Assembly (NCBI GenBank): GCA_002069945.1
Contig: MWCH01000002.1
Coordinates: forward strand, 79,164-143,163
Source: Microgenomates group bacterium ADurb.Bin219
Lineage (GTDB): Bacteria; Patescibacteriota; Microgenomatia; UM-FILTER-40-11
DNA length: 64,000 nt
Reading direction: 5' to 3'
Part shown: in pieces, positions 1 through 64,000 of the stretch
Numbering within the stretch: position 1 is the first letter of the stretch
Layout of the letters: each line of letters starts with the position of its first letter
Position numbers and translations under genes: made by a program
Notes under the pieces: model-generated
Told to the model about the DNA's origin: nothing
The model's input: the letters and a program-made list of their open reading frames with translations, nothing else
Database searches by the model: none

Positions 1-56
1 AGACCAGCTTTCGGGCCGAAGAAGTCATCGACAACAGCTTTCTGCCCGGAAAGTAA
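1..56 (+). CDS. 3' end of an upstream gene (partial, about 18 codons; stop TAA at 54-56); possibly the substrate-binding component preceding the ABC ATPase
   Basis: Open frame running into window start and ending 20 nt before the RBS (gaaggaggg) of the next gene; too short to assign. Confidence 0.2.
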   Translation, partial: TSFRAEEVIDNSFLPGK

Positions 57-75
57 ATCCGAAGAAGGAGGGAAG

Positions 76-840
76 ATGAACGCCGTCACGACGGAGAACC
101 TGAACCTTTGGTTCGGGAACCAACAAGTTCTTAACGGGATCACTTTCGCCGTCAATAAAGGCGAAGTGGTCGCCTTTCTGGGTCCCTCCGGCTGCGGTAA
201 ATCAACCCTCCTTCGCGTTCTTGGGGGTATCATTCCAAAAATTACCCCCGCCCGCGTTGAAGGCAAGGTTTACCTTTTCGATTCTCCTTTGGAGGAAACA
301 AAAGCCGGAGCGATTGATCTTATGTCCCAGGAAGGAAGTCTTCTTTCCTGGAGAACAGCCCTGGAAAATACTCAATTGGGAATGGAGATCCTTGGCCGAA
401 GAAACCATCGGAATAAGGCTCAGGAGCTTTTACAAAAAGTCGGCTTAAACGGCTTTTGCCAACGCTTACCCCGGGAACTTTCCGGCGGAATGCGCCAAAG
501 AGTCGCCCTGGCCGCCACTTTGATTACCCAACCCGAGCTGCTTTTGATGGACGAACCTTTAGCCAATCTGGATTCCTTAACCCGTGAATCAATGTGGCAA
601 CTGATAGAAGAGCTGATTAACCAGAACCTTATCAAAACCGCCCTTTTTGTCACTCACTCAATCGAAGAGGCGGTTGTTCTGGCCAACCGGATCTTCCGGA
701 TGTCAAGTTGCCCTTGCCGGATCATAGAAGACGTTCCCGTGGAAATACCCCGGCCGAGGATTAAGAGCAATGGTGCTCTTGATCCCAGTTGCCTGGAATT
801 GGCCAATTATCTCCGGGCAAAAATCCGAGGTGATCAATGA
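76..840 (+). CDS. ABC transporter ATP-binding protein (NitT/TauT nitrate/sulfonate/bicarbonate-type)
   Basis: Walker A GPSGCGKST, ABC signature LSGGMRQRVALA, Walker B LLLMDEP, H-loop; strong RBS aggagg upstream; stop overlaps next gene. Confidence 0.85.
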   Translation: MNAVTTENLNLWFGNQQVLNGITFAVNKGEVVAFLGPSGCGKSTLLRVLGGIIPKITPARVEGKVYLFDSPLEETKAGAIDLMSQEGSLLSWRTALENTQLGMEILGRRNHRNKAQELLQKVGLNGFCQRLPRELSGGMRQRVALAATLITQPELLLMDEPLANLDSLTRESMWQLIEELINQNLIKTALFVTHSIEEAVVLANRIFRMSSCPCRIIEDVPVEIPRPRIKSNGALDPSCLELANYLRAKIRGDQ

Positions 841-1580
841 AAGACAAAAGAATCCTGCTTCCCCTCTTGACTGCCTTGTTGCTGACCGTTGGCTTTGAAA
901 TCGGATTGGAATTAGCCAATGTCTCCCGGTTTATCTTACCGAAGCCGTCGCTGGTTTTGAAAGCACTTTCTGAAAACTGGCCCTGGATCTTTGCCAACCT
1001 CAAGGTTACGGTTCAGGAAGCAATTGTCGGCTTTGGTTTAAGTTTGATTTTGGGAGTTGGCCTGGCTCTAAGCTATCTATTTCTACCCCAGCTTGAGCCA
1101 ATAATCGTTCCCTTGGCGGTGGCCATCAGAAATGTTCCTTTCGTGGCGATCGCGCCGATTCTTTTTATCACTCTCGGCTACGGTCAAACCCCGAAAATTC
1201 TGATTGTCATGATTGTGAGTTTTTTCCCGATCATGGCCAACACCGCCGCCGGGTTCCAGTCAGTAAATAAGTATCAACTGGAACGTTTTACGGTTCTAAG
1301 GGCCAGTCGTTGGCAGTTGTTTACCAAGTTGCAATTGCCAACCGCCCTTCCTTTTTTTGCAACCGGTGTGGACGTAGCCGCCAGCAACATCATTATCTCG
1401 GCGATTGTCGGCGAGCTATTGGGAACTACCCAAGGACTAGGCTTTGTCATCTTGATGAGCGTCAGCCAATTCCGGTTCGCGCTCCTGATGGCGGCCGTAG
1501 TCGTGACAACCGTTGTTTCCATTTTGCTAACCTGGTTTTTTCAGATAGCAACCAGAAACCTCTTCAAAAAATGGCTCTAA
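837..1580 (+). CDS. ABC transporter permease (binding-protein-dependent transport system inner membrane component)
   Basis: About 6 predicted TM helices; ATGA start/stop overlap with the ATPase gene; typical NitT/TauT permease size. Confidence 0.8.
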   Translation: MKDKRILLPLLTALLLTVGFEIGLELANVSRFILPKPSLVLKALSENWPWIFANLKVTVQEAIVGFGLSLILGVGLALSYLFLPQLEPIIVPLAVAIRNVPFVAIAPILFITLGYGQTPKILIVMIVSFFPIMANTAAGFQSVNKYQLERFTVLRASRWQLFTKLQLPTALPFFATGVDVAASNIIISAIVGELLGTTQGLGFVILMSVSQFRFALLMAAVVVTTVVSILLTWFFQIATRNLFKKWL

Positions 1581-1590
1581 AGGAGGAGCG

Positions 1591-2547
1591 ATGAACGTGA
1601 ACACGATTGCCGACATCAAAGATCTGCTGCAAGGTTGTTATCAAGATAAGCCGGCTATTGTTGCCTCGGTCGGCGGCTCGGGAACCTGGGCCATGGACAT
1701 GGCCGGCCCAGGCTTTCCCGAAGGAATGCCGGAAACTGGAGTCAAAACCGCGGTCGCTTTCCGTCAGGTTCAGACTCCCTTCGGTCCAATTCCGGTAGTC
1801 AAGATTTTAATCGTTGACGGTTCCCCGGTTATCCGGATTCCGGTCCACGGCTGGCGTTTCCCCATTCCCAATCTCAACCACACCAATGCGACTTTCTGGC
1901 TGCTCTTCCATCTGGGCATCAAGGAAGTCATCGTTGATGCTAGTGTGGGCGGAATCAAGGCCAAACCTTGGGATGTCGTTGTTCCCGACGATGTTATCAT
2001 CAACAACGAAGCAAAGCTGAAGATCCTTGAACTCACTAGCCAGATTGACGGTGATTCCCGGAAGCGAATGGCAGAACCGTTCTGCCCAACCCTGCGTCAA
2101 TGCTTGATCGCCGCCGTCAAAAGGCTGCCGGGCCTACAAGAAGTTTTTCCTCATGCGCCGCTGGCCGACCTGCACGAAAAGGGCACCTATTACACAATGC
2201 CCTTAACCGTCTTTGAAACCCCGGCGGAGATAAAAGATCTGAAGAAAAGGGGTTTTCTTGTCGTTGGCCAATCTTCCGGCCAGGAAGCTTTGGCCGCCCG
2301 GCTCTGCGGCATGCATTTCGCCGTTGTCAACCCGGTAGTCAACTTCGCCGAAGGCTTGGAAGGAGCCAGCTGGTCGGCAGGAGAAACCATGGCCGATCTT
2401 TACACCAGAATCGCTCCAACAATGGGATTGGTAGTCATTGAAGCCTTGAGGCTCATCCTCCGAACAAAGACCAATTGCCGCTGTTCGGAATATGCCTCAG
2501 CTACCGACCTGACCGTGTTTACCAACTCAACCACCTATCGGGAATAG
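1591..2547 (+). CDS. mtnP: 5'-methylthioadenosine / purine nucleoside phosphorylase family protein (MTAP-like)
   Basis: Motif RMAEPFCPTLRQ matches the MTAP family signature (PMAEPFCP); a second PNP/MTAP-like block is GQSSGQEALAARLCGMHFAVVNPVVN; aggagg RBS. Confidence 0.7.
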   Translation: MNVNTIADIKDLLQGCYQDKPAIVASVGGSGTWAMDMAGPGFPEGMPETGVKTAVAFRQVQTPFGPIPVVKILIVDGSPVIRIPVHGWRFPIPNLNHTNATFWLLFHLGIKEVIVDASVGGIKAKPWDVVVPDDVIINNEAKLKILELTSQIDGDSRKRMAEPFCPTLRQCLIAAVKRLPGLQEVFPHAPLADLHEKGTYYTMPLTVFETPAEIKDLKKRGFLVVGQSSGQEALAARLCGMHFAVVNPVVNFAEGLEGASWSAGETMADLYTRIAPTMGLVVIEALRLILRTKTNCRCSEYASATDLTVFTNSTTYRE

Positions 2548-2632
2548 CCTTCAGTTTTACCTGCGGGAAGCGGAGATTCTACCTAAGCGGTAGAGTTTTA
2601 CTTCGCTTCCCGCAGGATGTTTTTAAAAAACT

Positions 2633-3523
2633 CTACTTTGCCTCCGGCGGCAAACTCCATTTCCCCATATCGCCAACCGTAAAATTTCCGTTATCCTCCA
2701 AAAGATAAAAATCCTCCGATAATCGATAAACCGGAACCGCCGCCACCGCCTCCATCCGACCAAAACCAAAATGCCGCCTGGATTCAATTGACAAAAGTGA
2801 AGTTAATCCTCTTTGGGTCGCCGCGCTAACGGCAATAATTACCCTTGCTTCCGATAAGGCGGATTCCTTTTGCAGCTCCTCTTTAATCATTTCTAAAGTT
2901 CCCCAGGCGCTGATATACGAAGCCAAACAATCATCGGCAAAAACAAAATTGCGGTAAGCGGAAATTTTTGGGTTTTTATCCGCCAGCCTGACTCCCACCA
3001 TCAATCGGCCATCTTTGCCTAAAAGCCGGCTCATCCGGTAATCAAGAAAGTTTTCGGCCGGAAACCCGATTTCTTGATAAACCTCTTGGACAAAAATTCC
3101 CCCGTTTTTGGGAGGAGTAATTAAAGCCGATTGAGGATCAATCCGGTTGGCAACCGACCGGGCCAGCTCTTGATAAACAATTTTTAGATGATTCCGGTAT
3201 TCTTCCCGATCGGCAGGATTATTAAAACTCCTGTTCGGATCATTCGCCAATCGACAAATATCTCTCATTCTTGAAGCCACAATCGGAATATCAAAACCAA
3301 GATAAGTTAAATCCGTCCGGCGGTTAGCGGTTATTCTGTTTTCCGGAGGAACTGTTTCGCGAACAGAATCGAGCGAGCTGCCAAAATCGATGACCCGGTC
3401 AAAAGGACCAAGAGAACCTTCTTTAAGAAAATCCTTATCCACAACTAAACGGCCATCCAGGCCGCGAGTTAAAAAAGACGGCAGATTGACTTCAGGATAT
3501 ACAATCGGTTTTTCAATTGACAT
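2633..3523 (-). CDS. Hypothetical protein, weak phosphoribosyltransferase-like motif (possible divergent uracil/nucleobase PRTase)
   Basis: 296 aa soluble protein; segment NFVFADDCLASYISAWG loosely resembles the PRPP-binding motif of type I PRTases/UPRT; sits next to an NCS2 permease as in upp-pyrP pairs; RBS aggaggt upstream. Confidence 0.35.
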   Translation of the reverse strand: MSIEKPIVYPEVNLPSFLTRGLDGRLVVDKDFLKEGSLGPFDRVIDFGSSLDSVRETVPPENRITANRRTDLTYLGFDIPIVASRMRDICRLANDPNRSFNNPADREEYRNHLKIVYQELARSVANRIDPQSALITPPKNGGIFVQEVYQEIGFPAENFLDYRMSRLLGKDGRLMVGVRLADKNPKISAYRNFVFADDCLASYISAWGTLEMIKEELQKESALSEARVIIAVSAATQRGLTSLLSIESRRHFGFGRMEAVAAVPVYRLSEDFYLLEDNGNFTVGDMGKWSLPPEAK

Positions 3524-3635
3524 CTTTTACCTCCTTTTAAACTAAAACAAAATAAATTGCAAATAATTAAAAAAATCCGGTAAGGAGAAAGGATTTGGGG
3601 TGGTAAACCCAATCTCCCTACCGGTGTCTGGAAAG

Positions 3636-5150
3636 CTACAAAGACGAGAACTCTGGCTCTTCCCGGGTAAGCTTGGGGTAGCGCTTTTCAAGAAAGCTGG
3701 CAAAGTAATAAATGACCAAGCCAAGGACGATAGAAAAAGAGATCCCGCTTAGCCATTCTTCGCCGCGAAACACCAGCTTGAGGTTTCCCACACCTACGAT
3801 TTGCATTACCGCCGTTACCATGAAGTTCTTGATGTTGCGAAAGTTCAAGTGCTCCCGAATCGCCAATTCAAATCCCTGCACGGCGATAGAGCCAAACATC
3901 ACCACGGCCGCACCGCCGAGAATCGCGGTCATTATGGAGGAGAGAAAGGCGTTCAGGTGACCAGAAAACCCAAATGCTATCGACCAAAACGCCGCCATCA
4001 AAACCACGACCGTGGAAAAAACGCGCACCAGAGCAAAGACGCCCAGACCCTCGGCATAGGTTGTATTCCCTGCAGTTCCCACCATTCCTCCTGCCGGATC
4101 TGCCAAAGCATCACCAAGCAACGCCCGCCAGAGCTTGTCCATCAGTGGCCGATTGAGCAAACCCTGCAATACCAGGATATGACCAAGAGTCTCAAAACTT
4201 GTCGCCAAACACACCGGTATCATCTGAACCAAGCTCGCCAAATCAAAACGCGGGAGGAAAAACCCCGGCATCCTGAATAAGGGAGCGTTGATTACCGGTC
4301 GAACATCGATCTGACCACTGATGGCTCCAACCAGATACACAACCCCAATGGCCAGGACAATTGGGATCGTTCCCAAATATCCCGGGATGAACCGAAAAAC
4401 CAAGATCAGCAAGATGGTGGCAATCCCATACACAAGATTGGTCTGAGCCATGCCGGTCCCAACGCCAGCTAAGCTTAATCCAATGTTGACAATGATATTG
4501 GCCGCCACCACCTTCGGTACAATCTTTGCCAACGTCTCGGCCGCCTTATTCGCACCGCTCCGCTTAGTTATAAGGTAGACAAGCAGCGCCAGAGACAAAG
4601 TTACCAGTGTTGATTGAACAACCGCTCCGGTTGCGTAAGCCAGTGGGTTCACTCCGGAAGGAACGACTTTTGCCGCTCTCACCGACACCGAAACGATAGC
4701 CGCAATGTAGGTAAAAGACGTTCCGACAAAGTTCGGCATCAAGCCTGCGGTCACGATCGTCCAAACAATCGTTCCCAGCCCGGCGGCGACCAAAGCAACC
4801 AATGGATCAAATTGGTACGTTGTAACCCCATTGTCGGCCAGATACTTGTTGATAGTCAGAACACCAACCACCGTTGCCGGAGCACAGGCCGCAAAGACCT
4901 GCAATCCCCAGATCAAACTCCGCCACAAAGGCGGAATTTCTTCCGGCATTACATCCCGTGTCTTTTGAGTATTCCCCAACAGTAAGGTTCTTAAAGCAAC
5001 CATGTCTTGGCCCAATCCTTTCTTGTTTAGAGTCTGCTCAGCTTCCACCCCGAGTCGTGTTTGATTTGACAAAGCAAGAGCAGCAGCAAAATTCCAAGAA
5101 ACACCGTCTTTGAAACTTGCTACTACCCTTGCTTTTATGTAACCTTCCAA
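3636..5150 (-). CDS. Nucleobase:cation symporter-2 (NCS2) family permease (uracil/xanthine permease-like)
   Basis: 504 aa, about 12 TM helices; NCS2-like motifs GLQVFAACAPATVVGVL and TAGNTTYAEGLGVFALVRV (compare the GxTxNTxYsENiG block). Confidence 0.6.
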   Translation of the reverse strand: MEGYIKARVVASFKDGVSWNFAAALALSNQTRLGVEAEQTLNKKGLGQDMVALRTLLLGNTQKTRDVMPEEIPPLWRSLIWGLQVFAACAPATVVGVLTINKYLADNGVTTYQFDPLVALVAAGLGTIVWTIVTAGLMPNFVGTSFTYIAAIVSVSVRAAKVVPSGVNPLAYATGAVVQSTLVTLSLALLVYLITKRSGANKAAETLAKIVPKVVAANIIVNIGLSLAGVGTGMAQTNLVYGIATILLILVFRFIPGYLGTIPIVLAIGVVYLVGAISGQIDVRPVINAPLFRMPGFFLPRFDLASLVQMIPVCLATSFETLGHILVLQGLLNRPLMDKLWRALLGDALADPAGGMVGTAGNTTYAEGLGVFALVRVFSTVVVLMAAFWSIAFGFSGHLNAFLSSIMTAILGGAAVVMFGSIAVQGFELAIREHLNFRNIKNFMVTAVMQIVGVGNLKLVFRGEEWLSGISFSIVLGLVIYYFASFLEKRYPKLTREEPEFSSL

Positions 5151-5375
5151 AATTTTAAAGAGCTTTTTGCCCGCAAAAAATACGCTTCAGTCCGCCTTCA
5201 CAAAACAAAAACCGTTTTCGGCGGATCTCCGTTCCTAATGGCAACGGACGAAATTTTCGGAAGCAATTTTCCGAAATTTCAATATTTTTCCGAGCGTAAA
5301 AATCTTGAGAAAAGATCCTGGTAAAAAAAATAACCACCTTTCGGTGGTTAAATTTGGCAGAATATTCTGCTGGTT

Positions 5376-5407
5376 AAAAAAAATCCCAGAATCTTCACTC
5401 TGGGATT
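5376..5407 (-). terminator. Rho-independent terminator downstream of obg
   Basis: Minus-strand reading gives an 8 bp stem (atcccaga/tctgggat) with 8 nt loop followed by a T9 run, 40 nt after the obg stop. Confidence 0.45.
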
Positions 5408-5448
5408 ATAGCTTAGCAAAAAAATCAAAAGTTTGTCAAGAGGAAATT

Positions 5449-6414
5449 TCAACCTTTGTTTATCGCTCTTAATCTGGCCTTAAGTTTTTCCAAACTTTCA
5501 AAATCATAAACAGAACAAACCAGGATTTCTTTTTTCAATTCACTCAAATCCCTTTTAACCAGATCAATTTTATCCTCAGAAACCAAATCGGATTTGGTTA
5601 AAAGAATTATTTCCTTCTTTTTTGACATTTCTTTGTCGTAGGCAAGAATCTCTCCGCGGATGGCCTGATAGTCTCGCCGGGCATCGTCCGTTTCCAAACT
5701 TAGGCAATGAATAAGCAGCTTGGTCCTTTTGATATGGCGCAGAAATTTAAAACCCAGGCCCTTCCCCGATCCGGCTCCTTCAATCAAACCCGGCAAATCG
5801 GCCAGAATTAAATTGTCTAACACTCCCAAATTTGGTTCCAAGGTCGTAAAAGGATAGGTCGCGACTTTGGCCCGCGCCTTGGTTAACTCGTTAAGCAAAC
5901 TGGATTTGCCGGCATTGGGTAAACCGATTAAACCGAAATCGGCAATCAATCTTAATTCCAAAAAAAGCCTTCTTTCCTGACCGGGAGTTCCTTTTTCTGC
6001 ATAACGGGGCGTTTGGTTGGTCGCCGAACGGAATTCCCAATTGCCTCGGCCGCCTTGGCCGGCCCTGGCCAGAAGAATTTTTTTCTCCAAATCGGTAATT
6101 TCCCAGGTTTCTTCCGAATCCAAATCTTTGATAAAAGTTCCCTTGGGCAAATAAAGAATCTTGTCCCGGCCGCCCCTTCCGGTTTTTTTTCTGCCGCTGC
6201 CGGGGAAACCGTTTTCCGCGCTGAAGGATTTTTGATAACGAAATTGCCTTAATCCGCCGATATCATCACTTCCTTGAAAATAAAAATTGCCGCCATTCCC
6301 CCCGTTTCCTCCATCCGGACCGCCTTTGGGAATAAATTTTTCCCGGCGAAAGGAAACCGCTCCGCCGCCGCCGTCACCGGCTTTAATTTCAATTGTCGCT
6401 TCGTCGATTAACAT
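5449..6414 (-). CDS. obg: GTPase Obg/CgtA
   Basis: N-terminal Obg fold with glycine-rich GGxGG repeats (GGPDGGNGGNGG); G1 motif GLPNAGKSSLL, G3 DLPGLIEGA, G4 TKSD. Confidence 0.9.
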   Translation of the reverse strand: MLIDEATIEIKAGDGGGGAVSFRREKFIPKGGPDGGNGGNGGNFYFQGSDDIGGLRQFRYQKSFSAENGFPGSGRKKTGRGGRDKILYLPKGTFIKDLDSEETWEITDLEKKILLARAGQGGRGNWEFRSATNQTPRYAEKGTPGQERRLFLELRLIADFGLIGLPNAGKSSLLNELTKARAKVATYPFTTLEPNLGVLDNLILADLPGLIEGAGSGKGLGFKFLRHIKRTKLLIHCLSLETDDARRDYQAIRGEILAYDKEMSKKKEIILLTKSDLVSEDKIDLVKRDLSELKKEILVCSVYDFESLEKLKARLRAINKG

Positions 6415-6475
6415 TTTCTTAGAGCAAGACAGAGGAAGAGAACAGAGTAAAAGTAGACTCTTTTTACCCTACCCG

Positions 6476-7414
6476 CTATCCTCTCTCGCGCTGCTCTTTT
6501 ACTCTATTATAATATTCTTTTAAAACCCACCCGCTGCAATCCTGCGGATGGAATAATACTCTACCTGCCTCTACTTTTTCAATGGTCTTTCTTGGTTTCA
6601 TATAAAGCAGTTGGAATTTAAAGGCGATTTTTTCCAAAAAATTGAAAAAGATATCGAAAATATCTTGTTTTTTTCTCTTGATATCATTATTTTTTAATCT
6701 TTTTGACTCCAAAAAATTGATCAGAAATTTCTTAACCCATCGGTTCTCTTCAAGGAACTTTTTATAAGTATCTTCCTTGTCCCACAATAATTTAACCTGG
6801 CAGACTTCATGGGCCGTATATAAATTTCTTTCCCCGGCCGGAATAGCCAAGTTGTCTTCGTCCAAAAACATATTTAAACAAACTTTGTTTTGCCAAATAT
6901 CCGAAGGCAAAGTTGAAGAAACGGACGGCTTTCTTCTTACCCTCAAAATTTCCGTCAGGCAAACCAGAAAAAAGCGGGTCAACCAAAGACGGCTTCCGGC
7001 AGTAACAATTAAAAAATCAAGATCATCCTCCGGAGCCGCATTGTCCATCGCCAAGCTCCCGGTCAAACCGACCATCTTAATCCAAGGAATCAGCTTAAAC
7101 CAGCGGCTTATCTTAGCGGCAATCTCCTGTTTTCTTTGGTTTTCTTTCTGTTTTTGCCGGCGAAGGGCGACCAACCGACGACGTCCTTTCAAAAAATAGA
7201 AATTCTTTTCGGTAAACAAAAAATGTTTCTCTTTCGCCAATTGGTTCAGTCCCGATTTAACCGCAGAAAAAGAAGTTGGCCGGAATAATTTGTCGGCGAT
7301 CAAATAACAATGGATTTCTTCTGCGGTCAAGCAATAATTAAAAATATCCGCGTATTGCAAGGTCCGAAGGATAGCCTTGTCTAAAAAAGAATCTTTTTTA
7401 TCTGACAATTTCAA
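6476..7414 (-). CDS. Hypothetical protein with nucleotidyltransferase (Pol-beta superfamily)-like motif
   Basis: GLTGSLAMDNAAPEDDLDFLIV fits the hG[GS]x9-13 DhD NTase signature; otherwise no recognisable family. Confidence 0.4.
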   Translation of the reverse strand: MKLSDKKDSFLDKAILRTLQYADIFNYCLTAEEIHCYLIADKLFRPTSFSAVKSGLNQLAKEKHFLFTEKNFYFLKGRRRLVALRRQKQKENQRKQEIAAKISRWFKLIPWIKMVGLTGSLAMDNAAPEDDLDFLIVTAGSRLWLTRFFLVCLTEILRVRRKPSVSSTLPSDIWQNKVCLNMFLDEDNLAIPAGERNLYTAHEVCQVKLLWDKEDTYKKFLEENRWVKKFLINFLESKRLKNNDIKRKKQDIFDIFFNFLEKIAFKFQLLYMKPRKTIEKVEAGRVLFHPQDCSGWVLKEYYNRVKEQRERG

Positions 7415-7462
7415 ATTCTTTTACCGGATTTTATTTTAAATCGGTTAACCCCGGTCCGAAGA

Positions 7463-9004
7463 TTATTTTAAACCGTACTTTGCCAAAACCTGATTAATCC
7501 CCATCGCCGCAGTCGCCAGAGAAGATTGACTGTTTTCTCCCCGGCCGATGGCATTAACCGCATCTTCATAATATTTAATTATTTCGTCATTAATACCGTT
7601 ATCGTAAGTCCTTGCGCAAAGATACCAACTCTTGGCTTTTACGGCCTGTTGAATATAGGCGCCGACATATAGCTCGTTGCGTAATAAATCCGCCATGTCC
7701 GTCCGACTATAGGGTTCGCCGAAAAGCCGCAACTGGCTTTGATTTTGATACAGTTTGGCTATCGTCTCTTTGGTAGCAAGAAACTGTAAGAAATCCCAAG
7801 CTTCTTTGGCGTGAGCCGATTTATTGGAGACTCCTTCAACCCAATAACTGGCCCAAGCTAGATCAACACCGGAAAGTTGAGGAACCGGAATAATTTTAAA
7901 CTTCAAGCCGGGGTTCAGGGTTTTAATGTCAAAAACCCGCCAGGACGGGCCGAAATACATCGCCAACCGACCGGAAGCAAAAGAATAGGTTGAAGGAGGT
8001 AAACTGCTGTCCCAAACCCGATGGTCGGAAACAAATTTCAAATAAAAAGAAATGGCATCCGCGGCAAAATTATCCGTCGGGTTGGCCAAATCGGCATTAT
8101 TTTGCAATAACATTAATCCTAAAATCTCGCTCCAATGATCAACATTATTGGTTGTTCCCAAGGCGGCACCGGCCGTTTGAATTTTTCCCGTTGAGTCCCT
8201 TACCGTCAACTCGACTGCCAGTTGGCGAAATTCTTCCCAGGTTTTCGGCGGTAATTTTCCGGCAGTGGCAAAAATGTCCTCATTATAGTAAAGGGCCAAG
8301 CCGTCCATCATCAAAGGTAAACCGACATAGCCGTTAGCCAGTTTCAAATCGGTTCTCGCCACCGGATAATAGGTTCTTTCAAAAGTGGCGGCATCCATAA
8401 CATTAGCCGGCACCGGAGAAAGCAAGTCTCTGAACATTGGTGTCCAGGTATTATGAAAACGAAAGATATCTATTTCCCCCCGATCCAAAGCCGCCCTTAA
8501 ACGCTGGCGGTAATTTTTGGTCGATTCGCCTAAATTCTGGACATAATTGATTTTTACTTTCGGATGAGATTTTTGGTATTCCTCAATAATTCCACTCAAG
8601 GTCGCTGCCGGTTCCCAAAGCCCCCAGTAAGTTAGCGTCACTTCGTTTTCCTTTTTTCCGGTCAGTTTCGGGAGAAGACTGCCAAAAAAGAGAACGATAA
8701 TTCCGATCAAAAATAAAGCGACCGCAAAAACCAAAAGGGTTTTTTTTATGGCTATTTTATTGGCCGGCGGTTCCGGATTTTCCGGTATGACCGGCGCCGG
8801 GGCGGCAACCGTCGGCGAAAAATCGGAAGCCGGAGACGGAGTTACCGATTCGGTATTGGTTTTTTCCACTACAACCTGATTAATTGGCGGCGGAGGGTAA
8901 TCAACCGGAGGCGTCAAATTCGGCGCCGATTCGGTTTGCGGATCAACCTTGGCAAAAAAATCGTTTAAATTACCGGTGTTGTTTTGAGTATCGGTCATCT
9001 TCAA
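7463..9004 (-). CDS. Membrane-anchored ABC transporter substrate-binding protein (family 1, sugar-type)
   Basis: N-terminal Pro-rich region and a single TM helix (LLVFAVALFLIGIIVLFFGSLL); SBP_bac_1-like body (TYWGLWEP..., KINYVQ..., periplasmic-binding fold length). Confidence 0.65.
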   Translation of the reverse strand: MKMTDTQNNTGNLNDFFAKVDPQTESAPNLTPPVDYPPPPINQVVVEKTNTESVTPSPASDFSPTVAAPAPVIPENPEPPANKIAIKKTLLVFAVALFLIGIIVLFFGSLLPKLTGKKENEVTLTYWGLWEPAATLSGIIEEYQKSHPKVKINYVQNLGESTKNYRQRLRAALDRGEIDIFRFHNTWTPMFRDLLSPVPANVMDAATFERTYYPVARTDLKLANGYVGLPLMMDGLALYYNEDIFATAGKLPPKTWEEFRQLAVELTVRDSTGKIQTAGAALGTTNNVDHWSEILGLMLLQNNADLANPTDNFAADAISFYLKFVSDHRVWDSSLPPSTYSFASGRLAMYFGPSWRVFDIKTLNPGLKFKIIPVPQLSGVDLAWASYWVEGVSNKSAHAKEAWDFLQFLATKETIAKLYQNQSQLRLFGEPYSRTDMADLLRNELYVGAYIQQAVKAKSWYLCARTYDNGINDEIIKYYEDAVNAIGRGENSQSSLATAAMGINQVLAKYGLK

Positions 9005-10810
9005 TATTTATGTTATCATACAGACAAAGAAATGGTAAACAAAAACCCAAAAAAAATATTTTCCTTTTTGCCTGCAGTGGCCGTCATTTTTTTGGGATTG
9101 CCCCTGATAATTTTGGTTGCCTATCAGCTTGCCTACCGCAACCGGACCTTGCCTAAAACTTATCTTTGCGAAGAAGATGTCAGCAATAAAAACCGGCAAG
9201 ATCTGCATAGTAAACTGGCGGAGATGATTTCTTTCCAAAAAAACTTCTACCGATTCCTAAGATTTTCTTACCAAAACGAAACCTGGGAAATCAACCTTGA
9301 GGAAATCAATTTCCGACCTAATCCGAACGAGACGTCCGAGAGAATTTTCCGGGTCGGGAGAGAGGCTAATCCCCTGGAAAATTTGCAAACCCGAATTAAA
9401 ATTTGGCAAAAAGGCCGGATTCTGCCTTTCCAATATTCCTTGGACAATAATCTTCTGGAGGAAAAAATCGCCACTCTTTCCGGCCGGATTTACGAACCGG
9501 AAATTGAGCCGAAAATTAACTTGGTTAAAGATGCCGGCGGCAACAAATCCGTCGAAATTGAACCCGGAAAAGACGGCCTGGAAGTTGATCGGGAGAAATT
9601 AATAAAGGAAATCAACCGCAGCTTGGGTTGCTTTGATCCTTCTTTTATTAATCTGCCGGTGAGAAAAATTTCTTCCGCCATTTCAACCGCAGAAAGGACC
9701 GCCGTTTTGAAAAGAGCGGAAAGTCTTTTGGATAAGTCATTAAAAATCACTTTTGGCAATCAGGCCTGGCAGTTAAACGACCAAAATCTGGTTGATTTTC
9801 TCTCTTTCAAAACCAGTGTTGCCGAAGAAAAAATCAATCAATATTTGGAAGAGCTTAAAAAAATTATTGAAACCGATCCCCAAAATGCAACTTTACAGAT
9901 TGAAAACGGGAAAGCGGTTGTTTTTACGCCTTCCCAAGACGGTTTTCTTCTTGATCGAAAAAAAACCAAGGAAAAATTCATCACTGCAATTGATGACCTG
10001 ATTAACCAAGCCGATCTAAAGCAAAAAGAAATTGAAGTTGTTGTCACGGTTGTCAGTCCTAAAATTACCACCGAATCGATCAATAATTTGGGCATAAAAG
10101 AAATTGTCGGGACCGGCAATTCAAAATTTGCCGGCTCCATCGAGCAACGAATTTTTAATATCGGCCTTGCCACTTCAAAATTGAACGGGGTGGTTATCGC
10201 TCCGGGTGAAATTTTTTCTTTTAACGAAGCCGTGGGCGATATTTCCGAAGCAACCGGCTACAAAAAAGCCTACATTATCCAACAAGGAAGAACGGTTTTG
10301 GGTGACGGCGGCGGTGTTTGCCAGGTTTCCACGACTCTTTTCCGGGCAGCTCTTGACGCCGGATTGCCGATAAAAGAACGCCATAGTCACGCCTATCGGG
10401 TTTCCTACTACGAGCAGGACAGCGGACCGGGACTTGACGCAACCGTTTTTTCGCCGACAGCGGATCTTAAATTTGAAAATGACACCGCCAATCATCTTTT
10501 AATTCAAGGGCAATTCAATAAAAAGGCAAAAACCTTATCCTTCAAGCTTTACGGCACGGCCGACGGCCGAAAGGCGGAAATCGGCAAGCCAATTATCAAA
10601 GACGTCAGTTCGCCGCCGCCCGATTTGTACCAGGACGATCCGACTTTGGCGTTAGGAACCGTCAAACAAATTGACTGGAAAGCCTGGGGCGCCAAGGTCA
10701 ATTTCCATTGGCGGGTTACCCGGGGCGAAGAAGTTCTCCAGGATAAAACCTTTTACTCCAACTATCAACCCTGGCAAGCAATCTTCCTCCGCGGCACAAA
10801 AACACAATAG
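8984..10810 (+). CDS. VanW family protein with N-terminal TM anchor
   Basis: C-terminal VanW block: GEIFSFNEAVG ... GYKKAYIIQQGRTVLGDGGGVCQVSTTLFRAALDAGLPIKERHSHAYRVSYY ... GLDATVF; N-terminal TM LPAVAVIFLGLPLIILVAY. Confidence 0.8.
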   Translation: MSIGHLQYLCYHTDKEMVNKNPKKIFSFLPAVAVIFLGLPLIILVAYQLAYRNRTLPKTYLCEEDVSNKNRQDLHSKLAEMISFQKNFYRFLRFSYQNETWEINLEEINFRPNPNETSERIFRVGREANPLENLQTRIKIWQKGRILPFQYSLDNNLLEEKIATLSGRIYEPEIEPKINLVKDAGGNKSVEIEPGKDGLEVDREKLIKEINRSLGCFDPSFINLPVRKISSAISTAERTAVLKRAESLLDKSLKITFGNQAWQLNDQNLVDFLSFKTSVAEEKINQYLEELKKIIETDPQNATLQIENGKAVVFTPSQDGFLLDRKKTKEKFITAIDDLINQADLKQKEIEVVVTVVSPKITTESINNLGIKEIVGTGNSKFAGSIEQRIFNIGLATSKLNGVVIAPGEIFSFNEAVGDISEATGYKKAYIIQQGRTVLGDGGGVCQVSTTLFRAALDAGLPIKERHSHAYRVSYYEQDSGPGLDATVFSPTADLKFENDTANHLLIQGQFNKKAKTLSFKLYGTADGRKAEIGKPIIKDVSSPPPDLYQDDPTLALGTVKQIDWKAWGAKVNFHWRVTRGEEVLQDKTFYSNYQPWQAIFLRGTKTQ

Positions 10811-10875
10811 GGTCGTTTTTGAAAAAATCCACGCCCTCTTTTGAAAATCCAACCCGGTTGGGTTAAAATACCCTC

Positions 10876-13149
10876 ATGGAAAAAGTCTATCAACCGGCAG
10901 AGTTTGAAGAAAAAATCTATTCTCAGTGGGAAGAAAAAAAATATTTTTCTCCAAAAATCGACAGGAAAAATAAAAATAATAAGAAAAATAAATCCTTTAC
11001 GATAATCTTACCTCCTCCGAACGCCAATGCCCCCTTGCATATGGGCCACGCCATGTATGTTATTGAAGATATCCTCTGCCGCTATCGCCGAATGACCGGC
11101 CGACCGACTTTATTTTTACCCGGAACCGACCATGCCGGAATCGAAACCCAATTCGTCTTTGAAAAAAAATTGAAATCCGAAGGCAAGTCCCGTTTTGATT
11201 TTGACCGGGAAACTCTTTTCCAAATGATTTGGAATTTTGTGGAAGAAAATCGGGGCACCGCCAAAAAACAAATGAAGAAGCTCGGCTTTTCCCTAGACTG
11301 GAGCCGGGAAAAATACACCTTAAATCCGGAAATTTTAAAAACCGTTTTGGCAACTTTTAACCGCCTTCACCAAGACGGCTTAATCTACCGCCAGGAAAAA
11401 ATGGTCAACTACTGTACCCGTTGCGGCACCGCTTTTTCCGACCTGGAAGTTGTTTATGAAGAGAGAAAAGATCCTCTTTTTTATTTAAAATACGGTCCTT
11501 TCGTTTTAGCCACCACCAGACCGGAAACAAAATTTGGGGACACCGCCGTAGCGGTTCATCCCCAAGATAAGCGCTACAAAAAATTGATTGGCACCGAGTT
11601 TATTTATCAATCTTTAATCGGGCCAAAAAAGATGAAAGTCGTAGCCGACGAAGCAGTTGATCCTAAATTTGGCACCGGCGCCGTTAAAGTTACCCCTGCC
11701 CACGACCCGACTGATTTTGAAATTGGCCAAAGACATCATCTCCCGATAATTAAGGTTATTGGACTGGATGGTCGTCTGACTGATCTAACCGGTCGTTTTG
11801 CCGGACTAAAAATTAACGAAGCCAGAGAAAGAGTAGTCAATGAATTGCAAGCAAAAGGCGACCTTGTCAAAATTGATGAACAATATACCCATCGTATAGG
11901 ACTGTGTTACCGCTGTAAAAATGTGATTGAACCCATGGTTATCCCCCAATGGTTCGTTAAAATCGAACCTTTGGCAAAACCGGCAATCGCCGCCGTCAAA
12001 AAAAATCAAGTTAAGATATTCCCCAATCGCTTTAAAAAGATTTACCTTAACTGGATGGAAAATATTCGCGATTGGAATATCAGCCGACAAATCGTCTGGG
12101 GTCCCCGGATTCCCGCCTGGTATTGCCTTGATTGTAATCCGAATATCAAAATCAGCTTCCTGGATAAAAGTAACGGCGAACCAAAAATCGTGACCGGTTT
12201 TTACAAAGATCTTAAAAAAAATTATTCTTTCGATATAATTCAAAAAGGATTACAAAGCCTGACCGCTCCGGTTACCGCAACTTATGAAATTCCCCAACCG
12301 AAAAGATGTTCCCGCTGCCAAGGCCAATCTCTTTTACAGGAAACGGATACTTTTGATACCTGGTTTTCTTCCGGCCAATGGCCGCTCACTACCTTAGGCT
12401 ACCCCGACTCCGAAGATTTTAAATATTTTTACCCGACTTCGGTTTTGGATACGATGTGGGATATTCTCTTCTTCTGGGTCGCCAGAATGATCATGTTCGG
12501 CCTTTATCTGACCGGAGAGGTTCCTTTTGAGATCGCCCACATGCACAGCCGCGTTGTTGACATAGAAAGAAAAAAAATGAGTAAATCTAAAGGAAATGTC
12601 ATTGATCCTTTGCAAATGGTGGAAAAATACGGCGCCGATGCTTTAAGGATGGCTTTGGTTTTCGGAACCGCTCCCGCTTCCGATATTGTTGTCACCGAAG
12701 AAAAAATCAAAGCGATGAGAAACTTTGCCAATAAAATCTGGAACGCCTCAAGGTTTGTCCTTAACAACCCACAAACCACAACTAATAACTCAATCTCACC
12801 TTCCGATTATCCGGACGATCAATGGATTTTGGCCGAATTGGAGAAAACCATTAAGGCCGTCACCAAAAATATTGAATCTTACCATTTCGGCCAAGCGGCA
12901 GAAGAAATTTATGAATTTTTCTGGCACAAATTTTGCGATCAATATATTGAAATGGTTAAGCCTCGTCTTTACCCTGTTCCGGAGAAAAAAGCGCTTGACA
13001 CTTTAAACTATACCCTTGGCACTTCTTTAAAATTACTTCATCCGTTTATGCCTTTTATCACCGAAGCAATTTGGCAAATAATTCCTGACCAAAAAGACGA
13101 TTTAATCGTGAGTCGATGGCCGGTGGCCGGGAAAGAGAAAGATGATTAA
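10876..13149 (+). CDS. valS: Valine--tRNA ligase (compact form lacking the C-terminal coiled coil)
   Basis: Class I HIGH motif PPPNANAPLHMGHA, KMSKS motif KMSKSKGNVIDP, ValRS-type WNISRQIVWGPRIP; 757 aa. Confidence 0.85.
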   Translation: MEKVYQPAEFEEKIYSQWEEKKYFSPKIDRKNKNNKKNKSFTIILPPPNANAPLHMGHAMYVIEDILCRYRRMTGRPTLFLPGTDHAGIETQFVFEKKLKSEGKSRFDFDRETLFQMIWNFVEENRGTAKKQMKKLGFSLDWSREKYTLNPEILKTVLATFNRLHQDGLIYRQEKMVNYCTRCGTAFSDLEVVYEERKDPLFYLKYGPFVLATTRPETKFGDTAVAVHPQDKRYKKLIGTEFIYQSLIGPKKMKVVADEAVDPKFGTGAVKVTPAHDPTDFEIGQRHHLPIIKVIGLDGRLTDLTGRFAGLKINEARERVVNELQAKGDLVKIDEQYTHRIGLCYRCKNVIEPMVIPQWFVKIEPLAKPAIAAVKKNQVKIFPNRFKKIYLNWMENIRDWNISRQIVWGPRIPAWYCLDCNPNIKISFLDKSNGEPKIVTGFYKDLKKNYSFDIIQKGLQSLTAPVTATYEIPQPKRCSRCQGQSLLQETDTFDTWFSSGQWPLTTLGYPDSEDFKYFYPTSVLDTMWDILFFWVARMIMFGLYLTGEVPFEIAHMHSRVVDIERKKMSKSKGNVIDPLQMVEKYGADALRMALVFGTAPASDIVVTEEKIKAMRNFANKIWNASRFVLNNPQTTTNNSISPSDYPDDQWILAELEKTIKAVTKNIESYHFGQAAEEIYEFFWHKFCDQYIEMVKPRLYPVPEKKALDTLNYTLGTSLKLLHPFMPFITEAIWQIIPDQKDDLIVSRWPVAGKEKDD

Positions 13150-13495
13150 TAAAATCAAAAATGTAAAAAAAATTCTCTCCCTTAAACTGTTAATCGGTTT
13201 GATTTTTTTTATCGTTGCTTTATCTTTTATCAACGCGGAAAACCAAAAGAGGGCTCAGAGAATTTTGGGAGCACAAACCCAACTTAAACTTGATCAAGGA
13301 ACGGTTGATTATTGGGAACAAATTCTTAAGGAGAGGCCGAATTACCGTGACGGTTGGGTCCAATTGGCCGCCTCTTATTATAAAACCGGTAATTTGGAAA
13401 AGTCCGAAGAGGCAATTGGCCGAGCCAGGCAACTGGATCCGCAAAACGAACTAATTCTCAATTTTGAAAAAATAATTAAAGAAACAAAGAAGTAA
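13142..13495 (+). CDS. Small secreted/membrane-anchored TPR-like protein
   Basis: N-terminal hydrophobic segment LLIGLIFFIVALSFI; TPR-like helices (WVQLAASYYKTGNLEKSEEAIGRARQLDP); 8 nt overlap with valS. Confidence 0.4.
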   Translation: MINKIKNVKKILSLKLLIGLIFFIVALSFINAENQKRAQRILGAQTQLKLDQGTVDYWEQILKERPNYRDGWVQLAASYYKTGNLEKSEEAIGRARQLDPQNELILNFEKIIKETKK

Positions 13496-13507
13496 TTTTC
13501 CGCGAGT

Positions 13508-14218
13508 TTAACCTTCGGTTTTTTCTTTCCCTTCCTCGGGTTTTGTTTCGGCCGGAGCCGCATCGGTTCCTTCGGTTTTTGGAGCTTCTCCCTCTGTTGG
13601 GGCAGTACCTTCTGCCGGAGCTTCGGCAGCCGGCGGAGGAGCAACCACTTCTTCTTTGGCCAAAGGCTCAATTTTGACAATAATCTGTTCCGGATCAGTT
13701 ATAATTTCAATTTTCTTCCGGTCAATTGTCAAATCTTTAAGAAAAATCGTTTGGTTAACCTCAGACAGCCCGGAAACATCAACCACAAAATGTTCGGGTA
13801 AATCTGCCGGTAAAGCTTCAATTTCAATTGCCGAAGTCTGTTGAACCAAAATTCCCAATTTTTGAGTTTCCGCCGGAGCCTCGCCGGTTATCTGAACCGG
13901 AATCGTGGCGGTAACCTTTTCCGTTAAAATTACCTGGCGAAAATCAACGTGAAGAAAATTTTCGCTAACCGGATCTTTTTGGATATTATGAATCAAAACC
14001 GGCCGAACTTCTTTTTCGCCGGCAACAGCAAGATCAATCATTCCGGTTTCACCCGCTTCTTGATAAATTTTACCAAATTCCTTTGCATCCAATTGCAAAG
14101 AAAGAGACTCTACTTTTTTACCATAAACGTTCGCCGGCAACAAACCTTCACGCCGGATTTTCTTAATCTTCCGACCGAGAACGGTTCTTTTTTCAGCTTT
14201 TAAATTCAATTTCCCCAT
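13508..14218 (-). CDS. rplY: 50S ribosomal protein L25 / general stress protein Ctc with long Ala/Pro/Glu-rich C-terminal tail
   Basis: N-terminus MGKLNLKAEKRTVLGRKIKKIRREGLLPANVYGK matches L25/Ctc; beta-barrel body; low-complexity acidic tail. Confidence 0.8.
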   Translation of the reverse strand: MGKLNLKAEKRTVLGRKIKKIRREGLLPANVYGKKVESLSLQLDAKEFGKIYQEAGETGMIDLAVAGEKEVRPVLIHNIQKDPVSENFLHVDFRQVILTEKVTATIPVQITGEAPAETQKLGILVQQTSAIEIEALPADLPEHFVVDVSGLSEVNQTIFLKDLTIDRKKIEIITDPEQIIVKIEPLAKEEVVAPPPAAEAPAEGTAPTEGEAPKTEGTDAAPAETKPEEGKEKTEG

Positions 14219-14239
14219 AACTTGGCTATTCTAGCAAAA

Positions 14240-16999
14240 TCAAAGACCGAAATCAATCCGGAAAACCCGGTCGCGATCAAGCTGATCGTTAATAATGACT
14301 TTCCGGCCGGATAAATTGCCTTGGGGTAAAATCTTTAGCGGCTTGGTCTTCGCCGGAAATTCAAAAGTAAAACTGGCAGTCGTCTCCCCGCTTCCGGATT
14401 GAATCTGGTGAACCAAAAGATAACTAAAAGTCTTCTTGAAATCGGCCTTAAAACCCGGCTGGTAATTAATCTCAAACGTCCGACCGCTCCGACTGGGCAC
14501 TTCAATTAAAAAACCAATCATTTCTTTCCCGTCCGCTCTTCTTTCTTTTTCAATTTCCGTTTTTTTAACTTCCACCCAATACCCCGGCTCTGCCGGATCG
14601 TTAACCAAAATACTTTTCAATTCCGAACCGGTTGGCAAAAATACCCTTAGATATGCCAAATACCGCCCCTGCGGCCAGGTTTCCGTCAAACTTAAGTTCT
14701 GATAGTCAATCTTTAAAGAATGATCAAATTGCCCGGTCTCCTTTAAAACTACGTCGTGGCGCAAATTCCTTTTCAAAAAAAAGTTGGCCCGATTGCCAGA
14801 TAAATTCGTTTCGTTAAAGGAAAGATAATCTTTTAAACAAGCCGAGACTAAATTTTCGCAAGGAAAATCCGGCAAAAGCGAGCCGTCCCAATTTAAAGAT
14901 TTAATCAGAGAAGCCAACGGCGGATCGTAGAAAAACAAAAGCAAATCCTTCTTTTCCAGGGAATCGCTTAAAATCTTTAAAAACGTTGTCTTTTGAAGAT
15001 AATTGTCTTTTTTCACTTTCTCCATAACCAATTTTCCAAACTCCGCAAAAAAATCCGTCTTCCTCAAAACTCCCGGAAATTCGCCGGCACTGGAATAGTA
15101 AGCCACTTTTTCAAAAAGATTTTGTTGATTTACCTTGCCCGGCAAAAATGAAGCTTCGATTTCTCCGGTCAAGCCGAGAATATCTTTTATCGTTTGGTAG
15201 TTTACCGCAATCACTCCGTCAATTCCCCGGCCGGTTTCTTTTTCAAAAAACCAGGCAATTCTTTCCCCGGAGAAGGAAAAATCCGGTTCCCAGTTCGCCT
15301 CTTTTAAATACCAATTTTCCTGACCAAGGTATTTTTTAATACCCGAAGGCGGCTCGACCTTCCCTCTTAATTGATCGTCAACCGAGCTGACATCCTGAAA
15401 TTCATAATCGGTTAGTTTCCCGTCGTTAAAATTTAAAATGGCGTAAGCGCCAATTCGACCTCCGGTCGGCCAAAGTTCCAAATTGTTTTGCAAAACCATC
15501 AAATAAGTTTTCTTTCCCTGTAAACCAATCAGCTGCGGCAAATATTGGCCGATCGCCCGAAGCCGAATAATTTCTTTTCTTAATCCTAAAAGAAGAGTTT
15601 CGCTCTTGGCAAAATAGGAGTCCATCCTGAGTAATTTTGCCGTTTCCGTCTCGGAAAGACGGTCTTTCAATCTTCCCCAAGCAAAAGAAATTTCCAGATA
15701 AGATTCTTCCAAGATCCGATTGGCTTCCTTAATTTTTGAGGAATAGTCAATCGGTTCACCGGCAATTGAAGAAGAAAAAACTTTTTCCAAAATCGTCACC
15801 CCTTCAAAAAAGGACTGAGCCGAATTCAAAGCTTCTCCCGCTCCGTTTAAGACCGGTTCAACCTGCCACAAAGAAGAATCCAAACCAATCAAACTGTAAA
15901 AAGGAGCCATCAGGTTAAATATCTTTTGCCCAGCGAATAATTTCTCTCCGGCCAATACTATCTTGTCCCGACCGTCCTGATAGTTGTTGGCCCCAAAATC
16001 GTTTAAGGCCAAACCAATCTCCTTGCCGGATTGAGACAAATTCAGCCAAAAAAAGCCAATCGGTAAAAGAAATAAAATAAAAGATAAAAATAAAAACAGG
16101 CTTAAACCAAAGGCAATTTTTTTCATTGGCCCGGACGACTTCCGGGTAAAAATTTGAATCGGCTTGGCCGTTTTTTCGGTTCCTTTCTCTTCCTTGTTCC
16201 GATCAAACCAGGAAATTGTTTTCAAAAGACCATCGCCTAAATTTACCTCCGGTTCCCAACCAAATCCCGAATCCGTCACCAATTCCGCCGAAAAAGAGCC
16301 GTCATTTTCTTCCGGTTTTTCGGCAAATTCAACCTCCAAATTTTTTTTGATTTTTCTTTCCAGCTCCGCCAAAAAAGACAAAGGGGTAAAAAAAGCTCCC
16401 TGGATATTTAAAACTCTTCCTGTAGTATCCGGAGAAAACATCGCCCGGTTAATAGCGGCAATAAAATCGGAGCAATAAACCAGGGGAAGATTTTCCGTCT
16501 GGTCTTTGGTAATAACGATCTTGTCTCCCCAAATGGCTTTTTCAATAATTGACGCGAAAAAACCCTCTTTTAATCTGGGCCCATAAATCTCCCCATAAAG
16601 ACAAATTCTGATATCAATCCCCTGCTGTTGAATTTCTCTAACCAATTTTTGAGCAAGCTCGTCTTTTTTGTTCAAAGCCAAAAGCAATTTTGCTTCTTTG
16701 TCTTTTACTTTTTTCAACAAATCGGCCAATAATTTCTCTCCCTCCACCGCCAAATAAAAAACATAGCTTAAGGAATTAATTTCATAAACGCGGTTAAGAT
16801 TTTCAATCAATTCGAAATTGCTTTTCCCCAAAAGATGCTGGATGGCGTCGTCTTTTTTACTGCCGCAATAATAAACCCGGCAACCAAAAGACAGAAGCGA
16901 ATCGGCCAAATGAGAGCCAATCGCTCCTTTTTCGTTAACGATTAACGCCGCCGGACCGGAAGAAACAAAACTGTTGATAATTTTAGGAGATTCGGGCAT
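14240..16999 (-). CDS. Fusion protein: N-terminal NAD(P)-binding Rossmann (epimerase/dehydratase-like) domain, central TM helix, C-terminal DUF4012-like extracytoplasmic domain
   Basis: N-terminus GAIGSHLADSLLSFGCRVYYCG (GxxGxxG Rossmann); TM FGLSLFLFLSFILFLLPIGFFWL; C-terminal LQGKKTYLMVLQNNLELWPTGGRIGAYAILNF typical of DUF4012. Confidence 0.55.
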   Translation of the reverse strand: MPESPKIINSFVSSGPAALIVNEKGAIGSHLADSLLSFGCRVYYCGSKKDDAIQHLLGKSNFELIENLNRVYEINSLSYVFYLAVEGEKLLADLLKKVKDKEAKLLLALNKKDELAQKLVREIQQQGIDIRICLYGEIYGPRLKEGFFASIIEKAIWGDKIVITKDQTENLPLVYCSDFIAAINRAMFSPDTTGRVLNIQGAFFTPLSFLAELERKIKKNLEVEFAEKPEENDGSFSAELVTDSGFGWEPEVNLGDGLLKTISWFDRNKEEKGTEKTAKPIQIFTRKSSGPMKKIAFGLSLFLFLSFILFLLPIGFFWLNLSQSGKEIGLALNDFGANNYQDGRDKIVLAGEKLFAGQKIFNLMAPFYSLIGLDSSLWQVEPVLNGAGEALNSAQSFFEGVTILEKVFSSSIAGEPIDYSSKIKEANRILEESYLEISFAWGRLKDRLSETETAKLLRMDSYFAKSETLLLGLRKEIIRLRAIGQYLPQLIGLQGKKTYLMVLQNNLELWPTGGRIGAYAILNFNDGKLTDYEFQDVSSVDDQLRGKVEPPSGIKKYLGQENWYLKEANWEPDFSFSGERIAWFFEKETGRGIDGVIAVNYQTIKDILGLTGEIEASFLPGKVNQQNLFEKVAYYSSAGEFPGVLRKTDFFAEFGKLVMEKVKKDNYLQKTTFLKILSDSLEKKDLLLFFYDPPLASLIKSLNWDGSLLPDFPCENLVSACLKDYLSFNETNLSGNRANFFLKRNLRHDVVLKETGQFDHSLKIDYQNLSLTETWPQGRYLAYLRVFLPTGSELKSILVNDPAEPGYWVEVKKTEIEKERRADGKEMIGFLIEVPSRSGRTFEINYQPGFKADFKKTFSYLLVHQIQSGSGETTASFTFEFPAKTKPLKILPQGNLSGRKVIINDQLDRDRVFRIDFGL

Positions 17000-17028
17000 T
17001 ACTCCAATTTTAATAAAAAAAGATCCTT

Positions 17029-17448
17029 TTAAGCAAGGCAGGAATTAACCAAACTGTCGGCCAGTTTGTTTTCTTCGCGAGGAATATGGTGGTAAAAAAT
17101 TTTGGCCCCGGTTTCCATTTCCAATTCTTTAACTTTTAAAATCAAAAGTCTTAGGTTGTGGTTTTTAATTTTATAAAGTCCGTTTAATTGACTGACCATC
17201 AGTTTTGAATCGGAAAAAAAATTTATTTCCAGACCCGGCGGTAAATTACTGGCAACCCATTTGAGAGCCTCTATCACTGCCGAATATTCCGCCACATTAT
17301 TGGTGGTTTCTCCCAGCACCCGACCAAATTTTTCCATAATTTTTCCGGATTCTTCGCCGAAAATAGCAACACCAATTGCCGCCGGACCGGGGTTTCCCCT
17401 AGCCCCTCCGTCGGTAAAAATTTTTATTTTTTTTTCATTGGTTTTCAT
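17029..17448 (-). CDS. rnhA: Ribonuclease HI
   Basis: FTDGGARGNPGPAAIGV ... NNVAEYSAVIEALKW ... DSKLMVSQ ... HIPREENKLADSL: RNase H catalytic DEDD pattern. Confidence 0.85.
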   Translation of the reverse strand: MKTNEKKIKIFTDGGARGNPGPAAIGVAIFGEESGKIMEKFGRVLGETTNNVAEYSAVIEALKWVASNLPPGLEINFFSDSKLMVSQLNGLYKIKNHNLRLLILKVKELEMETGAKIFYHHIPREENKLADSLVNSCLA

Positions 17449-17520
17449 ATAAGTAAAAATTTTTTATTAGTTTCACGTCAACCCGTGATTCATTTTTTAA
17501 CTTTGTTGCTGGTTAAATTT

Positions 17521-18762
17521 TTAATCAGATGATAATGATAACCCAATTAAAAGCGTAAGTAAAATCTGATTTTGTTGAAGGGTTAACCAGTAGTGATCGG
17601 TTGTTCCGGTTAGTAAAACAATTAGAAAAGCCAAAAACAAAAAATAATTATTTTTTCTTTTTTCTAAAAAATTTTTTAACAATAATGCAGTTATGAATAA
17701 ACCGATTAAACCGGTTTCGCCGGCAATTAACAAAAAAATATTATGAACCGGCTGAAGCCAATAAACATTTTCATTTTGACTAATTAAAACGGACAGCGCG
17801 GGAAGATAATTGTTTAAACCGACTCCCGAAAAAGGGGATTGGCAAATAATTTTTAAAGTCAAAAAAACCAAATTTTGTCGTCGTAAAAAACTTTCCTCTT
17901 CCCAAAAAAATGGCGGCATAATTTTTAAAAAAAAGGAAGCCAACAAAAAAGAAGATAAGGAAAATAGACCAGCTAAAATGATTATCTTTTTAAAAGCAAT
18001 TTGTTTTTTAACCAATATCCGTAAAACAGAAATTAAAAGGACAATTATTCCGGCGAGCCAAACAGTTCGGGAAAAAGTCAAAATCAAGGTGATTAAAATT
18101 AAAAATAAAGCCGGGAAAAAATATTTTTGATTTTTTAAAAAGGGGGGGATCATCACCAAACTGACCAAAAGAAAACCGGCTAGGGAATTGGGGTGAGAAA
18201 AGGTTGCGTAAGGCCTTAAGAAATAATGATCTCGCCAAATCGCCCTGGCAATTCCCGGAGTTGTCAAACTAAAAGTTCTTTCCCCAAACCACCAAAAAAT
18301 CCCGTTTAAGGAAGATTGTCTTAAAAATTGGCCCAAACCGATTAATGAAGAAAAAACTACCGCTAACGTTAAGACCGGCGAAATTTGCTTTAAAGTTATT
18401 TTTTCCTTTACCAAATAGCAGCCCAAGAAAAAAAATTCACAAATTTTAGCCAGTTTGTAAAAAGCGGCCGGCCGGTTTTTTGCCCAAAAACAATTAATTA
18501 AAAGAAAAACAAAACCAATAATAAAGACTGCTCCTTTTTTCCAATCGGCAAAAAATATTTTTTTAAATTTCCTTTCGGTCCATTTTTCCTTTAACCATAA
18601 AAGCAAAACGGCAATAATTAAAAGGTCGGTCAAATAAATAGTCGGGGAAAGGTAATCAATTCTCATCCCAAGAAGAAAAGACGACTTTGGCCAAAAATGA
18701 CGCCCCAGTTGGATCGGCGATAATAAAATCAGAAGCGAAAAAAGTTTTTGACGAAGCTTCAT
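17521..18762 (-). CDS. O-antigen ligase (Wzy_C)-like polytopic membrane protein
   Basis: About 11 TM helices; loop motif LTFSRTVWLAGIIV typical of the O-antigen ligase/Wzy_C family. Confidence 0.55.
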   Translation of the reverse strand: MKLRQKLFSLLILLSPIQLGRHFWPKSSFLLGMRIDYLSPTIYLTDLLIIAVLLLWLKEKWTERKFKKIFFADWKKGAVFIIGFVFLLINCFWAKNRPAAFYKLAKICEFFFLGCYLVKEKITLKQISPVLTLAVVFSSLIGLGQFLRQSSLNGIFWWFGERTFSLTTPGIARAIWRDHYFLRPYATFSHPNSLAGFLLVSLVMIPPFLKNQKYFFPALFLILITLILTFSRTVWLAGIIVLLISVLRILVKKQIAFKKIIILAGLFSLSSFLLASFFLKIMPPFFWEEESFLRRQNLVFLTLKIICQSPFSGVGLNNYLPALSVLISQNENVYWLQPVHNIFLLIAGETGLIGLFITALLLKNFLEKRKNNYFLFLAFLIVLLTGTTDHYWLTLQQNQILLTLLIGLSLSSD

Positions 18763-18816
18763 GAAGATATTATAGCGAGTTTAAGAAAAAAGAGGCAGGA
18801 AACAAGAAGCAGGTCT

Positions 18817-19278
18817 TTATTTCTTTTTCGGTTTAACAACCAGTCTTCTTTCTTCACCTTCACCCTCGGATTCGGAAAAGACATCCGGGTGGTCGGCCAA
18901 AGAAAGATGAATCATCCTTCTTTCTGACGGAGAAAGATTGGGGATTACCTGAGCTTCTCCGGAAAATTTAACCTTTTGGGCAACGTTTAAAGCCAGTTTT
19001 TTCAGTTGCTCCAAACGGTCTTCGCGATAATTGCCGACATTTACCACCAAACGCTTCCAGGTCGTCAATTTTTTGTAAACCATTAACGAGAGAAGCAACT
19101 GAAAAGCTTCCAAAGTTTCGCCGTGATATCCTATAAGATATCCGGAGTCTTCGGTTTCAATTTGTAAATTAACCACTTCGTTTTCTTCGTCCTGGGCCGC
19201 GGCAACCGATCCTTTAATCCCCAGTTTGTCCAAAAACTCTTCGGCGATTTTTTTTATTTCTTCAAGATAATTATCCAT
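18817..19278 (-). CDS. jag: Jag/KhpB-like RNA-binding protein (KH + R3H)
   Basis: C-terminal R3H motif LSPSERRMIHLSLADHPDV; conserved position downstream of yidC. Confidence 0.8.
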   Translation of the reverse strand: MDNYLEEIKKIAEEFLDKLGIKGSVAAAQDEENEVVNLQIETEDSGYLIGYHGETLEAFQLLLSLMVYKKLTTWKRLVVNVGNYREDRLEQLKKLALNVAQKVKFSGEAQVIPNLSPSERRMIHLSLADHPDVFSESEGEGEERRLVVKPKKK

Positions 19279-19280
19279 TT

Positions 19281-20096
19281 TTAATTCTTTTTGGTAATTT
19301 TTTTAATTTTCAAACTAGCCAATCCTCCCCAACCGTTAACGGAATACTGCTGGATTATAGAGAAAAAAGAAAACAAAAACCAGTAGATAACCAAACCGGA
19401 AGGAAAAGAAAGTCCCAAAAGCAAGGTTGTCAAAGGAATCATATAAACCATCTGGGTTTGCATTGCCGAAGAAAAATCATCGGTTTTGGTTTCGGTTTTT
19501 TTTGACTCTTCGGCCAACATCTTTGTTTGCGACGACATCATTTTCGCGGACATAAATTGAAGAACAGCCGACAAAATCAAAAAAATTCCCGGCAAGGCCG
19601 GCATTGAAGGCAACTTAATCACGTCCGGACGGCTGAGATCCAGCCAAAGAAATTTCAAATTTAAAGATTCTGAGGCGGGGAGTCGCAAAAGGGGATAAAG
19701 AATCTGGTTTAATTTGGTAATTACTTCGGTTCCGTCCGGCCTTAAAACCTGATTAAAAGCCTGAAAAAGAGCGATCAGGACCAGGTATTGAATAATTTGC
19801 GGCAAACAACCGGCAGCCGGATTAACACCGGCGTTCTTGTAAAGTTCCATTTGAGCCTGGGCCAATTTTTGTTTATCTTCGCCGTGCTTTTTTTTCAGTT
19901 TTTCCAGCTCGGGCGCCAAAGCTTGCATCTTTTTGGCCGCTTCCAATTGCGGTTTCATCAAGGGCATTACCAGAAGCCGAACCAAAGCCGTTAAGGCAAC
20001 AATTGCCCAGCCCAAATTATTGCCGAATAATTTATAAAAAAAGATTAACCCGTTAACCAAGGGCTGATAGAGTAATGTAGACCAAAGTTGAGACAT
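19281..20096 (-). CDS. yidC: Membrane protein insertase YidC/Oxa1 (short form)
   Basis: 5 TM core, conserved YidC C-terminal region (MQTQMVYMIPLTTLLLGLSFPSGLVIYWF), basic C-terminal tail; synteny with yidD/rnpA. Confidence 0.85.
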   Translation of the reverse strand: MSQLWSTLLYQPLVNGLIFFYKLFGNNLGWAIVALTALVRLLVMPLMKPQLEAAKKMQALAPELEKLKKKHGEDKQKLAQAQMELYKNAGVNPAAGCLPQIIQYLVLIALFQAFNQVLRPDGTEVITKLNQILYPLLRLPASESLNLKFLWLDLSRPDVIKLPSMPALPGIFLILSAVLQFMSAKMMSSQTKMLAEESKKTETKTDDFSSAMQTQMVYMIPLTTLLLGLSFPSGLVIYWFLFSFFSIIQQYSVNGWGGLASLKIKKITKKN

Positions 20097-20169
20097 AAAA
20101 TAAGTTAAAAATTAAAAAATGAAAAATTACAATTCAAAATTAAAAATTTTAAAATTTTTCCGTTGTTTT

Positions 20170-20406
20170 TCATTTTAAAGGATCAAAACCGCCTTTGTTC
20201 AAAGGGTGACACCGCGAGATCCTTTTGAGGCCTTTCCAGCCTCCAGCCAGTATACCATATTTCTCAATTGCCTGATAGGTATATTCGGAGCAGGTCGGAG
20301 TAAAACGACAAACTTTATCGGTGAGAAATAGGGTCTTTAAAATTCTTGACCGAAAGAACCAGGACTTTTGATAAAGCCGAATAAGCTTAAGAATAAACCT
20401 TTTCAT
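20170..20406 (-). CDS. yidD: Membrane protein insertion efficiency factor YidD
   Basis: [19 protein letters not shown] ... RCHP signature. Confidence 0.85.
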
Positions 20407-20431
20407 CTAGCTCTGTCTCTATCTCTTACCC

Positions 20432-23089
20432 TTACTTGCTTGTGTATTCAATTTTCTGTTTTTCCTCAATTACGGCCTGAGCGGCAGCCAAGCGGGCAAT
20501 CGGCACCCGGTAAGGGGAGCAGCTGACATAATTCATTCCGGCGCGATAACAGAATTTAACACTGTTTGGCTCGCCGCCGTGTTCTCCGCAAATACCGATT
20601 TCCAATTGGCGATTGGTCTGCCTTCCTTTTTCAATCCCAATTTTAACCAATTGACCGATACCTTCCTGGTCCAAAACCTGGAAAGGATCTTCTTTGAGGA
20701 TTTTTTTCTCAAGATAGACTCGGGTAAATTTTCCGGCGTCATCCCGGGAAAAACCCATTCCCATTTGGGTTAAATCGTTGGTACCGAAGGAAAAGAATTC
20801 CGCCTCGGTCGCCAATTGATCGGCGATTAAAGCCGCCCGCGGAACCTCAATCATCGTTCCCACCAGATATTTAATTTTTACTTGGTAACGAGCCATTGTT
20901 TCCTCGGCAACTTTTACGGCCAAGGCTTTTTGATCTTTTAATTCGTTTAAATGGCCCACCAAGGGAATCATAATTTCCGGAATCACCTTGATTTTTTCTT
21001 CTTTTTGAAGCTCGCAAGCGGCGGCAATAATTGCTTCAACCTGCATCTCGGTAATTTCCGGATAGGTAATTCCTAAACGGCAGCCGCGATGACCCAACAT
21101 TGGATTTTGCTCGTGCAATTCTTCGTCTCTGGCCCAAATTTTTTCGGCCGGAACGCCAATAATCTTTGAGAGTTCTTCCGCCTCTTTCTTTGTTTTGGGT
21201 AAAAACTCGTGCAAAGGCGGATCCAAAGTCCGGATGATCACCGGCAAACCGGCCATCTCACGGAACAGGCCTTTAAAATCTTCTTTTTGGAATTTTAACA
21301 ATTTGGCCAAAGCTTTTCGCCGAGTCTCTTCATTGTCCGCCACAATCATTTCCTGCATGTAAGGCAATCTCTCTTCGGCGAAAAACATATGTTCGGTCCG
21401 GCAAAGGCCGATTCCCTCAGCTCCAAATTGGCGGGCCGCTTTAGCATCCCGGGGAATATCCGCATTGGCCCTTACCGCCAGTTTCCGAATCCGATCCGCC
21501 CATTTCATAAATTTGCCGAAGTCGCCGGACAGAGTCGGTTGAATCGTCGCGACTTTGCCCAAAAAAACCTGGCCGAGAGAACCGTCCAAGGAAATCCAGT
21601 CGCCTTCCTTTATAACTACCTCGCCGACCTTAAAAAACTTTTCTTTTTCGTTGACTTTAATCTCTTCACAGCCGGCAACACAACATTTGCCCATGCCCCG
21701 GGCGACCACGGCTGCGTGGGAAGTCATTCCGCCCCGGGCAGTCAAAATCCCTTCGGAAACTTCCATCCCGTGAATATCGTCCGGACAAGTCTCCATCCTG
21801 ACCAAAACTACTTTTCTTTCTTTACTTTGGACAAGAGCCTCATCTGCCGAAAAAACAACCTGACCGACCGCGGCGCCAGGAGAAGCGGGTAGTCCCTTGG
21901 TCAAAACTTCGGTTTTGGCCTTCGGATCAATAACCGGATGTAATAACTGGTTAATCTGTTCCGGCTCAACCCGCATTAAGGCTTCTTCTTCCGTTATTAA
22001 TTTTTCCTTAACCATATCAACCGCAATTCTGACAGCCGCCAAAGCCGTCCTTTTCCCGGTTCTGGTTTGCAACATGTAAAGCTTGCCTTTTTCAATCGTA
22101 AATTCAAAATCCTGGACATCACGAAAGTGTTTTTCCAACCGATCGGTTATTTGACGCAATTGACGATAAACGGCCGGCATTTCCTTTTCCAGTTGGTTGA
22201 TCGGTCGGGGAGTCCGAACACCGGCAACCACATCCTCTCCCTGGGCATTGGTCAGATATTCGCCGTAAAATTTATTTTCGCCGGTTGAAGGATTGCGGGT
22301 AAAACCGACCCCGGTCGCGCAATCGTCACCCATATTACCGAAAACCATTGTCTGAACATTAACGGCCGTTCCGAGATTGTCGGAAATTTTATTCATCCGG
22401 CGATAGGTGATTGCCCGCGGATTGTTCCAGCTTTTGAAAACCGCGTCTCTGGCCAAAGCCAATTGTGTCAAAACTTCCTGGGGAAATTCCTTGCCGGTTT
22501 TTTCTTTAACCAACTTTTTATATTGAACAATTACGGACTGTAAATCTTCCGCCGCCAGTTGCGTATCCAGTTTAATTTTCAATTCCTCTTTCTTTTTACC
22601 CAAAATGTCCTCAAATTCCGCTTTTTCAATTCCCAAGACCACATTACCGAACATCTGGATAAAACGGCGATAGGAATCATAACCGAAGCGGGGATTACCC
22701 GTCTTTTCTATCAAGCCAACAACTGTTTCGTCGTTTAGCCCGAGATTTAAAACCGTATCCATCATCCCCGGCATGGAAAATTTGGCGCCGCTGCGAACGG
22801 AAACCAAAAGCGGGTCTTTGACATCGCCGAATTTTTTTCCGACGGTTTTCTCCAATTTAGCAATAGCTTGAAGAAATTGTTTATCAAATCCTGAAGGAAA
22901 ATTGCTTTTATTCTGAGCGAAATAGTTACAGACTTCGGTCGTGATCGTAAAACCCGGAGGTACCGGAACCCCGCTATTAACCATTTCCGCAATTAACGCA
23001 CCCTTACCTCCCAATAAATCCTTCATTTTACCGTTACCGTCGGCTTTGCCCTCGGCAAAGAAGTAAATAAATTTTTTAATTGTTGGCAT
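20432..23089 (-). CDS. ppdK: Pyruvate, phosphate dikinase
   Basis: 885 aa; phosphohistidine domain GGMTSHAAVVARGMGKCCVAG; PEP-utilising TIM-barrel motifs (LCRTEHMF, FSFGTNDLTQ). Confidence 0.9.
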   Translation of the reverse strand: MPTIKKFIYFFAEGKADGNGKMKDLLGGKGALIAEMVNSGVPVPPGFTITTEVCNYFAQNKSNFPSGFDKQFLQAIAKLEKTVGKKFGDVKDPLLVSVRSGAKFSMPGMMDTVLNLGLNDETVVGLIEKTGNPRFGYDSYRRFIQMFGNVVLGIEKAEFEDILGKKKEELKIKLDTQLAAEDLQSVIVQYKKLVKEKTGKEFPQEVLTQLALARDAVFKSWNNPRAITYRRMNKISDNLGTAVNVQTMVFGNMGDDCATGVGFTRNPSTGENKFYGEYLTNAQGEDVVAGVRTPRPINQLEKEMPAVYRQLRQITDRLEKHFRDVQDFEFTIEKGKLYMLQTRTGKRTALAAVRIAVDMVKEKLITEEEALMRVEPEQINQLLHPVIDPKAKTEVLTKGLPASPGAAVGQVVFSADEALVQSKERKVVLVRMETCPDDIHGMEVSEGILTARGGMTSHAAVVARGMGKCCVAGCEEIKVNEKEKFFKVGEVVIKEGDWISLDGSLGQVFLGKVATIQPTLSGDFGKFMKWADRIRKLAVRANADIPRDAKAARQFGAEGIGLCRTEHMFFAEERLPYMQEMIVADNEETRRKALAKLLKFQKEDFKGLFREMAGLPVIIRTLDPPLHEFLPKTKKEAEELSKIIGVPAEKIWARDEELHEQNPMLGHRGCRLGITYPEITEMQVEAIIAAACELQKEEKIKVIPEIMIPLVGHLNELKDQKALAVKVAEETMARYQVKIKYLVGTMIEVPRAALIADQLATEAEFFSFGTNDLTQMGMGFSRDDAGKFTRVYLEKKILKEDPFQVLDQEGIGQLVKIGIEKGRQTNRQLEIGICGEHGGEPNSVKFCYRAGMNYVSCSPYRVPIARLAAAQAVIEEKQKIEYTSK

Positions 23090-23212
23090 AAATACCTCCC
23101 GAAGAATATAGACAACAAAATAACCAAGTTATTTTAACAGAAGAAGATAAGTTTTTGAAGAGATAAGTGAGAAGTGGGGGAAAGAAGCAAGAGGCGGATC
23201 AGAAAAAGAGGA

Positions 23213-23578
23213 TCAGAATTCTCTCAATAATTTCGCCTTTCTAAAAATATTCTCCAGTTCTGGCTCTATCTCTGTCCTCTTTTTCCCGATTATGCCCCTT
23301 TTCCCCAAAAAAATACCATCAATGTCCGGTTTAATCGCTGGCAACAACGAACGAACGGACTCCGAAAGAACCCTTTTAATCCGATTCCTCTCTGTGGCCT
23401 TGATAGAAACTTTTTTGGAAACAATAAAAGCAAATCTGGGAGGAACAGAGAGAGAAACCGACTGGCCAGTTTTTTCTAAAATAAGGACTCCAAAAAGAGG
23501 GGATTGAGATAATTTTCCTTCCTTCTTGACTCTTTCAATTTCCTGATAGTCGTGTAAGCGGTATTGTTTAGGAAGCAC
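23213..23578 (-). CDS. rnpA: Ribonuclease P protein component
   Basis: Basic 121 aa protein, RNR-like motif ATERNRIKRVLSE; located between rpmH and yidD. Confidence 0.8.
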   Translation of the reverse strand: MLPKQYRLHDYQEIERVKKEGKLSQSPLFGVLILEKTGQSVSLSVPPRFAFIVSKKVSIKATERNRIKRVLSESVRSLLPAIKPDIDGIFLGKRGIIGKKRTEIEPELENIFRKAKLLREF

Positions 23579-23691
23579 AACGATAATGTTAAATGTTAAA
23601 ACTTAAACGTCAAATCCAAATTTAAAATGTTAAATCTTTAAAAATTTATAGTTTAGTTTTGGTTTTGAATTTTGAGATTTAAGCTTTGAGT

Positions 23692-23829
23692 TTAAACTGT
23701 TAGTTTTTTTCTTCCTACCTGTCTTCTTCTTCCCAAAGTTTTTCTGCCACCAACCGTTTTCATCCTTTGGCGAAAGCCGTGGACTCTTTTTCTTTTAAGT
23801 TTTTTTGGTTGCCAAGTTCGTTTAGGCAT
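23692..23829 (-). CDS. rpmH: 50S ribosomal protein L34 (45 aa; below the ORF-track size cutoff)
   Basis: Manual translation of the minus strand gives [45 protein letters not shown], a near-canonical L34; expected position upstream of rnpA. Confidence 0.85.
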
Positions 23830-23937
23830 AAAATAATATTACCACATTAAAGAATAAAAGAGAAGAGAAGATCGAGAAAAAAGTAAAAAAACTACTCCTT
23901 GTCTAATCTCTTTCCTCTCTTGCTCTAAATTCCCTGT

Positions 23938-23966
23938 TGACACATTGTGGATAACTATTTTATTAT
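23938..23966 (+). promoter_or_regulatory. Putative dnaA promoter (TTGACA, 17 nt spacer, TATTAT) with a consensus DnaA box inside the spacer
   Basis: ttgaca 23938-23943, tattat 23961-23966, perfect DnaA box tgtggataa (reverse of TTATCCACA) at 23946-23954; 75 nt upstream of the dnaA ATG. Confidence 0.4.
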
Positions 23967-24040
23967 GACTTCACCAGTCTAAACTTGAGTCTTCGTTTTA
24001 TTAAATCGTTAAACTAAATCTCCTGCTCAAATAAACCGAA

Positions 24041-25381
24041 ATGAATAACGAATCATTGTGGAAAAACGTATTAGAGGAAATCAAACTCTTCCTTTCCAAG
24101 GCCATCTTCCAAACTCTTTTTCAAAACTCCTGCCTTGTTTCTTTGGAAAATAATGTCGCCACTATCGGTTGCCCTTCCTCTTATATCCAAAACTTGATTG
24201 AGGCCCGTTATTACAGCCTGATTAAAGACATCTTGGACAGGCAAACCAAACAAAACAACAGCCTGGTTTTTACCGTTAAACCTTTGGTTAAAAAAACAGG
24301 GGATTTAGGTCCTTTGTTTTCGACGGAAGAACCGGCTCCGGCCGTCTTTGAAAGCCAAAGCGCTAACTTAAGAAAGGATTATACTTTCGAAAATTTTGCC
24401 GTTTCTTCAATTAACCAATTGGCTTACGCCGCCGCCACTGCGGTCGCCAAAAATCCGGGAAATGCCTATAATCCTCTTTTTTTCTGGGGCGGAACCGGGG
24501 TCGGTAAAACCCATTTGATGCAAGCGATTGGTCACGAAATCTTAAAAAACAAGCCGCAAACCAAAATAATTTATTGCATGGGCGAAGAATTTACCAACGA
24601 AATCATCAATGCCATCCGTTCCAAAACCACGGACGGATTTAAAAAGAAATACCGTTCCGCCAAGGTTTTATTGTTGGACGATGTGCAATTTATCGCCGGC
24701 AAAACCACGGTTCAGGAAGAATTTTTTCATACTTTCAATACTCTCCAGCGCGAAGGCGGTCAGATTGTCTTAACCTCCGACCGGCCGCCGGAGGAGATTC
24801 CCAAACTGGAAGAAAGACTGCGCTCCCGTTTTGAAGCCGGTTTGATTATTGATACTCCGGCCCCGGATTTTGAATTACGAACCGCAATTTTATTGATTAA
24901 AGCCAAGCAAAAGGGGATTGAATTACCGATGGATATTGCCCAGGCGATTTCCGCCAATATTGACTCCGTCAGAAAAATCGAAGGTTTTTTAATTAGATTA
25001 TTAACCGAGATGGAAGCCAAAAAAGTCAATCTGACTCCCGAACTGGTTAATTCGTTCCTGGGGAAAGCAACCGAAGAAACCGGTAAGCTCAAAAAACAAA
25101 TCAAGCCCAAAGAAGTGATTGAGGCGGTGGCGGAATATTATCACTTAAAAAGCAGCCAGTTAAAAAGCCCGACCCGTTTAAAAAATATTGTCCTTCCGCG
25201 CCAGGTTTTGATGTACCTATTGAGAACCGAATTGGGGATTCCTTTAATAGAAGTCGGTAATTTATTGGGAGGAAGAGATCATACCACTATTATGCACGGT
25301 GTGGAAAAAATTACCAATCTACTCACCAACAATGAGGATTTAAGGGTGGATATTTCCGGGATAAAACAAAGAATTATTTAG
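24041..25381 (+). CDS. dnaA: Chromosomal replication initiator protein DnaA
   Basis: AAA+ Walker A GGTGVGKTHL, Walker B LLLDDVQF, sensor motifs, C-terminal DNA-binding domain LKNIVLPRQVLMYLLRTELGIP ... TTIMHG. Confidence 0.95.
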   Translation: MNNESLWKNVLEEIKLFLSKAIFQTLFQNSCLVSLENNVATIGCPSSYIQNLIEARYYSLIKDILDRQTKQNNSLVFTVKPLVKKTGDLGPLFSTEEPAPAVFESQSANLRKDYTFENFAVSSINQLAYAAATAVAKNPGNAYNPLFFWGGTGVGKTHLMQAIGHEILKNKPQTKIIYCMGEEFTNEIINAIRSKTTDGFKKKYRSAKVLLLDDVQFIAGKTTVQEEFFHTFNTLQREGGQIVLTSDRPPEEIPKLEERLRSRFEAGLIIDTPAPDFELRTAILLIKAKQKGIELPMDIAQAISANIDSVRKIEGFLIRLLTEMEAKKVNLTPELVNSFLGKATEETGKLKKQIKPKEVIEAVAEYYHLKSSQLKSPTRLKNIVLPRQVLMYLLRTELGIPLIEVGNLLGGRDHTTIMHGVEKITNLLTNNEDLRVDISGIKQRII

Positions 25382-25402
25382 CCAAAAGCTAAAGTTATTA
25401 AC

Positions 25403-25640
25403 TTTTCCACAAGAAATCAGGTTTTATCCCCAAAAATATCCACATAAAAATCGGCAGGTATCAACAAAAAGATAACCCGAAAAATAAACAATAAATTGTA
25501 GAATTATTAACTTATAAACAATCTCTACTACTATTACTACTAATTAATAATCATAAGATTAAAGAATTAAAAAATTAACGAATTATTAATTTAATATTCA
25601 TGTTCCAAATCTTAAATTATCGCTACCTGTTACTGGCTAT
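25403..25640 (+). promoter_or_regulatory. Candidate oriC: cluster of three near-consensus DnaA boxes followed by an AT-rich unwinding region
   Basis: Same-orientation 9-mers TTTTCCACA (25403-25411), TTATCCCCA (25424-25432), ATATCCACA (25436-25444), each 8/9 to TTATCCACA; then about 130 bp of very AT-rich sequence (25480-25620) before dnaN. Confidence 0.45.
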
Positions 25641-25713
25641 TAGTCAACGATCGTGTTTATGTCTGTTGTTAAAAAGAAAGTTATAAACTAAAATTAATTA
25701 AAGAAAGGAACTT

Positions 25714-26859
25714 TTGATGAAAATACAAATTCTTCAGGAAAATTTGATTAAAGCTTTAAATACCGCTTCCCGATCAATCTCCGCCAAGGCCCAATTGCCT
25801 GTATTGGCCAATATCTTGATTTCCAGCGACAACAACCAATTGAAAATCAGCGCCACCAATTTAGAGATGGGCGTTAACCTTTGGTTGGGAGCCAAAGTTG
25901 AAGGCGAAGGTTCGGTGACTTTGCCGGCTAAAGTTTTTCAGGAGTATATTGCTTCTCTTCCGCCGGGAAAAATTGATCTGGAAATTAAAGAAAACACGGT
26001 TGAGCTTTCTTCCGGCTCTTATACCGCTTCTTTTAACGGCATCTCGGCCAAAGAGTTTCCTTTATTACCCTTACCGGAAAAGAAAATTTTTACTTTTCCC
26101 GCTAAAGTTTTGACGGAAGTAATTGCGCAAGTTGCTTTTGCTTCGGCTACCGATGAAGGTCGGCCGATTTTAACCGGAGTTTATATCAAAAAAGAAGGCC
26201 AATATCTTTCTTTTGCCGCCACCGACGGCTATCGCCTTTCGGTTAAAAAGATTGCCGGAGAAAAACCGAAAGAAAAAGACGAGATAAAAGAAGAAGAGGA
26301 GACTAAAAATTTGGTTATTCCCGCCCGGACTTTATTGGAAGTTTCCCGAATTATTGCCGACCAGGGAAGTTCTGAAGATACGGTAGTGGAAATGAGTTTG
26401 ACCAAAGACAATAACCAAGCTATCTTTTCCGTTGCCGGAACGGAATTGTCTACCCGGTTGTTGGAAGGCGAATTCCCGGATTACGAAAAAATTATTCCCG
26501 GTCCAAGCGATAGCGAAGTGTCTTTGGATAAAGAGACTTTTAATAAGGCCATTAAAACCGCTTCTATTTTTGCCCGTGATTCCGCTAATATAGTTAGGCT
26601 AAATTTCAAAGAAGGAAAATTAACGGTTTCGGCCAATTCGCCTCAGGTTGGCGAAAACAAAAGCGAGATGGAAGTTAAGATAAATAACGGCGGCGGCGAG
26701 ATTGCCTTCAACTTCCGCTTTTTACTGGATTTTTTAAATTCTATTGAAAGCGAGGAGATTCTTTTCGGGATGACCGGGCCTCTTAATCCCGGAAGTTTCA
26801 AAATAAAAGACGATCCTTCTTTCCTTCATGTAATTATGCCGGTGAGGTTGCAAAGTTAA
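25714..26859 (+). CDS. dnaN: DNA polymerase III beta sliding clamp
   Basis: Three-domain clamp architecture; N-terminus MKIQILQENLIKALNTASRSIS; conserved dnaA-dnaN synteny. Confidence 0.9.
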   Translation: MMKIQILQENLIKALNTASRSISAKAQLPVLANILISSDNNQLKISATNLEMGVNLWLGAKVEGEGSVTLPAKVFQEYIASLPPGKIDLEIKENTVELSSGSYTASFNGISAKEFPLLPLPEKKIFTFPAKVLTEVIAQVAFASATDEGRPILTGVYIKKEGQYLSFAATDGYRLSVKKIAGEKPKEKDEIKEEEETKNLVIPARTLLEVSRIIADQGSSEDTVVEMSLTKDNNQAIFSVAGTELSTRLLEGEFPDYEKIIPGPSDSEVSLDKETFNKAIKTASIFARDSANIVRLNFKEGKLTVSANSPQVGENKSEMEVKINNGGGEIAFNFRFLLDFLNSIESEEILFGMTGPLNPGSFKIKDDPSFLHVIMPVRLQS

Positions 26860-27275
26860 GGCTCTATTTTCCAGATAATTTCATGGGTAGCCGGATCAAT
26901 GCCTTTTTCTTTTACCCAATTTAAGGTTTCTTGGCGGTTGGCTAAAGTATCGGATTTTAAAATAATTTCCAAAGTTAGAGGCTTAAGATAGTCAATTTGC
27001 CAGTTTTTGCTTTTATAGGGAATATAATCAAAAAGAGGGTAATCTCTCTGAATTTCTTTCCGGATTTGCAAAGGAGCGTCAAGGTCTCCCTCGGGAGTCA
27101 TAATTTTTGGTGTCGGCGAAGGAAATAACATTGGCGAAGGCGCAGGAGAAGGGGGAAGGATAATCTTTTCCTGGCTTTTGTCGGTAGTCAGGATAATTTT
27201 CAAACCCAGCAATAACCCGGCGATAATCGCCAGAATCAGAATAAAACGGCTGGTTTTATTTTTAAAAAGATTCAT
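26856..27275 (-). CDS. Hypothetical membrane-anchored protein (N-terminal TM, Pro-rich linker)
   Basis: TM FILILAIIAGLLLGLKIIL followed by PSPAPSPMLFPSPTPK linker; 4 nt overlap with the upstream CHAP gene, suggesting co-transcription. Confidence 0.4.
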   Translation of the reverse strand: MNLFKNKTSRFILILAIIAGLLLGLKIILTTDKSQEKIILPPSPAPSPMLFPSPTPKIMTPEGDLDAPLQIRKEIQRDYPLFDYIPYKSKNWQIDYLKPLTLEIILKSDTLANRQETLNWVKEKGIDPATHEIIWKIEP

Positions 27276-28174
27276 TTGTATCTTAAAAAACCCTGATAAT
27301 TGGTAACAGCGTCATCACTTAAGAATATTTGGCCGGTAGCTCCCCAAGCCTGAGCAACAATAATCTTGGTCTTTCCTTTTGTTTCTACAATAATGCCAAT
27401 ATGACCATATTGGGTGCTGTTTCTTACTGCCAAATCGCCAGGTTTAAGGTCATTGGCGTCGGCTGTTTTAATTTTAGTATAGTTATCGGGGCAACTGCCG
27501 TTTCCGAAAAAATCCTTGGCATTGCCGCAACTTGCCAATAGATGACCAATCGAGGCTTCAATTCCCTTGACGAAGCCGACACATTGCAAATTACCGGCAT
27601 AATCACCGGTTAGATCCACTGATTTTTTAAATTCGTTTCGGATAAGTTCCGAGTTGGGGAAAGGACCAGCCAAAAGACATTTTTCCGTTGTTCCCCAGTT
27701 AGATAAAGTGACTTCCGTTATTTCCTGAGAACAGGCGGCACTGTTGACTTTAATGCCTTCTTTTAGCCAACAAATAACTTCTTCGGCTTTGTGCCTTGTT
27801 TTTTGGCATTGGGGAGGAGAAGTGATGACTTTAACCAGGGTTTTTTGGGAAATAGGAATTTGTTTTACACCAACAAAGTCGGCGAAGCCGGCAGTGATGG
27901 TTATTGCCGCCATTATCGGCAAGAAAAAAAAGACGCCAATACCGATAAGAACAAATTTAGTGGTATTGTCCTTTTCTTTTTCTTGGGGCTTGGCCGAACG
28001 GAGAAAGTCAAGAGCTTTTACTGCCTTGGGTAATTTAGTAGCTAAACTGGTTCCTCCCGTGACAATCGGCAAAAGAACATTCTCGGCCGCGAAGCGGACA
28101 ACTCTTCCGGCTGTTTGTAAAGAAGAATCAAGGGTATTTTTAACGGAATTTTCTTCAGCCATTGTCTTTGACAA
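27272..28174 (-). CDS. Membrane-anchored CHAP-domain peptidoglycan hydrolase (VirB1-functional analogue of Gram-positive-type T4SS)
   Basis: TM FVLIGIGVFFFLPIMAAITITAGF; C-terminal CHAP-like Cys/His block (NLQCVGFVKG ... GDLAVRNSTQYGHIGIIVE); overlaps the VirB4-like gene start. Confidence 0.6.
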   Translation of the reverse strand: MSKTMAEENSVKNTLDSSLQTAGRVVRFAAENVLLPIVTGGTSLATKLPKAVKALDFLRSAKPQEKEKDNTTKFVLIGIGVFFFLPIMAAITITAGFADFVGVKQIPISQKTLVKVITSPPQCQKTRHKAEEVICWLKEGIKVNSAACSQEITEVTLSNWGTTEKCLLAGPFPNSELIRNEFKKSVDLTGDYAGNLQCVGFVKGIEASIGHLLASCGNAKDFFGNGSCPDNYTKIKTADANDLKPGDLAVRNSTQYGHIGIIVETKGKTKIIVAQAWGATGQIFLSDDAVTNYQGFLRYK

Positions 28175-30179
28175 TCTCCGCCTTTAATCTTATTGCCGGT
28201 TGATTGGTTTTTGGTGGTTGATCGGCAGCTGGTGTCGGTATTTGTTCTATAACCGGTTTAATAGTCTCTTTTTTCTGGCTATCAACACTTTCGGTCTGAC
28301 TGCTGGCCGCTGACGACTGATTACTGACTGCCGATTGTTGATTGTTGTCAGCTTCTTTCTGACCAGCAGCTGATGACTGATTGCTGGCCTCCTGCTGTTT
28401 TAAAACATCCTTTGGGCTACTCGAAACCAAAAGATGTTCGTCTGGAGAAGCAACTACCTTAATCGCAACGTGGTTAAGTCCGGCAAAAAACAAACCCTCT
28501 CCGATATCGGCGGACAAAAGCATCTGTCTTTCTCCTTCGGAAAGATAAAAAACCTCGGCGATTTTATCGATCGCGGCCGGATGTTGTTTCATTAAAATCT
28601 GGATGGAAGAATTGGTGATAATCGCTTTCCCGAGGTCGGTAGAGAGAAAATCTTCAACGTTTTGGGAAATCGTCGTCAGACCGAGATAATATTTTCTGGC
28701 TCTTTTAGCGATGGAATTGATAAAATTGGCCGAATCCGGATATTTCATCAGATACCAGGCTTCATCAACAATTAAAACCCGTTTTTTAAGGTCACGGCGA
28801 ACCCTGGTCCAGATATAATCAAGAATAATAAACATTGCGATCGGCCTTAAAGTTTCTTCCAAATCGCGGATCGCAAAAACCGTAAAAGGATTTTTAATAT
28901 CAATATTGGATTTTTGATCAAAGATTCCGGTTAATGAGCCTTTGATAAACTTTTCAATTTTATCGGCCAAAGATTTGGCCTGGGGTTCTTCCATCCCAAT
29001 AAGGGTTTTGTAAAGGTCTTCCATCAGAGGCGGTTCGTTTTTTTGGCTGGCCGGATCGGGAGTAATTCCCTTCATTTTATAGGTGGCTACCAAAGCCCGG
29101 TCCAAAATTGCTTCCTGGGTGGAATCCAACTCGCCCATGATTACCTTAAAAAGAGAATGAAGCGACAAAAGCTTTAATCCCAGTTCGTTTTCTCCTTCGC
29201 TGTATACCTGGGAAAGATCAAAGGGGTTAATTTTGGTTTTGGAATTAAAGCCAAAACTGATAAATTCTCCGCCGACCGCCTCGCAAAGTGATTTGTATTC
29301 GTTTTCCGGATCAATAATGATGATTTCCGTTCCGAACATTAAAGAACGTAGAGCTTCCAATTTAACCAGATAGCTTTTGCCGGCGCCCGATTTGGCGAAA
29401 ATGACGGAATTGGCATTTTCCAAGGAAAAGCGGTCAAAAACAACCAAAGAATCGTTGTGTTGGTTGATTCCGTAAAGGATGCCTTCGTTGGCGGTCAATT
29501 CCGAAGAGGTGAAAGGAAAAGTTGTTCCCAGAGAAGTTGTATCCATATTTCGGGTAAAAAGAAGAGCGTCCTGACAAATCGGCAATGTTGATTTAAAACC
29601 GTTTTCCACCTCGCTTAAAGCGGTATTCTTGGTAATAATCATCAGCGCGCCGAGAGTTGACTCTATTTGTTTAGTAGTATGGTTAAGCTCTTCTAAAGAA
29701 TCGGCCGGAATAGTTATATACAAGGCAAATTGGAAAAACCTCTCTATTCCTTTAACCAGATCCTGTTGTAAAACCAGAGCGTCTTCCAGCTTAGCTTGGG
29801 TTGCCGGATTAATCATCACCCCCCGGCCGACATCCATGTTGATTTCCGCCTGCATCTCGGCAATTTTTCTTCTGAGATCGTCCAAAACTCCCTTGCCTTC
29901 GATTGGATAAATAAACATGGAAACTTCCAACGAATGGTCAAAGTTGATTAAAGGCGCCAGCCAGTTGGCGGAAACATAACGGGGGTATCCGACCACGAAA
30001 AGAGTCCGATAAAAACGGTTATTGATTTTTAAATAATCAAAATCAACTTCAATGGCCGCCGGAGCGACCAAATCCAAAACAGAAGTATTCCCTTGATTTG
30101 CAGGAACTTGCTTTGTTTCAACGGTTTTTGCCGGCGAACCGGATTGATTTTTTTTAAGGATGGGCAGGTTAAATTTCAT
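28155..30179 (-). CDS. VirB4/TrbE/CagE-family type IV secretion ATPase with Ser/Gln-rich C-terminal tail
   Basis: Walker A FAKSGAGKSYL, Walker B RVLIVDEAWYLM, VirB4-type C-terminal domain (LGLTTISQNVEDF); low-complexity tail SNQSSAAGQKEADNNQQSAVSNQSSAASSQTE. Confidence 0.8.
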   Translation of the reverse strand: MKFNLPILKKNQSGSPAKTVETKQVPANQGNTSVLDLVAPAAIEVDFDYLKINNRFYRTLFVVGYPRYVSANWLAPLINFDHSLEVSMFIYPIEGKGVLDDLRRKIAEMQAEINMDVGRGVMINPATQAKLEDALVLQQDLVKGIERFFQFALYITIPADSLEELNHTTKQIESTLGALMIITKNTALSEVENGFKSTLPICQDALLFTRNMDTTSLGTTFPFTSSELTANEGILYGINQHNDSLVVFDRFSLENANSVIFAKSGAGKSYLVKLEALRSLMFGTEIIIIDPENEYKSLCEAVGGEFISFGFNSKTKINPFDLSQVYSEGENELGLKLLSLHSLFKVIMGELDSTQEAILDRALVATYKMKGITPDPASQKNEPPLMEDLYKTLIGMEEPQAKSLADKIEKFIKGSLTGIFDQKSNIDIKNPFTVFAIRDLEETLRPIAMFIILDYIWTRVRRDLKKRVLIVDEAWYLMKYPDSANFINSIAKRARKYYLGLTTISQNVEDFLSTDLGKAIITNSSIQILMKQHPAAIDKIAEVFYLSEGERQMLLSADIGEGLFFAGLNHVAIKVVASPDEHLLVSSSPKDVLKQQEASNQSSAAGQKEADNNQQSAVSNQSSAASSQTESVDSQKKETIKPVIEQIPTPAADQPPKTNQPAIRLKAEIVKDNG

Positions 30180-31036
30180 GGGGTTTGTTTGGCGCTAATT
30201 TCTATTGGCGGAAAAACTTGGCCTTTCAGTTCAACTTTAATTATATCAAACTCCAAACCTTCCTTTTCCGGATAGAGGGTATAGACACCGTCCGGTAAAG
30301 GAGTGGCAATCCGGAATTGGCCCAATTTATTGGAACGGAGGGCTCTGACCGCCAGATCGTGAACATCTTTAATTTCCAAAATTACTCCGTCAATCAATTT
30401 TCCCTGCTTGTCCTTAATGACACCGTTAATAATATTAGGCAAGTCGGTAAAGAAGGGGCTGACTTTTCCCTTAGCCATTACCGGAGCAACCGCGGCGATC
30501 CTTTCTTCCAAATTGGCCGGTTTTACTTCCAGACCGTTAAGCTTTTCAATCCGGGGTTTGATTATCGGCCCGCTGGCAAAAAGAGATTGGATGTTTTGCA
30601 AAAAATCTTCTTCTTTGCGGTTATTATTGGTAGCCGATATCGGCGAACTGGCTAAATTAGGGCTTTCCCGGACCGTGGTTGCCGGCGGAACGGATGGTGT
30701 TACCGGAGAAGTTGGCGTTGTCGGCAGAGATTGGGGAGGGGGAGTCAGGTCTTTCTTTTTCCAGATGTATTGGGTAGGAGAGAAGATTGCCTTAAAAAAG
30801 GAAATAATCCAGACATCAAGAGGTCTTTCATTAATCGGCAAGAAGGCCAAACCGGCGCCCAAAAGAACAAAAAACCCGACCGCCGCGTATTTGATCAAAG
30901 ACGGCAGATCCAGGCCGTAAAAAACCAAAGCAACCAAACAACAGGCGGCCAATTTGGCAAATTGCCTTAAGGTCATATTTCCGATTAAACGGAATTCATA
31001 TGACGAAATAGGTTGTGGGACAGGATGTTGTTCCAA
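30176..31036 (-). CDS. Two-TM membrane protein (VirB3/PrgI-like position) fused to Pro/Thr-rich linker and a carboxypeptidase-regulatory-like beta-sandwich domain
   Basis: Two TMs (LAACCLVALVFYGL; AAVGFFVLLGAGLAFL) directly upstream of VirB4, as VirB3/PrgI in conjugative T4SS; linker TPPPQSLPTTPTSPVTPSVPPATT; C-terminal GVIKDKQGKLIDGVILEIKD ... GQFRIATPLPDGVYTL. Confidence 0.4.
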   Translation of the reverse strand: MEQHPVPQPISSYEFRLIGNMTLRQFAKLAACCLVALVFYGLDLPSLIKYAAVGFFVLLGAGLAFLPINERPLDVWIISFFKAIFSPTQYIWKKKDLTPPPQSLPTTPTSPVTPSVPPATTVRESPNLASSPISATNNNRKEEDFLQNIQSLFASGPIIKPRIEKLNGLEVKPANLEERIAAVAPVMAKGKVSPFFTDLPNIINGVIKDKQGKLIDGVILEIKDVHDLAVRALRSNKLGQFRIATPLPDGVYTLYPEKEGLEFDIIKVELKGQVFPPIEISAKQTP

Positions 31037-31386
31037 TGTGTAAAGCGCAGTTCAGAGCACATAGTTCATAGCTCAGAGAAACTATACTTGATGCGCTGGC
31101 CTCCTTTCTCAAAATTTTTCATTAAATTTGATGAACAAAAAAAATCTTTGTAACTATTCATTTCTTTCGTCTTCTATATCTCGCAATATGCCTATGTACT
31201 TCATTCTTAGTAATACATAACAACAACGATGCTCTCTGTACTATGTTCTATGCTACTGTGCTTTGCACAATCCTTCAAGATTAACAAAGTAGAACAAATA
31301 TATACTCCTCTTAATCAAGTTGAGAGAAGGAAAGAGGATGAAAAAACAGGGTTTTTCTGGAAGAAGGGTGGTATAATATAGGCAAG

Positions 31387-33234
31387 GTGAAAAATATGGC
31401 AGAAGGGGAACCAAAAGGAGTAATAGATAAATCCAAAACAGGAACTGCCTCGGAGGATAAAGGAAAAATTACGGGAATTAATCCTGGATTGGAAGCGCAG
31501 CTAAGAATTACAGAAGTACTTGCAGCCCTTCCCCCAGAGCAAAGGGGCAATTTTTTAAAGATCTTGGATAAAGAAGGTTCCATTTCGTCGGAAGGCGACA
31601 GAAGTAATAAAAGAATAAATCGTTCACTTGAAGATCTTACTGACGAAGACGAACAAGAAAGAGAAGCTTATAAATATTTACCACCAAATATTGCCGAAGT
31701 TGGGATTCCTGCCTTTACAAAAGAGTTTAACGATAGATTGTACGATTTAATAGAGAAACAACAGACTCGCAGTTTTGATGAAGATCGGCATCTTGTCTAC
31801 CCCCTTGAGATGATGATCAGGTCGTTGTGGCCGAGCAAAAGTTACAGGAAGTATAAAGGCCCAGATGGTGTTTATAGAGTAAAAGATACAAGTGAGATTA
31901 TTGATTTTGAAAAAATCCGCAAAGAATTAACAGATAAATTAAATGCCTATCGTTCCTGCCATAATGGAATCTATCTTTACCGAGACGCTGAACAAGCCGC
32001 ATCTTTAATAAGAGTTGCTCAATATTTTAAAGAAAATGTAGAAGCAGAGCTGTCAAGGAATGAGGAAATTAATAGAGCTTTTCAAAAAATAGCTTCAATC
32101 TTAGAAGACGACATCGAAGATAAGGACGTGAGACAGAAAAAAATTTCCGATTTAACTTCAATTGCTGGATTAGACAAAGATATTCCACTGTGGGCATTTA
32201 GAATGGCAAGTGGCTTAATTTGTATTTATAACGAAGCGGCAAGAGCTGATATTTCAATTAATCAAGCTGGAGATTTTTTTCAAAACAGACTTTTTAATAT
32301 GGGAAATCGTGCGGCGATTAATTGGGAAAAGATGGGGAGAGATCCAAATCCTGAATTTTGCCAATCTCTTGATTTGCGACTAAAAACCCTTTGGCAAAAG
32401 AGAATTGAGAGTCGACTGGAGAAATTAATAAAGGAAACAATGGAAGCGGAGACAGAGGTGGATAATTTAAAAAAGAGAATTGAGCTTGAAAAAGATGAAA
32501 ATAAAAAGAAAGAGCTGAAAAATAAGAAGGAGGAAATTGAGAAGAAGATTAGAGTTTCTAAAAAAGATGAAATTCTTAGAGAATTAGCGAATAAGTTTAG
32601 GGAGTATGGAATCGAATTGTCTGGCTTAACTTTTACGGACGCAGAAAAATCAAACGAAATCAATTTTGAAAAGTATTCATTAAAAAAGATTAATCTTAAG
32701 AAAATTAGTGAGGAGGATTTTTTCCAGCTCAAAAACTCTCAAGATAATGTTAAATTGCAATATTTGGATTTAGCCGACGCAGATGGAGTGAGAAAAGCAA
32801 TTTTTGATCCGACGGGATATTTGGATATGCCTAGTCCTTCCACTTTAGTAGGAATAGAAAAAGTAATGAAGCATCTCAAAGATAAAAAAAGAGCTGCGTG
32901 GTTTACAGGTGTTATTACAGAATTAGTAGGCCTTTATAAAAGTAATAAAAATTGGGTCAATGGTTTAGTTAACAATGAGGCTAAAAAATTTTTTGCCGGG
33001 GCTCCTGTTTTGGATGAAGAAGCAATTATTCGTCTCGTTAAATCTTATAGCCCTTATATTTCAGAGGAAAATATCGATCAAATTTTAATAGAGGCAATAG
33101 GGAAAAATAGAAAAGATATCGAGAACGAAGAAAAGATTAAATTTATTTTTGCTTTATTACTCGAAGCTCTCAAAGAATCTTTTAACGCCTCGTTGGCTTC
33201 CGAAGGAATCAAGATGGGGGGTTCCAAAAAATAA
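31387..33234 (+). CDS. Hypothetical Lys/Glu-rich coiled-coil protein
   Basis: 615 aa, highly charged, long predicted coiled-coil (EAETEVDNLKKRIELEKDENKKKELKNKKEEIEKKIRVSKKDE); no TM; only plus-strand gene inside the minus-strand T4SS-like cluster. Confidence 0.5.
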   Translation: MKNMAEGEPKGVIDKSKTGTASEDKGKITGINPGLEAQLRITEVLAALPPEQRGNFLKILDKEGSISSEGDRSNKRINRSLEDLTDEDEQEREAYKYLPPNIAEVGIPAFTKEFNDRLYDLIEKQQTRSFDEDRHLVYPLEMMIRSLWPSKSYRKYKGPDGVYRVKDTSEIIDFEKIRKELTDKLNAYRSCHNGIYLYRDAEQAASLIRVAQYFKENVEAELSRNEEINRAFQKIASILEDDIEDKDVRQKKISDLTSIAGLDKDIPLWAFRMASGLICIYNEAARADISINQAGDFFQNRLFNMGNRAAINWEKMGRDPNPEFCQSLDLRLKTLWQKRIESRLEKLIKETMEAETEVDNLKKRIELEKDENKKKELKNKKEEIEKKIRVSKKDEILRELANKFREYGIELSGLTFTDAEKSNEINFEKYSLKKINLKKISEEDFFQLKNSQDNVKLQYLDLADADGVRKAIFDPTGYLDMPSPSTLVGIEKVMKHLKDKKRAAWFTGVITELVGLYKSNKNWVNGLVNNEAKKFFAGAPVLDEEAIIRLVKSYSPYISEENIDQILIEAIGKNRKDIENEEKIKFIFALLLEALKESFNASLASEGIKMGGSKK

Positions 33235-33260
33235 TATCTCAAGGTAGTTGATTATTGATC

Positions 33261-34856
33261 TCAAGGAGATCTAAAGGCTCCACCAAGAATAGCTTTTGCT
33301 GTTCCTTCGGCTTGCTCTTTTGATATTGCAGCTCCTATTTTTTCTCTATCTCTTATATACTCAAAGGGTCCAATTCCTTTTTCTTTTGTGAAATTATAAA
33401 TATTCTGGGCGGTACCAGGTAGCCACCCAGCCTGTTCGGCTAATAAATTTGGACCTTTCTTGTATTTTTCGTCAAAGAGTTTTTTTACTGTTTCCGGGAT
33501 TTTATTGATATAGAGCAAAAGACCAAAGCTAATCAAGAAAGAAAATACTGAACCGAACTGTCCGCTACTGGCGAGCAATGGAGGCCCCCAAAGATTATTT
33601 AAATTGATATTGTCGGTAATCCCCTTGGCAATTATTAAATAACCGGCAATCGCCGGAAAAATCAAAAGATCAGAAAGCAAGTCGGTTATCCACTTGCCGA
33701 TTCCTCCGGATTTTGAGCCTGGAAGAGCGCTCATCATTAAGAGAATAGGAGAGAGAATGATGTTTATAATCACGCTGATATAAGCGCTTAAAAGACTTAA
33801 AAACAATTTAAAAAGAACAACGACGATAAGACACCCCAAAACAAGAACTCCGATACCAGCTCCGAGTCCAGTTATAGAAAGGGAAACAAGACTAGCGGAT
33901 AAACCACTTATTGTTCCAACTATTCCTCCTCCGAGAATACTAAGGAGGGCCCCGTCTCTTAAAACCAATCCGAAAATGGAACTAATTACTTCAGAGAAAC
34001 CATTGTTGATGAAAATATTTTGGACGTATCCAATTTCGTCAATCTTAACCAATCCGCTTATTCCGGAAACAACAACTGCCAGATTAATTAGTACATAGAC
34101 CATATCAATTAAAAAACCGGCAATTGCGTAGGAAAAAGTGACAGCAATTAGAGAAACAATAATTCCCGGTAAGGCGTTTTCTATGGTAATTACAGCCTGG
34201 GGAGAAATTTTTTTCCTGAACATTATCATTAAGCCAGTAAAGATAAAAATCAAAATATAAAAAACGTAGGCCATATTTTTAAAGGCGTTCCAAAGAGGTA
34301 AAATTGGCTGTAATCCTTTAGCTCCAATTCCTGTTTGGGCGTAGGCGGAAGGAATTCCCAAATTTTTTTTCAGACCGGCGAGATAATCAATTCCCGAGGC
34401 GGGAGGTTTAAGATAAAGAGATGCAATCAAATTTGAGGCTAGAGATATCGCGCCACCTGAAGGGAGAGAGCTCACTCCACTTTGACCGACTGAGGTCTTT
34501 CCAATAAGACTTAAACTTGCACTGTTAATCAGATTGTTGAAAATCCGAACAGAAAATCTTTGGTCCGAAACTTCCTCCTCTGGAAGATCGTAATATTCTT
34601 TTTGAAATTCTATTAAAGATTGTGGCTCAAACCAATATTTGCTTTGACGATTTTCAACACAAACGCTGGAAACACAAAGCCAATCCTCTGGGTTTTTACC
34701 ATAAAGAGTAACGCAGTCATTTTCGTTTTTACAATCTTGAACATAGCCCGCAGTTACAGAAGCATGGACTTTTAAGGAGAAATTTATTGAAAAATAAAAA
34801 AGAAGTAAAAGTAAAAAAAGAAAAAAATTTTTTTTAGAAAAACTTTGGGCAGACAT
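33261..34856 (-). CDS. Polytopic membrane protein, VirB6/TrbL-like by topology and context, with Cys-containing N-terminal extracytoplasmic domain
   Basis: Signal/TM FFLFLLLLLFYFSINFSL, Cys-rich ecto-region (CKNENDCVTLYGKNPEDWLCVSSVC), then at least 7 Gly-rich TM helices; part of the VirB4 cluster. Confidence 0.45.
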   Translation of the reverse strand: MSAQSFSKKNFFLFLLLLLFYFSINFSLKVHASVTAGYVQDCKNENDCVTLYGKNPEDWLCVSSVCVENRQSKYWFEPQSLIEFQKEYYDLPEEEVSDQRFSVRIFNNLINSASLSLIGKTSVGQSGVSSLPSGGAISLASNLIASLYLKPPASGIDYLAGLKKNLGIPSAYAQTGIGAKGLQPILPLWNAFKNMAYVFYILIFIFTGLMIMFRKKISPQAVITIENALPGIIVSLIAVTFSYAIAGFLIDMVYVLINLAVVVSGISGLVKIDEIGYVQNIFINNGFSEVISSIFGLVLRDGALLSILGGGIVGTISGLSASLVSLSITGLGAGIGVLVLGCLIVVVLFKLFLSLLSAYISVIINIILSPILLMMSALPGSKSGGIGKWITDLLSDLLIFPAIAGYLIIAKGITDNINLNNLWGPPLLASSGQFGSVFSFLISFGLLLYINKIPETVKKLFDEKYKKGPNLLAEQAGWLPGTAQNIYNFTKEKGIGPFEYIRDREKIGAAISKEQAEGTAKAILGGAFRSP

Positions 34857-34925
34857 GGTATTTAAAGTTTAAACAAATATATTTTAAAATTCAATCGCGA
34901 CTTACCAACAATGAACAATAAATCA

Positions 34926-37907
34926 TTAAAGAGTGCAATTTACAGCAAGTTGGTCATACCAGTATTTTAAATTTTTAGGGAAATCCGGATTAAGGGTAAA
35001 AGAATTACAAGGATAATGACCTTCGCTGTAATTACACATAAACCTTTCAAAATTTGTTTCCGAATCATAGTTTCTAAAAACGCAATCCAATTGAGATTCA
35101 ATTTCAAATTCTCCCGCCGTGCAACCAAGTCCCCAGTCTCCAACAGCATTTGCTCCCGATTCCTCAACCCAAAGGGCGGTCAAAAAGGCCGGATTCCAGT
35201 CGTGTCTTTTTGCTTGAGTTTGAACAACCTCCCATTTTTGCGCAATTTGGCTAGTGGGCCAGTTTTTAAGAACGTATTTACTAACACAATCCTTATTGGC
35301 CGCGGAAACAGAAATTGTCGGATCGCGGAAGGGTAAGTTATAAGTAAGAACTCCGGGTTGGCCGGGAGTTGTTGTCGGCGATCCGGGGTTGGGCGTTCCG
35401 GTTGAGCTTTCGGAATAAGGAGCTAGTAATTTTTGGGTAATAAACTCCTTGACGTTTATTAAGGTTCCCAGTTTGTAAAATAGCAGGCGGAGGGAACCGG
35501 TTATTGTCCCGCCGGTAGAGGAACCGGCGACTTTAACTTCTTGGATACTGGCCGGAGTCTTGGTAATTTGATTAACTTCAATTTTTAAATCGGCTTGGGA
35601 TTCACCGGCAACTTCTCTAAAAGCTTGATTGATTTCACTGTCCGGTTGTTTGTTTTTTTGGGAAGAGGGAACAAAAATATTGAAAAAGCCTTGTCCTCCA
35701 ACCGTATTTTCAATTATTTTGTCCAAAAAAGGAACTTTATTAATACTATTTATATTGGTATCGGTAAAGTCTTTGGTTTTAACAGGACTTTCCGGGACAC
35801 AACAATTGGTCTCGGATCTAATTTTGTTGCCGTTTTCTTCATACCAACAAGTTGCGCCCGGATGACATTCCAAACAGCGATAATAAGCGACGGCATAAGC
35901 TCCGCTTCCGGTCATACGGTCAAAAACATAATTTCCTCCGTCGCCGCAGCATTTGTTTGAAGGATCGCTGATTCCGTAATATCTTCTTATTTCATCGGAA
36001 GAATAAGTTTTACAACTTTTTCCGGCGTCGTTTTCCCATTCTCTCGTTCCTGATAATTGGATATCCTGTTTTCCCGGATCTTGAATTTCCGGCTTAACAC
36101 AGATTTTGTCACCAAACCCGGACCTTGTTTCCTTATTACTGGTTTGAACGGGAACGGAATTAGTAACCGGACAAACAGTCGCCGGCAAAACTTGTCCTAA
36201 AGAGTTTTTTACTCCTCGGACAATTCCCGCTTGAGTTGCCGGGACGGAATCGGGGACCAGCATTTTCTTTATCAGCTCGGTCGTCCGGTAAAGACGATAA
36301 ATTTCCGGAACGGAAGTATTGATTGTATTTTCCGCATCTTGAATTCCGCTGCCGTAAAAGGAAATATGGCCCTTGCTTTCTTCGTTGGCAAAAAGGGGGA
36401 CTTGAGGCCAGACCTTTTCCTTAAAGTCCAATTCGGCTTGGGTAAGAATTTTTCCGTTTTTGTTTTTTTCCGTAATGGTTGAAAAGATACTAACGATTTC
36501 CGCCGGTCCTTTTCCTTCAATTGTAAAAGACAAGTAACGGCCTTTGTAATTGGGATTGGCAATCTCGTTTAAAAATTCTAATTTCAGTTGGTTTTGTAAT
36601 TCAACCGGCGCCAGTTTTTCCAAAACGCCGCTTGTTTTTATTACCTGACCCGGAGTTTGGGTAATTTTTTGCTTCGGATTGTCTACCAGAGAACCCAGGA
36701 AATATTTATTCAGGGTTTTTGCAAAAGGAATGGAAAAATTGGAGACCTCAATTTTTCCCTGAAAATCAAAACTGAGGCAATCGCCGTCCGATTTCCGGTA
36801 GGTGGCGGATTCCGGCAGATTTAGGGAATCTTTACTTAATTCTTCTCCGAAAGTTGTTACCTCTTTTATTGGTTTGCAAAAGGAAACGGCGGAGCCGCAT
36901 TCGTTGCATTCCGATTCGTCGGTAACGTAGTAGCTGTATTTTTTTCCGGGACAAAGAGTAAGACTTCCTTTTGGCCCCGATTGAGAATAAGAAGAAGGGG
37001 TTGTTTTTCCGTCGGGAGCGCTTTTTAAAAGATTAATTACGTCTTCCGGTGAAAACAAGTCCCAAGTATGACCAACCTCTCCGGCCAAGTCGTAGGCGGG
37101 AACAGCAAACATGGTGACGTTACCGTTTTTTATAAATTCATTGACGTAACGGTAAAGAGGAGAATCTGACGAAGGGGGTTGTTTAAAATAAAAATTATTG
37201 CCGCCGGTTCCCGATTCAACCCCAAAGATTGGCTTGCCAGGAACGCCCATTTGGCTTAAAAGCTCTTGGGCCTTTTGTGGGTTTCTGTGTTTTTCTCCGC
37301 AAAGGGGGGCTCCGCAATCTTCTTCGCCGAAATCGTAAAGACTTAGGGCGATTCCATAGAATTGGTTAAAAAAAGAGCTGCCAAGATTGGCGACATAGTT
37401 ATCAAAACTAGGATTAGAGGGATTTATCATCGGAGAAAGAAGTAAAACCTTGGTATCAAGAATCCCATTTGTTGAGAATTGAGAAGAAAGAGTTTGGATG
37501 TATTTTTTTAAGGTTGACTCGTCAATATAATCATTGCTTCCGGTTTGGTTTGGTTCATTCCAGGGCATAAAATAAATTTTGTTTGAGCTGGGAATACTGG
37601 CCAAGGCGGCCGCCCATTGTTTAGCCCAGTTTTCATCAGGAGCGGTTCCCGGGTAATGACCCCTGATTACTAAGTTTATTTCCGGATGATTTTCTATCAT
37701 CTGGGCAATTTTGTCGGCGTCGCCCGGACAGGGCATAATGACAACCCAGCCGCCCGCTCCGACAATACCGGCGGCCGCATCAAAATCACCAAAATGGTCG
37801 CCAATATTAATGCCGGCTTTATTTTGAGCCAAAATTGGCCGGGGATTAAAAATTAAAAAGGAAAAAAGAAAGAAAAGAAAAACAAGAATTTTAGGCAGGG
37901 TTTTCAT
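34926..37907 (-). CDS. Large secreted protein: N-terminal glycoside-hydrolase-like (clan GH-A type WNEPN motif) region, Cys-rich middle, C-terminal lytic transglycosylase (SLT)-like domain
   Basis: Signal peptide MKTLPKILVFLFFLFSFLIFNPRPILAQ; motif KIYFMPWNEPNQ; C-terminal FLTALWVEESGANAVGDWGLGC resembles the SLT catalytic Glu-Ser block. Confidence 0.45.
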   Translation of the reverse strand: MKTLPKILVFLFFLFSFLIFNPRPILAQNKAGINIGDHFGDFDAAAGIVGAGGWVVIMPCPGDADKIAQMIENHPEINLVIRGHYPGTAPDENWAKQWAAALASIPSSNKIYFMPWNEPNQTGSNDYIDESTLKKYIQTLSSQFSTNGILDTKVLLLSPMINPSNPSFDNYVANLGSSFFNQFYGIALSLYDFGEEDCGAPLCGEKHRNPQKAQELLSQMGVPGKPIFGVESGTGGNNFYFKQPPSSDSPLYRYVNEFIKNGNVTMFAVPAYDLAGEVGHTWDLFSPEDVINLLKSAPDGKTTPSSYSQSGPKGSLTLCPGKKYSYYVTDESECNECGSAVSFCKPIKEVTTFGEELSKDSLNLPESATYRKSDGDCLSFDFQGKIEVSNFSIPFAKTLNKYFLGSLVDNPKQKITQTPGQVIKTSGVLEKLAPVELQNQLKLEFLNEIANPNYKGRYLSFTIEGKGPAEIVSIFSTITEKNKNGKILTQAELDFKEKVWPQVPLFANEESKGHISFYGSGIQDAENTINTSVPEIYRLYRTTELIKKMLVPDSVPATQAGIVRGVKNSLGQVLPATVCPVTNSVPVQTSNKETRSGFGDKICVKPEIQDPGKQDIQLSGTREWENDAGKSCKTYSSDEIRRYYGISDPSNKCCGDGGNYVFDRMTGSGAYAVAYYRCLECHPGATCWYEENGNKIRSETNCCVPESPVKTKDFTDTNINSINKVPFLDKIIENTVGGQGFFNIFVPSSQKNKQPDSEINQAFREVAGESQADLKIEVNQITKTPASIQEVKVAGSSTGGTITGSLRLLFYKLGTLINVKEFITQKLLAPYSESSTGTPNPGSPTTTPGQPGVLTYNLPFRDPTISVSAANKDCVSKYVLKNWPTSQIAQKWEVVQTQAKRHDWNPAFLTALWVEESGANAVGDWGLGCTAGEFEIESQLDCVFRNYDSETNFERFMCNYSEGHYPCNSFTLNPDFPKNLKYWYDQLAVNCTL

Positions 37908-37980
37908 TGATTTGATTATACATTAAGAAGTAAGAGATAAGAAAGAAACCGAAAGTATTTTCTGCCAATTTTTTTGTTTT

Positions 37981-38346
37981 TTATTGCCCGGTAACAATCT
38001 CAAAATTAAGAACATCAACGCCGGTAAATTCCTTAATCAAAAGAAAGATAATCCAGGCGCCGAGAATCACAACCAATCCGATAATGGCGTAAGTTAAAGT
38101 CTGTTGGGCTGCCTGGGATTTTTTGGGATCTCCGCCGCTGGTTAAATATTTAAAGCCGCCGACCAGAAACATTAAAAAAAGCGCAATTCCGGCAAAACGA
38201 ACAACAATATTCAAAATGTTGGCAAAAATACACTCAAATCCTTTAATGGTAGCGACCTTAATTGGGTCGCCGCCGCCGGGAGGAGTAATTTCGGTATAAC
38301 AGCCGGTTTTCCAGTCTTGAGCCAATAAAATCTTTTCTGCCGCCAT
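37981..38346 (-). CDS. Pilin-like two-TM protein, paralog 1 (VirB2/TrbC-type topology)
   Basis: TM1 FLMFLVGGFKYL, loop TSGGDPKKSQAAQQ, TM2 LTYAIIGLVVILGAWIIFLLI; shares [ST]-[GA]-G-D-x-K ... I-x-x-A-[LI]-I-G core with 7 neighbours. Confidence 0.6.
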   Translation of the reverse strand: MAAEKILLAQDWKTGCYTEITPPGGGDPIKVATIKGFECIFANILNIVVRFAGIALFLMFLVGGFKYLTSGGDPKKSQAAQQTLTYAIIGLVVILGAWIIFLLIKEFTGVDVLNFEIVTGQ

Positions 38347-38399
38347 AAAATTATTTCTTCCCTTAACGAAACCTTTTTCTTGATTTTTCTAAAGGTAAG

Positions 38400-38762
38400 T
38401 TATTTCGGTGTCGGAATACTAATCGGACCGCTGATTACTGTTATTTTGAAGAATTTTTCCAAAATAAGCATAATTGCCCAGGACGCGGCGACAATTCCCA
38501 ATCCGATTAAGGCGTTGGTAATTTGTTTGCCGGCCGCTTCGGTCTTTTTTGAATCACCGCCGGACATAATCCATTGCAAACCACCGAGCAGTAAATAGAA
38601 AAAGGTTGCCAGAGCGGCAATGGTCATCAATAATCTGACAAGAGCGCTGATAACCGAGCCCAAATCCGTCCAACCGACACCCGGTTCCGCAACTTGCGAC
38701 AAAGGAATTCCCGAAATTTGTTGAGCTTGTGCAATCAAATTAAAAAAACTAACTCCTAACAT
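38400..38762 (-). CDS. Pilin-like two-TM protein, paralog 2
   Basis: LLGGLQWIMSGGDSKKTEAAGKQITNALIGLGIVAASWAI conserved core. Confidence 0.6.
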   Translation of the reverse strand: MLGVSFFNLIAQAQQISGIPLSQVAEPGVGWTDLGSVISALVRLLMTIAALATFFYLLLGGLQWIMSGGDSKKTEAAGKQITNALIGLGIVAASWAIMLILEKFFKITVISGPISIPTPK

Positions 38763-38867
38763 TTATTTTTTGTTTTTCACCCCCTTTTATTTTATATTTA
38801 TTTTTTTAATTGTTACCTAAAGACCAGTGTATTTTTTAAAAACATTCGTGTCAATAAGTAAGAAAGA

Positions 38868-39191
38868 TTAAAGGGTGGGAATAATAAATCCGGAACCGAG
38901 GATATCCAAACCGACAACAATACCGACAACTTTAATAATTGCCCAGGCGCTAAAAAGAATTATCATGCCGATAATGGCGCCGGAAATTTGTTTCCCTGCC
39001 GCCTCCGCCCGTTTTGAATCTCCACCACTGGTAATCCACATTACCCCTCCCCAGACAAGATAAAAGATCAAGGCAATTGAACCGATAATCATAAAAGCCC
39101 TAACAAAAACGACGATTGCCTTCGGCAGCCATTCGCCGACGGTTTTGTCTTTAGAATTGGGGATTAAGGGATTATAAATTTGTTTAGCCAT
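38868..39191 (-). CDS. Pilin-like two-TM protein, paralog 3
   Basis: LVWGGVMWITSGGDSKRAEAAGKQISGAIIGMIILFSAWAI conserved core. Confidence 0.6.
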   Translation of the reverse strand: MAKQIYNPLIPNSKDKTVGEWLPKAIVVFVRAFMIIGSIALIFYLVWGGVMWITSGGDSKRAEAAGKQISGAIIGMIILFSAWAIIKVVGIVVGLDILGSGFIIPTL

Positions 39192-39194
39192 AAA

Positions 39195-39674
39195 TTATTT
39201 CCAAATATTTTTTAAAAATTCAAAAGGATTAAGAAGTTCAATTCCCAAAACCATTCCTACTAATTCAATGATAAAAATCGCGGAAACAACAATGACCAGG
39301 CCGATTAAAGAATTGGTAATTTGTTTTTGAGCTCCTTCTATGGATTTTTGGTCGCCGCCGGCCGTAATCCACTTTAAAGCAGCGGTAAAAAATTGAAGGA
39401 TAAAGTAAAGAAAGGCAAAAAGAGTAATCAGGCCGATTCCGATAGAAATGATCCTGTTTAAAAGATCCAAAGGTAAAGTAATATTTGTGCCGATTAGGTT
39501 CTTGAAATTTTCACCTAAAGGACCTAGCCCTTCAAGACGGCCCAGCTCTTTTGCACCGGGAGCCAAAGTTGGCGTTTGAGAATAAGCAGGCTTAGAAAAA
39601 CCCGTAATCAAAAATAAGAAAAAGGTAAAAGCAAAAAAATTTTTATTGAAAAATGTTTTTCTATTGTGGCCCAT
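39195..39674 (-). CDS. Pilin-like two-TM protein, paralog 4 (with cleavable-looking signal peptide and longer N-terminal region)
   Basis: Signal FFAFTFFLFLITGFSKPAYSQ; core AALKWITAGGDQKSIEGAQKQITNSLIGLVIVVSAIFI. Confidence 0.6.
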   Translation of the reverse strand: MGHNRKTFFNKNFFAFTFFLFLITGFSKPAYSQTPTLAPGAKELGRLEGLGPLGENFKNLIGTNITLPLDLLNRIISIGIGLITLFAFLYFILQFFTAALKWITAGGDQKSIEGAQKQITNSLIGLVIVVSAIFIIELVGMVLGIELLNPFEFLKNIWK

Positions 39675-40086
39675 AAATTTTTGGATTCAAAATGGCAGTA
39701 GCATCGCCGAAAACAATAAAGCCGATAATCGCAGCCGTAACCAGAGAGCCGGCCATAATTACCAAACCGACTACCGAGTAAATAATTTTATTGGTAGCTT
39801 GCTCTATTTTTTTGGAATCGCCGCCTGCGGAGATATAAGTTAGACCGGCCAATAAAATGTTAACAAAAGTAAAGATGCCACCGCCCACAATAAGAAGTTT
39901 TATTAAAACATTGGCAAAGCCGATTAATCCTCCTTTGCCGCCAACCCCAATATCTCCCCATTTTTCAACTCCGGGCGGCGGAGAAATTTTTCCGATGACA
40001 TCGGCAATATCGGCAATGAGCAGTTTTTCCGTCATTTTCCCAAGATATTTAAGCCGGTAACTATTTGAATAATTTGAATTATCCAA
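39661..40086 (-). CDS. Pilin-like two-TM protein, paralog 5 (true start more likely the internal Met at 40035, giving an ATGA overlap with the next paralog)
   Basis: Core LLAGLTYISAGGDSKKIEQATNKIIYSVVGLVIMAGSL; the 40086 start would overlap paralog 6 by 55 nt. Confidence 0.55.
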   Translation of the reverse strand: MDNSNYSNSYRLKYLGKMTEKLLIADIADVIGKISPPPGVEKWGDIGVGGKGGLIGFANVLIKLLIVGGGIFTFVNILLAGLTYISAGGDSKKIEQATNKIIYSVVGLVIMAGSLVTAAIIGFIVFGDATAILNPKIYGPQ

Positions 40087-40367
40087 TAGCTGGCAAAAAT
40101 AATGCCAAACCCGACCAAAGCAGAGGTGACCGCCTGCTGGCCCTGAGAAGTTTTTTTCGGGTCACCCCCTCCAGCTCCCATAATAATGCCGAGGCCTCCG
40201 AATAACAAGAGGAAAAACAAGAGAACCCCGGCCAAAATAAAAGCGTTTTTTAAAAAAATGGAAACAAGACCACCTAAAGATTGATATTCCGTTACTCTAC
40301 CGATCGGAACAGAAGGTTTGAGCAAAAGTTCATCGCCGATGTTAACGGCAGACAAAAGGTCAGACAT
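40032..40367 (-). CDS. Pilin-like two-TM protein, paralog 6
   Basis: Core FGGLGIIMGAGGGDPKKTSQGQQAVTSALVGFGIIFASYWI. Confidence 0.6.
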   Translation of the reverse strand: MSDLLSAVNIGDELLLKPSVPIGRVTEYQSLGGLVSIFLKNAFILAGVLLFFLLLFGGLGIIMGAGGGDPKKTSQGQQAVTSALVGFGIIFASYWIIQIIQIVTGLNILGK

Positions 40368-40519
40368 AGTTTAATAATAACACTACATTAGTGCAAAGCG
40401 CAAAATACAGAGAACAGAGGTTAGAGGGTGGAGTAAAAGAAGAAGCGAAGGATTAATTGTGTTTTTCCGACTCAATATTTAGCGAAAATTATAATTTTTT
40501 ATGCTAGAATGCTTTCAAA

Positions 40520-41785
40520 ATGAAGGATAAAAAAGAAAAAAATTTACCTGAAGGAACTTTGGTTCCTAACCATTTGGCGATAATTTGTGACGGCAACCGG
40601 CGTTGGGCGAGAGCGAGGGGGAAACCGGCTTTTGAAGGCCACCGGCGCGGTTTTGATATTACCCCTTCACTTTCCCGGGCTTGCCGCGATTTTGGAATTC
40701 ATACTTTAACCTTTTGGGTTTTTTCAACGGAAAATTGGGACCGGCCTAAAGAAGAAATTGCTTTTTTGATGAAGAAATTTGAAGAATTTATTGATGTTCA
40801 TCTTAAAGAAGCCAAAAAAAGCGAAGTTCGGATAATTCACTTGGGACGGAAAGACCGGATTCCTTCTTCTTTGGCAAAAAAAATTATTAAGGCAGAGAAA
40901 GAAACAAAAGAAAACAAGAAATTCGTTTTAAATATTGCCTTGGATTACGGCGGCCGGGATGAAATTTTAAGGGCAATCGGAAAAATGACTGGAGAAAAAT
41001 TAACCAAAGAAAGTTTAAGTGAAGAAACCTTTCAAAAGTATTTGGACACCGGTTCCCAACCATTTCCCTATCCTGATTTGATTATCAGGCCTTCGGGCGA
41101 ACAAAGGACAAGCGGGCTTTTAATTTGGCAGGGAGCTTACAGCGAAACTTATTGGCTTCCTGATCATTTCCCGGAGTTAACCCCGGAAATTTTAAAAGAA
41201 GCTTTAATAGATTTTTCCAAAAGAAGGCGCCGTTTCGGCGGCAACGATAACGTTCCCCGCGTTAAGTTTTCTCCGGAAAAACTGGCCAAGTTGGAGAGCG
41301 TCTATTTACAAGAGGGCGATTGGGAGAATCAGGAAAAAAAGGAAGAAAAAATCGGGAATTGGTTAAAAGAGCTTTACGGTCTAGATCTCCAAAATTCTTC
41401 GTCCGCGGCCCAATTCTATTGTGAAGGGTTAATTCTTGCCGGAAAGGAAGATTGGGCCAAGGCAGAAGAAAAAATGAAAGATTTTTATCAAATAATTAAG
41501 GAAGCAACCGGTTATGTTTTTAGCCCGGAAGCGGTCGCCAAATTGGAAGTTGATTTAAAAAAGACCGAAAAGAAAACCAGGGAGAGCTTGGATAAAGCTG
41601 AATTGGAAAAAGCCTTGCGGAATTATTACGGCGAGATTTACCGGCTTTCCGACCTGCAATCGCGGCGGACGGCTTATTATAAAACCCTGGCGATAACAGC
41701 TTTTAATTCGGCCGGAGACAATTCGGCGACAGCAGAAAAATATTTGGTTAAAACCTACGAGACACTTCGTGAAGTTGCTTCCTAA
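40520..41785 (+). CDS. uppS: Undecaprenyl-diphosphate synthase (cis-prenyltransferase) fused to a ~180 aa C-terminal helical domain of unknown function
   Basis: UppS motifs HLAIICDGNRRWA, FWVFSTENWDRPKEEI, LNIALDYGGRDEI, IRPSGEQRTSGLLIWQGAYSE in the first ~240 aa; 421 aa total. Confidence 0.8.
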   Translation: MKDKKEKNLPEGTLVPNHLAIICDGNRRWARARGKPAFEGHRRGFDITPSLSRACRDFGIHTLTFWVFSTENWDRPKEEIAFLMKKFEEFIDVHLKEAKKSEVRIIHLGRKDRIPSSLAKKIIKAEKETKENKKFVLNIALDYGGRDEILRAIGKMTGEKLTKESLSEETFQKYLDTGSQPFPYPDLIIRPSGEQRTSGLLIWQGAYSETYWLPDHFPELTPEILKEALIDFSKRRRRFGGNDNVPRVKFSPEKLAKLESVYLQEGDWENQEKKEEKIGNWLKELYGLDLQNSSSAAQFYCEGLILAGKEDWAKAEEKMKDFYQIIKEATGYVFSPEAVAKLEVDLKKTEKKTRESLDKAELEKALRNYYGEIYRLSDLQSRRTAYYKTLAITAFNSAGDNSATAEKYLVKTYETLREVAS

Positions 41786-41802
41786 GGTATAATATTTTTG
41801 CT

Positions 41803-42321
41803 GTGGTTTCGGAAAATACTTCTATCGATAAAGCGACGTTAAACCGTCTGAAACAATATATCGCCAAAAGGGTCCATCAGCCGGAAGAGGCGGAGGAAAT
41901 TTTTCAGGATGTTTTGGTTGATACGGTTGACAGTCTGCCTCTTTTTCGCGGAGAATCAGCTCTTTTTACTTTCATTTGCGGGATTGCGAACCATACGATT
42001 GTTGATTATTACCGGAAAAAGAAATTAAAGACGCTTCTTTTTTCCCGATTCCCTTTTTTAGAGGAAGTCGCTTCTCAAGCTCTCGGACCGGACGAAAAAT
42101 TGGAAAAGGAAGAATTGAGAAAGGAGGTGAAAATTGTTTTGGCTGCCCTGAGCGAAGGATATCGGGAGGTTTTGCGACTTAAATATATAGACGGAATGAC
42201 CGTCAACCAAATTGCCAAGAAATTCAATACAAGCTTTAAGTCGGTTGAATCAAAATTATCAAGGGCACGCAGTTCGTTCAGAAAAATTTGGTTGATTGGT
42301 AAATCAAAATTTAAAATTTAA
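41803..42321 (+). CDS. ECF-type RNA polymerase sigma factor
   Basis: Region 2 (EEAEEIFQDVLVDTVDSL ... IANHTIVDYYRKK) and region 4 HTH (LRLKYIDGMTVNQIAKKFNTSFKSVESKLSRARSSFRK). Confidence 0.75.
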   Translation: MVSENTSIDKATLNRLKQYIAKRVHQPEEAEEIFQDVLVDTVDSLPLFRGESALFTFICGIANHTIVDYYRKKKLKTLLFSRFPFLEEVASQALGPDEKLEKEELRKEVKIVLAALSEGYREVLRLKYIDGMTVNQIAKKFNTSFKSVESKLSRARSSFRKIWLIGKSKFKI

Positions 42322-42727
42322 AATGAAAAATTACAATTCAAAATTAAAAATTAAAGAAGCGTCGGGAAAGATCTTCAAGACAATTTTTTTATTAGTAATT
42401 CGCGAATTTTATCTTTTTTTTAGAAATATATACGGTTTGGCTTGTCATCCTTTCTTGACGATAAGGAGGATTAGAAGAGAAAAAGATTATTTTCAGGTTT
42501 TATTGGTTTTTGGACTGCCGGTATATTTTTGGCTCGCCGCCATTGTCTCTTTGGCGGTTTTAAGATTTTTAATTGGGATTAGGGGCAGGTTGGGTTGGAT
42601 TGCTCATTCTTTACTTTGGTTGGTTTCCGGTCTTACGGGCTTAATTTGCTTTTATCTTTTTTATTGGCTTTGGTTAACTTATTTTAATCAGAAAAAAATC
42701 AAAGAAGGAGGCCAAAGTGCCGGTTGA
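42296..42727 (+). CDS. Hypothetical membrane protein (3 TM), possible cognate anti-sigma/partner of the ECF sigma
   Basis: Overlaps the sigma gene end; TMs VLLVFGLPVYFWLAAIVSLAVL, IAHSLLWLVSGLTGLICFYLFYWLWL. Confidence 0.35.
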   Translation: MVNQNLKFKMKNYNSKLKIKEASGKIFKTIFLLVIREFYLFFRNIYGLACHPFLTIRRIRREKDYFQVLLVFGLPVYFWLAAIVSLAVLRFLIGIRGRLGWIAHSLLWLVSGLTGLICFYLFYWLWLTYFNQKKIKEGGQSAG

Positions 42728-42962
42728 AAAAGGTAACTATTCGGCTCGGTATTGGCGAGGGCAAAAGGAAAGGTATTCTTTGGTTGGACCGGAAATCCAT
42801 TTGCCTAATCCCGGAGACTTAGTCGTTTTTCAAGGCCAGCCTTTTCATTTGGAAGATGAAGGCAAGACTTTGAGGGCTTTTGGGGAGGAGGAAAAAAGAA
42901 AGTTTGTTTTAAAGAACACCTCAAAAATCTATAAGCTATCACACAACGAGGTTAAGAGATGA
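42717..42962 (+). CDS. Hypothetical small protein
   Basis: 81 aa ORF overlapping the previous gene by 11 nt; no recognisable motifs. Confidence 0.3.
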   Translation: MPVEKGNYSARYWRGQKERYSLVGPEIHLPNPGDLVVFQGQPFHLEDEGKTLRAFGEEEKRKFVLKNTSKIYKLSHNEVKR

Positions 42963-43277
42963 CTATTTCAAAATTGAAATTCCCAACACCACTTCAACAA
43001 TCTGGATCACCCAGTAGGAGACAAAAAGGATAAAGAAACCGACAACGGCATTGGTAATTGATTTTCCGGCACTTTCTTTCGCTTTGGGATCATTGGCTCC
43101 GGTCATCATTTGAAAACCGGCCATTATTAAAGATACAAGAAGGATAATTCCGGCAAGAACATAAACAATTTTTAATCCTTCGGAAATAATTTCACCGAGA
43201 TTTAAATCTCCTCCTAAACCGATCGCTCCCTTGGTCGGGAAGGCGCTTGCTTTAATATCGTTGAAATTAATTGCCAT
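42963..43277 (-). CDS. Pilin-like two-TM protein, paralog 7
   Basis: Core IMAGFQMMTGANDPKAKESAGKSITNAVVGFFILFVSYWVI. Confidence 0.6.
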   Translation of the reverse strand: MAINFNDIKASAFPTKGAIGLGGDLNLGEIISEGLKIVYVLAGIILLVSLIMAGFQMMTGANDPKAKESAGKSITNAVVGFFILFVSYWVIQIVEVVLGISILK

Positions 43278-43297
43278 TTTTCTTTAAATTTTAAAAT

Positions 43298-44194
43298 TTA
43301 TAAACCGGGAATTCCCAATATCTTAACTCCAATTAGTTCCAGCAAAAAGACGGAAAAAATTATAAACAATAAGCCGATCAAGGCGGAGGTGATTGTTTCT
43401 TTAGCGGCTTGAACTCCTTTGGGGTCGCCGGCAGAAGTAATTATCCGGAAACCGCCGAAGATAACCAAAAAGAAAGCGATTCCGCCGGCAACAGCAATTA
43501 TTCTTTTTAAAAGCCAGGCAGTAAATTCGCTAAAATCACCGGTTGGGATACAACCCAAGGCAGTCCAAGCGCCGCCTTTATAGTTCTTGTCTGGAGTTAC
43601 ACATTTTCTACAATCTTCGTTACATTCCCTCGGGCAATCGAAATTATCAACCTTACATCCGCAGACGTCACAATGTGGAGCAACGAGAGCATTATCTCCT
43701 CCACAAATCCAATTGCCAGTTTTTCCTGAAGTGTGAAGGCATTTACATTCTTTCGGACACGTTTGATCATTTGGTCCGGAACACGGATTTCCACAGCCGG
43801 GAGCCAAAGCCGGGATAACCCCTAAAGGACAACAACACGCATTTCCGTTTGCCACGGTAAAAGTTTTATAGATACACTGTGGATTAAGACTGGAACATGA
43901 TTTCATTGTAAATTTTACTTCTTGTCCCTGCTCACAGTACGAACCAGCAGATGTTGGACAACAGCACTGAACCTCTGTAGTAATTAACCAACCCTTTGTT
44001 GCTCCGGAACGCTTGCATCCTACAGGGCAGCTTTCGGTGGGTTTAATCCAACGCACGGTATCAGTCGAGTTACAAGAAAACGAACCGTAGGTAGTAGTCG
44101 TTATGAATGGTAGTTTAAAAAGAGGAGAAAAAATTAATAAACTAAAAATTAGAAGAATAATAAATATTATTGGGGAAATTTTAAGACATTTCAT
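43298..44194 (-). CDS. Secreted Cys-rich (about 30 Cys) domain fused to a C-terminal pilin-like two-TM module (paralog 8)
   Basis: Signal IIFIILLIFSLLIFSPLF; Cys-rich CxxC/CC-rich ecto-domain (CCCPTSAGSYCEQG ... CPKECKCLH ... CDVCGCKVDNFDCPRECNEDCRKC); C-terminal FGGFRIITSAGDPKGVQAAKETITSALIGLLFIIFSVFL. Confidence 0.6.
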   Translation of the reverse strand: MKCLKISPIIFIILLIFSLLIFSPLFKLPFITTTTYGSFSCNSTDTVRWIKPTESCPVGCKRSGATKGWLITTEVQCCCPTSAGSYCEQGQEVKFTMKSCSSLNPQCIYKTFTVANGNACCCPLGVIPALAPGCGNPCSGPNDQTCPKECKCLHTSGKTGNWICGGDNALVAPHCDVCGCKVDNFDCPRECNEDCRKCVTPDKNYKGGAWTALGCIPTGDFSEFTAWLLKRIIAVAGGIAFFLVIFGGFRIITSAGDPKGVQAAKETITSALIGLLFIIFSVFLLELIGVKILGIPGL

Positions 44195-44301
44195 CCTTTT
44201 TAGTTTAACACCTTCAGTAAAAAGAGAGCAAGAGACAGGGCAAAGATCTAGGCTGAGGAAGAAAAGAAGAGATTAAGTCAGAATGGGTTATAATTAATCC
44301 A

Positions 44302-46038
44302 ATGTTAGTAACAAGTTTAAACTTAAAATTTAAAAGGGTAAAAATCAATTCTGCGGTTAAGATTTTTTTTATTCTCCTTTGCGCTTTCTACTATGCACTT
44401 TGCGCTCTGCCAATCAGGGCCGAATGTGCCGCTACCGATTATGACTGCCAGATTAGGGAGTTGCAAAAAGAAGTTGATGCGAGGACGGAAGCCCACGAAA
44501 AAAACAAATTAAGCCTGGCCGCTTACGAAAAAGAATTAAGCCGGATCGCCAATACTTTAACTTTATTGGCCGGCAAATTAAAAGCAACGGAAAAGGAAAT
44601 TTTTCAAAGGGAAGTTGATCTGGCGACCCAAAAAGAATTATTGGAAGTGCGGATTAGGGATTTATACAAAAAAAGCCGGAACTCTTCCCCTCTTTTCCTT
44701 CTGCTTTCTTCCCGCTCTGCCGGCGAATTTACGCAGCAATTGGGGTTAAGACGGGCGGCGGCCAACGAAGACTTAAGAATTATCAATCTTTTATCAAAGG
44801 ACATTTCCCGTTTGGAAACGGACAAAACGAATTTTAAAAAAAGTCAGGTTTCCTTGGCCGCTTTGCAAAAAAAAGTTGACAGCCAGGCTTCCTTTTTAAG
44901 ACAGGAAGTTCAAAAAACCGAAAGCTTCTTTTCCCAAATTGCTGCCAAGCAAAAAGATCTTTTGGCTTTAAAATCAGGCGGCTTTTCCACTTCGGTTGGC
45001 GACGTGCCACCGGCCGACGATCCGGCTTCCCGGCCGGATTATAATCCGGGCTTTTCGCCCGCTTTTGCCGTCTTTTCCTTTGGCGCTCCCCATCGGAAAG
45101 GGATGAGCCAATATGGAGCTTACGGCCGGGCTAAGGCCGGGCAATCGGCGGAGGATATTTTACGCGCTTATTACGGCAATATTGAAATTAAAAAGGATTA
45201 TTCAACGGCGATTAATATTCGGGTAACCGGGTACGGTACCGTTGATATTGAAACTTACGTCAAAAGAATTTACGAAATGCCTTCTTCTTGGGGAGACAGC
45301 GGCGGTTTTGAAGCCCTTAAGGCCCAGGCAGTGGCGGCCCGATCTTACGCTTTGGCTTATACCAATAACGGCAGTGGTTCAATTTGTGCGACCGAATCCT
45401 GTCAGGTTTATAAACCGGCCAACAAAGGCGGTAAATGGGACGAAGCGGTTAACGCGACCCGGGGCTGGGTTTTAATTGCCGGCGGCAAACCCTTTTCCGC
45501 CTGGTATGCTTCTACGGCCGGCGGCTATACTTTTTCCTATTCTCACAATGGCCATACAACTCCCGGTCTCTGGGATACAGCCAAAGGTAGGGAGGGTTGG
45601 ACCTCGGAAGCTTACGAAAAGACCGCCGGCTCGCCTTGGTTTTATAAAGCCTGGTATCGCTTAAGAAGCGGCGGATCATACGGTCGTTCCCATCCCTGGT
45701 TGACCGAAACGGAATTTAGCGATGTTGTTAATGCCCTTTTAATTTACAAAGGGAATTCCAGCGAGGTTTCCCATCTTTCTTCTTTGGACGCGGGGATTTC
45801 CGATACTTGGAGTATGGCCAAAGTTAAGGAAGAAGCGGCCAGATACGGTGGACCAGTCGGGAAAATTAATTCGGTTGAACAAGTCTATTCAAACGACGGC
45901 TATACCAAAATTGTTTATTTGGAAACGGACAAAGGCAGGAAGGAATTTTCTGGAGAGGATTTTAAATATATGTATAATTTGCGCGCTCCGGGAGCCATCG
46001 GCATCAAATCAAGTTTGTTTGATATCAGAAGAAAGTGA
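44302..46038 (+). CDS. SpoIID/LytB-domain protein with N-terminal signal anchor and coiled-coil region
   Basis: SpoIID signature SFGAPHRKGMSQYGAYGRAKAGQSAEDILRAYYGN; N-terminal coiled coil (QIRELQKEVDARTEAHEKNKL ...). Confidence 0.7.
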   Translation: MLVTSLNLKFKRVKINSAVKIFFILLCAFYYALCALPIRAECAATDYDCQIRELQKEVDARTEAHEKNKLSLAAYEKELSRIANTLTLLAGKLKATEKEIFQREVDLATQKELLEVRIRDLYKKSRNSSPLFLLLSSRSAGEFTQQLGLRRAAANEDLRIINLLSKDISRLETDKTNFKKSQVSLAALQKKVDSQASFLRQEVQKTESFFSQIAAKQKDLLALKSGGFSTSVGDVPPADDPASRPDYNPGFSPAFAVFSFGAPHRKGMSQYGAYGRAKAGQSAEDILRAYYGNIEIKKDYSTAINIRVTGYGTVDIETYVKRIYEMPSSWGDSGGFEALKAQAVAARSYALAYTNNGSGSICATESCQVYKPANKGGKWDEAVNATRGWVLIAGGKPFSAWYASTAGGYTFSYSHNGHTTPGLWDTAKGREGWTSEAYEKTAGSPWFYKAWYRLRSGGSYGRSHPWLTETEFSDVVNALLIYKGNSSEVSHLSSLDAGISDTWSMAKVKEEAARYGGPVGKINSVEQVYSNDGYTKIVYLETDKGRKEFSGEDFKYMYNLRAPGAIGIKSSLFDIRRK

Positions 46039-46131
46039 TACAATGAGAGTCAAAGAGCAGGAGAGCAGGAGGGTAAAAATTTTCATTTAAGAATTACACT
46101 CTTTTACTCTTTCATTCTTCTACTCTCCGAT

Positions 46132-46773
46132 ATGCCCGATCTTTATACCGCCAAAACCGATGCCGATAAACCGATAAATTCCGTTAGTCCAACTAAGCCG
46201 GAAACTTCCATCAGTGAAAAAAAATTAAAAATTATCAATGAATTGCCGGTCTCAACCAATCCTTTTTCCGCCTTTGCCTTAAATCCGTCTGGAGTCAATT
46301 TTGAAAACCAAAAAAACGACGAGACGGTTTTATTGCTTTTAAGACAGCATTGGGGAGTTAATACCGCTTGGATTTTGGCCGGGATTCTCTTTTTCTTCCT
46401 TCCTTGGTTATTTAAGTATTTTCCCGGATATTATCTTTTGCCGGAAAAATATCAGCTGGCGGTTTTTATCGGCTGGTATCTTTTGTTGGCCGCCTTTGTT
46501 TTTGAGAAGTTCTTATCCTGGTTTTTTAATGTCGGTATTGTTACTGACCGCCGGGTGGTGGATGTTGATTTCTTTGGCCTTTTATATAAGGAAATAAGCG
46601 ATGCCGAATTGGATAAAATTGAGGATGTAACTCTAAAACAAGTCGGGGCGATTAGGACGGTTTTTGATTTTGGGGATATTAATATTCAAACTGCCGGGGA
46701 AAAGGCCAATATTGAGTTTAATGACGTTCCTCATCCCCGCCGGGTCGTCAAGCTCTTGGAGGATTTAAGATAA
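46132..46773 (+). CDS. Membrane protein with bacterial PH (YdbT/bPH_2-like) domain
   Basis: Two TMs followed by VGIVTDRRVVDVDFFGLLYKEISDAELDKIEDVTLKQ, typical of bPH_2. Confidence 0.45.
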   Translation: MPDLYTAKTDADKPINSVSPTKPETSISEKKLKIINELPVSTNPFSAFALNPSGVNFENQKNDETVLLLLRQHWGVNTAWILAGILFFFLPWLFKYFPGYYLLPEKYQLAVFIGWYLLLAAFVFEKFLSWFFNVGIVTDRRVVDVDFFGLLYKEISDAELDKIEDVTLKQVGAIRTVFDFGDINIQTAGEKANIEFNDVPHPRRVVKLLEDLR

Positions 46774-47004
46774 ATGGAAAATTTAACCAATTTTTTACTG
46801 TCCGCCAATGTTTGGTTAATCGCCAAGTTTTTTGTCTTGCTGGCTTTTTTTGTTTACGCCTGTTTTGCTTTTATCCTGGTCCGCCAGGTTTCCATGATGA
46901 TTGAAGTTGTTGTTACCAATTTGGGATCTTTAATAAAGATGATTTCAATCGGTCTTTTGATTGTGGCGATTGCCGCTTTTATTGCCATGATTTTGTTTTT
47001 GTAA
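46774..47004 (+). CDS. Small two-TM membrane protein
   Basis: 76 aa, two hydrophobic helices, starts immediately at the stop of the previous gene. Confidence 0.3.
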   Translation: MENLTNFLLSANVWLIAKFFVLLAFFVYACFAFILVRQVSMMIEVVVTNLGSLIKMISIGLLIVAIAAFIAMILFL

Positions 47005-47040
47005 TTTATTTAAATTTATTTGTTAAAAATTTCTTAAAAG

Positions 47041-48984
47041 ATGGAAAAGATAAAATTGGAGATTGCCAAGATTGTCGGAACTCCCGGCTCTTCCAGTTGG
47101 GCTCAGATACATACTTTTACTCCCGAAGAGAAGGAGAAATTAAATTTAAGAGGAGAGCTTTTGGCGGTTATCGGTCTAAGGTCGGTTGAGGCCGGCATGG
47201 AAACAGTGGCTTTGGGTCGGGAAATTTTATCCCGTCTTCATGAAGAGTATTTTGGCAATTTGGAAGGCGGGGCTTTACCGAGATTAAAAAGTTCTTTGGA
47301 AAAAATTCACGAAGAATGGCCCGAGGTGGAAATTGTCAGCGGAGTTCTCTTTTCCTCAACAAAAGCGGAAAGTCTTGGCGCCCGGGTTTTGTATTTGGCC
47401 ATTTTAGGCAAAGGCAGGGTAGTCGTTAAAAGAGATAATTTATTAAACCAGGTTTTAAAGGGCAGCGCCGAAGACAAGATTGAAACGGCCAGTGGATTGG
47501 TATATCCCGGAGATATCTTTTTATTGGGGACGGAAAGTTTTTTTGAAATAGTTTCACCCGGAGTTTTAAGAGCCTCTTTAAATTTATCCGAACCCCAAGC
47601 GATGGTTGAAGCGATCGCCCCCTTGGTTTTAAGCCGGACCGACTTAAATCAGGCGGCGGCTGTTATTAATCTTTTGGTAAAGGAAAAAGAAGAAGAAATT
47701 GCCTTTGAAGAGACGGAAAAACTTCCGGAGGGAGAAGCCCCTGCCGGAAAAATTTCAATCAAGGACCGCTTTGCCAATCTTGGGCAAAAAATTTTTTTAA
47801 GTAAATTCCGACCGCGATTCGGCCAAATAAGATTAGGCAAAAAAGAACCCTCTTTTTATGTAAAAAACGAAAAGGAAAAAGGAAACCGGTTGATTTTTTC
47901 CGTGGCCGTGATTTTAATTATTCTTTTTTTAAGCAGTCTGTTTTTGGGTTTCAACAAGAGGAAACAGGCGGAAAAGGAAAACCGAATTCGGGAATATTAT
48001 TCCCGGGCAGAGATTCTTTACAACCAGGCAAAAGAAGCGGTTGATTTGGACAATGAAGCCGCCGTCAATTATTTAAAAGAAGCGGAAGGTCTTTTGGCGG
48101 AAGCCAAGAAAATTAAACCCGGCCAGTTCGAGGACTTGGATCATCTTTTCCAGGAAATCAATAATCTGGCGGTTAAGGCCGGTCGGGAAAAAGATTTGGG
48201 CGAATTGCCGGTTTTCTTTGATTTGCAATTGATCGTTCCCGAAGCGAAAGCGGACGGGATCGCTCTTTTGCCGGAAAAAATTGCCGCCCTAAACAAGGAA
48301 AAAAATTCGGTTTATTTTGTTGATTTGGAGAAGAAATCAACCATCACCGTTACTGACGAAAAGCTGAAGTCTAGCGAGGTTATTTTTTCTTCGGCTAAAG
48401 AGGTCTTTGTTTTAACCGCTCAGGGGCTTTGGCAAATTGATTATGAAAATAAAAAGGTTAATTCGGTTTTCGGGTCCGATCAGGATTTGCAAAACATTAT
48501 TGGCGGCGCAACCTTTGCTGGGAATTTTTATTTTTTGGACCAGGAGAGAAAAAATATTTGGCAATACGGCAAAACCGAAACCGGTTTTAGCGGTCCGAAA
48601 AGATGGGCGGCCGAAGATGCCTTTGAGGGAAAAAGCTTGATTTCTTTTGCCGTTGACGGCTCAATTTGGGTTTTTAGCGATAAAGGCATTGAAAAGTTTA
48701 TCCGGGGCCAAAGCGACAACTTCAGTTTAAAAGGAATTAAACCGGAAAAAATTGCCGGGTTTAATCTCTTCTTTTCCGGAGAAACCAATAACTATCTTTA
48801 TTTTGTTAATTCTTCGGAAAAGAAAGTCCTTCTTTTTTCCAAAGACGGCCAGTTAAAAGCGCAATATCTTTGGCAGGGCAAATTGGACCAGCCGAGATTT
48901 CTGGCAGTTTCCGCCGAAGACAAAAAGGTTTACTTTGGCCAAGACAATTTAATTTTTACCTTCCCCGTTGCTTCTTTGGAATGA
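47041..48984 (+). CDS. Hypothetical bitopic protein with C-terminal beta-propeller-like repeats
   Basis: Central TM LIFSVAVILIILFLSSLFLGF; C-terminal repeated YF[VL]D/N blades (VYFVDLEKK, FYFLDQERKNIWQYG, LYFVNSSEKKVLLF, VYFGQDNLIFTF). Confidence 0.5.
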   Translation: MEKIKLEIAKIVGTPGSSSWAQIHTFTPEEKEKLNLRGELLAVIGLRSVEAGMETVALGREILSRLHEEYFGNLEGGALPRLKSSLEKIHEEWPEVEIVSGVLFSSTKAESLGARVLYLAILGKGRVVVKRDNLLNQVLKGSAEDKIETASGLVYPGDIFLLGTESFFEIVSPGVLRASLNLSEPQAMVEAIAPLVLSRTDLNQAAAVINLLVKEKEEEIAFEETEKLPEGEAPAGKISIKDRFANLGQKIFLSKFRPRFGQIRLGKKEPSFYVKNEKEKGNRLIFSVAVILIILFLSSLFLGFNKRKQAEKENRIREYYSRAEILYNQAKEAVDLDNEAAVNYLKEAEGLLAEAKKIKPGQFEDLDHLFQEINNLAVKAGREKDLGELPVFFDLQLIVPEAKADGIALLPEKIAALNKEKNSVYFVDLEKKSTITVTDEKLKSSEVIFSSAKEVFVLTAQGLWQIDYENKKVNSVFGSDQDLQNIIGGATFAGNFYFLDQERKNIWQYGKTETGFSGPKRWAAEDAFEGKSLISFAVDGSIWVFSDKGIEKFIRGQSDNFSLKGIKPEKIAGFNLFFSGETNNYLYFVNSSEKKVLLFSKDGQLKAQYLWQGKLDQPRFLAVSAEDKKVYFGQDNLIFTFPVASLE

Positions 48985-49427
48985 AAATTTTCAACCGGAA
49001 AGCCAGATTTGAATACCAACTTTTTGAGCAGATTGAAGCGGGGATCAGCTTGGACGGTCAGGAGACGAAGTCGGCTTTTTTGGGTCGGATAAACCTCGAT
49101 GATGCCTTTGTCAAAATAAAAGATGGCCAGGCTTATCTTCTTAATGCCGGTTTGCCGGCTTACGAATCGGCCAGAACTTTTGGCTATGATCCCAAAAGGA
49201 ATCGGCGATTGCTTTTACACCGGAAGGAAATTTTGGCCTTGGAAACAAAAATGAAGCAGAAAAACTTGCTGCTCGTGCCTGTGGCGTGCTATAATAAGGG
49301 CCGGCGGATCAAGATTGAGCTGGCTTTGGCCAGAGGTAAGGGAAAGTTTGAAAAGAAAGCGGTAATTAAAAAACGGGAATTGGAAAGAAAAGCGGACTTA
49401 GAGTATAAAAATGGGAGAACAGAATAA
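48981..49427 (+). CDS. smpB: SsrA-binding protein SmpB (start set at the in-frame ATG 48981 rather than the extended ORF start 48870)
   Basis: FEYQLFEQIEAGISLDGQE ... AYLLNAGLPAY ... DPKRNRRLLLHRKEI ... RRIKIELALARGKGKFEKK; the 48870 extension would overlap the upstream gene by 115 nt. Confidence 0.85.
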   Translation: MKIFNRKARFEYQLFEQIEAGISLDGQETKSAFLGRINLDDAFVKIKDGQAYLLNAGLPAYESARTFGYDPKRNRRLLLHRKEILALETKMKQKNLLLVPVACYNKGRRIKIELALARGKGKFEKKAVIKKRELERKADLEYKNGRTE

Positions 49428-49800
49428 GGGGATGACAGGCTTCGACGGAAAGCGCTCTTTTAAAACGGCAAGCCCCCGTTGATTCATCGGGGCTAAACAG
49501 GATCAAAAAATAAAAGTCAACGATACTGTTGATTCCGCAGTCAGCGAGAAATTCGCTGTCAATTACGCATTCGCGTAAACGGCATTCGGTGGGTTTTTTC
49601 TCAACGGAACCTTCCGGGTGTAAACAAAGTTGAGACGTAACCCCGGCGTTTGATTTCACCGGCGGGGCCAAAGATAAAAAAATCTAGCCCGGACTTTCTC
49701 GCCGATTGGATCAGGTTCGGGTGAAAAAATAAATTTCGGCTAAGCTTGTAGAAGTTTTAGAAAAGTCTTTTCGGATCCCGGTTCAATCCCGGGCATCTCC
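49428..49800 (+). ncRNA. ssrA: tmRNA (ssrA), standard one-piece form, directly after smpB
   Basis: 5' GGGGATGACAGGCTTCGACG pairs with 3' CATCTCC as a tRNA-Ala-like acceptor stem including the G3:U wobble; T-arm GGTTCAATCCCGG; candidate tag ORF ...GCAGTCAGCGAGAAATTCGCTGTCAATTACGCATTCGCGTAA (AVSEKFAVNYAFA*). Confidence 0.8.
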
Positions 49801-49959
49801 ACTTTGACTCGCCCTTCGCCATGACTCAAGGCTCGCTTGGTGTAAACACTTTGTCCGGATATAAATATATAAGGGGGTAGAACAAGCGAGTCGAAACCCT
49901 GGGTGAAGTCGAAGGGCTTTCGTCTTAGTTAAGTGTAAAAACAACGAGAGGATAAAAGT

Positions 49960-50250
49960 GTGGTTAACTTGGCAAACAAAAAAGCCATTTCTGTTCAAAG
50001 CCCATGGTTTACTTATATTCTTCTTTGTAAAGACAATTGTTTTTACGTTGGTATTACAAATAACCTTTTCAATAGAGTTAAAAAACATAATTTGGGAAAA
50101 GGGAGTAAATACATTGTTCCTTCAAAAAGACCCGTCAAATTAGTTTATTCTGAAAAACATTTTACAAAATCAGAAGCGAGAAAAAGAGAAATTCAGCTTA
50201 AAAAATGGACAAAAAAGAAAAAAATTTTGTTGGTTGAAGGGAAGTTGTGA
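49960..50250 (+). CDS. GIY-YIG nuclease family protein (UPF0213-like)
   Basis: WFTYILLCKDNCFYVGITNNLFNRVKKHN ... ARKREIQLKKW matches the GIY-YIG core. Confidence 0.7.
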   Translation: MVNLANKKAISVQSPWFTYILLCKDNCFYVGITNNLFNRVKKHNLGKGSKYIVPSKRPVKLVYSEKHFTKSEARKREIQLKKWTKKKKILLVEGKL

Positions 50251-50948
50251 CCGTTATTGATTTTCTTTTTCCCAAAAAATGTTTAGGTTGCCCCAATGAA
50301 GGCAATTATTTTTGTTCTTCCTGTCGTTCAAAAATTAAATCAATAGACCGGTTGGTTTGTCCGGTATGCGAGAACCCTTCGCCTTTCGGTAAAACCCATT
50401 TTTCCTGCCGTTCCCGATATGGTTTTAACGGATTGATTTCCTTTTTTGCCTACGAGGGGATTATCCGCGAAGCGATTCATCAATTGAAATTTAAATATGT
50501 TACCGATTTGGCTGATGAGTTTTTTGAAATATTATTGAAGATTTGGAATGAAGATAAAGACAACCGCTTTCTTCAAATAAAGCGGTTTATTAAAGAAAAA
50601 AATCCGGTTCTGGTTGCCGTTCCCTTGTTTTGGTATAAGGAAAACCAGCGTGGTTTTAACCAGGCGGAAATATTTGCCGAAAAATTTGCTCAATTATGGA
50701 GTTTGGAATTTAAAAAAGATTATTTGATTCGTTCTAAATTTACTCCTCCCCAGGCCGGCTTAACGCAAGAACAAAGAAAGAAAAACATAGAGGATGTCTT
50801 TTCTCTTAATTACAATATCCAATCTCCAATCTCTAATATCATCTTGGTTGACGATATCTGGACCACCGGCGCAACCTTAAAAACCTGCGGCGCTATTCTT
50901 AAAAAATCGGGAATAAAAAAGGTTTGGGGTTTAACGATAGCCAGGTGA
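50247..50948 (+). CDS. comFC: ComF family protein (ComFC-type phosphoribosyltransferase-fold)
   Basis: N-terminal double CxxC zinc-finger (CLGCP ... CSSC ... CPVC ... HFSC) and C-terminal PRTase motif ILVDDIWTTGATL. Confidence 0.75.
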   Translation: MTVIDFLFPKKCLGCPNEGNYFCSSCRSKIKSIDRLVCPVCENPSPFGKTHFSCRSRYGFNGLISFFAYEGIIREAIHQLKFKYVTDLADEFFEILLKIWNEDKDNRFLQIKRFIKEKNPVLVAVPLFWYKENQRGFNQAEIFAEKFAQLWSLEFKKDYLIRSKFTPPQAGLTQEQRKKNIEDVFSLNYNIQSPISNIILVDDIWTTGATLKTCGAILKKSGIKKVWGLTIAR

Positions 50949-50984
50949 AAAGAAGGTCAATTTTTGATAAAATTAGACCCGCAA

Positions 50985-51069
50985 GGAGGGTATCCCGAAC
51001 GGTTGAGGGAATGGTTTGCTAAACCATGGCCGCGAAAGTGGTCGGTGGGTTCGACTCCCACACCCTCCG
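50985..51069 (+). tRNA. tRNA-Ser (anticodon GCT), class II with long variable arm
   Basis: Acceptor GGAGGGT/ACCCTCC, anticodon stem ATGGT/ACCAT with loop TTGCTAA, T-arm GGTGGGTTCGACTCCCAC; position 8 is A (atypical). Confidence 0.7.
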
Positions 51070-51100
51070 CCTTCGGCGGATGCAGTCCGCTATAATTCAA

Positions 51101-51187
51101 GGAGAGGTGCTAGAGTGGTTGAATAGGTCGGTCTTGAAAACCGATATAGCCGCAAGGTTATCGCGAGTTCGAATCTCGCCCTCTCCG
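51101..51187 (+). tRNA. tRNA-Ser (anticodon TGA), class II
   Basis: Acceptor GGAGAGG/CCTCTCC, anticodon stem TCGGT/ACCGA with loop CTTGAAA, T-arm GCGAGTTCGAATCTCGC. Confidence 0.8.
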
Positions 51188-51189
51188 CT

Positions 51190-51236
51190 TTCGCCCGCCA
51201 AAACTTTATGGCGGCGGCGACTGTTGATTTTATTTC
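51190..51236 (+). terminator. Probable rho-independent terminator after the tRNA-Ser pair
   Basis: GC-rich imperfect hairpin GCCCGCCA...TGGCGGCGGC followed by T-rich tract ttgattttatttcc. Confidence 0.3.
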
Positions 51237-51258
51237 CCCTTTCCGTTAGTCTTTAATT

Positions 51259-51900
51259 ATGCCCGAAGAAAATCTGCCCCCATCTCAATTAGAGGGAAAT
51301 CAAACCCCGGAATTATCCGATCCCGAGCCTCAGCCGATTGAAGTAATGGCGGTTCGTCAATTAAAAGTCCTTTTTGCTTGGAAGGCGGCGGTAAGACCCT
51401 TCAAGAAAAGAGATAAGGAATATTGGACAACCGTTTTTGCAATTCTTTTTTTGCTTGTTTTAATTTTGTTTTTCGTTAAAGAGTGGTTTTTGATCGCGGC
51501 GATAATTTCCTTGGCTTTTGTTTATTATGTTCTTTCTACTGTTCCGCCGGAGGAGATTGAATACCGGATTACCAATAAAGGAGTTGCTTTTGAAGATAAA
51601 AGCTATGATTGGGAATATCTTTGGCGTTTTTGGTTTTCCAACAAGTATGATCAAAGATTATTAAATATTGATACCCGGCTAAACCTTCCCGGCCGGTTGC
51701 TTTTTGTTATCAAAAAAGAAAACGAAAAACAGATTAAGGAAATTTTGGAAAAATATTTGCTTAACGAAGAAGCGCCGTTGACTTTCTTTGACAAGGCTTC
51801 GGCCTGGCTGGCCAAAAAAGTTCCTCTAGATTTAGAAGAGAAAGAGGAAAAAAAAGATCCTCCCTCGGGGCCAATTTTACCCACTTCTTCTCCGGCTTAA
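51259..51900 (+). CDS. Hypothetical two-TM membrane protein
   Basis: 213 aa; TMs TTVFAILFLLVLILFFV and FLIAAIISLAFVYYVL; lies between the two tRNA groups. Confidence 0.45.
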   Translation: MPEENLPPSQLEGNQTPELSDPEPQPIEVMAVRQLKVLFAWKAAVRPFKKRDKEYWTTVFAILFLLVLILFFVKEWFLIAAIISLAFVYYVLSTVPPEEIEYRITNKGVAFEDKSYDWEYLWRFWFSNKYDQRLLNIDTRLNLPGRLLFVIKKENEKQIKEILEKYLLNEEAPLTFFDKASAWLAKKVPLDLEEKEEKKDPPSGPILPTSSPA

Positions 51901-51974
51901 CTTTTGAACCTAAATTTTGGTATAATCTAGAGGTTTACCTGGAGTATCTCGACTTTTCTTAGTATAAGTTTGAT

Positions 51975-52049
51975 GTGCCTGTAGCTCAGATTGGATAGAG
52001 CGCAGCCCTGCGGAGGCTGAAGTCGGGCGTTCGAATCGCCCCAGGCACG
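51975..52049 (+). tRNA. tRNA-Arg (anticodon GCG)
   Basis: Acceptor GTGCCTG/CAGGCAC, D-arm GCTCAGATTGGATAGAGC, anticodon stem CAGCC/GGCTG with loop CTGCGGA, T-arm GGGCGTTCGAATCGCCC. Confidence 0.75.
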
Positions 52050-52056
52050 CATTATT

Positions 52057-52138
52057 GGAGGGTGGGCAGGACGGTAATGCGTTGGTTTCGAAAACCAATG
52101 TCCGTAAGGGCTAACAGGTTCGACTCCTGTACCCTCCG
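52057..52138 (+). tRNA. tRNA-Ser (anticodon CGA), class II
   Basis: Acceptor GGAGGGT/ACCCTCC, anticodon stem TTGGT/ACCAA with loop TTCGAAA, long variable arm, T-arm ACAGGTTCGACTCCTGT. Confidence 0.7.
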
Positions 52139-52248
52139 CACTTCGACTTGCATTCCTTTGCAGAGAGCAAGCCGTAAGTACAGTTTGAAGGGCGGCAAGT
52201 CTGGCTTGGCAAAGCCGAAGGATGGTTTACTCCGAACAAACGTGAGGA

Positions 52249-52322
52249 GCGCCCATAGTTTAACGGATAAAATGCTGGGTTCCGGACCCAGAGACTTGGG
52301 GGTTCAATTCCCTCTGGGCGCA
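52249..52322 (+). tRNA. tRNA-Arg (anticodon CCG)
   Basis: Acceptor GCGCCCA/TGGGCGC, anticodon stem CTGGG/CCCAG with loop TTCCGGA, T-loop TTCAATT. Confidence 0.7.
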
Positions 52323-52462
52323 CAAAAGATAGAGAGGAGAGGCCAGAGAACTGAGAAAAGTGTTTTTTTCTTTTACTCCTAATAAGACAGAAATTAACCA
52401 AGTCTCGCTTTTTGCTTCAAAAAAAGATAAAATTATGCTCTAAAGATCAATTTAGTTTACCC

Positions 52463-52552
52463 GGAGAGGTCGCATAGTGGTCGAGTGCACACGCTTGGAG
52501 AGCGTGCAGGGCCGAAAGGCTCTCGAGGGTTCGAATCCCTCTCTCTCCGCCA
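52463..52552 (+). tRNA. tRNA-Ser (anticodon GGA), class II, CCA encoded
   Basis: Acceptor GGAGAGG/TCTCTCC (one G:U), anticodon stem CACGC/GCGTG with loop TTGGAGA, long variable arm, T-arm GAGGGTTCGAATCCCTC, discriminator G + CCA. Confidence 0.8.
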
Positions 52553-53188
52553 ATGAAAAAAATTATTATTTTTATTTTATTATTTTTATTATTAATTTTG
52601 GGTTTTTGGGTTTTAAGGCCGGGTAATTCAAAGGAAGAAAAAACTCCAGCCTTGCCGACGGAAATTCTTCAACCCACCAAAACCGAAACACCCAATTTGG
52701 AAATTAATATGAAGAAAAAATATACGGCGATTCTTGAAACCAGCAAGGGAAAAATCGAAATTGAGCTTTTTAGCGATAAAACGCCAATCACCGTTAATAA
52801 TTTTGTCACTTTGGCAAAGAAAAATTTTTACGACAATACGATTTTTCACCGGGTAATCAAAGGATTTATGATTCAAGGAGGAGATCCCGACGGCAACGGC
52901 AGCGGCGGACCGGGTTATACTTTTGCGGACGAACCCTTTGAGGGAGAATACACGCGGGGGACTTTGGCAATGGCCAACGCCGGACCCAATACCAACGGCA
53001 GCCAGTTTTTTATCATGCACCAGGACAATCCGCTGCCGAAAAATTATGTAATTTTCGGCCGGGTGGTTAAAGGGATGGAAACGGTTGATAAAATCGCGGA
53101 AGCTCCGGTTAAAGCCAACCGCTTCGGAGAAAACTCAACTCCGGTTAATCCCGATAAAATACTTTCAATTCTTATTAAAGAAGAATAA
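52553..53188 (+). CDS. ppiB: Cyclophilin-type peptidyl-prolyl cis-trans isomerase with N-terminal signal anchor
   Basis: FHRVIKGFMIQGGDP ... GTLAMANAGPNTNGSQFFI cyclophilin signature; N-terminal TM IIIFILLFLLLILGFWVL. Confidence 0.85.
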   Translation: MKKIIIFILLFLLLILGFWVLRPGNSKEEKTPALPTEILQPTKTETPNLEINMKKKYTAILETSKGKIEIELFSDKTPITVNNFVTLAKKNFYDNTIFHRVIKGFMIQGGDPDGNGSGGPGYTFADEPFEGEYTRGTLAMANAGPNTNGSQFFIMHQDNPLPKNYVIFGRVVKGMETVDKIAEAPVKANRFGENSTPVNPDKILSILIKEE

Positions 53189-53226
53189 CTTCCAAGACGG
53201 TTATTCAAAGCCAATTTCTGCTATAA

Positions 53227-55056
53227 TTGGGCTGCTTGCCTGCGGATATGGATCAGATTGAAGAAATTAAAGCCAAAATTGATTTAGTCCAATTTATTTC
53301 CGGCTATATGCCCCTACAAAAAGCCGGCCGCAATTTTAAGGCTCCTTGCCCTTTTCATACGGAAAAAACGCCTTCCTTTATTGTTTCTCCGGAAAGACAG
53401 ATTTGGCATTGTTTTGGTTGCCAAAAGGGCGGAGATGTTTTTCGTTTTTTGATGGAGTATGACCGGATGGATTTCGGCGAGGCTTTAAGACTTTTGGCCA
53501 AAAAAACCGGCGTGGTTTTAAAAAGTTACCAGCCAAGTGAAGACGAAGCTCAAAAAGAAAAACTTTACCAGATTAATCATCTGGCGATGGAGTTTTTCCA
53601 TTATCTTTTGTTAAACCATCAGGCGGCCAAGCCGGCTTTGGAATATATCTTAAGCCGGGGAATAAGCAAAGATTCTTTAAAGCTTTTTAAAATCGGGTAT
53701 TCTCCCCATCTTTGGGACGGATTACAACAATATTTGGTCGGTAAAAAGGGCTATCGTTCCCCTGATCTTGAGGCCGCCGGTCTGATTATCCCTACTTCCC
53801 GCGTCTCGTCTCCCGCTTCCCGCTCCCAATACTATGATCGTTTCCGCCACCGGCTGATGTTTCCCTTGATTGATCACCGCGGTAATGTCCGCGGTTTTGC
53901 CGGCCGGGTTTTGGACCCTTTGGCAAAAGAAGCAAAGTATGTCAATACGCCGGAAACTTTGGTTTATCACAAAAGCGAGTTGCTCTACCCCTTGGATTTA
54001 ACCAAAGAGGAAATCAAAAAAGAAAATCAGGCGGTTGTGGTCGAGGGCGAGCTGGACGCAATTTCTTCCTTCCAAATCGGAATTAAAAACGTCGTGGCCA
54101 TTAAAGGGAGCGCCTTAACCGAAGCTCAGGTAAAGCTTTTAAAAAGATTTACGGACAATTTGGTCTTGGCTTTGGATGCGGATATCGCCGGCGACCAGGC
54201 GGTCAGAAGAGGGATTGAAATTGCCGACAAAGAAGGATTAAACATCAGAGTTTTGGAATTGGAAAAATATAAAGATCCGGACGAAGCGGCCCAAAAAGAG
54301 CCGAAATATTACCGCGATTGTCTTAAAAAAGCCGTTCCCTATTATGATTTTTTAATTGATTCCTCTTTTAAAAGAAACGCCGGAGAAACGCCGGAAGGGA
54401 AACGGAAAATCGGCGAAGAATTGATTCCGCCGTTGTCCCGGATTGAAAACGAAATCGTCAAAGACCACTATTTAAGAAAATTGGCGGACAAATTGGGGGT
54501 TAGCGAGGAGGCGATCGGTATCCAGATAAAAAAATATTTGGCTAATCAAAATTTGGTTAAACCGGCCTTGGCGCCCGAAAAAACAAACCGCAGTCGGGAG
54601 GAGATTTTGGAAGAATATTTACTCGCGCTTTGTTTCCAGTCGGGAAAAATCCGAGCCTTATCGGTTGAGGAAAATCGCAACCTGTTTCAATTGCCCGGTT
54701 ATCGGAAAATGATAGATTTGTTAAATCCTTTTTTTGAAAAGAAATTTTCCAGTGCCGAGTTTGCCGCGGTTTTACCCTTGGAGCTGACGGATCTTTTTAA
54801 TAATATCTATCTGGTTGATTTGGGGAAAAATAACGAAAGAATTGAAGACGAAGATTGGTTGGATAAGGAAATCGGCCAAACGCTTCAGCAGATGAAGATT
54901 TTAAAAATTAAAAAGGATTTGGTCTCGGTTTCCGAGGAAATTAAAAAAATGGAGAAAGAAGACCGTTCCGGCAGCAGCGATTGGAAAGAGGCGGAAAACA
55001 GATTTAAAAACCTTTCGGAACAGCTAGCTTCAATAAAAGAAGAAAAAAGTGTATAA
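53227..55056 (+). CDS. dnaG: DNA primase DnaG
   Basis: CHC2 zinc finger CPFHTEKTPSFIV ... HCFGCQKGGD, TOPRIM domain (VVVEGELDAIS ... LALDADIAGDQA). Confidence 0.9.
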   Translation: MGCLPADMDQIEEIKAKIDLVQFISGYMPLQKAGRNFKAPCPFHTEKTPSFIVSPERQIWHCFGCQKGGDVFRFLMEYDRMDFGEALRLLAKKTGVVLKSYQPSEDEAQKEKLYQINHLAMEFFHYLLLNHQAAKPALEYILSRGISKDSLKLFKIGYSPHLWDGLQQYLVGKKGYRSPDLEAAGLIIPTSRVSSPASRSQYYDRFRHRLMFPLIDHRGNVRGFAGRVLDPLAKEAKYVNTPETLVYHKSELLYPLDLTKEEIKKENQAVVVEGELDAISSFQIGIKNVVAIKGSALTEAQVKLLKRFTDNLVLALDADIAGDQAVRRGIEIADKEGLNIRVLELEKYKDPDEAAQKEPKYYRDCLKKAVPYYDFLIDSSFKRNAGETPEGKRKIGEELIPPLSRIENEIVKDHYLRKLADKLGVSEEAIGIQIKKYLANQNLVKPALAPEKTNRSREEILEEYLLALCFQSGKIRALSVEENRNLFQLPGYRKMIDLLNPFFEKKFSSAEFAAVLPLELTDLFNNIYLVDLGKNNERIEDEDWLDKEIGQTLQQMKILKIKKDLVSVSEEIKKMEKEDRSGSSDWKEAENRFKNLSEQLASIKEEKSV

Positions 55057-55109
55057 TTCTTAAAGGCAAAAAAGAAAAGTTATAATTTATCTCCAATTGT
55101 AATTAAAAG

Positions 55110-56240
55110 ATGAAAACCTTGAAAATTAAAAAAGGAAAAGAAAAGAACAAACCGGAAGACAAAGAGTTGGATAAGACGATTAAGAGATTGATTGAAAAAG
55201 GTAAAAAACAGGGCTTTTTAACCCAGGACGAAATTTTGGAATGTTTTCCTCAGGCAGAAGACCATCTGGACAAGCTTGATTATTTTTACGGTCGGCTTAT
55301 AAACGCCGGAATTGACGTTTTTGATAACGTTACTGAAGAAGAAATAAAAAGCGACGAAAAATCCGCCAAGGAGTTAAGCAAGGAAATTGAAGTTATCTCT
55401 CGTCTGGAAACGCCGACGACGACGGATCCGGTCCGGATGTATTTGCGGGAAATCGGCAAAATTAATCTTTTAGTGGCCAAAGAGGAAATCGAGCTGGCCA
55501 AAAAAATTGAGAAAAATTCCCTGGCGGCGAAAAAGAAATTGACCGAATCAAATTTAAGGTTGGTTGTTTCCATCGCCAAGAAATACGTTGGCCGGGGATT
55601 ATCGCTTTTGGATTTAATTCAGGAGGGCAACCAGGGATTAATCCGGGCAGTTGAAAAATACGATTGGCGCCGCGGTTATAAATTTTCCACTTATGCGACC
55701 TGGTGGATCAGGCAGGCGATTACCCGCGCGATTGCCGACCAAGCCAGAACAATCAGAATTCCGGTTCATATGGTGGAAACGATTAACCGGCTGATCAGAA
55801 CTTCGCGGAAATTGATGCAGGATTTGGGCCGTGAGCCCTCACCGGAAGAAATTGCCGAAAAGATGGCGATTTCCACTTCCAGGGTCAGGGAAATTATGAA
55901 AATTTCCCAGGACACGACTTCTTTGGAAACGCCGGTTGGGGACGACGAAGATTCGATTTTGGGCGATTTTATCGCCGATACGGCGCCGTCTCCTTACGAT
56001 ACCGCCTCGCGCCAGCTATTAAAAGACAATATTAACGAAGTATTGGAAACCCTTTCCGGCCGGGAGGCAAACGTTTTGCGATATCGGTTTGGACTTGGCG
56101 GAGAAAGACCGATGACTTTGGAAGAAGTCGGAAAAAAATTCGGCGTCACCAGAGAAAGAATCAGACAAATTGAAGCGAAAGCCTTAAGAAAACTTAAACA
56201 CCCCTCTCGGAGAAAAAAACTTCAAGACTACTTGGAGTAA
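55110..56240 (+). CDS. rpoD: RNA polymerase primary sigma factor (sigma-70/RpoD)
   Basis: Region 2.4/RpoD box [27 protein letters not shown], region 3 and 4.2 HTH ([26 protein letters not shown]); dnaG-rpoD synteny. Confidence 0.9.
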
Positions 56241-56264
56241 TAGAATAATTTAAAGAAGAAAAAT

Positions 56265-56762
56265 CTATTGACCTTTGGGCAGACTTTCGCAAGCTTTTCC
56301 ATCCTTGTCGCCGTCAAGTCGGTAAAGATCATTGCCGATTCCGCCGACTTTGAGGAAAAATCTTTGCGCTTCGGGTTGAGTTGAAAAATCGTCGCAATTA
56401 TAATCGCCGGCTTTTTTACCCTTGGTGCTGTCGGTGGTAATATTGCCCAATTTATCAAAAAGAAGATTCCCTTCGGTATCGCGGGAAACTTTTGATTCCT
56501 GAAATGATTTTGTTTCCAAAAGTTTTCCCAAATCCCAATCGTTTTGTGAGACCTCAAGACCCAAAGCCGCCAAAAGGGCGATAAAAGCAACAACCAACGC
56601 CAGTCGAAGTTTTTTGACGAAAATAAAAAGAACGGCGACAATTGCCATCAGGATAATAATCAAAATCAGCCGGAATTTATGCGAACCCCTTAAATTTTGA
56701 GCTTTTGAGGGTTTGTTTTCTTCCTTAATTTCGGGATCGGAATTAACCTTTTCTTTTACCAT
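56265..56762 (-). CDS. Membrane-anchored protein with C-terminal Excalibur (extracellular Ca-binding) domain
   Basis: [20 protein letters not shown] ... ; C-terminus [17 protein letters not shown] ... [13 protein letters not shown]. Confidence 0.5.
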
Positions 56763-56846
56763 AATTAAATTATAGAGTTTAGTTGGTAGATTTCAAGTAA
56801 GCGAATGTAGAAAAGAGAAGACACCCCAAGCGTAAGTTAGAAAGAT

Positions 56847-57872
56847 TTATTTAAGAAGAAACGTTGTTTCAAAAAGATTAAGCAGGTAGCCGATTAAGAC
56901 TATTCCCATTGCGGTTAAGCCAAAAAAGATTGCCAGCAATTGCCACTTCATGATTTTTTTTAGCATCAGGGCTTCGGGTATTGATAAGGTGACGATGGAG
57001 GTCATAAAAGCCAAAGCAGTTCCCAAGGGAACTCCTTTTTTTACCAGTGCTTCCATAATGGGAATTACACTTACGGAATTGGCATAGAGGGGTAACCCCG
57101 AGAGAGTTGCCAGTGGAATAGCCCACCAACTCCTCGTTGATAGATATTTTTCAATTATATTGGCGGGGACAAAACCGTGTATAAGAGCACCGATTCCTAC
57201 GCCCGCGATGACATATGGGAATACATTTTTGGTGATAATTATTGAATCGTGCCAAAAATATTTTACAAGTTCCTTAAAAGGCAAAGATTTTTCGCCATTT
57301 TCTTTTTCAACCTGGATTTTGGATTTAAATTTAAGCAATTCGGTTTTAACATACTTTTCAACTCGCAACTTTTGGATAAGCAGACCACTTAAAATTGCTA
57401 CAGCCATTCCAATCAGATTGTAAAAGATGGTTACTTTCATCCCAAAAAGGGCGGGGAAAAGATACAGCGAAGATTCGTTAACTAAAGGAGAACTAATTAA
57501 AAAAGTAAACGTTACCCCTAAGGGTATTCCTGCTCCCACAAAGCCGATAAATAAAGGAATGGAAGAGCAGGAGCAAAAGGGGGTTATCGCACCCAGCGCC
57601 GCCGCGAAAAAATAATCCAATCCAAACCAACGGCGCCTGGTAAGAAAATCCCTTACTTTTTCCATCGGAAAGTAATAGCGGGTTACCGCCATAAAATAGT
57701 TAATGACAGCCAGCAGCAATCCAATCTTGATGGTATCGTAGATAAAAAAATTAAGAGAGCTGCCGAAATAAGATTGGCTGTCCAAGCCAAGCCATTGATT
57801 GGTTATTAAATTTGCCAATTGTTGGACAAATTGGAATATCTTCATAGTTAGCAATTGCCCCCGCAACTGCAA
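56847..57872 (-). CDS. ArsP-like/DUF318 family permease
   Basis: Polytopic; conserved ITPFCSCSSIPLF motif characteristic of ArsP/DUF318 permeases. Confidence 0.65.
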   Translation of the reverse strand: MQLRGQLLTMKIFQFVQQLANLITNQWLGLDSQSYFGSSLNFFIYDTIKIGLLLAVINYFMAVTRYYFPMEKVRDFLTRRRWFGLDYFFAAALGAITPFCSCSSIPLFIGFVGAGIPLGVTFTFLISSPLVNESSLYLFPALFGMKVTIFYNLIGMAVAILSGLLIQKLRVEKYVKTELLKFKSKIQVEKENGEKSLPFKELVKYFWHDSIIITKNVFPYVIAGVGIGALIHGFVPANIIEKYLSTRSWWAIPLATLSGLPLYANSVSVIPIMEALVKKGVPLGTALAFMTSIVTLSIPEALMLKKIMKWQLLAIFFGLTAMGIVLIGYLLNLFETTFLLK

Positions 57873-58138
57873 TTGCCCGTCTTTGGTTGGCTGGCGATTA
57901 AAGAACCGGATGAGATTGCCTGTTTAATTTTTTCCAAATTCGGGAGAGAACCCACCAGTACCGGTTTGTCATCAACGACCAATACCGGACTTGACATTAT
58001 TCCCATTTGGATAATTTTAGATATGTCGGTTATATATTCTACTTCATCTTTTAAACCGAGTTCTTTTACTGCCTGCTTGGTGGTCTCGAAAAACTGTTTA
58101 CAGGTTGTACAGCCGGAACCCAAAACTTGAATTTTCAT
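57848..58138 (-). CDS. Thioredoxin-fold redox-active disulfide protein 2-like, with C-terminal Cys cluster
   Basis: MKIQVLGSGCTTCKQ N-terminus (CxxC in thioredoxin fold); C-terminal NCSCGGNC. Confidence 0.65.
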   Translation of the reverse strand: MKIQVLGSGCTTCKQFFETTKQAVKELGLKDEVEYITDISKIIQMGIMSSPVLVVDDKPVLVGSLPNLEKIKQAISSGSLIASQPKTGNCSCGGNC

Positions 58139-58164
58139 AATTTTTTTTGTAAATTAAATTATTA

Positions 58165-58281
58165 TTATTTTTTTTCTGCGTTTTCCGAATTTTCTTTTTG
58201 GCCAGAACATTGGCAGTCTTTTCCGCAATCGCAGCCGCAATTGCAGCAGCAACAACATGAACATTTTTTATCGTCTTTCAT
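58165..58281 (-). CDS. Small Cys-rich metallothionein-like peptide (38 aa, 11 Cys); not in the ORF track
   Basis: Manual minus-strand translation MKDDKKCSCCCCCNCGCDCGKDCQCSGQKENSENAEKK*; RBS aaggaggtg 7 nt upstream; ATG shares one base with the ArsR stop (TAATG). Confidence 0.5.
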   Translation of the reverse strand: MKDDKKCSCCCCCNCGCDCGKDCQCSGQKENSENAEKK

Positions 58282-58622
58282 TATTTTTTCACCTCCTTTC
58301 CTGAAATTGTCAGTAAAGCTTTTAAAAAGCGGACGCCTTTAGGCGTCAGCCGGTAATCAATAAATTTTCCCTGTCTTTCTTTTTTAACCATATCGGCCTT
58401 GGTCAGATCCGCCAGGTGGTGGGAAACCAGACTTTGGGAAAGGTCGGTATGTTTTTCCAAATCGCAAACGCAATGATTTTTTTGATAAAGCAAAAATAAA
58501 ATCTCCAGCCGCGATTGAGCAGAAAGAAGAGCCAGATCTTGGCTTAACTTTTTGGTTTCCTTTCCCGCCAAAGAACAACGGCAGTCTTTCGATGAACAAT
58601 GACAGCGCTTAGATATGAACAT
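58281..58622 (-). CDS. ArsR/SmtB family metal-sensing transcriptional repressor with Cys-rich N-terminus
   Basis: HTH LEILFLLYQKNHCVCDLEKHTDLSQSLVSHHLADL (ArsR signature incl. CVC metal site); N-terminal CHCSSKDCRC. Confidence 0.75.
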   Translation of the reverse strand: MFISKRCHCSSKDCRCSLAGKETKKLSQDLALLSAQSRLEILFLLYQKNHCVCDLEKHTDLSQSLVSHHLADLTKADMVKKERQGKFIDYRLTPKGVRFLKALLTISGKEVKK

Positions 58623-58671
58623 ATGTTCATATATTAATTCAAAGATTGGGTTTTGTCAAGAGGAATATTAA

Positions 58672-59547
58672 CTAAATTTCCAAATGAAGAAAGTTGCGGA
58701 CGATTAAACCGATAAAAAAGCTTAAAAAAGCAACCCCAAAACTTAAGGAAAGATTTTCAAGAAATCTTTTTTTGAAAGAAACATCCTGGGTAATGGAGGT
58801 ATATAAGGAAAAAAAGAAAATTATCAGGCCGGCATTGGCTAAGGTTAAAGCAAGGGAAAGGTAATAATTTCGGGAAATAAAATAAGGACTTATCAATAAA
58901 ATTACCGTCATAACGTAGGTAATTCCGGTATATAAAGAAGCCTTTAGCGGGTTGCGGATAGTTTTCTCGCTTTTTGTAGAAAGATATTCGGAAGAGGCCA
59001 TTGATAATGAGGCAGCCAAACCGGTAATTAAGCCGGTAGCGCCGATTAATTGGTTGTTTTGCAGGGCCAAAGTTAATCCGGCTAAGGTTCCGGTCAATTC
59101 AACCAAGGCGTCGCTTGAACCGAGAACAATGGAGCCCATATATTTCAACAAATCCTCGTTTATCAGGCCGACGACCTCTTTTTCGTGCTTTTTTTCTTCA
59201 TCAATAATCCAGGCGAATTCTTTATTGGATTTAGCGAGCTCTTCATAGATATTTCTGATCGCCTCTTCTGTATGCTCCATTACTTTTACCCCAAAAGTCA
59301 GACCAAAAACTTTTCCGAGGTTAGAGTAAAACCAGACGCGCAATTTCTTTTGGCCGACTTCCTTTTGCGTAATATTTTGCCAATATTGGTAGTGTTTTAA
59401 AGAATCTTCAGCTAGATGGGTTAAGGTTTTTTTTGTTTCCTGGTTTTTTACTCTTTTGGTGAGGTTTTTATAGATTTGATATTCGGAGATTTCCAGTTGT
59501 TGGAGGTGAAGAATTTTATCAACGGTTTCTTTTGGAAGCGATTCCAT
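58672..59547 (-). CDS. Ferritin-like domain fused to VIT1/CCC1-family membrane transporter (iron/manganese)
   Basis: N-terminal rubrerythrin/ferritin-like helices (EYQIYKNL ... HLAEDSLKHYQYWQ ... EHTEEAIRNIYEELAK); C-terminal VIT-type TMs with GSSDALVELTGTLAGL and LITGLAASLSMASSEYLSTKSE. Confidence 0.65.
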   Translation of the reverse strand: MESLPKETVDKILHLQQLEISEYQIYKNLTKRVKNQETKKTLTHLAEDSLKHYQYWQNITQKEVGQKKLRVWFYSNLGKVFGLTFGVKVMEHTEEAIRNIYEELAKSNKEFAWIIDEEKKHEKEVVGLINEDLLKYMGSIVLGSSDALVELTGTLAGLTLALQNNQLIGATGLITGLAASLSMASSEYLSTKSEKTIRNPLKASLYTGITYVMTVILLISPYFISRNYYLSLALTLANAGLIIFFFSLYTSITQDVSFKKRFLENLSLSFGVAFLSFFIGLIVRNFLHLEI

Positions 59548-59694
59548 AAAGTAATATTACTACAAATGAAATTTACAATTTAGAAGGCATGATGTATAAT
59601 TTTGAGCGTAGACTAGTTGAGAATTGACCAGAGGTCTTTGAAAATTAAATAAACAAATTTGTACATTGTAACTTATCAATGGTACATTTTTTAA

Positions 59695-59989
59695 TCCCCT
59701 GTAGCTCAATGGTAGAGCGGCTCCCTGTCGAAGAGTAGGCAGCTTCCCGAAGTAATTCGGGTTGAAAAATCTGGCTAATTCGGGGAAGTCCTGAATTTAT
59801 CGAAGGATAATCCCGAGCTAAATTCCGAACGCAATGAAGGACTCGTCCTGAGCTTGCTGAAGGATAAACGTGTAGAGACTATATACCAGAGTCCGATTTT
59901 AATCGGACATAAGATAGTCCAAACCTTTTGGTAACAAGAGGGCTTTTGTAAGGAGAAGGTTAGAGGTTCGAGTCCTCTCGGGGGAGCCA
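59695..59989 (+). tRNA. tRNA-Asn (anticodon GTT, tentative) interrupted by a 220 nt group I intron in the anticodon loop; CCA encoded
   Basis: Exon 1 TCCCCTGTAGCTCAATGGTAGAGCGGCTCCCTGT (59695-59728), exon 2 TAAGGAGAAGGTTAGAGGTTCGAGTCCTCTCGGGGGAGCCA (59949-59989); joined they give a cloverleaf with loop CTGTTAA and T-loop TTCGAGT; one G:A mismatch at 27:43. Confidence 0.65.
59729..59948 (+). ncRNA. Group I self-splicing intron (small, IC3-like) inside the tRNA
   Basis: Conserved core elements: P AATTCGGG(G), Q AATCCCGAGC, R GTAGAGACTATA, S AAGATAGTCC (R GACTA pairs S TAGTC to form P7); IGS GCAG can pair with exon end CTGT giving the U:G at the 5' splice site; intron ends in G. Confidence 0.7.
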
Positions 59990-61564
59990 GATGGGACGCA
60001 GAGGCAACAAAGCGTCCTTTTGTGTTGAATCGTCGGGATTTTTTGTTAGTTCGAATTTTCCATTTTCCAAGTCGTCAATTTTTTCCACTTTCGGACCATT
60101 TGTTTCTATCACTGCTTCGGAGAGTAATTTAAAGGTTTTACTGTAGGTGTAGCTGAGTTTTCCTTCATCAACTGTTAAGGACCCGAAGACAAAGCGGATT
60201 AACGATCTCTGTTCATCGATCATGTCCTTGCTCTTGGCTTCCAGATAAATTTCTTTGGCTCTTTGAGAGAGTTCATAAATGCTCATGCCTAAGTTTAAGA
60301 AGCCAGTGCTGGCATTAGCATGCTTTTTAATCGACCCGGTGATTTCGTCTTTCTCCTCTGAATACTGTTTAAACTTGCGGTTATAAAACTCGGGGGTGAT
60401 TTTCTCATCGAGCTTATCGTCGTAGAGTCTGTCCATTCGTTTCTGCACCGCTTCATAACGGGTGTTCAGCTCGCCCATGGTGTCATTATGATATTCGACT
60501 TCGTCTTTGTGACTTTCCTTTAAGGCTTTACGGAGCCAGTCGGTAATCCGGGCGTTTTTGATACGAAGGTTTTCAAAGCCGCTAATAAGCTGAGATTCGA
60601 CCTCATCTTCTTTGACCCAGGTGGTCTGTGGGCATTCATGATAATGGTTACAATGGCCGTAAATGTATTGACCCTTAGCGATTTCGAAGGTAATGGAATT
60701 GTGGCACCCAGCGCATTTAATCAGTCCTCTAAAGAGAAAGTTGTGCTTGCGGTATTTGGGTGTAGTTCTGCTCGTTAGCATCGCCTGGACCTTATTAAAT
60801 TGCTCAACAGTAATCAATGGCTGGTGTTTACCTTCAAATAGTTCGTCGTTCCATTTGATTTTACCAATATAAAAAGGCTCACGGAGAAGGGAGTGGATCC
60901 GACTGTGTGGCAGCTTGTGTCCTAATTGGGATCTCATGCCTTCGGCGTACATTTTTTTGGAGAGCCGTTTAGTTGAGTAGTTGCCGGTGAGATAGAGTTC
61001 AAACATTTTCCTCACAAAAGGAGCGGTGTCCTCGTCGATGACATGGATTTTATGCCCAGTTTCGCCAATGGTCTTGTAACCGTTTGGTGGTTTGGTTGGT
61101 AGCCAGCCCTGGGCGATTTTCTCTTTCTGTCCTTTCTTAACGTTCTCTGATAATAGTCGTACATAATACTCGGCGGTAGCGACCTTTACTCGCCACATAA
61201 ACCATTCATGGGACCGGGAGGTGTTGTGGAGGATGCAGCCTTCTTTAGCCAAGTGGACCTGATGGGTTTCGTTCTCGGTAATCCAGAGATCAATCATGGG
61301 AACATCGGCAAAGTTCCTGGTCAGCCGGTCCGTAGTCTCAACAATAATGGTGGGGATATCGTGCTTGCGAACATAGGCCACCATCTCGATAAAGACTTTT
61401 CTCTGGGTTTTCCCAGCAGCCGATTCGGAAATGGCAAAGACTTTGGCTACTTCCAATCCTTGTTTCTCAGCATAATCGCGCAAGAACTTCTCCTGGGCTG
61501 GTAATGAGTAGCCCGTGTCTTCTTGTTCTTTGCTGCTGACTCGGCAGAAAATGGCAGTTTTCAT
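59960..61564 (-). CDS. Large serine recombinase (integrase), C-terminal codons overlap the tRNA 3' end
   Basis: N-terminal resolvase catalytic domain (IFCRVSSKEQ with catalytic Ser), recombinase domain, zinc ribbon CAGCHNSITF ... HCNHYHEC, coiled-coil; last 10 codons (WLPREDSNL*) are the reverse complement of tRNA exon 2. Confidence 0.85.
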   Translation of the reverse strand: MKTAIFCRVSSKEQEDTGYSLPAQEKFLRDYAEKQGLEVAKVFAISESAAGKTQRKVFIEMVAYVRKHDIPTIIVETTDRLTRNFADVPMIDLWITENETHQVHLAKEGCILHNTSRSHEWFMWRVKVATAEYYVRLLSENVKKGQKEKIAQGWLPTKPPNGYKTIGETGHKIHVIDEDTAPFVRKMFELYLTGNYSTKRLSKKMYAEGMRSQLGHKLPHSRIHSLLREPFYIGKIKWNDELFEGKHQPLITVEQFNKVQAMLTSRTTPKYRKHNFLFRGLIKCAGCHNSITFEIAKGQYIYGHCNHYHECPQTTWVKEDEVESQLISGFENLRIKNARITDWLRKALKESHKDEVEYHNDTMGELNTRYEAVQKRMDRLYDDKLDEKITPEFYNRKFKQYSEEKDEITGSIKKHANASTGFLNLGMSIYELSQRAKEIYLEAKSKDMIDEQRSLIRFVFGSLTVDEGKLSYTYSKTFKLLSEAVIETNGPKVEKIDDLENGKFELTKNPDDSTQKDALLPLRPIWLPREDSNL

Positions 61565-62331
61565 AGGCTTTGACCTGGCAACACAACATAAACGGAAACT
61601 CGAGCAATATCAAACAGAGAGAAGAAGGGTTCAAATCCGGTCGCATTTGGTCGCAATTGGTAGCATTCCTGGTGTAGCGTTGGTGTAACCTTGGTGTAGC
61701 CATAGGACACTCGTTTGTTGTGGGCTATAAGCGAGTGGGCAATAAATGAGAGGGGTTGGATGACTTGGATAATTGCTGGGTAAAAGGCTCGTAAATCCAC
61801 ACCAGTTTTACCCAAGAATTGCACAACCTTTAATGCCTGTAGATACCGAACCCACACCGAAACCTTGCCGAACCCTGTCATCAACATTTCACCGACAAAC
61901 CGCCGACTTATTTTTGTACCGATTTCATGCTGATTTTGTCCTGATTTATTCAGGTTGAAGTCCATATTTTCTGGGTAATCATTGGGTAACTCTTGGGAAA
62001 CCTTTTTCAGGCTAAATCTCTCATATTTTGGTGTAGGGTTGGTGTAGCTTCGGCGTAGCCTTTGACCGGTTATTTCTGGAGTAATATTGGAGTAAAGTTG
62101 GAGTAATTTATCTGTACTAATTTTGTACGAGCGTTGTCCTAATTTATCTCCAAAATCTGTCCAACTTTTGTCCAAGTATTGTCCAACCTCATTAGCCTTA
62201 AAAGCTGACCAACTTTTGACCAACAATTGACCAACCTTCATCCACATCTCATCCACCTTTTGTCCCACCTTAAAAGGTTCTTTTCCTAGCCAACTTTTAG
62301 CCAAGTTTCGGCCAACCTTGTTTTTCTTCAT
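61561..62331 (-). CDS. Doubtful ORF (256 codons) spanning a dense array of 10-12 bp phased DNA repeats; possibly non-coding or only partly coding
   Basis: Frame stays open largely because the repeat unit lacks stop codons in all minus-strand frames; protein shows irregular KSW/VGQ repeats that simply mirror the DNA repeats; stop overlaps integrase ATG. Confidence 0.25.
   Translation of the reverse strand: MKKNKVGRNLAKSWLGKEPFKVGQKVDEMWMKVGQLLVKSWSAFKANEVGQYLDKSWTDFGDKLGQRSYKISTDKLLQLYSNITPEITGQRLRRSYTNPTPKYERFSLKKVSQELPNDYPENMDFNLNKSGQNQHEIGTKISRRFVGEMLMTGFGKVSVWVRYLQALKVVQFLGKTGVDLRAFYPAIIQVIQPLSFIAHSLIAHNKRVSYGYTKVTPTLHQECYQLRPNATGFEPFFSLFDIARVSVYVVLPGQSL
61639..62320. repeat. Helically phased short direct repeats (iteron/centromere-like): several families at 10-12 bp spacing
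   Basis: GGTCGCATTT/GGTCGCAATT/GGTAGCATTCCT/GGTGTAGCGTT/GGTGTAACCTT/GGTGTAGCC (61639-61701); GGTGTAGGGTT/GGTGTAGCTTC/GGCGTAGCC (62030-62060); TGGAGTAATA/TGGAGTAAAG/TGGAGTAATT (62077-62107); at least 8 copies of TTG(T/A)CCAAC-like units (62150-62320), all at about 11 bp periodicity. Confidence 0.6.
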
Positions 62332-62360
62332 AGCGTTTTCGTTTTGTTAATTATTTTTCG

Positions 62361-62858
62361 TTAAAAACTCCTTCTAGTTAGTTTGTCGTCATCTCGCTTC
62401 TCGCGTATAACACCCGAGTCTATTAACTTAGTCTTGAATTCATCCCAACTACTCGTTTGTTGTTCACGACATACGGGATTTGAGGCGTGGGGAGCAAAGA
62501 TGGTGACGATTGCCTGGTTAAGCAAGTAGGAGTTATTAGCAAAGACATGGACCCCCTTCTTGTTCGTTTGTTTCTTCTTACTGATTTCGATGAGTGGTTT
62601 CCCTTCAAACCGTGCTTTGGCGAGAGAAGTAATTCGTCTGCTGACACTAGCTATACTGCCAAGGCCTAAAATCTGCTTGAGCTTGCTGAGGGAAGGGTGG
62701 CATTCGCCTTTATCATTGATGAATACTGCCAGAGCAGTGAAGGTATGCCATTGATCGGCGCTCACAGAGGCTAAGAGCCCCTTGAAAAAGATGGGGTTTC
62801 TCCAGAATTGGAGATACAAGTTTTCCGTTATTTCTTTTTGTTTCATTGACATATTCAT
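62361..62858 (-). CDS. Hypothetical protein of the integrated element
   Basis: 165 aa ORF with reasonable codon usage; no recognisable motifs. Confidence 0.4.
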   Translation of the reverse strand: MNMSMKQKEITENLYLQFWRNPIFFKGLLASVSADQWHTFTALAVFINDKGECHPSLSKLKQILGLGSIASVSRRITSLAKARFEGKPLIEISKKKQTNKKGVHVFANNSYLLNQAIVTIFAPHASNPVCREQQTSSWDEFKTKLIDSGVIREKRDDDKLTRRSF

Positions 62859-62884
62859 TTATTTGTTTCGGGCTTAAGCTACGT

Positions 62885-63034
62885 GCTGCTCTGTTTGGCT
62901 TCGATCTTCATCGCCGTTTCCGCAAAGCCAATCAAGACCAGGGCAACATCCAAGACTTCCTCTAGTTTTAGCTCTACGCCGTAGTCCTCTTTGAGAATCG
63001 CCCTGAGCTCGAGCAGGAGTTTCTGGCTTACCAT
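62885..63034 (-). CDS. Small hypothetical protein (49 aa), not in the ORF track
   Basis: Manual translation MVSQKLLLELRAILKEDYGVELKLEEVLDVALVLIGFAETAMKIEAKQSST*; start 1 nt after the stop of the upstream gene. Confidence 0.25.
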
Positions 63035-63291
63035 AGGCTCCTTTCGGCGTAGAGGCGCGATTTAATATCTCTTAACTGGTTAAAGAAAGTCTGGGGTGAG
63101 ATCTTGAGTTCGTTGCGAAAGTAGCCCTCAACGAGTTCTTCCAGTTCTGGGGATCGGAAGAAAACGAAGACGGCTTTGTGGGGATTGGACCGATCAATGT
63201 CTTGGATAGGAAACTGAAGGGAAATGGTAGTGGCTAAAGCTAAGTCACTGGTAACGTAAGTGTCGGAGTTTATTTGCTGATTCATAGTCAT
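63028..63291 (-). CDS. Hypothetical small protein of the integrated element
   Basis: 87 aa ORF; no recognisable motifs. Confidence 0.35.
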   Translation of the reverse strand: MTMNQQINSDTYVTSDLALATTISLQFPIQDIDRSNPHKAVFVFFRSPELEELVEGYFRNELKISPQTFFNQLRDIKSRLYAERSLW

Positions 63292-63488
63292 TTAATCGAA
63301 CTAGAATCAGTCTAGGAAAAAAGTTGTGTCCGTCTCAATAAACTTTGTGGTGATTTATGTTTACCTTTGTAAACAACGCGTATTATTTAAGTTGAGGTAT
63401 CTTGAAAAATAAATTGATTTGACAATCTCTTGTGAAGGAAGCTAACATCTCGACACGTTATTAGTTAGCCCTTGAGGAGTATAAAAAT

Positions 63489-64000
63489 ATGACAATGAAA
63501 ATAATTCAAAACAAACCCCTGGCTATTGCCTTCGTTTTCCTGGTATTACTTGGTTCTGCTTTCTGGCTGATTCAGCCTAAGACTCAGTCCGTTAAGGTTC
63601 AACAAGCCCAGGACCAAAAACTCCAACAAATTAAAGAGCTTACAGACCTGGCTAATAATGACCCTAAATATCGTGAGCATAACTCTCAAGCCAGCCGTGA
63701 ATTGTCTGACAAGCTCTGCTCTTTGACTGCTCGTTCTGCAGAAGAGCGGGAGAAAGCGGTGGCTGCTGTCCGTGATTTTCTGGAAATGCCCACAGTCAAT
63801 GTGAAGTATGAATGTAACGACGCTTTCTATAATCTGGAAGAGGACCGACTTATCGCTGCCAAGAGTGAAACCTACTTGGTAGATTCCACCTATTTTGTCG
63901 TGAATTCTGTAACAAACCATATCATGCAAGTGGATGAAACTCCTGGGACATGGGGATACAAAGCCGATGGCTCCCGTTGGTTTAGCGATCAGAAACAGTA
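63489..64000 (+). CDS. Partial CDS (N-terminal 170 codons) of a membrane-anchored/secreted hypothetical protein, running off the window end
   Basis: ATG at 63489 after AT-rich promoter-like region; N-terminal TM LAIAFVFLVLLGSAFWLI; open to the end of the window, so absent from the ORF track; the overlapping minus-strand ORF 63546-63929 is probably spurious. Confidence 0.4.
   Translation, partial: MTMKIIQNKPLAIAFVFLVLLGSAFWLIQPKTQSVKVQQAQDQKLQQIKELTDLANNDPKYREHNSQASRELSDKLCSLTARSAEEREKAVAAVRDFLEMPTVNVKYECNDAFYNLEEDRLIAAKSETYLVDSTYFVVNSVTNHIMQVDETPGTWGYKADGSRWFSDQKQ

Follow-up and report, generated by a model that had tools for sequence, protein, structure and literature searches.

The closest described systems are the type IV secretion systems (T4SSs) of the Patescibacteria (CPR), whose VirB4 proteins form a clade sister to MPF_FATA and whose loci are relaxase-free, lie near dnaA and carry arrays of 2–11 VirB2 genes (Quiñonero-Coronel et al. 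2025, PMC12102498; patescibacterial T4SSs are also covered in a review, PMC12857230). In that survey, VirB6 was scarce in Microgenomatia, and few VirB3 homologues were found near VirB4 (PMC12102498). In Southlakia epibionticum, epibiotic growth requires the T4SS genes SEML1_0006-0019, pilins included (Wang et al. 2023, PMC10633639); these data come from another class, the Saccharimonadia, and constitute the only experimental support for function.

Here, we describe a locus of Microgenomates group bacterium ADurb.Bin219, an ultrasmall bacterium of the Microgenomatia (Patescibacteria), within a window of 64,000 nucleotides (64 kb), the whole stretch of DNA that was analysed. The locus is a genuine type IV secretion gene cluster of the chromosome, includes eight pilin-like genes and adjoins the replication origin (Table 1); it is very probably a chromosomal, non-conjugative T4SS of the kind typical of Patescibacteria, here in a Microgenomatia genome. 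Origin-proximal, relaxase-free pilin-array clusters have been known in the phylum since 2023–2025, and the ADurb.Bin219 locus is a further example of them rather than a discovery; it adds small increments, namely an ordered set of pilin genes that appear to be ancient ortholog groups, a VirB6-like protein recognised by its fold and a predicted clan GH-A domain in a 993-aa protein.

Table 1 Features of the T4SS locus and its surroundings (window coordinates)
Feature	Position	Strand	Basis or remark
dnaA	24041-25381	+	PDB DnaA 8btg, 4e-103
dnaN	25714-26859	+	PDB beta clamp 7ybd, 2e-52
139-aa bitopic membrane protein	26856-27275	-	one TM, residues 11-29
CHAP hydrolase, membrane-anchored	27272-28174	-	PF05257 CHAP 5e-8, residues 191-274
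VirB4-family ATPase, 674 aa, Ser/Gln-rich C-terminal tail	28155-30179	-	NCBIfam, Pfam, PDB matches
PrgI/VirB3-like two-TM protein, Pro-rich linker, then CarboxypepD_reg-like beta-sandwich domain	30176-31036	-	PF12666
615-aa soluble Lys/Glu-rich orphan protein	31387-33234	+	between two T4SS operons
VirB6-like polytopic membrane protein, 531 aa, signal/anchor helix and about 7 TM helices	33261-34856	-	fold
993-aa secreted modular protein	34926-37907	-	AF2 model and Foldseek
pil1, 121 aa	37981-38346	-	PF18895 1.1e-10
pil2, 120 aa	38400-38762	-	PF18895 1.5e-8; orthologs up to 63% identity
pil3, 107 aa	38868-39191	-	PF18895 1.1e-10
pil4, 159 aa, N-terminal signal-peptide-like segment	39195-39674	-	PF18895 6.7e-5, 23.3 bits, sub-gathering; alignment and hydropathy
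pil5	39661-40035	-	PF18895 5.8e-6
pil6, 111 aa, first gene of six-gene array	40032-40367	-	PF18895 4.2e-4, 20.8 bits, sub-gathering; orthologs up to 56% identity
uppS	40520-41785	+	PF01255 2e-68
ECF-type sigma factor	41803-42321	+	Sigma70_r2, r4_2, ECF matches
2-TM protein	42296-42727	+	within block 40520-42727
pil7, 104 aa	42963-43277	-	PF18895 3.7e-8
pil8, 298 aa	43298-44194	-	PF18895 2.2e-5, residues 232-286

Results

Organisation and genomic position of the locus

The open reading frames between 26856 and 44194 lie at the coordinates given in the preliminary description, with the T4SS genes on the minus strand and only the 615-aa orphan gene among them on the plus strand. Three transcription units make up the T4SS locus: one containing the PrgI/VirB3-like, VirB4, CHAP hydrolase and 139-aa genes, a second running from pil6 to pil1 and on through the gene of the secreted, glycosidase-like 993-aa protein to that of the VirB6-like protein, and a third consisting of pil8 and pil7. 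The core genes uppS, spoIID, rnpA and yidC flank or interrupt the locus, whose composition equals that of its surroundings in the window.

The T4SS operon is convergent with dnaA and dnaN, which mark the replication origin; the cumulative GC-skew minimum falls at 24–26 kb of the window, and DnaA-box-like sites cluster at 23946–25444. The same PrgI-VirB4-...-dnaN-dnaA arrangement was found in 67 of 80 related loci, which supports its status as a fixed chromosomal feature at this site. The earlier placement of the locus in core chromosome beside dnaA/dnaN is confirmed.

Secretion machinery and associated proteins

Profile searches recognised VirB4, PrgI, CHAP and PF18895 pilins, in agreement with the initial reading of a T4SS-like locus. 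The VirB4 protein passes the cutoff of the NCBIfam family NF045971 (conju_CD1110; 395.7 bits against 325), in an alignment that begins only at position 181 of the 752-position model; it also matches PF19044 (2e-29) and AAA_10 (3e-14) in Pfam as well as the VirB4 structure 4ag5 in the PDB (3e-50), and contains Walker A (GAGKS) and Walker B (LIVDEAW) motifs. Its gene shares an ATGA overlap with that of the PrgI/VirB3-like protein, which matches PF12666 (PrgI) at 1.6e-5, scoring 25.8 bits where the gathering score is 27. PrgI matches were obtained for all 40 orthologs tested (best 1.6e-10), CarboxypepD_reg matches for 34 of the 40, and in 73 of 80 loci the gene immediately precedes that for VirB4, bearing out the proposal of a two-TM protein in the VirB3 position.

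The CHAP protein, correctly described at the outset as membrane-anchored, has its TM anchor at residues 75–93 and shows the Cys of QCVGF and the His of YGHIGI; it is predicted to be a peptidoglycan hydrolase with a VirB1-type cell-wall-opening function. The 139-aa gene, last of the PrgI-VirB4-CHAP operon, overlaps the CHAP gene by 4 nt, and its product had no match in Pfam or NCBIfam. Its homologs adjoin dnaN in five related loci; in L111, whose sequence ends before dnaN, the homolog lies downstream of VirB4.

The polytopic protein that had been called VirB6-like keeps this assignment, which is supported by its predicted fold. The 993-aa protein, which has 100% identity with BWY24_00281 from Microgenomates bacterium ADurb.Bin219, was modelled with AF2 (pLDDT 80) as a signal peptide followed by a GH-A TIM barrel (about residues 30–300), a beta-rich middle and a helical C-terminal domain (869–988). 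Foldseek comparison with the PDB returned GH53, GH79 and GH5 enzymes with E-values down to 1e-5, and PWNEPN at 115–120 and E231 are invariant. The model thus clearly predicts an N-terminal, glycosidase-like clan GH-A TIM-barrel domain. A large secreted protein had been anticipated here and is present; its proposed SLT-like C-terminus was unconfirmed, as searches gave no assignment for this region, SLT included, and the predicted enzymatic domain is the N-terminal barrel.

For the 615-aa orphan, searches of Pfam and NCBIfam returned no match. Among 1.84 billion proteins, no more than 30 representative clusters were retrieved for it, and the ten of these that were scanned had no significant Pfam domain; its position after the VirB6-like gene, on the opposite strand, is kept in five related loci.

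A family of eight pilin-like proteins

All eight small proteins match the Pfam family PF18895 (T4SS_pilin; E = 1e-10 to 4e-4), five of them above the gathering score of 26.6 bits and the other three at 20.8–24.9 bits. An HMM built from the eight retrieves these ORFs alone in the 64 kb, and the original count of eight paralogs, at 37981–40367 and 42963–44194, therefore stands. Pairwise identity among the paralogs is 23–43%, and every member has a C-terminal pair of hydrophobic helices joined by a short loop with a net charge of 0 to +1. The motifs first proposed as common to the family hold in degenerate form, with [GAN]-D-x-K and [ILV]-x-x-[AS]-[LIV]-[IV]-G present in all eight; in their literal form, [ST]-[GA]-G-D-x-K-K occurs in two and I-x-x-A-[LI]-I-G in three.

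We use the label pilin on the strength of the PF18895 family name, of the two-helix architecture and of the neighbouring genes. The suggested resemblance to VirB2/TrbC holds at the level of architecture and of the family name, but a sequence link to the diderm proteins was undetectable: the pilin profile showed no sequence similarity to solved VirB2, TraA or TrwL chains, and none of the eight matched Pfam TrbC (PF04956). pil1 matches NF045849 (Mbov_0395 pilin-like) at 7e-7, under the family cutoff; its orthologs reach 62% identity, and 44 loci contain a match outscoring its best paralog. In pil8, the pilin domain is C-terminal and is preceded by a signal peptide and an ectodomain of about 200 aa that contains 27 Cys. 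For pil5, the start is most likely the ATG at 40035, because it forms an ATGA overlap with the pil6 stop, rather than the TTG at 40086 that gives the longest ORF.

Pilin arrays in related genomes

Eight subunit genes in one locus, at first considered unusual, proved ordinary: arrays of 2–11 have been published for the phylum, and the related loci fetched normally carry 5–9 pilins, the duplicated types being mainly 2 and 3. In many loci the array is located upstream of the genes for the large secreted protein and the VirB6-like protein. The 2+N layout of the window, including a long type-8 pilin next to spoIID, recurs in L088, L112 and L142, and type-8 orthologs with variable ectodomains occur in these three and in L133; L086, cut at its upstream end, retains the pil7-uppS-sigma-array part.

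The best foreign match outscores the best same-locus paralog for 97% of 231 pilins (median identity 59% against 39%), and in 24 of 29 arrays the pilins follow the same order as in the window. Since orthologs are closer than own-locus paralogs and order is kept, the sequence comparison favours ancient ortholog groups in an ordered array, that is, specialised subunits, over variable cassettes. The original suggestion of a heteropolymeric or variable filament is narrowed accordingly to its first half, a fixed specialised set.

The uppS/sigma/2-TM block splits the family 6+2, and these genes adjoin pilin arrays in seven related loci; the sigma factor and membrane protein form a candidate regulator pair.

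Discussion

In a model based on what is established for T4SSs in general, the VirB3-like protein would anchor VirB4, which would form a membrane translocon together with the VirB6-like protein. The CHAP protein and the 993-aa protein might act as hydrolases that open the wall of the bacterium itself or of a host cell; a VirB8-like component was not recognised. The eight two-helix proteins would be inserted in the membrane, their charged loop facing inwards, and VirB4 could extract them for polymerisation into a VirB2-like stalk or pilus, with pil8 as a specialised subunit displaying its Cys-rich ectodomain. Because each paralog represents an apparently ancient ortholog group in fixed order, specialised subunits probably make up the filament or stalk. 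By analogy with S. epibionticum, the machine most likely serves host-cell contact and macromolecule transfer, not conjugation.

It is possible, although rather unlikely, that the small proteins remain in the cytoplasmic membrane as channel or stalk subunits or assembly factors of a pilus-less monoderm T4SS. Monoderm MPF_FATA systems are generally without pili (PMC12102498, PMC12857230), the profile lacks detectable similarity to solved pilus subunits, and the Mycoplasma ICE family to which pil1 is weakly similar is pilin-like by name only. Against this, all eight proteins match PF18895 and have a VirB2-type hairpin with a small basic loop, the signal peptides of pil4 and pil8 and the pil8 ectodomain are consistent with display outside the cell, and a preprint describes tubular structures at the patescibacterial host interface that its authors suggest may be T4SS pili (10.64898/2026.06.21.733656). 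An antigenic or host-range diversification array, with alternative pilins swapped or expressed singly as proposed for the VirB2 paralogs of Bartonella and Anaplasma, has been raised for Patescibacteria (PMC12102498) and would suit the low paralog identity, the variable copy number and the type 2 and 3 duplications; we regard it as improbable, given the closer foreign orthologs and kept type order, which speak for old distinct subunits, unlike fast-turnover cassettes.

As to what is transferred, one alternative is a machine importing DNA or other nucleic acids, analogous to archaeal Ced/Ted or Helicobacter ComB and serving a cell unable to make nucleotides; import was proposed by the authors of PMC12102498. 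The VirB4 matches to CedB (6e-15) and CedD, both sub-threshold, the absence of a relaxase and coupling protein and a ComF-like gene at 50247–50948, 6 kb from the locus, are consistent with uptake, but the locus is without a DNA-binding or ComEC-like component, and in S. epibionticum comEC is dispensable whereas the T4SS is essential (PMC10633639, PMC12857230), so that any import would be ComEC-independent; we judge this function unlikely. Far less likely still is the reading of the locus as a mating-pair-formation module that belongs to a conjugative or integrative element whose relaxase and coupling-protein genes lie beyond the window, even though VirB4 belongs by score to a conjugal-transfer ATPase family, VirD4-like genes lie far from virB4 in many Patescibacteria (PMC12102498) and a serine recombinase is encoded at 59960–61564. 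The origin-proximal position is widely unchanged, core genes flank and interrupt the locus, its composition is that of its surroundings, and, as first reported, relaxase and VirD4/T4CP families had no match among the window's ORFs of at least 120 aa; moreover, relaxases occur in only 103 Patescibacteria genomes, and a distant T4CP homologue is non-essential in S. epibionticum (PMC12102498). The initial view of a resident apparatus rather than a conjugative element is thus upheld, and the same conclusion was reached in PMC10633639 and PMC12102498.

Comparison with known systems

The locus resembles Patescibacteria-clade T4SSs in its MPF_FATA-affine VirB4, in PrgI/VirB3, VirB6 and cell-wall hydrolases downstream of virB4, in its tandem divergent VirB2-like PF18895 pilins and in its dnaA/dnaN adjacency with no relaxase or T4CP nearby. 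It differs in the split of its array by uppS and the ECF sigma factor, in the Cys-rich-ectodomain pilin and GH-A domain protein of its operons and, relative to the surveyed Microgenomatia, in having VirB6 (by fold) and a PrgI of the kind adjoining VirB4 in most related loci. With the monoderm MPF_FATA systems (pCF10 Prg/Pcf, C. difficile CTn2 CD1110, Thermoanaerobacter VirB4 4AG5) it shares a VirB4 above the CD1110 cutoff, a PrgI-family protein, a CHAP-type hydrolase and the lack of an outer-membrane core; in contrast to them, it is non-mobile and possesses VirB2-like pilins, which those systems lack, and the 64 kb contained neither a relaxase nor a coupling protein and gave no match to a PrgB-type adhesin family.

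Archaeal Ced/Ted systems likewise have a relaxase-free VirB4-family ATPase in a possible import machine, but the scores lie far under the cutoffs (55 against 700 bits) and no CedA-like proteins were recognised. Besides the pil1 match to Mbov_0395, VirB4 matches Mbov_0397 of Mycoplasma ICEs (NF045975, 1e-78), both below family cutoffs; the Mycoplasma genes are carried by mobile ICEs that contain one pilin-like gene, and at least one wall-less monoderm lineage hence has pilin-like two-TM proteins alongside VirB4. Like the diderm VirB2/TrbC/TraA pilins, the ADurb.Bin219 proteins are small, have two hydrophobic helices and a short basic loop and are encoded beside virB4, whereas most of them are without a classical long signal peptide. 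Several paralogs stand side by side, as in the tandem VirB2 arrays of Bartonella, Anaplasma and Rickettsia, but here they appear to be conserved ortholog groups rather than variable copies.

Core components of the secretion locus

The 26856–44194 region encodes fourteen minus-strand ORFs in three tight groups; genes of the first overlap by 4–20 nt and therefore form one operon. A 674-aa protein of this operon is, judged by its sequence, a true VirB4: it scores 395.7 bits with NCBIfam NF045971 (CD1110 family; cutoff 325) and matches the Pfam families P-loop_TraG and AAA_10, and the Thermoanaerobacter VirB4 structure 4AG5 at 3e-50, supporting the VirB4-family ATPase of a preliminary description of this DNA. 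Its alignment to the CD1110 model begins at model position 181, the N-terminal part being missing or encoded elsewhere, and its C-terminus is a Ser/Gln/Ala-rich low-complexity tail of ~75 aa. Pfam and NCBIfam, sets that do not include the CONJScan TrsD profile, gave no candidate for a TrsD-like protein near virB4.

The 286-aa protein encoded upstream of VirB4 matches PrgI at 25.8 bits, just under the Pfam cutoff of 27. All 40 orthologs collected for it match PrgI (best 1.6e-10), and in 73 of 80 related loci the gene immediately preceding virB4 is PrgI, which identifies the protein, at the sequence level, as PrgI (VirB3-like) and agrees with the two-TM protein previously placed at the VirB3 position. 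A CarboxypepD_reg-like beta-sandwich was also matched in 34 of these 40 orthologs, and the two domains therefore constitute a conserved fusion. They are joined by a Pro/Thr/Ser-rich linker; given the two TM helices, the beta-sandwich would face the cytoplasm, an unusual placement for a domain and linker of this kind. A 300-aa protein is a predicted TM-anchored CHAP hydrolase, its CHAP domain and TM segment matching the membrane-anchored enzyme described before. Searches of PDB sequences with the PrgI profile and the CHAP protein returned nothing useful.

The polytopic 531-aa protein had been called VirB6-like. It matched no Pfam or NCBIfam family, TrbL/VirB6 and PrgH included, and the profile of its family matched nothing among PDB sequences. 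Its AlphaFold model (52 homologs; pLDDT 74.6, >90 in the TM core) suggests a similarity to VirB6 at the level of the fold only, and it is by this predicted fold that the earlier name may be retained.

Features of the locus and its surroundings
Feature	Position	Strand	Remarks
rnpA, yidC, Jag/KhpB-like gene	left, beyond dnaN/dnaA		
dnaN, dnaA	immediately left of locus		PDB matches 2e-52 (dnaN), 4e-103 (dnaA)
Group 1, fourth gene	26856–27275	-	
Group 1, third gene	27272–28174	-	
Group 1, 674-aa VirB4-family protein	28155–30179	-	
Group 1, 286-aa PrgI-like protein	30176–31036	-	
615-aa protein	31387–33234	+	Lys/Glu-rich, soluble, orphan; separates groups 1 and 2, between two T4SS operons
Group 2, 531-aa polytopic protein	33261–34856	-	last of group
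Group 2, 993-aa secreted protein	34926–37907	-	follows the six small genes
Group 2, six small genes (pil6 to pil1)	40367 to 37981	-	pilin-like
uppS		+	with the next pair, separates groups 2 and 3
ECF-type sigma factor and overlapping 2-TM protein	41803–42727	+	inside pilin family
Group 3, pil7	42963–43277	-	pilin-like
Group 3, pil8	43298–44194	-	pilin-like
ComF-like gene	50247–50948	+	double zinc ribbon and phosphoribosyltransferase domain; ~6 kb from locus
Group I catalytic intron RF00028	59641–59941	+	Rfam 64.8 bits, full length, gathering-level

Conserved position at the replication origin

The minimum of the cumulative GC skew falls at 24–26 kb, and 6 of the 20 DnaA-box-like sites of the window cluster at 23946–25444; together with the adjacent dnaN and dnaA genes, these observations place the locus at the replication origin, confirming the core-chromosome site beside dnaA/dnaN proposed earlier. 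Transcription of the T4SS locus is directed towards the origin. The T4SS operons (26856–44194) lie on the lagging strand just to the right of the origin (~24–26 kb), head-on to replication, and the convergent orientation of virB4 and dnaN is kept in almost all related loci with dnaN. The DNA preceding the three T4SS operons yielded no promoter or ECF-type motif common to them, and generic sigma-70 and terminator scans were uninformative. Pyrimidine-rich tracts upstream of pil8, pil6 and PrgI were dropped as a signal, there being 20 such tracts window-wide, many of them in coding DNA.

By scanning a genome collection with VirB4, we retained 80 loci at 60–76% identity; those with informative titles come almost entirely from Microgenomates/Patescibacteria MAGs (Shapirobacteria, Gottesmanbacteria and other Microgenomates groups). 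The public records of many TPA MAGs that carry a Microgenomatia-type locus bear the title ‘uncultured Gammaproteobacteria’ or ‘Pseudomonadales’ (in one case ‘Nanoarchaeia’), which looks like taxonomic mislabelling. dnaN is found downstream of VirB4 in 67 of the 80 loci, the exceptions being mostly contig ends, and in the window core genes flank the locus on both sides and also occur within it. An ICE remnant was considered and rejected on the grounds of this conserved position and core-gene context. Among window ORFs of at least 120 aa (64 kb), no match to a relaxase or type IV coupling protein (T4CP, VirD4-type) family was detected, as the preliminary description had stated.

Scanning metagenomes with the family of the VirB6-like protein yielded 80 further loci, and those with enough upstream DNA carry 5–9 pilin genes, then a large variable gene, then the VirB6-like gene. 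Three of them (L088, L112, L142) have the layout of the window, with spoIID, a long type-8 pilin, pil7, uppS, an array of six or seven genes and the VirB6-like gene; in addition, L088 has membrane-protein and sigma-factor genes after uppS and a detectable homolog of the 993-aa protein, and L086, cut at its upstream end, is window-like from pil7 onwards.

Eight old, individually conserved pilin-like paralogs

All eight small proteins (pil1–pil8) match PF18895 (T4SS_pilin) at E = 1e-10 to 4e-4. Its gathering score of 26.6 bits is reached by five (26.7–41.9 bits), and the three that score lower, pil4 (23.3 bits), pil6 (20.8) and pil8 (24.9), are clear paralogs of the others. An HMM built from the eight matched only these eight ORFs in 64 kb; their pairwise identity is 23–43%. 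Hydropathy indicates in every one a C-terminal pair of hydrophobic helices with a short loop between them, net charge 0 to +1, and would fit a two-helix hairpin with a basic loop. The loop and second-helix motifs first described for the family were too strict, their literal forms occurring in 2/8 and 3/8 proteins, but looser versions, [GAN]-D-x-K and [ILV]-x-x-[AS]-[LIV]-[IV]-G, are present in all eight. PF04956 (VirB2/TrbC) was not matched at E up to 0.1, the sole trace of a classical pilin family in the Pfam scan being pil1 against CagC (E = 0.024), and a profile of 25 pilins matched no pilin chain among all PDB sequences.

The N-termini of pil4 and pil8 carry a signal-peptide-like segment, and in pil8 the signal peptide is followed by a ~200-aa ectodomain with 27 cysteines and then the pilin domain. 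These cysteines form repeated CCCP and CPxxC patterns; orthologs elsewhere differ greatly in ectodomain length and Cys content (228–468 aa). The start of pil5 is probably the ATG at 40035, in an ATGA overlap with the pil6 stop.

To compare arrays, pilins of other genomes were each typed by the window paralog that they match best. Of 29 arrays of at least five pilins, 24 are collinear with the window, running 6-5-4-3-2-1 with 8-7 upstream, and for 97% of 231 pilins the best match in another locus outscores every paralog at home (median identity 59% versus 39%); types 2 and 3 account for most of the extra copies, which arose by duplication. These results make the paralogs old and conserved one by one, which argues for specialised subunits and disfavours a fast-evolving variation array. 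Of the ‘heteropolymeric or variable’ filament suggested previously, the ortholog analysis favours a set of specialised subunits over variable ones, moving the hypothesis from variable host-range pilins towards one multi-subunit filament. Eight subunit genes had also been called unusual, which does not hold for this phylum, given the 5–9 genes of related loci and published arrays of 2–11 (PMC12102498).

A modular secreted protein within the operon

The 993-aa protein shares 100% identity with BWY24_00281 of Microgenomates group bacterium ADurb.Bin219. In its structure model (pLDDT 80), the N-terminal domain gave Foldseek matches to GH53, GH79, GH5, GH39 and GH30 (1e-5 to 1e-3, probability 1.00), and PWNEPN (115–120) and E231 are invariant across 32 homologs. 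Members of clan GH-A are (beta/alpha)8 barrels that use two Glu residues, one as nucleophile and one, within an NEP motif, as acid/base. The modelled domain is accordingly a glycosidase-like clan GH-A TIM barrel; no CAZy family could be assigned, a single weak Glyco_hydro_cc match appearing in one homolog.

The C-terminal domain, previously described as SLT-like, is predicted to be all-helical and has a conserved W-[IV]-E-E-[ST] motif in which both Glu are invariant. None of the Pfam, PDB-profile, hhalign and Foldseek tests linked it to SLT or lysozyme families: the isolated C-terminus had no Pfam match even at E up to 10, the Pfam test on 32 family members was negative or uninformative, the profile search against PDB returned nothing, and so did hhalign to the SLT_3-bearing homolog P0173. 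TIM-barrel matches dominate the fold searches, and a Foldseek search of viral structures, used to sidestep them, was likewise negative or uninformative.

In contrast to the pilins, the protein is modular: 20 loci have the middle region, 11 have the C-terminal domain and 8 have the GH-A domain. The family is a mosaic, with the three parts in different subsets of related loci (homologs P0122–P0193). In some sister proteins the C-terminal module is of another kind and bears an SLT-like ‘MQIE...ATGPMQ’ motif; for this module Pfam gave just SLT at E = 0.21 in one protein; the C-terminal end of homolog P0173 is Pfam SLT_3.

Interposed and neighbouring genes

The sigma-factor/2-TM pair is a candidate dedicated regulator, its 2-TM protein possibly an anti-sigma factor. 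Such a pair lies divergently beside the pilin array in many related loci (L086, L088, L117, L128, L136, L147, L152). For the 615-aa protein, a word-indexed search found 3 homologs and an exhaustive search of 1.84 billion proteins 30 representative clusters, with a significant Pfam domain in none of the 10 scanned; it occupies an equivalent position in five related metagenome loci. Farther away, the RF00028 match has a VIT1/rubrerythrin-like gene on one side and a large serine recombinase (59960–61564) on the other; its surroundings yielded no tRNA or rRNA gene as host. Next to the ComF-like gene are tmRNA/smpB and six clustered tRNA genes for Ser and Arg.

Proposed mechanism and comparison with known systems

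With component identities, operon structure, conserved chromosomal position and ancient ordered paralogs in hand, general knowledge of T4SSs suggests how the machine might work. The VirB4, VirB3-like and VirB6-like proteins would form a membrane translocon, with the cell wall opened by the CHAP enzyme together with the secreted hydrolase. The two-helix proteins would be pulled out of the membrane and would polymerise to give a stalk or pilus, which is probably made of several specialised subunits. Its role would be host contact and macromolecule transfer rather than conjugation. A more detailed version, which we offer tentatively and consider rather unlikely as a whole, is that a monoderm cell here carries a single heteropolymeric T4SS filament of all eight proteins, functionally distinct and anciently diverged subunits that would comprise major and minor pilins and, as tip or decorating subunit, pil8 with its Cys-rich ectodomain. 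In this version the filament, jointly with the secreted GH-A/lytic protein, would breach the host envelope and be the feeding conduit of Microgenomatia. To our knowledge, conjugative pili are homopolymers of one VirB2, and such a heteropolymer, if real, would therefore be an unprecedented architecture.

The feature is real and its earlier interpretation right, but this type of system is already in the literature. Tn-seq in Southlakia epibionticum showed that epibiotic growth depends on an essential T4SS (SEML1_0006–0019), a series of predicted pilins included; neither a relaxase nor a coupling protein is recognisable there (Wang et al. 2023, PMC10633639). The Patescibacteria T4SS belongs to the small number of machines whose essentiality for the epibiotic lifestyle has been demonstrated in this very large, mostly uncultivated phylum. 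A survey of Patescibacteria (Quiñonero-Coronel et al. 2025, PMC12102498) describes a VirB4 clade sister to MPF_FATA, with PrgI/VirB3, VirB6 and TrsD, VirB2-like pilins found with PF18895 and PF04956, 441 arrays of 2–11 pilin genes (mean identity 25%), especially in Microgenomatia and Saccharimonadia, an almost complete absence of relaxases, and T4SSs close to dnaA/dnaN. A resident, T4SS-like rather than conventionally conjugative apparatus, as first envisaged, agrees with both studies and with the conserved position. A 2025 review (PMC12857230) repeats the survey's picture and speculates on a pilus conduit, and a 2026 preprint (10.64898/2026.06.21.733656) reports tubular structures at the host interface that, according to its authors, could be T4SS pili.

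Nothing from this locus is categorically new, and the increments are modest. The survey reports VirB6 as scarce in Microgenomatia, with just 22.6% of VirB3 homologues there near VirB4, and does not discuss the ortholog structure of pilin arrays. For this lineage, synteny and a predicted fold, the latter pointing to a candidate VirB6, fill the VirB6/VirB3 gap; also usable for the class are the conserved PrgI/beta-sandwich fusion adjoining VirB4, the modular secreted glycosidase-like protein within the operon, and the evidence of old, ordered, individually conserved pilin paralogs.

The window pilins have no detectable sequence homology to classical VirB2/TrbC/TraA pilins, of which the T-, F- and R388 structures are solved. 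Conjugative MPF_FATA systems of ICEs and plasmids have a relaxase, a T4CP and a mobile context, whereas no window ORF of at least 120 aa matches a relaxase or T4CP family, and the locus keeps its chromosomal position, among core genes, in 67/80 loci. With the Patescibacteria-clade T4SS (PMC12102498) it shares a VirB4 of apparent MPF_FATA affinity whose nearest relatives appear to be in Patescibacteria, PrgI/VirB3-like and VirB6-like components near virB4, an array of PF18895 pilins (eight, within the published range), and a chromosomal site, without a relaxase within 64 kb, next to dnaN/dnaA.

Follow-up and report, generated by a model that had tools for sequence, protein, structure and literature searches.

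An ancient family of T4SS_pilin hairpin genes arrayed upstream of virB4 in a Microgenomatia bacterium

Here, we examined a 64,000-nucleotide stretch of the genome of Microgenomates group bacterium ADurb.Bin219 (the window), in which six adjoining genes occupy the minus strand between 37981 and 40367. A sequence-only reading had described them as pilin-like paralogs of 107-159 aa, and their number, strand, position and lengths are borne out by the open reading frames (ORFs). Numbered p1 to p6 by order of transcription, they are:

40032-40367, minus strand: p1, 111 aa, first gene of the array, T4SS_pilin-family hairpin protein
39661-40086, minus strand: p2, T4SS_pilin family, 141 aa with a TTG start or 124 aa (39661-40035) with an ATG at 40035
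39195-39674, minus strand: p3, 159 aa, Sec-type signal peptide followed by a variable N-terminal segment and a pilin hairpin
38868-39191, minus strand: p4, 107 aa, T4SS_pilin family, beginning 3 nt 3′ of p3
38400-38762, minus strand: p5, 120 aa, T4SS_pilin family, candidate major subunit
37981-38346, minus strand: p6, 121 aa, T4SS_pilin family, final gene of the array

The proposed ATGA overlap of p1 and p2, which depends on an internal start at 40035, is seen at 40035/40032 ('ggaaaATGAcgg'), and the same start was chosen by independent gene calls in related contigs, where the orthologs have 124 and 120 aa. With a further overlap of 14 nt between p2 and p3 and a spacing of 3 nt between p3 and p4, the genes p1 to p4 form an overlapping or abutting series and are, by implication, co-expressed; judged by this arrangement, the overlaps would be of the type typical of translational coupling. 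The gap between p4 and p5 contains a further element:

38826-38854, minus strand: promoter-like site TTGACA-17-TACACT in the 105-nt p4-p5 gap, followed by the Shine-Dalgarno sequence AAAGGGGGTG upstream of p5

This site matches the consensus at 10 of 12 positions and is joint best in 18 kb (three sites reach that score). Its TTGACA element and the Shine-Dalgarno sequence AGGAGGTG are conserved in the related loci L001, L003 and L004, and the site, a consensus match, may function as a promoter. Because it has a promoter-like site of its own and a strong Shine-Dalgarno sequence, p5 is a candidate for the major subunit.

Two additional paralogs lie outside the interval first described:

42963-43277, minus strand: p7, 104 aa, seventh paralog (local HMM, 72.6 bits)
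43298-44194, minus strand: p8, 298 aa, C-terminal pilin hairpin (PF18895 match at residues 232-286) preceded by an N-terminal signal or anchor and a Cys-rich ectodomain of about 200 aa

Run over the ORFs of the window, the local family HMM gave precisely eight matches, p1 to p8. The added pair lies 2.6 kb upstream of the six-gene array, with uppS, an ECF sigma factor and a membrane protein in between; this 6+2 layout is also present in L001, L002 and L004, and in locus L020 p7 is contiguous with p1. Neither these two paralogs, nor the secretion-system neighbours and the published description of such arrays, had featured in the sequence-only reading.

The six array genes are a real and ancient family. 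That their similarity might be merely compositional is ruled out by BLASTP, leave-one-out HMMs and Pfam. With composition correction, BLASTP connects most pairs of array paralogs at E 1e-3 to 1e-16 (p4 and p5 share 44% identity, E 1e-16), p1 and p2 being the sole non-significant pair; the nearest paralog of p1 is p7 (41%, E 1e-14). Leave-one-out HMMs scored each array gene at 46-87 bits (p1, 60.8 bits); 1000 shuffled versions of the protein in question reached about 11 bits at most. Pfam PF18895 (T4SS_pilin; gathering score 26.6 bits) was matched by all eight paralogs, by five of them above the cut-off (p6 41.9, p4 41.8, p5 35.0, p7 33.8 and p2 26.7 bits; four of the six within the array). The other three (p8 24.9, p3 23.3 and p1 20.8 bits) are joined to the rest by pairwise BLASTP, p1 and p3 also by the leave-one-out HMM. 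All 22 database homologs of p5 likewise carry PF18895, and no other Pfam pilin family was matched among the six array proteins. The label pilin-like is apt if T4SS_pilin (VirB2-like) PF18895 is meant and wrong if it is taken to mean type IV pilins, since the prepilin leader G↓F-x-x-x-E is absent. T4P pilins and T2SS pseudopilins were rejected as candidates, with the class III leader G↓F(M)-x-x-x-E in none of the eight proteins and two TM helices in every one.

A conserved core of about 40 aa had been proposed; its conservation holds, and its length proved to be about 65-70 aa, comprising TM1, loop and TM2. Within the alignment of the array paralogs, G-G-D-x-K and one downstream G are invariant in all six. 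Hydropathy gives two TM windows in each paralog; the loops scored, seven in all, have net charges of 0 to +1, with +1 in six. The suggestion that the G-D-x-K loop might sit between two helices agrees with the AlphaFold2 model of p5 (pLDDT above 90), in which helices 32-66 and 71-105 enclose a 4-residue SGGD loop (67-70). A fold search with the hairpin returned nothing significant (best E 1.2; the A. pernix conjugative pilin 8dfu, E 4.6); F-ATPase subunit c and the archaeal conjugative pilin scored similarly poorly, the helical hairpin being a generic fold. The pilin profile likewise gave no usable match in a PDB sequence search.

For each array paralog, related contigs have a 1:1 ortholog at the corresponding position; ω is 0.02-0.33, which denotes purifying selection (p1, 99% identical to its L001 ortholog, 0.02; p2 0.09; p3 0.33). 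We relied on orthologs because dN/dS across the paralogs, the comparison originally suggested, is uninformative at saturated dS (>1). Identity is 54-74% between orthologs versus 25-30% between paralogs (global alignment). Gene order in L020 is collinear, and across distant Microgenomatia arrays a p8-like gene comes first and a p6-like gene last; in many Microgenomatia loci the array is opened by p8-like long fusions. Within the array we saw no sign of DNA repeats, gene conversion or recent duplication, and with DNA repeats absent, a cassette system driven by recent duplication or gene conversion was rejected.

The early observation that N-termini vary around a conserved core is true between paralogs and between orthologs alike: pooled over orthologs, ω is 0.36 for N-termini versus 0.08 for the core, an approximately fourfold faster N-terminal evolution. 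The signal peptide attributed to p3 is also evident by eye (MGHNRK, a hydrophobic run, then PAYS↓Q) and is kept in three orthologs; these orthologs carry a Cys-rich insert of 25-30 aa that p3 itself lacks. By inspection, a clear signal peptide is found in p3 and p8 only, p5 possibly has a short one ending in AQA, and p1, p2, p4, p6 and p7 have hydrophilic N-tails. A long cleaved leader of the VirB2/TraA type is, by the same inspection, absent from most paralogs.

Downstream of the array lies a set of genes that can be related to type IV secretion systems (T4SSs), continuing to dnaN and dnaA:

34926-37907, minus strand: 993-aa secreted protein directly downstream of the array, N-terminal hydrophobic signal, strain-variable
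33261-34856, minus strand: 531-aa polytopic membrane protein, signal peptide, ectodomain of about 170 aa, at least six TM segments, conserved position
31387-33234, plus strand: 615-aa soluble, charged, coiled-coil-like protein on the opposite strand within the locus, no TM segments
30176-31036, minus strand: possible PrgI/VirB3-like membrane protein, 286 aa, two TM segments, C-terminal CarboxypepD_reg-like domain
28155-30179, minus strand: VirB4-like T4SS ATPase, 674 aa, Pfam TraG P-loop and AAA_10, 7.8 kb downstream of the array
27272-28174, minus strand: bitopic CHAP-domain cell-wall hydrolase, 300 aa, one TM segment, VirB1/PrgK-like role
26856-27275, minus strand: 139-aa bitopic membrane protein at the operon end, one TM segment
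25714-26859: dnaN, adjoining the T4SS locus
24041-25381: dnaA, near dnaN; rnpA also adjoins

The VirB4 assignment is strong (NF045971 CD1110 family, 395.7 bits against a cut-off of 325), and the same protein matches the Mycoplasma ICE VirB4 model (Mbov_0397) at E 1e-78. The CHAP hydrolase scores 33.8 bits for PF05257 (cut-off 26), and the 286-aa protein matches PF12666 PrgI weakly, at E 1.6e-5 and 25.8 bits, narrowly missing the cut-off of 27. From its architecture and position, the 531-aa protein may be VirB6/PrgH-like; it has no family match and no usable PDB match, and a genome scan with it as query found no relatives. No family match was obtained for the 139-aa protein, which possibly occupies a VirB8-like position, or for the 615-aa protein, which shares 53% aa identity with its L001 counterpart, VirB4 sharing 98%. 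The 993-aa protein has no Pfam, NCBIfam or PDB match; its gene is syntenic in L001 and L004, and the segment at 37.0-37.5 kb is without a blastn match to L001. In this locus it is the exposed parts of the paralogs, along with the secreted and membrane proteins next to the array, that evolve fast.

Among the window ORFs scanned (most, not all, of those of at least 150 aa), neither a coupling protein (T4CP) nor a relaxase was found. A mobile conjugative element was considered and rejected, as no relaxase, T4CP or integrase was found beside the locus and housekeeping genes lie on both flanks. VirB4 relatives recovered by a genome scan with a VirB4 alignment are Microgenomatia MAGs, from Shapirobacteria, Amesbacteria, Levybacteria and WWE3; in the closest named genomes VirB4 identity is only about 72-74%, and about half of the related loci retrieved again have a pilin array linked to virB4. 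Taken jointly with the assembly proposed below, we consider it reasonably probable that this is a chromosomal, origin-proximal, monoderm-type (MPF_FATA-like) T4SS of an ultrasmall bacterium (Patescibacteria, class Microgenomatia).

Arrays of this kind have been described before. Near virB4 and dnaA in Patescibacteria, 441 arrays of 2-11 VirB2-like pilins are known, mainly in Microgenomatia and Saccharimonadia, with array and virB4 linked in 1135 assemblies (Quiñonero-Coronel et al. 2025, PMC12102498). The window array resembles these in its PF18895 domain, in its six members (or eight with p7 and p8), which fall within the published range, and in paralog identity (mean 25% in the published arrays versus 25-30% here, by global alignment). 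Common to both are an MPF_FATA-like virB4 lying downstream (in the window with a possible PrgI/VirB3-like protein, below the cut-off), the closeness of dnaA, dnaN and rnpA, no relaxase or coupling protein found nearby, and a place among the array-rich Microgenomatia. The window differs in its organism, in the 6+2 split by uppS, ECF sigma factor and membrane protein, and in that its array is known from genes alone. The array of six pilins in Southlakia epibionticum ML1 is essential (Wang et al. 2023, PMC10633639; PMC12857230), and Tn-seq of that array suggests that the knockout of each single paralog is lethal. In other Patescibacteria, T4SS pilins rank with the most strongly expressed genes of unknown function (PMC10936435). 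A T4SS pilus has never been seen in any Patescibacteria, and the role of the system has been called 'completely unknown' (PMC11665869). Since such arrays were catalogued in 2025 (PMC12102498) and found essential in a cultivated relative in 2023 (PMC10633639), the locus is an ordinary further example of a known feature, and nothing about it is categorically new.

The resemblance to classical conjugative pilins seen here is one of architecture. Like VirB2/TrbC/TraA proteins (PF04956; T-pilus, F-pilus), the paralogs are small, contain a pair of hydrophobic helices with a short basic loop between them, are encoded beside VirB3- and VirB4-type genes and share an N-out/C-out topology (predicted here); they differ in their distinctive GGDxKK loop and monoderm host, and in that many paralogs take the place of one major pilin plus VirB5. 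Aligned by hhalign to seven real VirB2/TrbC proteins, the family reached a probability of 0.45%. PF04956 was not matched by any of the eight window proteins at E ≤0.1; weak matches occurred in three of 29 family relatives (best E 0.005), and p6 matched CagC at E 0.024. A weak link is to the Mycoplasma ICE pilin-like family NF045849 (Mbov_0395), whose 80-position model is matched nearly end to end by seven of the eight paralogs (p7 36.1 bits, E 3.9e-9; p6 28.8; p5 26.4), all under the cut-off of 40. Judging by these profile scores, the paralogs are likely homologs of this family and not equivalog members of it. The Mbov_0395 family is encoded with the Mbov_0397 VirB4, whose model the window VirB4 likewise matches, and the two matches fit a hairpin protein native to MPF_FATA-type systems. 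The Mycoplasma gene is single-copy, lies on a mobile element and serves conjugation, whereas here several copies lie on the chromosome, and no relaxase was found in the window. A tblastn search of PLSDB plasmids with p4 and p7 was empty, so no Gram-positive plasmid homolog was found by that route. Tandem diverged pilin paralogs whose exposed parts vary also occur in the effector-translocating T4SSs of Bartonella and Anaplasma (cited in PMC12102498); these pathogens are diderms and their pilins genuine VirB2 homologs, with antigenic variation as the presumed role, whereas the window paralogs are ancient, position-conserved and under purifying selection.

On present evidence, we think it more probable than not that p1 to p8, as T4SS_pilin-family two-helix hairpins, belong to a Microgenomatia T4SS and are non-redundant parts of one assembly. 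Each hairpin would insert so that both termini point outward and the basic loop faces the cytoplasm, directed by a Sec signal peptide in p3 and p8 and by a short N-tail in the rest. The VirB4 ATPase and a VirB6-like platform might then extract the subunits and build from them a pilus-like fibre or conduit, which would cross the wall where it is opened by the CHAP hydrolase and make contact with a host cell. The paralogs would thereby act as non-redundant parts, not interchangeable variants, with p5 as the likely major subunit and the Cys-rich p8 and p3 type as likely tip or adhesive subunits. Against a pilus stand the failure to observe one in Patescibacteria, the undetected VirB2 homology, the generic fold and the mostly absent leaders.

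Natural single-ORF fusions carry 2-15 tandem hairpins, which by 'Rosetta stone' logic argues that hairpins co-assemble. Polypeptides with 6-15 hairpins are awkward for subunits extracted from the membrane singly. For the natural six-hairpin fusion P0023, only the secondary structure of the AlphaFold2 model is credible (pLDDT 52, pTM 0.29), and a model this weak does not decide between ring and fibre. A more far-reaching proposal, which we advance tentatively and would not expect to hold in full, is that this monoderm builds one heteromeric T4SS structure (fibre or stacked ring) from paralogs that are all obligate and cannot replace one another, with a Cys-rich tip of the p8/p3 type, p5 as the bulk and p6 in a fixed position, and that the hairpin gene is native to MPF_FATA systems, not borrowed from Gram-negative T4SSs. 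Classical VirB2 pili, in contrast, are homopolymers. The heteromeric part draws on the Microgenomatia-wide positional orthogroups, the predicted translational coupling and the 2-15-hairpin fusions, the MPF_FATA origin on the link to the Mycoplasma ICE family.

A different account would make the hairpins integral-membrane parts of a channel (a ring or bundle, c-ring-like or VirB3-like) and not an extruded pilus, so that 'pilin' would be a misnomer based on topology. It would explain why VirB2 homology goes undetected in a generic hairpin fold, and why up to 15 hairpins can share one ORF, as with fused ring-forming hairpins; conjugative pili, too, are stacked hairpins, so the fusions are compatible with a fibre. 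The weak homology to the Mycoplasma ICE family also speaks for it: Mycoplasma hosts are wall-less, and a conjugative pilus is not known from them. Gram-positive T4SSs, moreover, are generally without pili (PMC12102498). We nevertheless regard it as unlikely, as the variable, Cys-rich or signal-bearing N-termini (p3, p8) suggest exposure to the outside, and eight paralogs along with very high expression elsewhere (PMC10936435) suit a polymer better than a stoichiometric part.

The sequence-only reading had itself offered functional specialisation and surface variation as explanations, and only the former is favoured here, because of the 1:1 orthologs, purifying selection, saturated dS, lack of repeats or conversion and the coupling of p1 to p4. 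Use of the paralogs singly, as interchangeable major pilins for antigenic or host-range variation (cf. VirB2 of Bartonella and Anaplasma), would fit the fastest divergence falling in exposed N-termini, the internal promoter-like site ahead of p5 and the strain-to-strain variation of T4SS surface components. It appears quite improbable when positional orthologs are kept across genera at ω 0.02-0.33, the overlapping or abutting p1 to p4 imply co-expression, several hairpins are fused in single natural proteins, and repeats, gene conversion, recent duplication and any invertible element or recombinase beside the array are absent. Tandem genes for small two-TM proteins are also the layout of holins and immunity genes, and the paralogs could in principle be unrelated proteins (holin-like, bacteriocin/immunity, T4P/competence pilins) that merely sit beside T4SS genes. 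This we hold to be very improbable indeed: none of the eight has the prepilin leader, PADLOC defence models gave no match, lysin or bacteriocin genes do not adjoin, and pilin arrays are again linked to virB4 in about half of the retrieved related loci and in the 1135 published assemblies (PMC12102498).

In conclusion, this locus provides a clean and complete Microgenomatia example with syntenic relatives both near and far, and adds to the published record 1:1 orthologs and their ω, N-terminal rates, the site before p5, the fusions and the weak homology to a Mycoplasma ICE family. The paralogs are old and individually conserved, and they probably co-assemble. A large part of bacterial diversity belongs to the Patescibacteria, which live in attachment to other microbes; in the sole species tested, the T4SS with its pilin array is essential. 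For this system, our results narrow the hypotheses to be weighed, both between a heteromeric structure and variant cassettes and between a fibre and a membrane ring.

The sequence-only reading described six consecutive minus-strand ORFs as a tandem array of pilin-like paralogs, and all six are present as described. An HMM built from these genes (p1 to p6, in transcription order) and run against all stop-to-stop ORFs of the window matched exactly two further paralogs, p7 and p8, which lie upstream beyond a three-gene block on the opposite strand.

Pilin paralogs of the window and the block that separates p7 from p1
43298-44194, minus strand, p8, 298 aa, matched by the HMM built from p1-p6
42963-43277, minus strand, p7, 104 aa, matched by the HMM built from p1-p6
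40520-42727, plus strand, three-gene block between p7 and p1: uppS, an ECF-type sigma factor and a 143-aa membrane protein
40032-40367, minus strand, p1, 111 aa
39661-40035, minus strand, p2, 124 aa from the ATG in the ATGA overlap with the p1 stop
39195-39674, minus strand, p3, 159 aa
38868-39191, minus strand, p4, 107 aa
38400-38762, minus strand, p5, 120 aa
37981-38346, minus strand, p6, 121 aa

The ATGA overlap of p1 and p2, pointed out earlier, is seen in the sequence, and independent gene calls on related contigs place the start identically; the alternative, a mechanical ORF from a TTG at 40086, has 141 aa. Downstream, the p2 and p3 reading frames share 14 nt, and gaps of 3, 105 and 53 nt follow p3, p4 and p5, respectively. 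In the p4-p5 gap lies a promoter-like site, TTGACA-17-TACACT, which matches the consensus at 10 of 12 positions and is one of three sites sharing the top score in 18 kb. Between it and p5 stands a strong Shine-Dalgarno sequence, and both elements are kept in relatives, which hints that p5 may be expressed separately and perhaps more highly. The ECF-type sigma factor could be a candidate regulator of the pilin genes, and the 143-aa membrane protein, whose gene overlaps the sigma gene, may be an anti-sigma factor. This block is kept in the related loci L001 and L004; in L020, p7 and p1 are contiguous. Its uppS product (421 aa in total) carries a C-terminal extension of ~180 aa.

The conserved core proposed for the six genes is borne out by MAFFT alignment, although its length is ~65-70 residues rather than 40 aa; G-G-D-x-K and a downstream G are invariant. 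The similarity is more than compositional: in BLASTP between paralogs with composition-based statistics, nearly every pair has an E value between 1e-3 and 1e-16, and the gene left out of each leave-one-out HMM scores 46-87 bits, where 1000 shuffles reach ~11 bits at most. All eight paralogs match PF18895 (T4SS_pilin), five of them above the gathering threshold, as do 22 of 22 database homologs of p5. An exhaustive profile search returned ~59,000 cluster representatives (50% identity clusters) at E 1e-3 or better. The N-terminal segments of p1-p6 also share an invariant proline, mostly in a P-x-G or PPG context, ~10-20 residues before the first transmembrane helix (P23 of p6 in the alignment; window 38270-38290), and it could be part of a processing or packing motif; near it, the p6 N-terminus has a second loop-like 'GGGDP' motif.

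In the predicted structure, the conserved loop does lie between two helices. The AlphaFold2 model of p5, computed from an alignment of its homologs, is a helical hairpin (residues 32-66 and 71-105) in which the four residues SGGD form the loop; pLDDT exceeds 90 across residues 41-100, and order is poor in the first 30 residues and in the C-terminal tail. Hydropathy gives two transmembrane windows in each paralog. Since the loop region carries a net charge of 0 to +1, and of +1 in all but one of the seven paralogs scored, the positive-inside rule would place the loop in the cytoplasm and both termini outside. The signal peptide noticed in p3 is of Sec type and conserved in three orthologs. In p8, an N-terminal hydrophobic anchor or signal precedes a Cys-rich ectodomain of ~200 aa and a C-terminal hairpin. 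More distant homologs of p5 have clear signal peptides, and p5 itself may have a short leader ending AQA. A type IV prepilin leader is absent from all eight paralogs; type IV pilins and unrelated small membrane proteins were both rejected as identities for the array.

The layout of six plus two genes is common to L001 and L002 (VirB4 98-99% identical) and to L004 (VirB4 77%), and in related contigs a single clear ortholog occupies the position of each window paralog. Orthologs in L004 are 54-74% identical, compared with a global-alignment identity of 25-30% between paralogs, and ortholog ω (dN/dS) is 0.02-0.33. In L020 (VirB4 67%) the order p7-p1-p2-p3-p4-p5-p6 is collinear; more distant Levybacteria-like loci have arrays of four to five genes, with a long p8-like fusion first and a p6-like gene last. 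Saturated dS between paralogs and the absence of DNA-level repeats mean that no recent duplication or gene conversion has taken place. The N-termini evolve faster than the core: when the six genes are pooled and compared with L001, identity is 74% versus 96% and ω 0.36 versus 0.08; the N-termini show no net positive selection in this comparison. Directly after the signal peptide, the p3 orthologs compared (L001:8997-9566, L003:1556-2134 and L004:9064-9603) carry a Cys-rich module of 25-30 aa, C-x-x-W-C…C-N-x-C-x-x-C, which the window p3 has lost. The Cys-rich ectodomain of p8 is of similar flavour and much larger.

Downstream of the array, the same strand encodes a secreted protein of 993 aa; a 531-aa protein whose signal peptide, ectodomain and six or more transmembrane segments make up a VirB6/PrgH-like architecture; a 286-aa protein whose PrgI/VirB3-like match is weak (25.8 bits; cut-off 27); a VirB4 ATPase of the CD1110 family (NF045971, 395.7 bits; cut-off 325); a bitopic CHAP hydrolase; and a 139-aa bitopic protein. 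Within this T4SS cluster, the opposite strand encodes a soluble protein of 615 aa; dnaN, dnaA and rnpA come directly after the cluster. Among the window ORFs scanned, no coupling protein, relaxase or integrase was associated with the locus. Housekeeping genes make up the remaining window (yidC, obg, an aminoacyl-tRNA synthetase, dnaG, rpoD, tmRNA and tRNAs). At 59641-59985 (plus strand), a group I intron seems to split a tRNA gene: Rfam RF00028 matches 59641-59941 (plus strand, 64.8 bits), the tRNA 5' half (TCCCCTGTAGCTCAATGGTAGAGCGGCTCC…) runs from ~59697, and the 3' part, with T-arm, acceptor 3' strand and CCA (…GGTTCGAGTCCTCTCGGGGGAGCCA), extends to ~59985. The split gene, absent from the ARAGORN calls, adjoins a gene for a large serine recombinase (59960-61564, minus strand).

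Overall DNA identity between the window and L001 is 92-96%, with a strain-variable island at window 31400-37500. There the 615-aa and 531-aa genes fall to 68-83% DNA identity, and for part of the 993-aa gene blastn finds nothing in L001. Protein identity is 53% for the 615-aa and 69% for the 531-aa product (dS of the latter gene 1.42), as against 98% for VirB4. Genes p3-p6 are 84-88% identical in DNA, and the p8 ectodomain is lower. These drops indicate that divergence is concentrated mainly in exposed components of the machine. The 615-aa protein, though soluble, diverges as much and could be a candidate T4SS substrate or effector.

This arrangement has already been published for Patescibacteria. 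[quoted passage not shown] 2025, PMC12102498). [quoted passage not shown] 2023, PMC10633639); according to a 2025 review, these pilins, six in number, are conserved in structure and divergent in sequence, and a pilus-like conduit is offered as speculation (PMC12857230). In other Patescibacteria, T4SS pilins rank with the most strongly expressed genes of unknown function (PMC10936435), and PF18895 dominates freshwater-specific structure clusters (bioRxiv 10.1101/2025.04.23.650224). Relatives of the window VirB4 among GTDB species genomes belong to Ca. Shapirobacteria, Amesbacteria, Levybacteria, WWE3 and 'Microgenomates' (best identity 74%), which places the organism in the class Microgenomatia of the Patescibacteria. 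Many of the closest VirB4 relatives, the top-ranked one included, sit in records titled 'uncultured Gammaproteobacteria bacterium', 'Bathyarchaeia' or 'Clostridia' (L005, L010, L012, L014, L016 and others); given the Microgenomatia-like character of the T4SS loci in them, the records are probably third-party MAGs under a wrong label.

Beyond the family, fold, linkage, conservation and selection pattern demonstrated here for the pilin array, we infer that the hairpins would insert N-out/C-out and that the VirB4 ATPase and VirB6-like platform would extract and assemble them into a pilus-like fibre or conduit, crossing a wall opened by the CHAP hydrolase. The paralogs would be specialised and co-assemble, with p5 as the bulk subunit and p8 and p3-type proteins as adhesive or tip subunits. 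Their use one at a time as variant cassettes is disfavoured by positional orthology, purifying selection and translational coupling, and also by fusions: single ORFs with 2-15 tandem PF18895 hairpins are common among the top profile-search matches and imply that hairpins co-assemble. One of them, P0023 (L092:1777-3435, 552 aa), has a signal peptide and six hairpins, no in-frame stop under the standard code, and a place inside an array of ordinary pilin genes.

The same fusions are awkward for a pilus that adds one subunit at a time, and would suit a membrane-embedded ring or channel formed by the hairpins, with no fibre. That alternative also draws on the missing VirB2 homology, as none to true VirB2/TrbC was detectable by sequence and profile searches, and on a link to Mycoplasma ICEs: seven of the eight paralogs match the 'Mbov_0395 pilin-like' model, below cut-off (best E 3.9e-9), and the window VirB4 matches the neighbouring ICE VirB4 model. 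On these matches, the hairpin gene may be native to MPF_FATA systems. The AF2 model of P0023 is of low confidence and too poor to tell fibre from ring.

In conclusion, the sequence-only reading of the array was essentially right, and the array adds one more case to a class that is already published and widespread. Its interest lies mainly in the unsolved function of that class, in Patescibacteria called 'completely unknown' (PMC11665869), and in the leads provided by positional orthology and hairpin fusion.

Follow-up and report, generated by a model that had tools for sequence, protein, structure and literature searches.

A conserved cysteine-rich microprotein gene beside an ArsR/SmtB-type repressor gene in a Microgenomates bacterium: a predicted metallothionein-like peptide

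The genes smtA and smtB are transcribed divergently. In the SmtB-SmtA and AzuR-NmtA systems of cyanobacteria, a bacterial metallothionein is under the control of an ArsR/SmtB repressor (PMC8790569). The AntR-AntC-AntA system of Comamonas testosteroni consists of an ArsR-type regulator, an Sb(III) metallochaperone and a P-type ATPase, and the arsR-arsE-arsP operons encode, together with the regulator, a PF13192 thioredoxin-like protein (ArsE) and an ArsP/DUF318 permease. The arsR-arsP-arsE operons of P. mercurii are induced by arsenic; the CSC motif is a marker of metal efflux permeases, and the CSC permease family is tied to metal or organoarsenical efflux. Short polycysteine ORFs are also known from mycobacteria, where they come first in leaderless transcripts, ahead of the genes of cysteine metabolism, and act by way of an RNA duplex that hides the next Shine-Dalgarno (SD) sequence (Canestrari et al., bioRxiv 10.1101/834739).

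The window analysed here is a stretch of 64,000 nucleotides from Microgenomates group bacterium ADurb.Bin219. On its minus strand, beside the gene of an ArsR/SmtB-family repressor, lies an ORF of 38 codons (58165..58281, stop included), 11 of which (29%) specify Cys, with the predicted product MKDDKKCSCCCCCNCGCDCGKDCQCSGQKENSENAEKK. The core of the peptide, CSCCCCCNCGCDCGKDCQC, comprises a run of five Cys plus CxC repeats and is flanked by Lys/Asp/Glu-rich ends; F, W, Y and H are all absent. The ORF ends with three in-frame TAA codons (58167..58159), the extra two after the stop occupying 58164..58159. Its ATG overlaps the TAA of the ArsR gene (58283..58281) by one base, giving TAATG. The SD sequence AAAGGAGGTG (58291..58300, minus strand) is situated 9 nt before the peptide ATG and within the 3' coding end of the ArsR gene, where it encodes ..GKEV... 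The sequence AGGAGGTG occurs only once per strand across the 64-kb window, a 5-base SD-like match near a candidate start was found for only 8 of the 43 long ORFs of the window, and the SD of the poly-Cys peptide is the strongest in the window. A 38-aa peptide with 11 Cys beside ArsR, preceded by a strong ribosome-binding site and starting within the ArsR stop, had been proposed in the original prediction, and each of these features can be read directly from the minus strand.

Together with the upstream gene of a CadC/SmtB-type ArsR, the ORF is best read as a translated gene, and the two would form a sensor-plus-sink module. The six-frame scan of 160 ArsR-homolog loci and the window (1.0 Mb) comprised 28,504 stop-to-stop segments of at least 20 aa, and only 30 of these contained at least 9 Cys per 30 aa. 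Twenty-seven of the 30 lie directly downstream of an ArsR gene on the same strand and one more follows an ArsR remnant. The Cys content had been called extreme; 28 of the 30 Cys-densest segments occupy the position of the ORF beside ArsR. A search for similar tiny Cys-rich ORFs downstream of related ArsR genes had also been suggested; a Cys-rich ORF of 28–43 aa was found at the post-ArsR position in about 25 distinct loci, with ORF, SD and position conserved at the level of the protein pattern. These loci belong to uncultured bacteria, mostly of the candidate phyla radiation (CPR), and the position after ArsR is kept at peptide identities down to 35–50%. In the 22 loci examined, the start codon is ATG in 20 and GTG in 2, and an SD core (GGAGG or AGGAG) is present in 19, the remaining three having degenerate G-rich variants. 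The block AAGGAGGTGA is the only near-invariant one in the DNA alignment of the homologs, and the spacing between SD and ATG is conserved despite the divergence of the DNA. The geometry of the ArsR stop and the peptide start ranges from a 23-nt overlap up to a 121-nt gap, and the occurrence of the peptide is patchy even where the ArsR shares 49% identity or more with that of the window.

Among close relatives (ArsR 90–92% identical), the Cys core shows 5–6 synonymous changes (TGT/TGC, TCA/TCC, GGC/GGT) and one K-to-S change, with all Cys retained. The Cys frame and an antisense Gln frame have their wobble positions in common, so that synonymous counts within the Cys run are ambiguous as proof of the Cys frame and not decisive alone. 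An antisense gene was rejected, since its frames are inconsistent, its starts are TTG or GTG and an SD is found in only 1 of 19 cases. Lack of conservation of the ORF in homologous loci, or conservation at the nucleotide level only, for example as a structured RNA, had been named as an outcome that would speak against a peptide gene. The Rfam search of the region gave no relevant family, its folding z-score was −0.5 with no detectable RNA structure, RNAalifold found 0 consensus pairs in the homolog alignment, and no conserved hairpins were seen upstream or downstream of the ORF in the homologs. A structured RNA or riboswitch was rejected on these grounds. A terminator-like hairpin (58332–58347) in the 3' end of the ArsR gene was rejected as well, being present in the closest relatives only and not conserved. 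The outcome favours a coding gene and, judged by this conservation, the 38-codon ORF is a real, unannotated gene and not a chance ORF.

The upstream gene (58281..58622, minus strand) encodes an ArsR/SmtB-family repressor of 113 aa (Pfam HTH_5, 3.5e-16; NCBIfam HTH_metalloreg, 4.9e-21), which scores above the cutoffs of the winged-helix HTH_5 models (PF01022, 59.3 bits, cutoff 22; NF033788, 74.3 bits, cutoff 55). The protein possesses N-terminal Cys7/9/14/16 and an alpha3 HCVCD motif; in 43 ArsR homologs, no variation is seen at C7, C9, H50, C51 and D54 and almost none at C53. The structures nearest to it are those of Lmo1102/CadC and SmtB, its CVCD being aligned with the CVCD of Lmo1102/CadC, and the thiolate site is putatively of the CadC-like alpha3N type. 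A perfect 20-bp palindrome, ATATGAACAT/ATGTTCATAT (58613..58632), spans the ArsR start codon, is conserved in 67 of 71 loci and is presumed to be the ArsR operator. A candidate for ArsR-bound DNA is ATATGAACATATGTTCATAT. Between the end of the −10 hexamer of a promoter-like sequence, TTGACA-17 nt-TAATAT (58631..58659, minus strand), and the ArsR ATG there are only 8 nt, pointing to a leaderless or near-leaderless arsR mRNA. The suggestion that translational coupling would give stoichiometric co-expression of ArsR and the peptide found no support: with arsR apparently leaderless, the peptide SD the strongest in the window and the overlap variable among the homologs, it is more likely that the peptide is translated independently, and probably at a higher level.

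In the gene order of the window, ArsR is followed, after the peptide, by an MTH895/ArsE-family thioredoxin-like protein of 96 aa with a C-terminal CSCGGNC tail (57848..58138, minus strand; TIGR00412, 84 bits). Its ATG is located 26 nt past the peptide stop, behind an A/T-rich gap without an SD. An ArsP_1/DUF318-type permease with the TPFCSCSS (CSC) motif follows (56847..57872, minus strand; PF03773, 197 bits), its probable start, the ATG at 57845, being separated from the thioredoxin stop by 2 nt. The ArsR, thioredoxin and permease are of the same type as those of the arsR-arsE-arsP operons, but in the operons described, arsR and arsE are not separated by a gene for a Cys-rich microprotein. 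The peptide is likewise missing from most CPR homolog loci, where the thioredoxin gene starts −4 to +10 nt from the ArsR stop. Rubrerythrin/VIT1-type genes are found upstream of the locus. No ArsR homologs were found in viral contigs.

The ArsR-peptide pair occurs in three settings, which are the ArsE-like thioredoxin and ArsP-type permease of the window, a CopA-type ATPase, and the pair alone. In three Pfam-checked loci (L095, L100 and L103) the pair stands alone, the next genes being unrelated or convergent, in two others (L097 and L104) no thioredoxin or permease homolog comes after it, and in a locus with the synteny of the window (L084) the thioredoxin and permease are missing. In L116 and L117, the pair precedes the genes of an HMA-DsbD_2-cupredoxin protein and a P1B-1 (CPC, YN, MxxSS) CopA-type ATPase. 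The metal context of these settings points variously to As, Cu and Cd/Zn. A regulator, a small metal(loid) binder and an efflux pump encoded in one operon, as in AntR-AntC-AntA, are mirrored by L116 and L117 and, in logic, by the window. The pump of the window is, however, an ArsP_1-type permease, and compared with AntC, to which it has no established homology, the peptide is considerably smaller and has a far higher proportion of Cys.

Cys-rich segments were also found within larger proteins. They are fused in frame to the C-terminus of ArsR in several cases (L010, L012, L017, L027, L124; P0007, P0040-44), mostly in the class-2 form with a C-terminal amphipathic helix and not in the poly-Cys form. 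Thioredoxins with Cys-rich C-terminal tails of 6–11 Cys are encoded in L026, L043, L051, L077 and L151, the tail with 11 Cys being that of L026. The latter resemble, in concept, the TrxMt chimera, in which a canonical TrxA is joined to an SmtA-type domain (PMC13578184), although the families differ. TrxMt is reported to have 96% identity to TrxA of enterobacteria and 98% to SmtA of Synechococcus, values that call for caution as to its natural origin.

Averaged over 20 peptides, the members of the family consist of 30% Cys, 25% Lys, 22% Asp+Glu and 0.5% aromatic residues, with almost no aliphatic ones. The homolog peptides contain 8–14 Cys distributed over CxC repeats, with consecutive-Cys runs of 2–8. 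The low mass and the Cys content of about 15–35% by which metallothioneins are operationally defined are found both in the window peptide (29%) and in the family (mean 30%), and so are the CxC/CC/CxxC pattern and the scarcity or lack of aromatic residues. The definition further includes the binding of several metal ions in metal-thiolate clusters, which the Cys of the peptide may provide. In size, a Cys content of about 30%, CxC/CC motifs, plentiful Lys and the absence of aromatics, the peptide resembles eukaryotic metallothioneins such as the mammalian 11-Cys alpha-domain and the Neurospora-type 25-aa Cu-metallothionein, and a cluster of the M4Cys11 type would fit its 11 Cys. It has no sequence homology to them, however, and is bacterial and operon-embedded. 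Moreover, runs of 5–8 consecutive Cys are unusual for characterised metallothioneins, which counts against a metallothionein; in mycobacteria such runs are typical of short ORFs that act as cysteine-sensing attenuators.

The pair shares with SmtB-SmtA the design of a metal sensor gene beside the gene of a small Cys-rich protein which the sensor presumably regulates, a sensor-plus-sink module that is able to stand alone without an efflux pump. SmtA and BmtA are about 55 aa long with about 16% Cys, with His in addition, and a Cys9His2-3 zinc-finger-like fold, whereas the peptide described here has 38 aa, 29% Cys and a Cys run, and it would be co-transcribed after arsR from a leaderless promoter. 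No family matched the window peptide in Pfam and NCBIfam at E <= 1, nor two homolog peptides in Pfam at E <= 0.1, and the Pfam profile Metallothio_Pro, by which BmtA/SmtA proteins are recognised, did not match the window peptide. The peptide matches none of the known metallothionein families, with no detectable homology. The original view of a metallothionein-like peptide following the smtB-smtA logic is in keeping with the composition, with the CadC/SmtB-type ArsR and with the occurrence of the pair alone or with a Cu-type ATPase, but gains nothing from known families.

We consider it fairly probable that thiophilic metal(loid)s are trapped or chaperoned by the peptide in the manner of a metallothionein, and that it is produced from an autoregulated, apparently leaderless arsR operon. 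ArsR, bound to the 20-bp palindrome which overlaps its own −10 element and start codon, would repress the operon. A thiophilic metal(loid), e.g. Cu(I), Cd/Zn/Pb or As(III)/organoarsenical, would fill the Cys-rich N-terminal/alpha3 CVC site and, as expected from the family, free ArsR from the DNA. The peptide would then be translated, presumably at a high level, from the strongest SD of the region. Its 11 thiolates may bind the metal(loid) in clusters and buffer it, with a possible hand-over to a downstream efflux protein. In the window, the ArsE-like thioredoxin may reduce thiols or process the substrate, and the CSC-motif ArsP-type permease may export it.

A more far-reaching version appears rather unlikely to us. 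The peptides would represent a gene-encoded, phytochelatin-like carrier of CPR bacteria, the loaded peptide being handed to or exported by the permease or CopA and recycled by the thioredoxin, and the module would be evolutionarily mobile, either free or fused to ArsR or thioredoxin. If this were true, no metallothionein-type family would have been known from Patescibacteria before these peptides and none from bacteria would be denser in Cys, and the peptides might replace low-molecular-weight thiols in these reduced genomes.

The invariable location of the peptide gene beside this ArsR clade, the retention of the pair where efflux genes were lost, and the in-frame fusions of related class-2 peptides to ArsR in several independent loci might also suggest a dedicated partner of ArsR. 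The peptide would donate metal to the ArsR site or withdraw it, or would bind ArsR, and thereby determine the threshold for induction or serve as an anti-repressor. This is unlikely, as the fusions mostly involve the class-2 and not the poly-Cys form and the Cys-rich tails are borne by thioredoxin too, which suggests a general metal-handling module. The strong SD beside a leaderless ArsR gene would moreover suggest a molar excess of the peptide, which is more buffer-like.

The poly-Cys ORFs of M. smegmatis and M. tuberculosis provide a direct precedent for a cysteine-responsive attenuator, in which stalling on Cys codons at low Cys-tRNA alters the expression of the thioredoxin and permease genes. 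Like the mycobacterial ORFs, the ORFs found here are short, unannotated and located in operons, contain consecutive Cys codons (five in the window, 2–8 in the homologs) and were missed by gene callers. In the window, the short distance to the thioredoxin gene, which lacks its own SD, implies that translation of the thioredoxin may need ribosomes finishing the peptide. We nevertheless regard attenuation as improbable. The ORF is an SD-driven second gene, the leaderless slot of the transcript being that of ArsR. Its Cys codons extend beyond the run, and the 8–14 Cys spread over CxC repeats are far more than stalling would require. Neither a masking duplex nor a conserved terminator was found after or around the ORF (z = −0.5; 0 RNAalifold pairs). 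The genes downstream (Trx_3/ArsE-like and ArsP_1 permease, or HMA/CopA) do not belong to cysteine metabolism, and in several loci, with the pair alone or a convergent gene next, nothing is left to regulate. Finally, the Cys-rich modules exist as protein fusions too.

With a thioredoxin-like gene next after the peptide and rubrerythrin/VIT1-type genes upstream, the peptide could also be conceived as a thiol redox or reactive-sulfur buffer, i.e. a sacrificial thiol/persulfide carrier recycled by the ArsE-like thioredoxin and controlled by a persulfide-sensing, BigR/SqrR-like ArsR. The ArsR shows weak, sub-threshold NCBIfam similarity to BigR (44 bits, cutoff 155) and TsoR. It has, however, the alpha3 CVC and N-terminal Cys of metal(loid) sensors and not the BigR Cys pair, and both the CopA-type ATPase with HMA domains in L116 and L117 and the link of the CSC permease family to metal/organoarsenical efflux make such a buffer quite improbable.

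It is very improbable that the ORF is non-functional, be it a by-product of a TGY trinucleotide repeat, an antisense gene or an ORF kept only for another role of its SD. The biased composition keeps several alternative frames open and the peptides were never reported by gene callers, but in about 25 loci the SD, the start and stop codons and the Cys pattern have been conserved over 35–50% peptide identity, the Cys are strictly kept amid synonymous variation, the antisense ORFs are inconsistent and the ORF is strongly confined to the position next to ArsR. The least probable is a RiPP precursor of the SCIFF, ranthipeptide or sactipeptide kind, or a programmed −1 frameshift by which ArsR would be extended into the ORF: the ORF is small and Cys-rich, in GGAGGTGAAAAAATAATG the SD directly precedes a run of A at the ArsR stop, and fusions to ArsR occur naturally, but there is no radical-SAM or other maturase gene among the neighbours, SCIFF and other NCBIfam models are unmatched, and the A-run is not conserved in the homologs, whereas the SD-ATG spacing is.

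The peptides thus make up a family of 28–43 residues with about 30% Cys that gene callers missed and that is tied to one ArsR clade with a distinctive, apparently leaderless and presumably palindrome-controlled promoter. The family may serve as a test case for separating functional poly-Cys microproteins from poly-Cys attenuator ORFs. The 38-mer is easily synthesised for metal-binding chemistry, and the ArsR-peptide cassette would offer a compact sensor-plus-sink for biosensing or bioremediation. Metal homeostasis of uncultured bacteria with reduced genomes may rest on such unannotated small genes.

Bacterial metallothioneins are, to our knowledge, known in a few lineages only, and the full-text literature search for the candidate phyla radiation together with metallothionein gave no paper. 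By exact look-up, the window peptide has nowhere been called as a gene, and nine variants of the family were all absent from a collection of about 15 billion predicted proteins. Padded to 42 aa, the peptide gave no candidates in the word-indexed homology search, phmmer gave 0 hits for the peptide in 1.84 billion representatives, and the profile of 20 family members found 8000 word-sharing candidates, none of them significant, in 5.8 billion clusters; these negative results say little about distribution because short, biased sequences cannot reach significance. The only relative present in the 15-billion-protein collection is a class-2 one of 59 aa, which is recorded as a 'hypothetical protein' of Levybacteria.

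The 38-codon poly-cysteine ORF (58281..58165, minus strand, MKDDKKCSCCCCCNCGCDCGKDCQCSGQKENSENAEKK) encodes a peptide with 11 Cys and no aromatic residues, in which Met1 is the sole aliphatic residue according to a composition count. The final base of the ArsR stop codon TAA is the first base of its ATG (TAATG), and its 3' end is formed by three consecutive in-frame TAA codons. Reading the window sequence therefore bore out the length, Cys content and ArsR overlap given in the original prediction, which had also ascribed a strong ribosome-binding site to the ORF. The Shine-Dalgarno (SD) sequence AAAGGAGGTG was read at 58300..58291 (minus strand); AGGAGGTG occurs only once per strand in the 64-kb window, and an SD-like 5-base match lies near the candidate start of only 8 of the 43 long ORFs. 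Judged in this way, the predicted ribosome-binding site of the peptide is exceptional, whereas ArsR has no recognizable one. The identical locus is also present on a 43-kb Logan contig and on a JGI contig; no gene for the peptide is called on either of them, in agreement with its description as unannotated, and the peptide was absent from the protein databases in exact look-ups and in homology and profile searches.

Using a query alignment of 43 ArsR homologs, we retrieved 160 loci, 80 each from GTDB species genomes and JGI metagenomes (the L numbers below), and turned all of them so that ArsR reads on the plus strand. The named genome records among them were almost all from Patescibacteria/CPR (Gottesman-, Levy-, Roizman-, Shapiro- and Woesebacteria). 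A six-frame scan of 1.0 Mb covered every stop-to-stop segment of at least 20 aa (28,504 segments), and only 30 of these contained at least 9 Cys within any one stretch of 30 residues. The ORF directly 3' of ArsR on the same strand accounted for 27 of the 30; one more (L006) lies after a decayed ArsR remnant and before an intact ArsR, and the remaining two are one duplicated segment, out of frame. Tiny Cys-rich ORFs downstream of ArsR were found in about 25 distinct loci, with ArsR proteins 49-92% identical to that of the window. On computational grounds, a real and conserved gene family that has escaped annotation is strongly supported. In L006 (950-1300), the peptide ORF MVDNKKCCCCECECEDKCNDKNCCGKEEKEIKKEDTVK has its own SD, and only the 3'-end remnant of an ArsR gene, ending with LKKKGGEKKYGRQ and a stop codon, is left upstream, so the peptide gene has outlived its original upstream ArsR.

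The ArsR/SmtB regulator (58622..58281, minus strand; PF01022 59 bits, NF033788 74 bits) contains residues C7, C9, H50, C51 and D54, which are invariant in the 43 homologs, and C53, which is nearly so. The motif HCVCD sits in helix alpha3, and the window ArsR carries two N-terminal Cys beyond the conserved C7 and C9. The closest solved structures are those of Lmo1102/CadC and SmtB, with CVCD aligned. We take this Cys pattern to represent alpha3/alpha3N thiolate sites sensing Cd/Pb/Zn or As(III). The promoter TTGACA-17-TAATAT (within 58613-58659, minus strand) has its −10 hexamer ending 8 nt before the ATG, and a perfect 20-bp palindrome (ATATGAACAT/ATGTTCATAT, 58613-58632), the presumed operator, spans the start codon. 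The palindrome (ATATGAAnnTATGTTCATAT) holds the start codon across the ArsR clade, including the 5' ends of L003-L150, and the layout TTGACA, about 17 nt, TAnnAT and ATG-containing palindrome was found in 67 of the 71 homologous loci in which it could be examined. The N-terminus Met-Phe-Ile is nearly invariant because these codons form half of the presumed operator. From this conserved layout, the arsR mRNA is most likely leaderless and autoregulated. A TATAAT-like hexamer also directly precedes the start codon of many window ORFs (e.g. 17521-18762, 31387-33234, 34926-37907, 44302-46038, 53227-55056 and 56265-56762), which, together with the scarcity of SD sequences, suggests that leaderless translation is widespread in the source organism. 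A hairpin resembling a terminator (GACGCCTAAAGGCGTC, then CGCTTTTTAA; 58332-58347, minus strand) lies inside the arsR reading frame, about 30 nt 5' of the peptide SD; among the homologs only L083-L086, the closest relatives, share it, and the family as a whole does not conserve it.

The constant unit is the ArsR-peptide pair, and the downstream genes vary. In the window, the next two genes on the minus strand encode a thioredoxin-like protein of the MTH895/ArsE family with CSCGGNC at its C-terminus (58138..57848; TIGR00412 84 bits) and an ArsP_1/DUF318 permease with the motif TPFCSCSS (57872..56847; PF03773 197 bits); L086, L089, L091, L092, L094, L107 and L112 have the same arrangement. In L116 and L117, genes for an HMA-DsbD_2-cupredoxin membrane protein and for a P1B ATPase follow the pair; the ATPase motifs CPC, YN and MxxSS are, in the accepted classification, the Cu(I)/Ag(I) CopA signature. 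The pair is followed by no related gene in L095 (convergent cobalamin adenosyltransferase), L100 (convergent RNase J) and L103 (peptidase S51), and no thioredoxin or permease homolog was found in the sequence 3' of the pair in L097 and L104. L084 (2064-2720; ArsR 92% identical), which shares the neighbouring Excalibur-domain gene, rpoD and dnaG with the window, retained ArsR and a 13-Cys peptide and lacks the thioredoxin and the permease. That the peptide is a sensor-specific partner of ArsR appears unlikely. Directly upstream of the ArsR promoter lies an erythrin-VIT1 (rubrerythrin-VIT1 fusion) gene with a weak match to MbfA-like iron exporters (59547..58672, minus strand); since a rubrerythrin gene is also found upstream of ArsR in L117, a small metal/oxidative-stress neighbourhood is suggested.

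Arsenic induces arsR-arsP-arsE operons in Pseudodesulfovibrio mercurii, and the CSC motif is a hallmark common to SO_0444 Cu/Zn efflux and SaoE permeases. On the basis of these reports and of the ArsR thiolate pattern, we favour, with some reserve, a model for which we infer translation, metal binding and the identity of the metal. A thiophilic metal(loid) would derepress the leaderless operon, and the microprotein, produced in quantity, would bind it via thiolate clusters; judging by metallothionein chemistry, 11 Cys could hold 3-4 M(II), about 6 Cu(I) or 3 As(III). The thioredoxin may process the substrate or keep the thiols reduced, and the permease (CopA in other loci) would remove the metal. 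The peptide may serve chiefly as a buffer, or it may deliver metal as a chaperone, either to the pump or to the sensor. This logic resembles that of AntR-AntC-AntA (ArsR-type regulator, chaperone, pump) and of SmtB-SmtA. The originally proposed smtB-smtA parallel is retained for the combination of a sensor with a predicted metallothionein-like sink but not for the peptide itself, since profile searches placed it outside the BmtA/SmtA family and every Pfam and NCBIfam family. A full-text literature search found no paper linking CPR bacteria with metallothioneins. The present variant is a microprotein of metallothionein-like composition, marked by an extreme Cys run and predicted to be ArsR-controlled and co-transcribed after its sensor.

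The most serious rival is a cysteine-responsive attenuator of the kind known from mycobacteria, where polycysteine leaderless sORFs have this role. The Cys run is the only defining feature shared: the peptide ORF is not a leaderless first ORF, no masking duplex was found at it, the downstream genes include none of cysteine metabolism, and several loci have no downstream gene at all. Attenuation is quite improbable, and so is a secondary influence of Cys-codon stalling on downstream re-initiation; a role of the peptide as a thiol or persulfide buffer is very improbable. The original prediction of stoichiometric co-expression through coupling found no support, because the distance from ArsR stop to peptide start lies anywhere between an overlap of 23 nt and a gap of 27 nt (121 nt in L116) and the peptide SD is strong while ArsR has none; more likely, the SD drives translation of the peptide, probably in excess. 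For the genes further along the operon, the spacing suggests re-initiation: the thioredoxin gene, which has no SD, begins 26 nt past the peptide stop, and the permease ATG (57845) lies 2 nt past the thioredoxin stop.

In an alignment of 12 diverse loci, the sole near-invariant DNA block is AAGGAGGTGA, with the start codon 7-9 nt further. The SD core is GGAGG or AGGAG in 19 of 22 loci, with degenerate G-rich variants in the other three, and the start codon is ATG in 20 and GTG in two. Because this SD sits within the ArsR 3' end, ArsR C-terminal tails '..KGGE..' recur where the peptide is present; loci in which the thioredoxin gene follows ArsR directly do not have them. The peptides (28-43 aa) have a common architecture rather than sequence (mean column identity 35%): Met, a short Lys/Asp/Asn-rich stretch and a Cys run of 2-8, then CxC or CC repeats with Asp/Lys/Asn/Gly/His spacers and a Lys/Glu tail. 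Cys makes up 30%, Lys 25% and Asp+Glu 22% of residues, and the Cys codons are TGC (149) and TGT (105). In L083, L084 and L086, close relatives with ArsR 90-92% identical to that of the window, the 19 codons of the Cys core show 5-6 synonymous changes and one Lys-to-Ser relative to the window, with all Cys kept; the L083 and L084 peptides contain an additional GKDCDC unit, a modular duplication of GKDCQC. Read from the opposite strand, the TGY run becomes CAR (Gln) and has its wobble positions in common, so synonymy alone does not prove the Cys frame, and several further frames are open owing to biased composition. Against an antisense gene, the frames of the antisense ORFs differ between loci, their start codons are TTG or GTG only, an SD precedes 1 of 19, and two loci have no such ORF. 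The original prediction had named a missing ORF or a conserved structured RNA as its counter-case; the ORF proved to be conserved, with no relevant Rfam match, a folding z-score of −0.5, 0 pairs by RNAalifold and no flanking hairpin conserved among the homologous loci. The ORF is, by these comparisons, very probably a real translated gene; a non-functional ORF is highly improbable, and a RiPP precursor or a frameshift extension of ArsR the most improbable reading of all.

Cys-rich segments are also found fused to other proteins. One of like composition is fused to the ArsR C-terminus in L027. A second type of ArsR-associated small protein (class 2; about 54-62 aa, 4-8 Cys in CxC/CC motifs) has the layout M..CxC..KKCC..CC followed by a conserved amphipathic helix, MSKEDLLAKKxxLEExLKEVxEAL. 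It is free-standing in L005 (2083-2262), L067 and L114, fused in frame to ArsR in L010, L012, L017, L124 and the further ArsR homologs P0007 and P0040-44, and convergent, on the opposite strand beside ArsR, in L039 and L048. It matched no Pfam family and is annotated only as 'hypothetical protein' (PIP74898.1). CxCGGxC-type C-terminal tails extend 32 of 127 ArsE-like thioredoxins beyond the 75-residue family model, and a few of these tails, with 6-11 Cys in L026, L043, L051, L077 and L151, have expanded into metallothionein-like segments. Such domain mobility argues for a Cys module that functions at the polypeptide level, together with the sensor and the thioredoxin. The L160 thioredoxin is listed, with the window tail (57848-57920), among the Cys-tailed cases.

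Elsewhere in the window, an Rfam group I intron (64.8 bits, 59641-59941; feature span 59641-59989, plus strand) appears to be inserted in a tRNA-like gene, with the 5' half from about 59693 (TCCCCTGTAGCTCAATGGTAGAGC) and the 3' half GGTTCGAGTCCTCTCGGGGGAGCCA to 59989; ARAGORN missed this split gene, and trial splicing did not change that. At its 3' end, the tRNA-like gene overlaps the end of a large serine recombinase gene (59960-61564, minus strand), in the manner of an integration site. A tmRNA gene (49428-49804, 133.8 bits) and a cluster of six tRNA genes (50985-52549) are also present.
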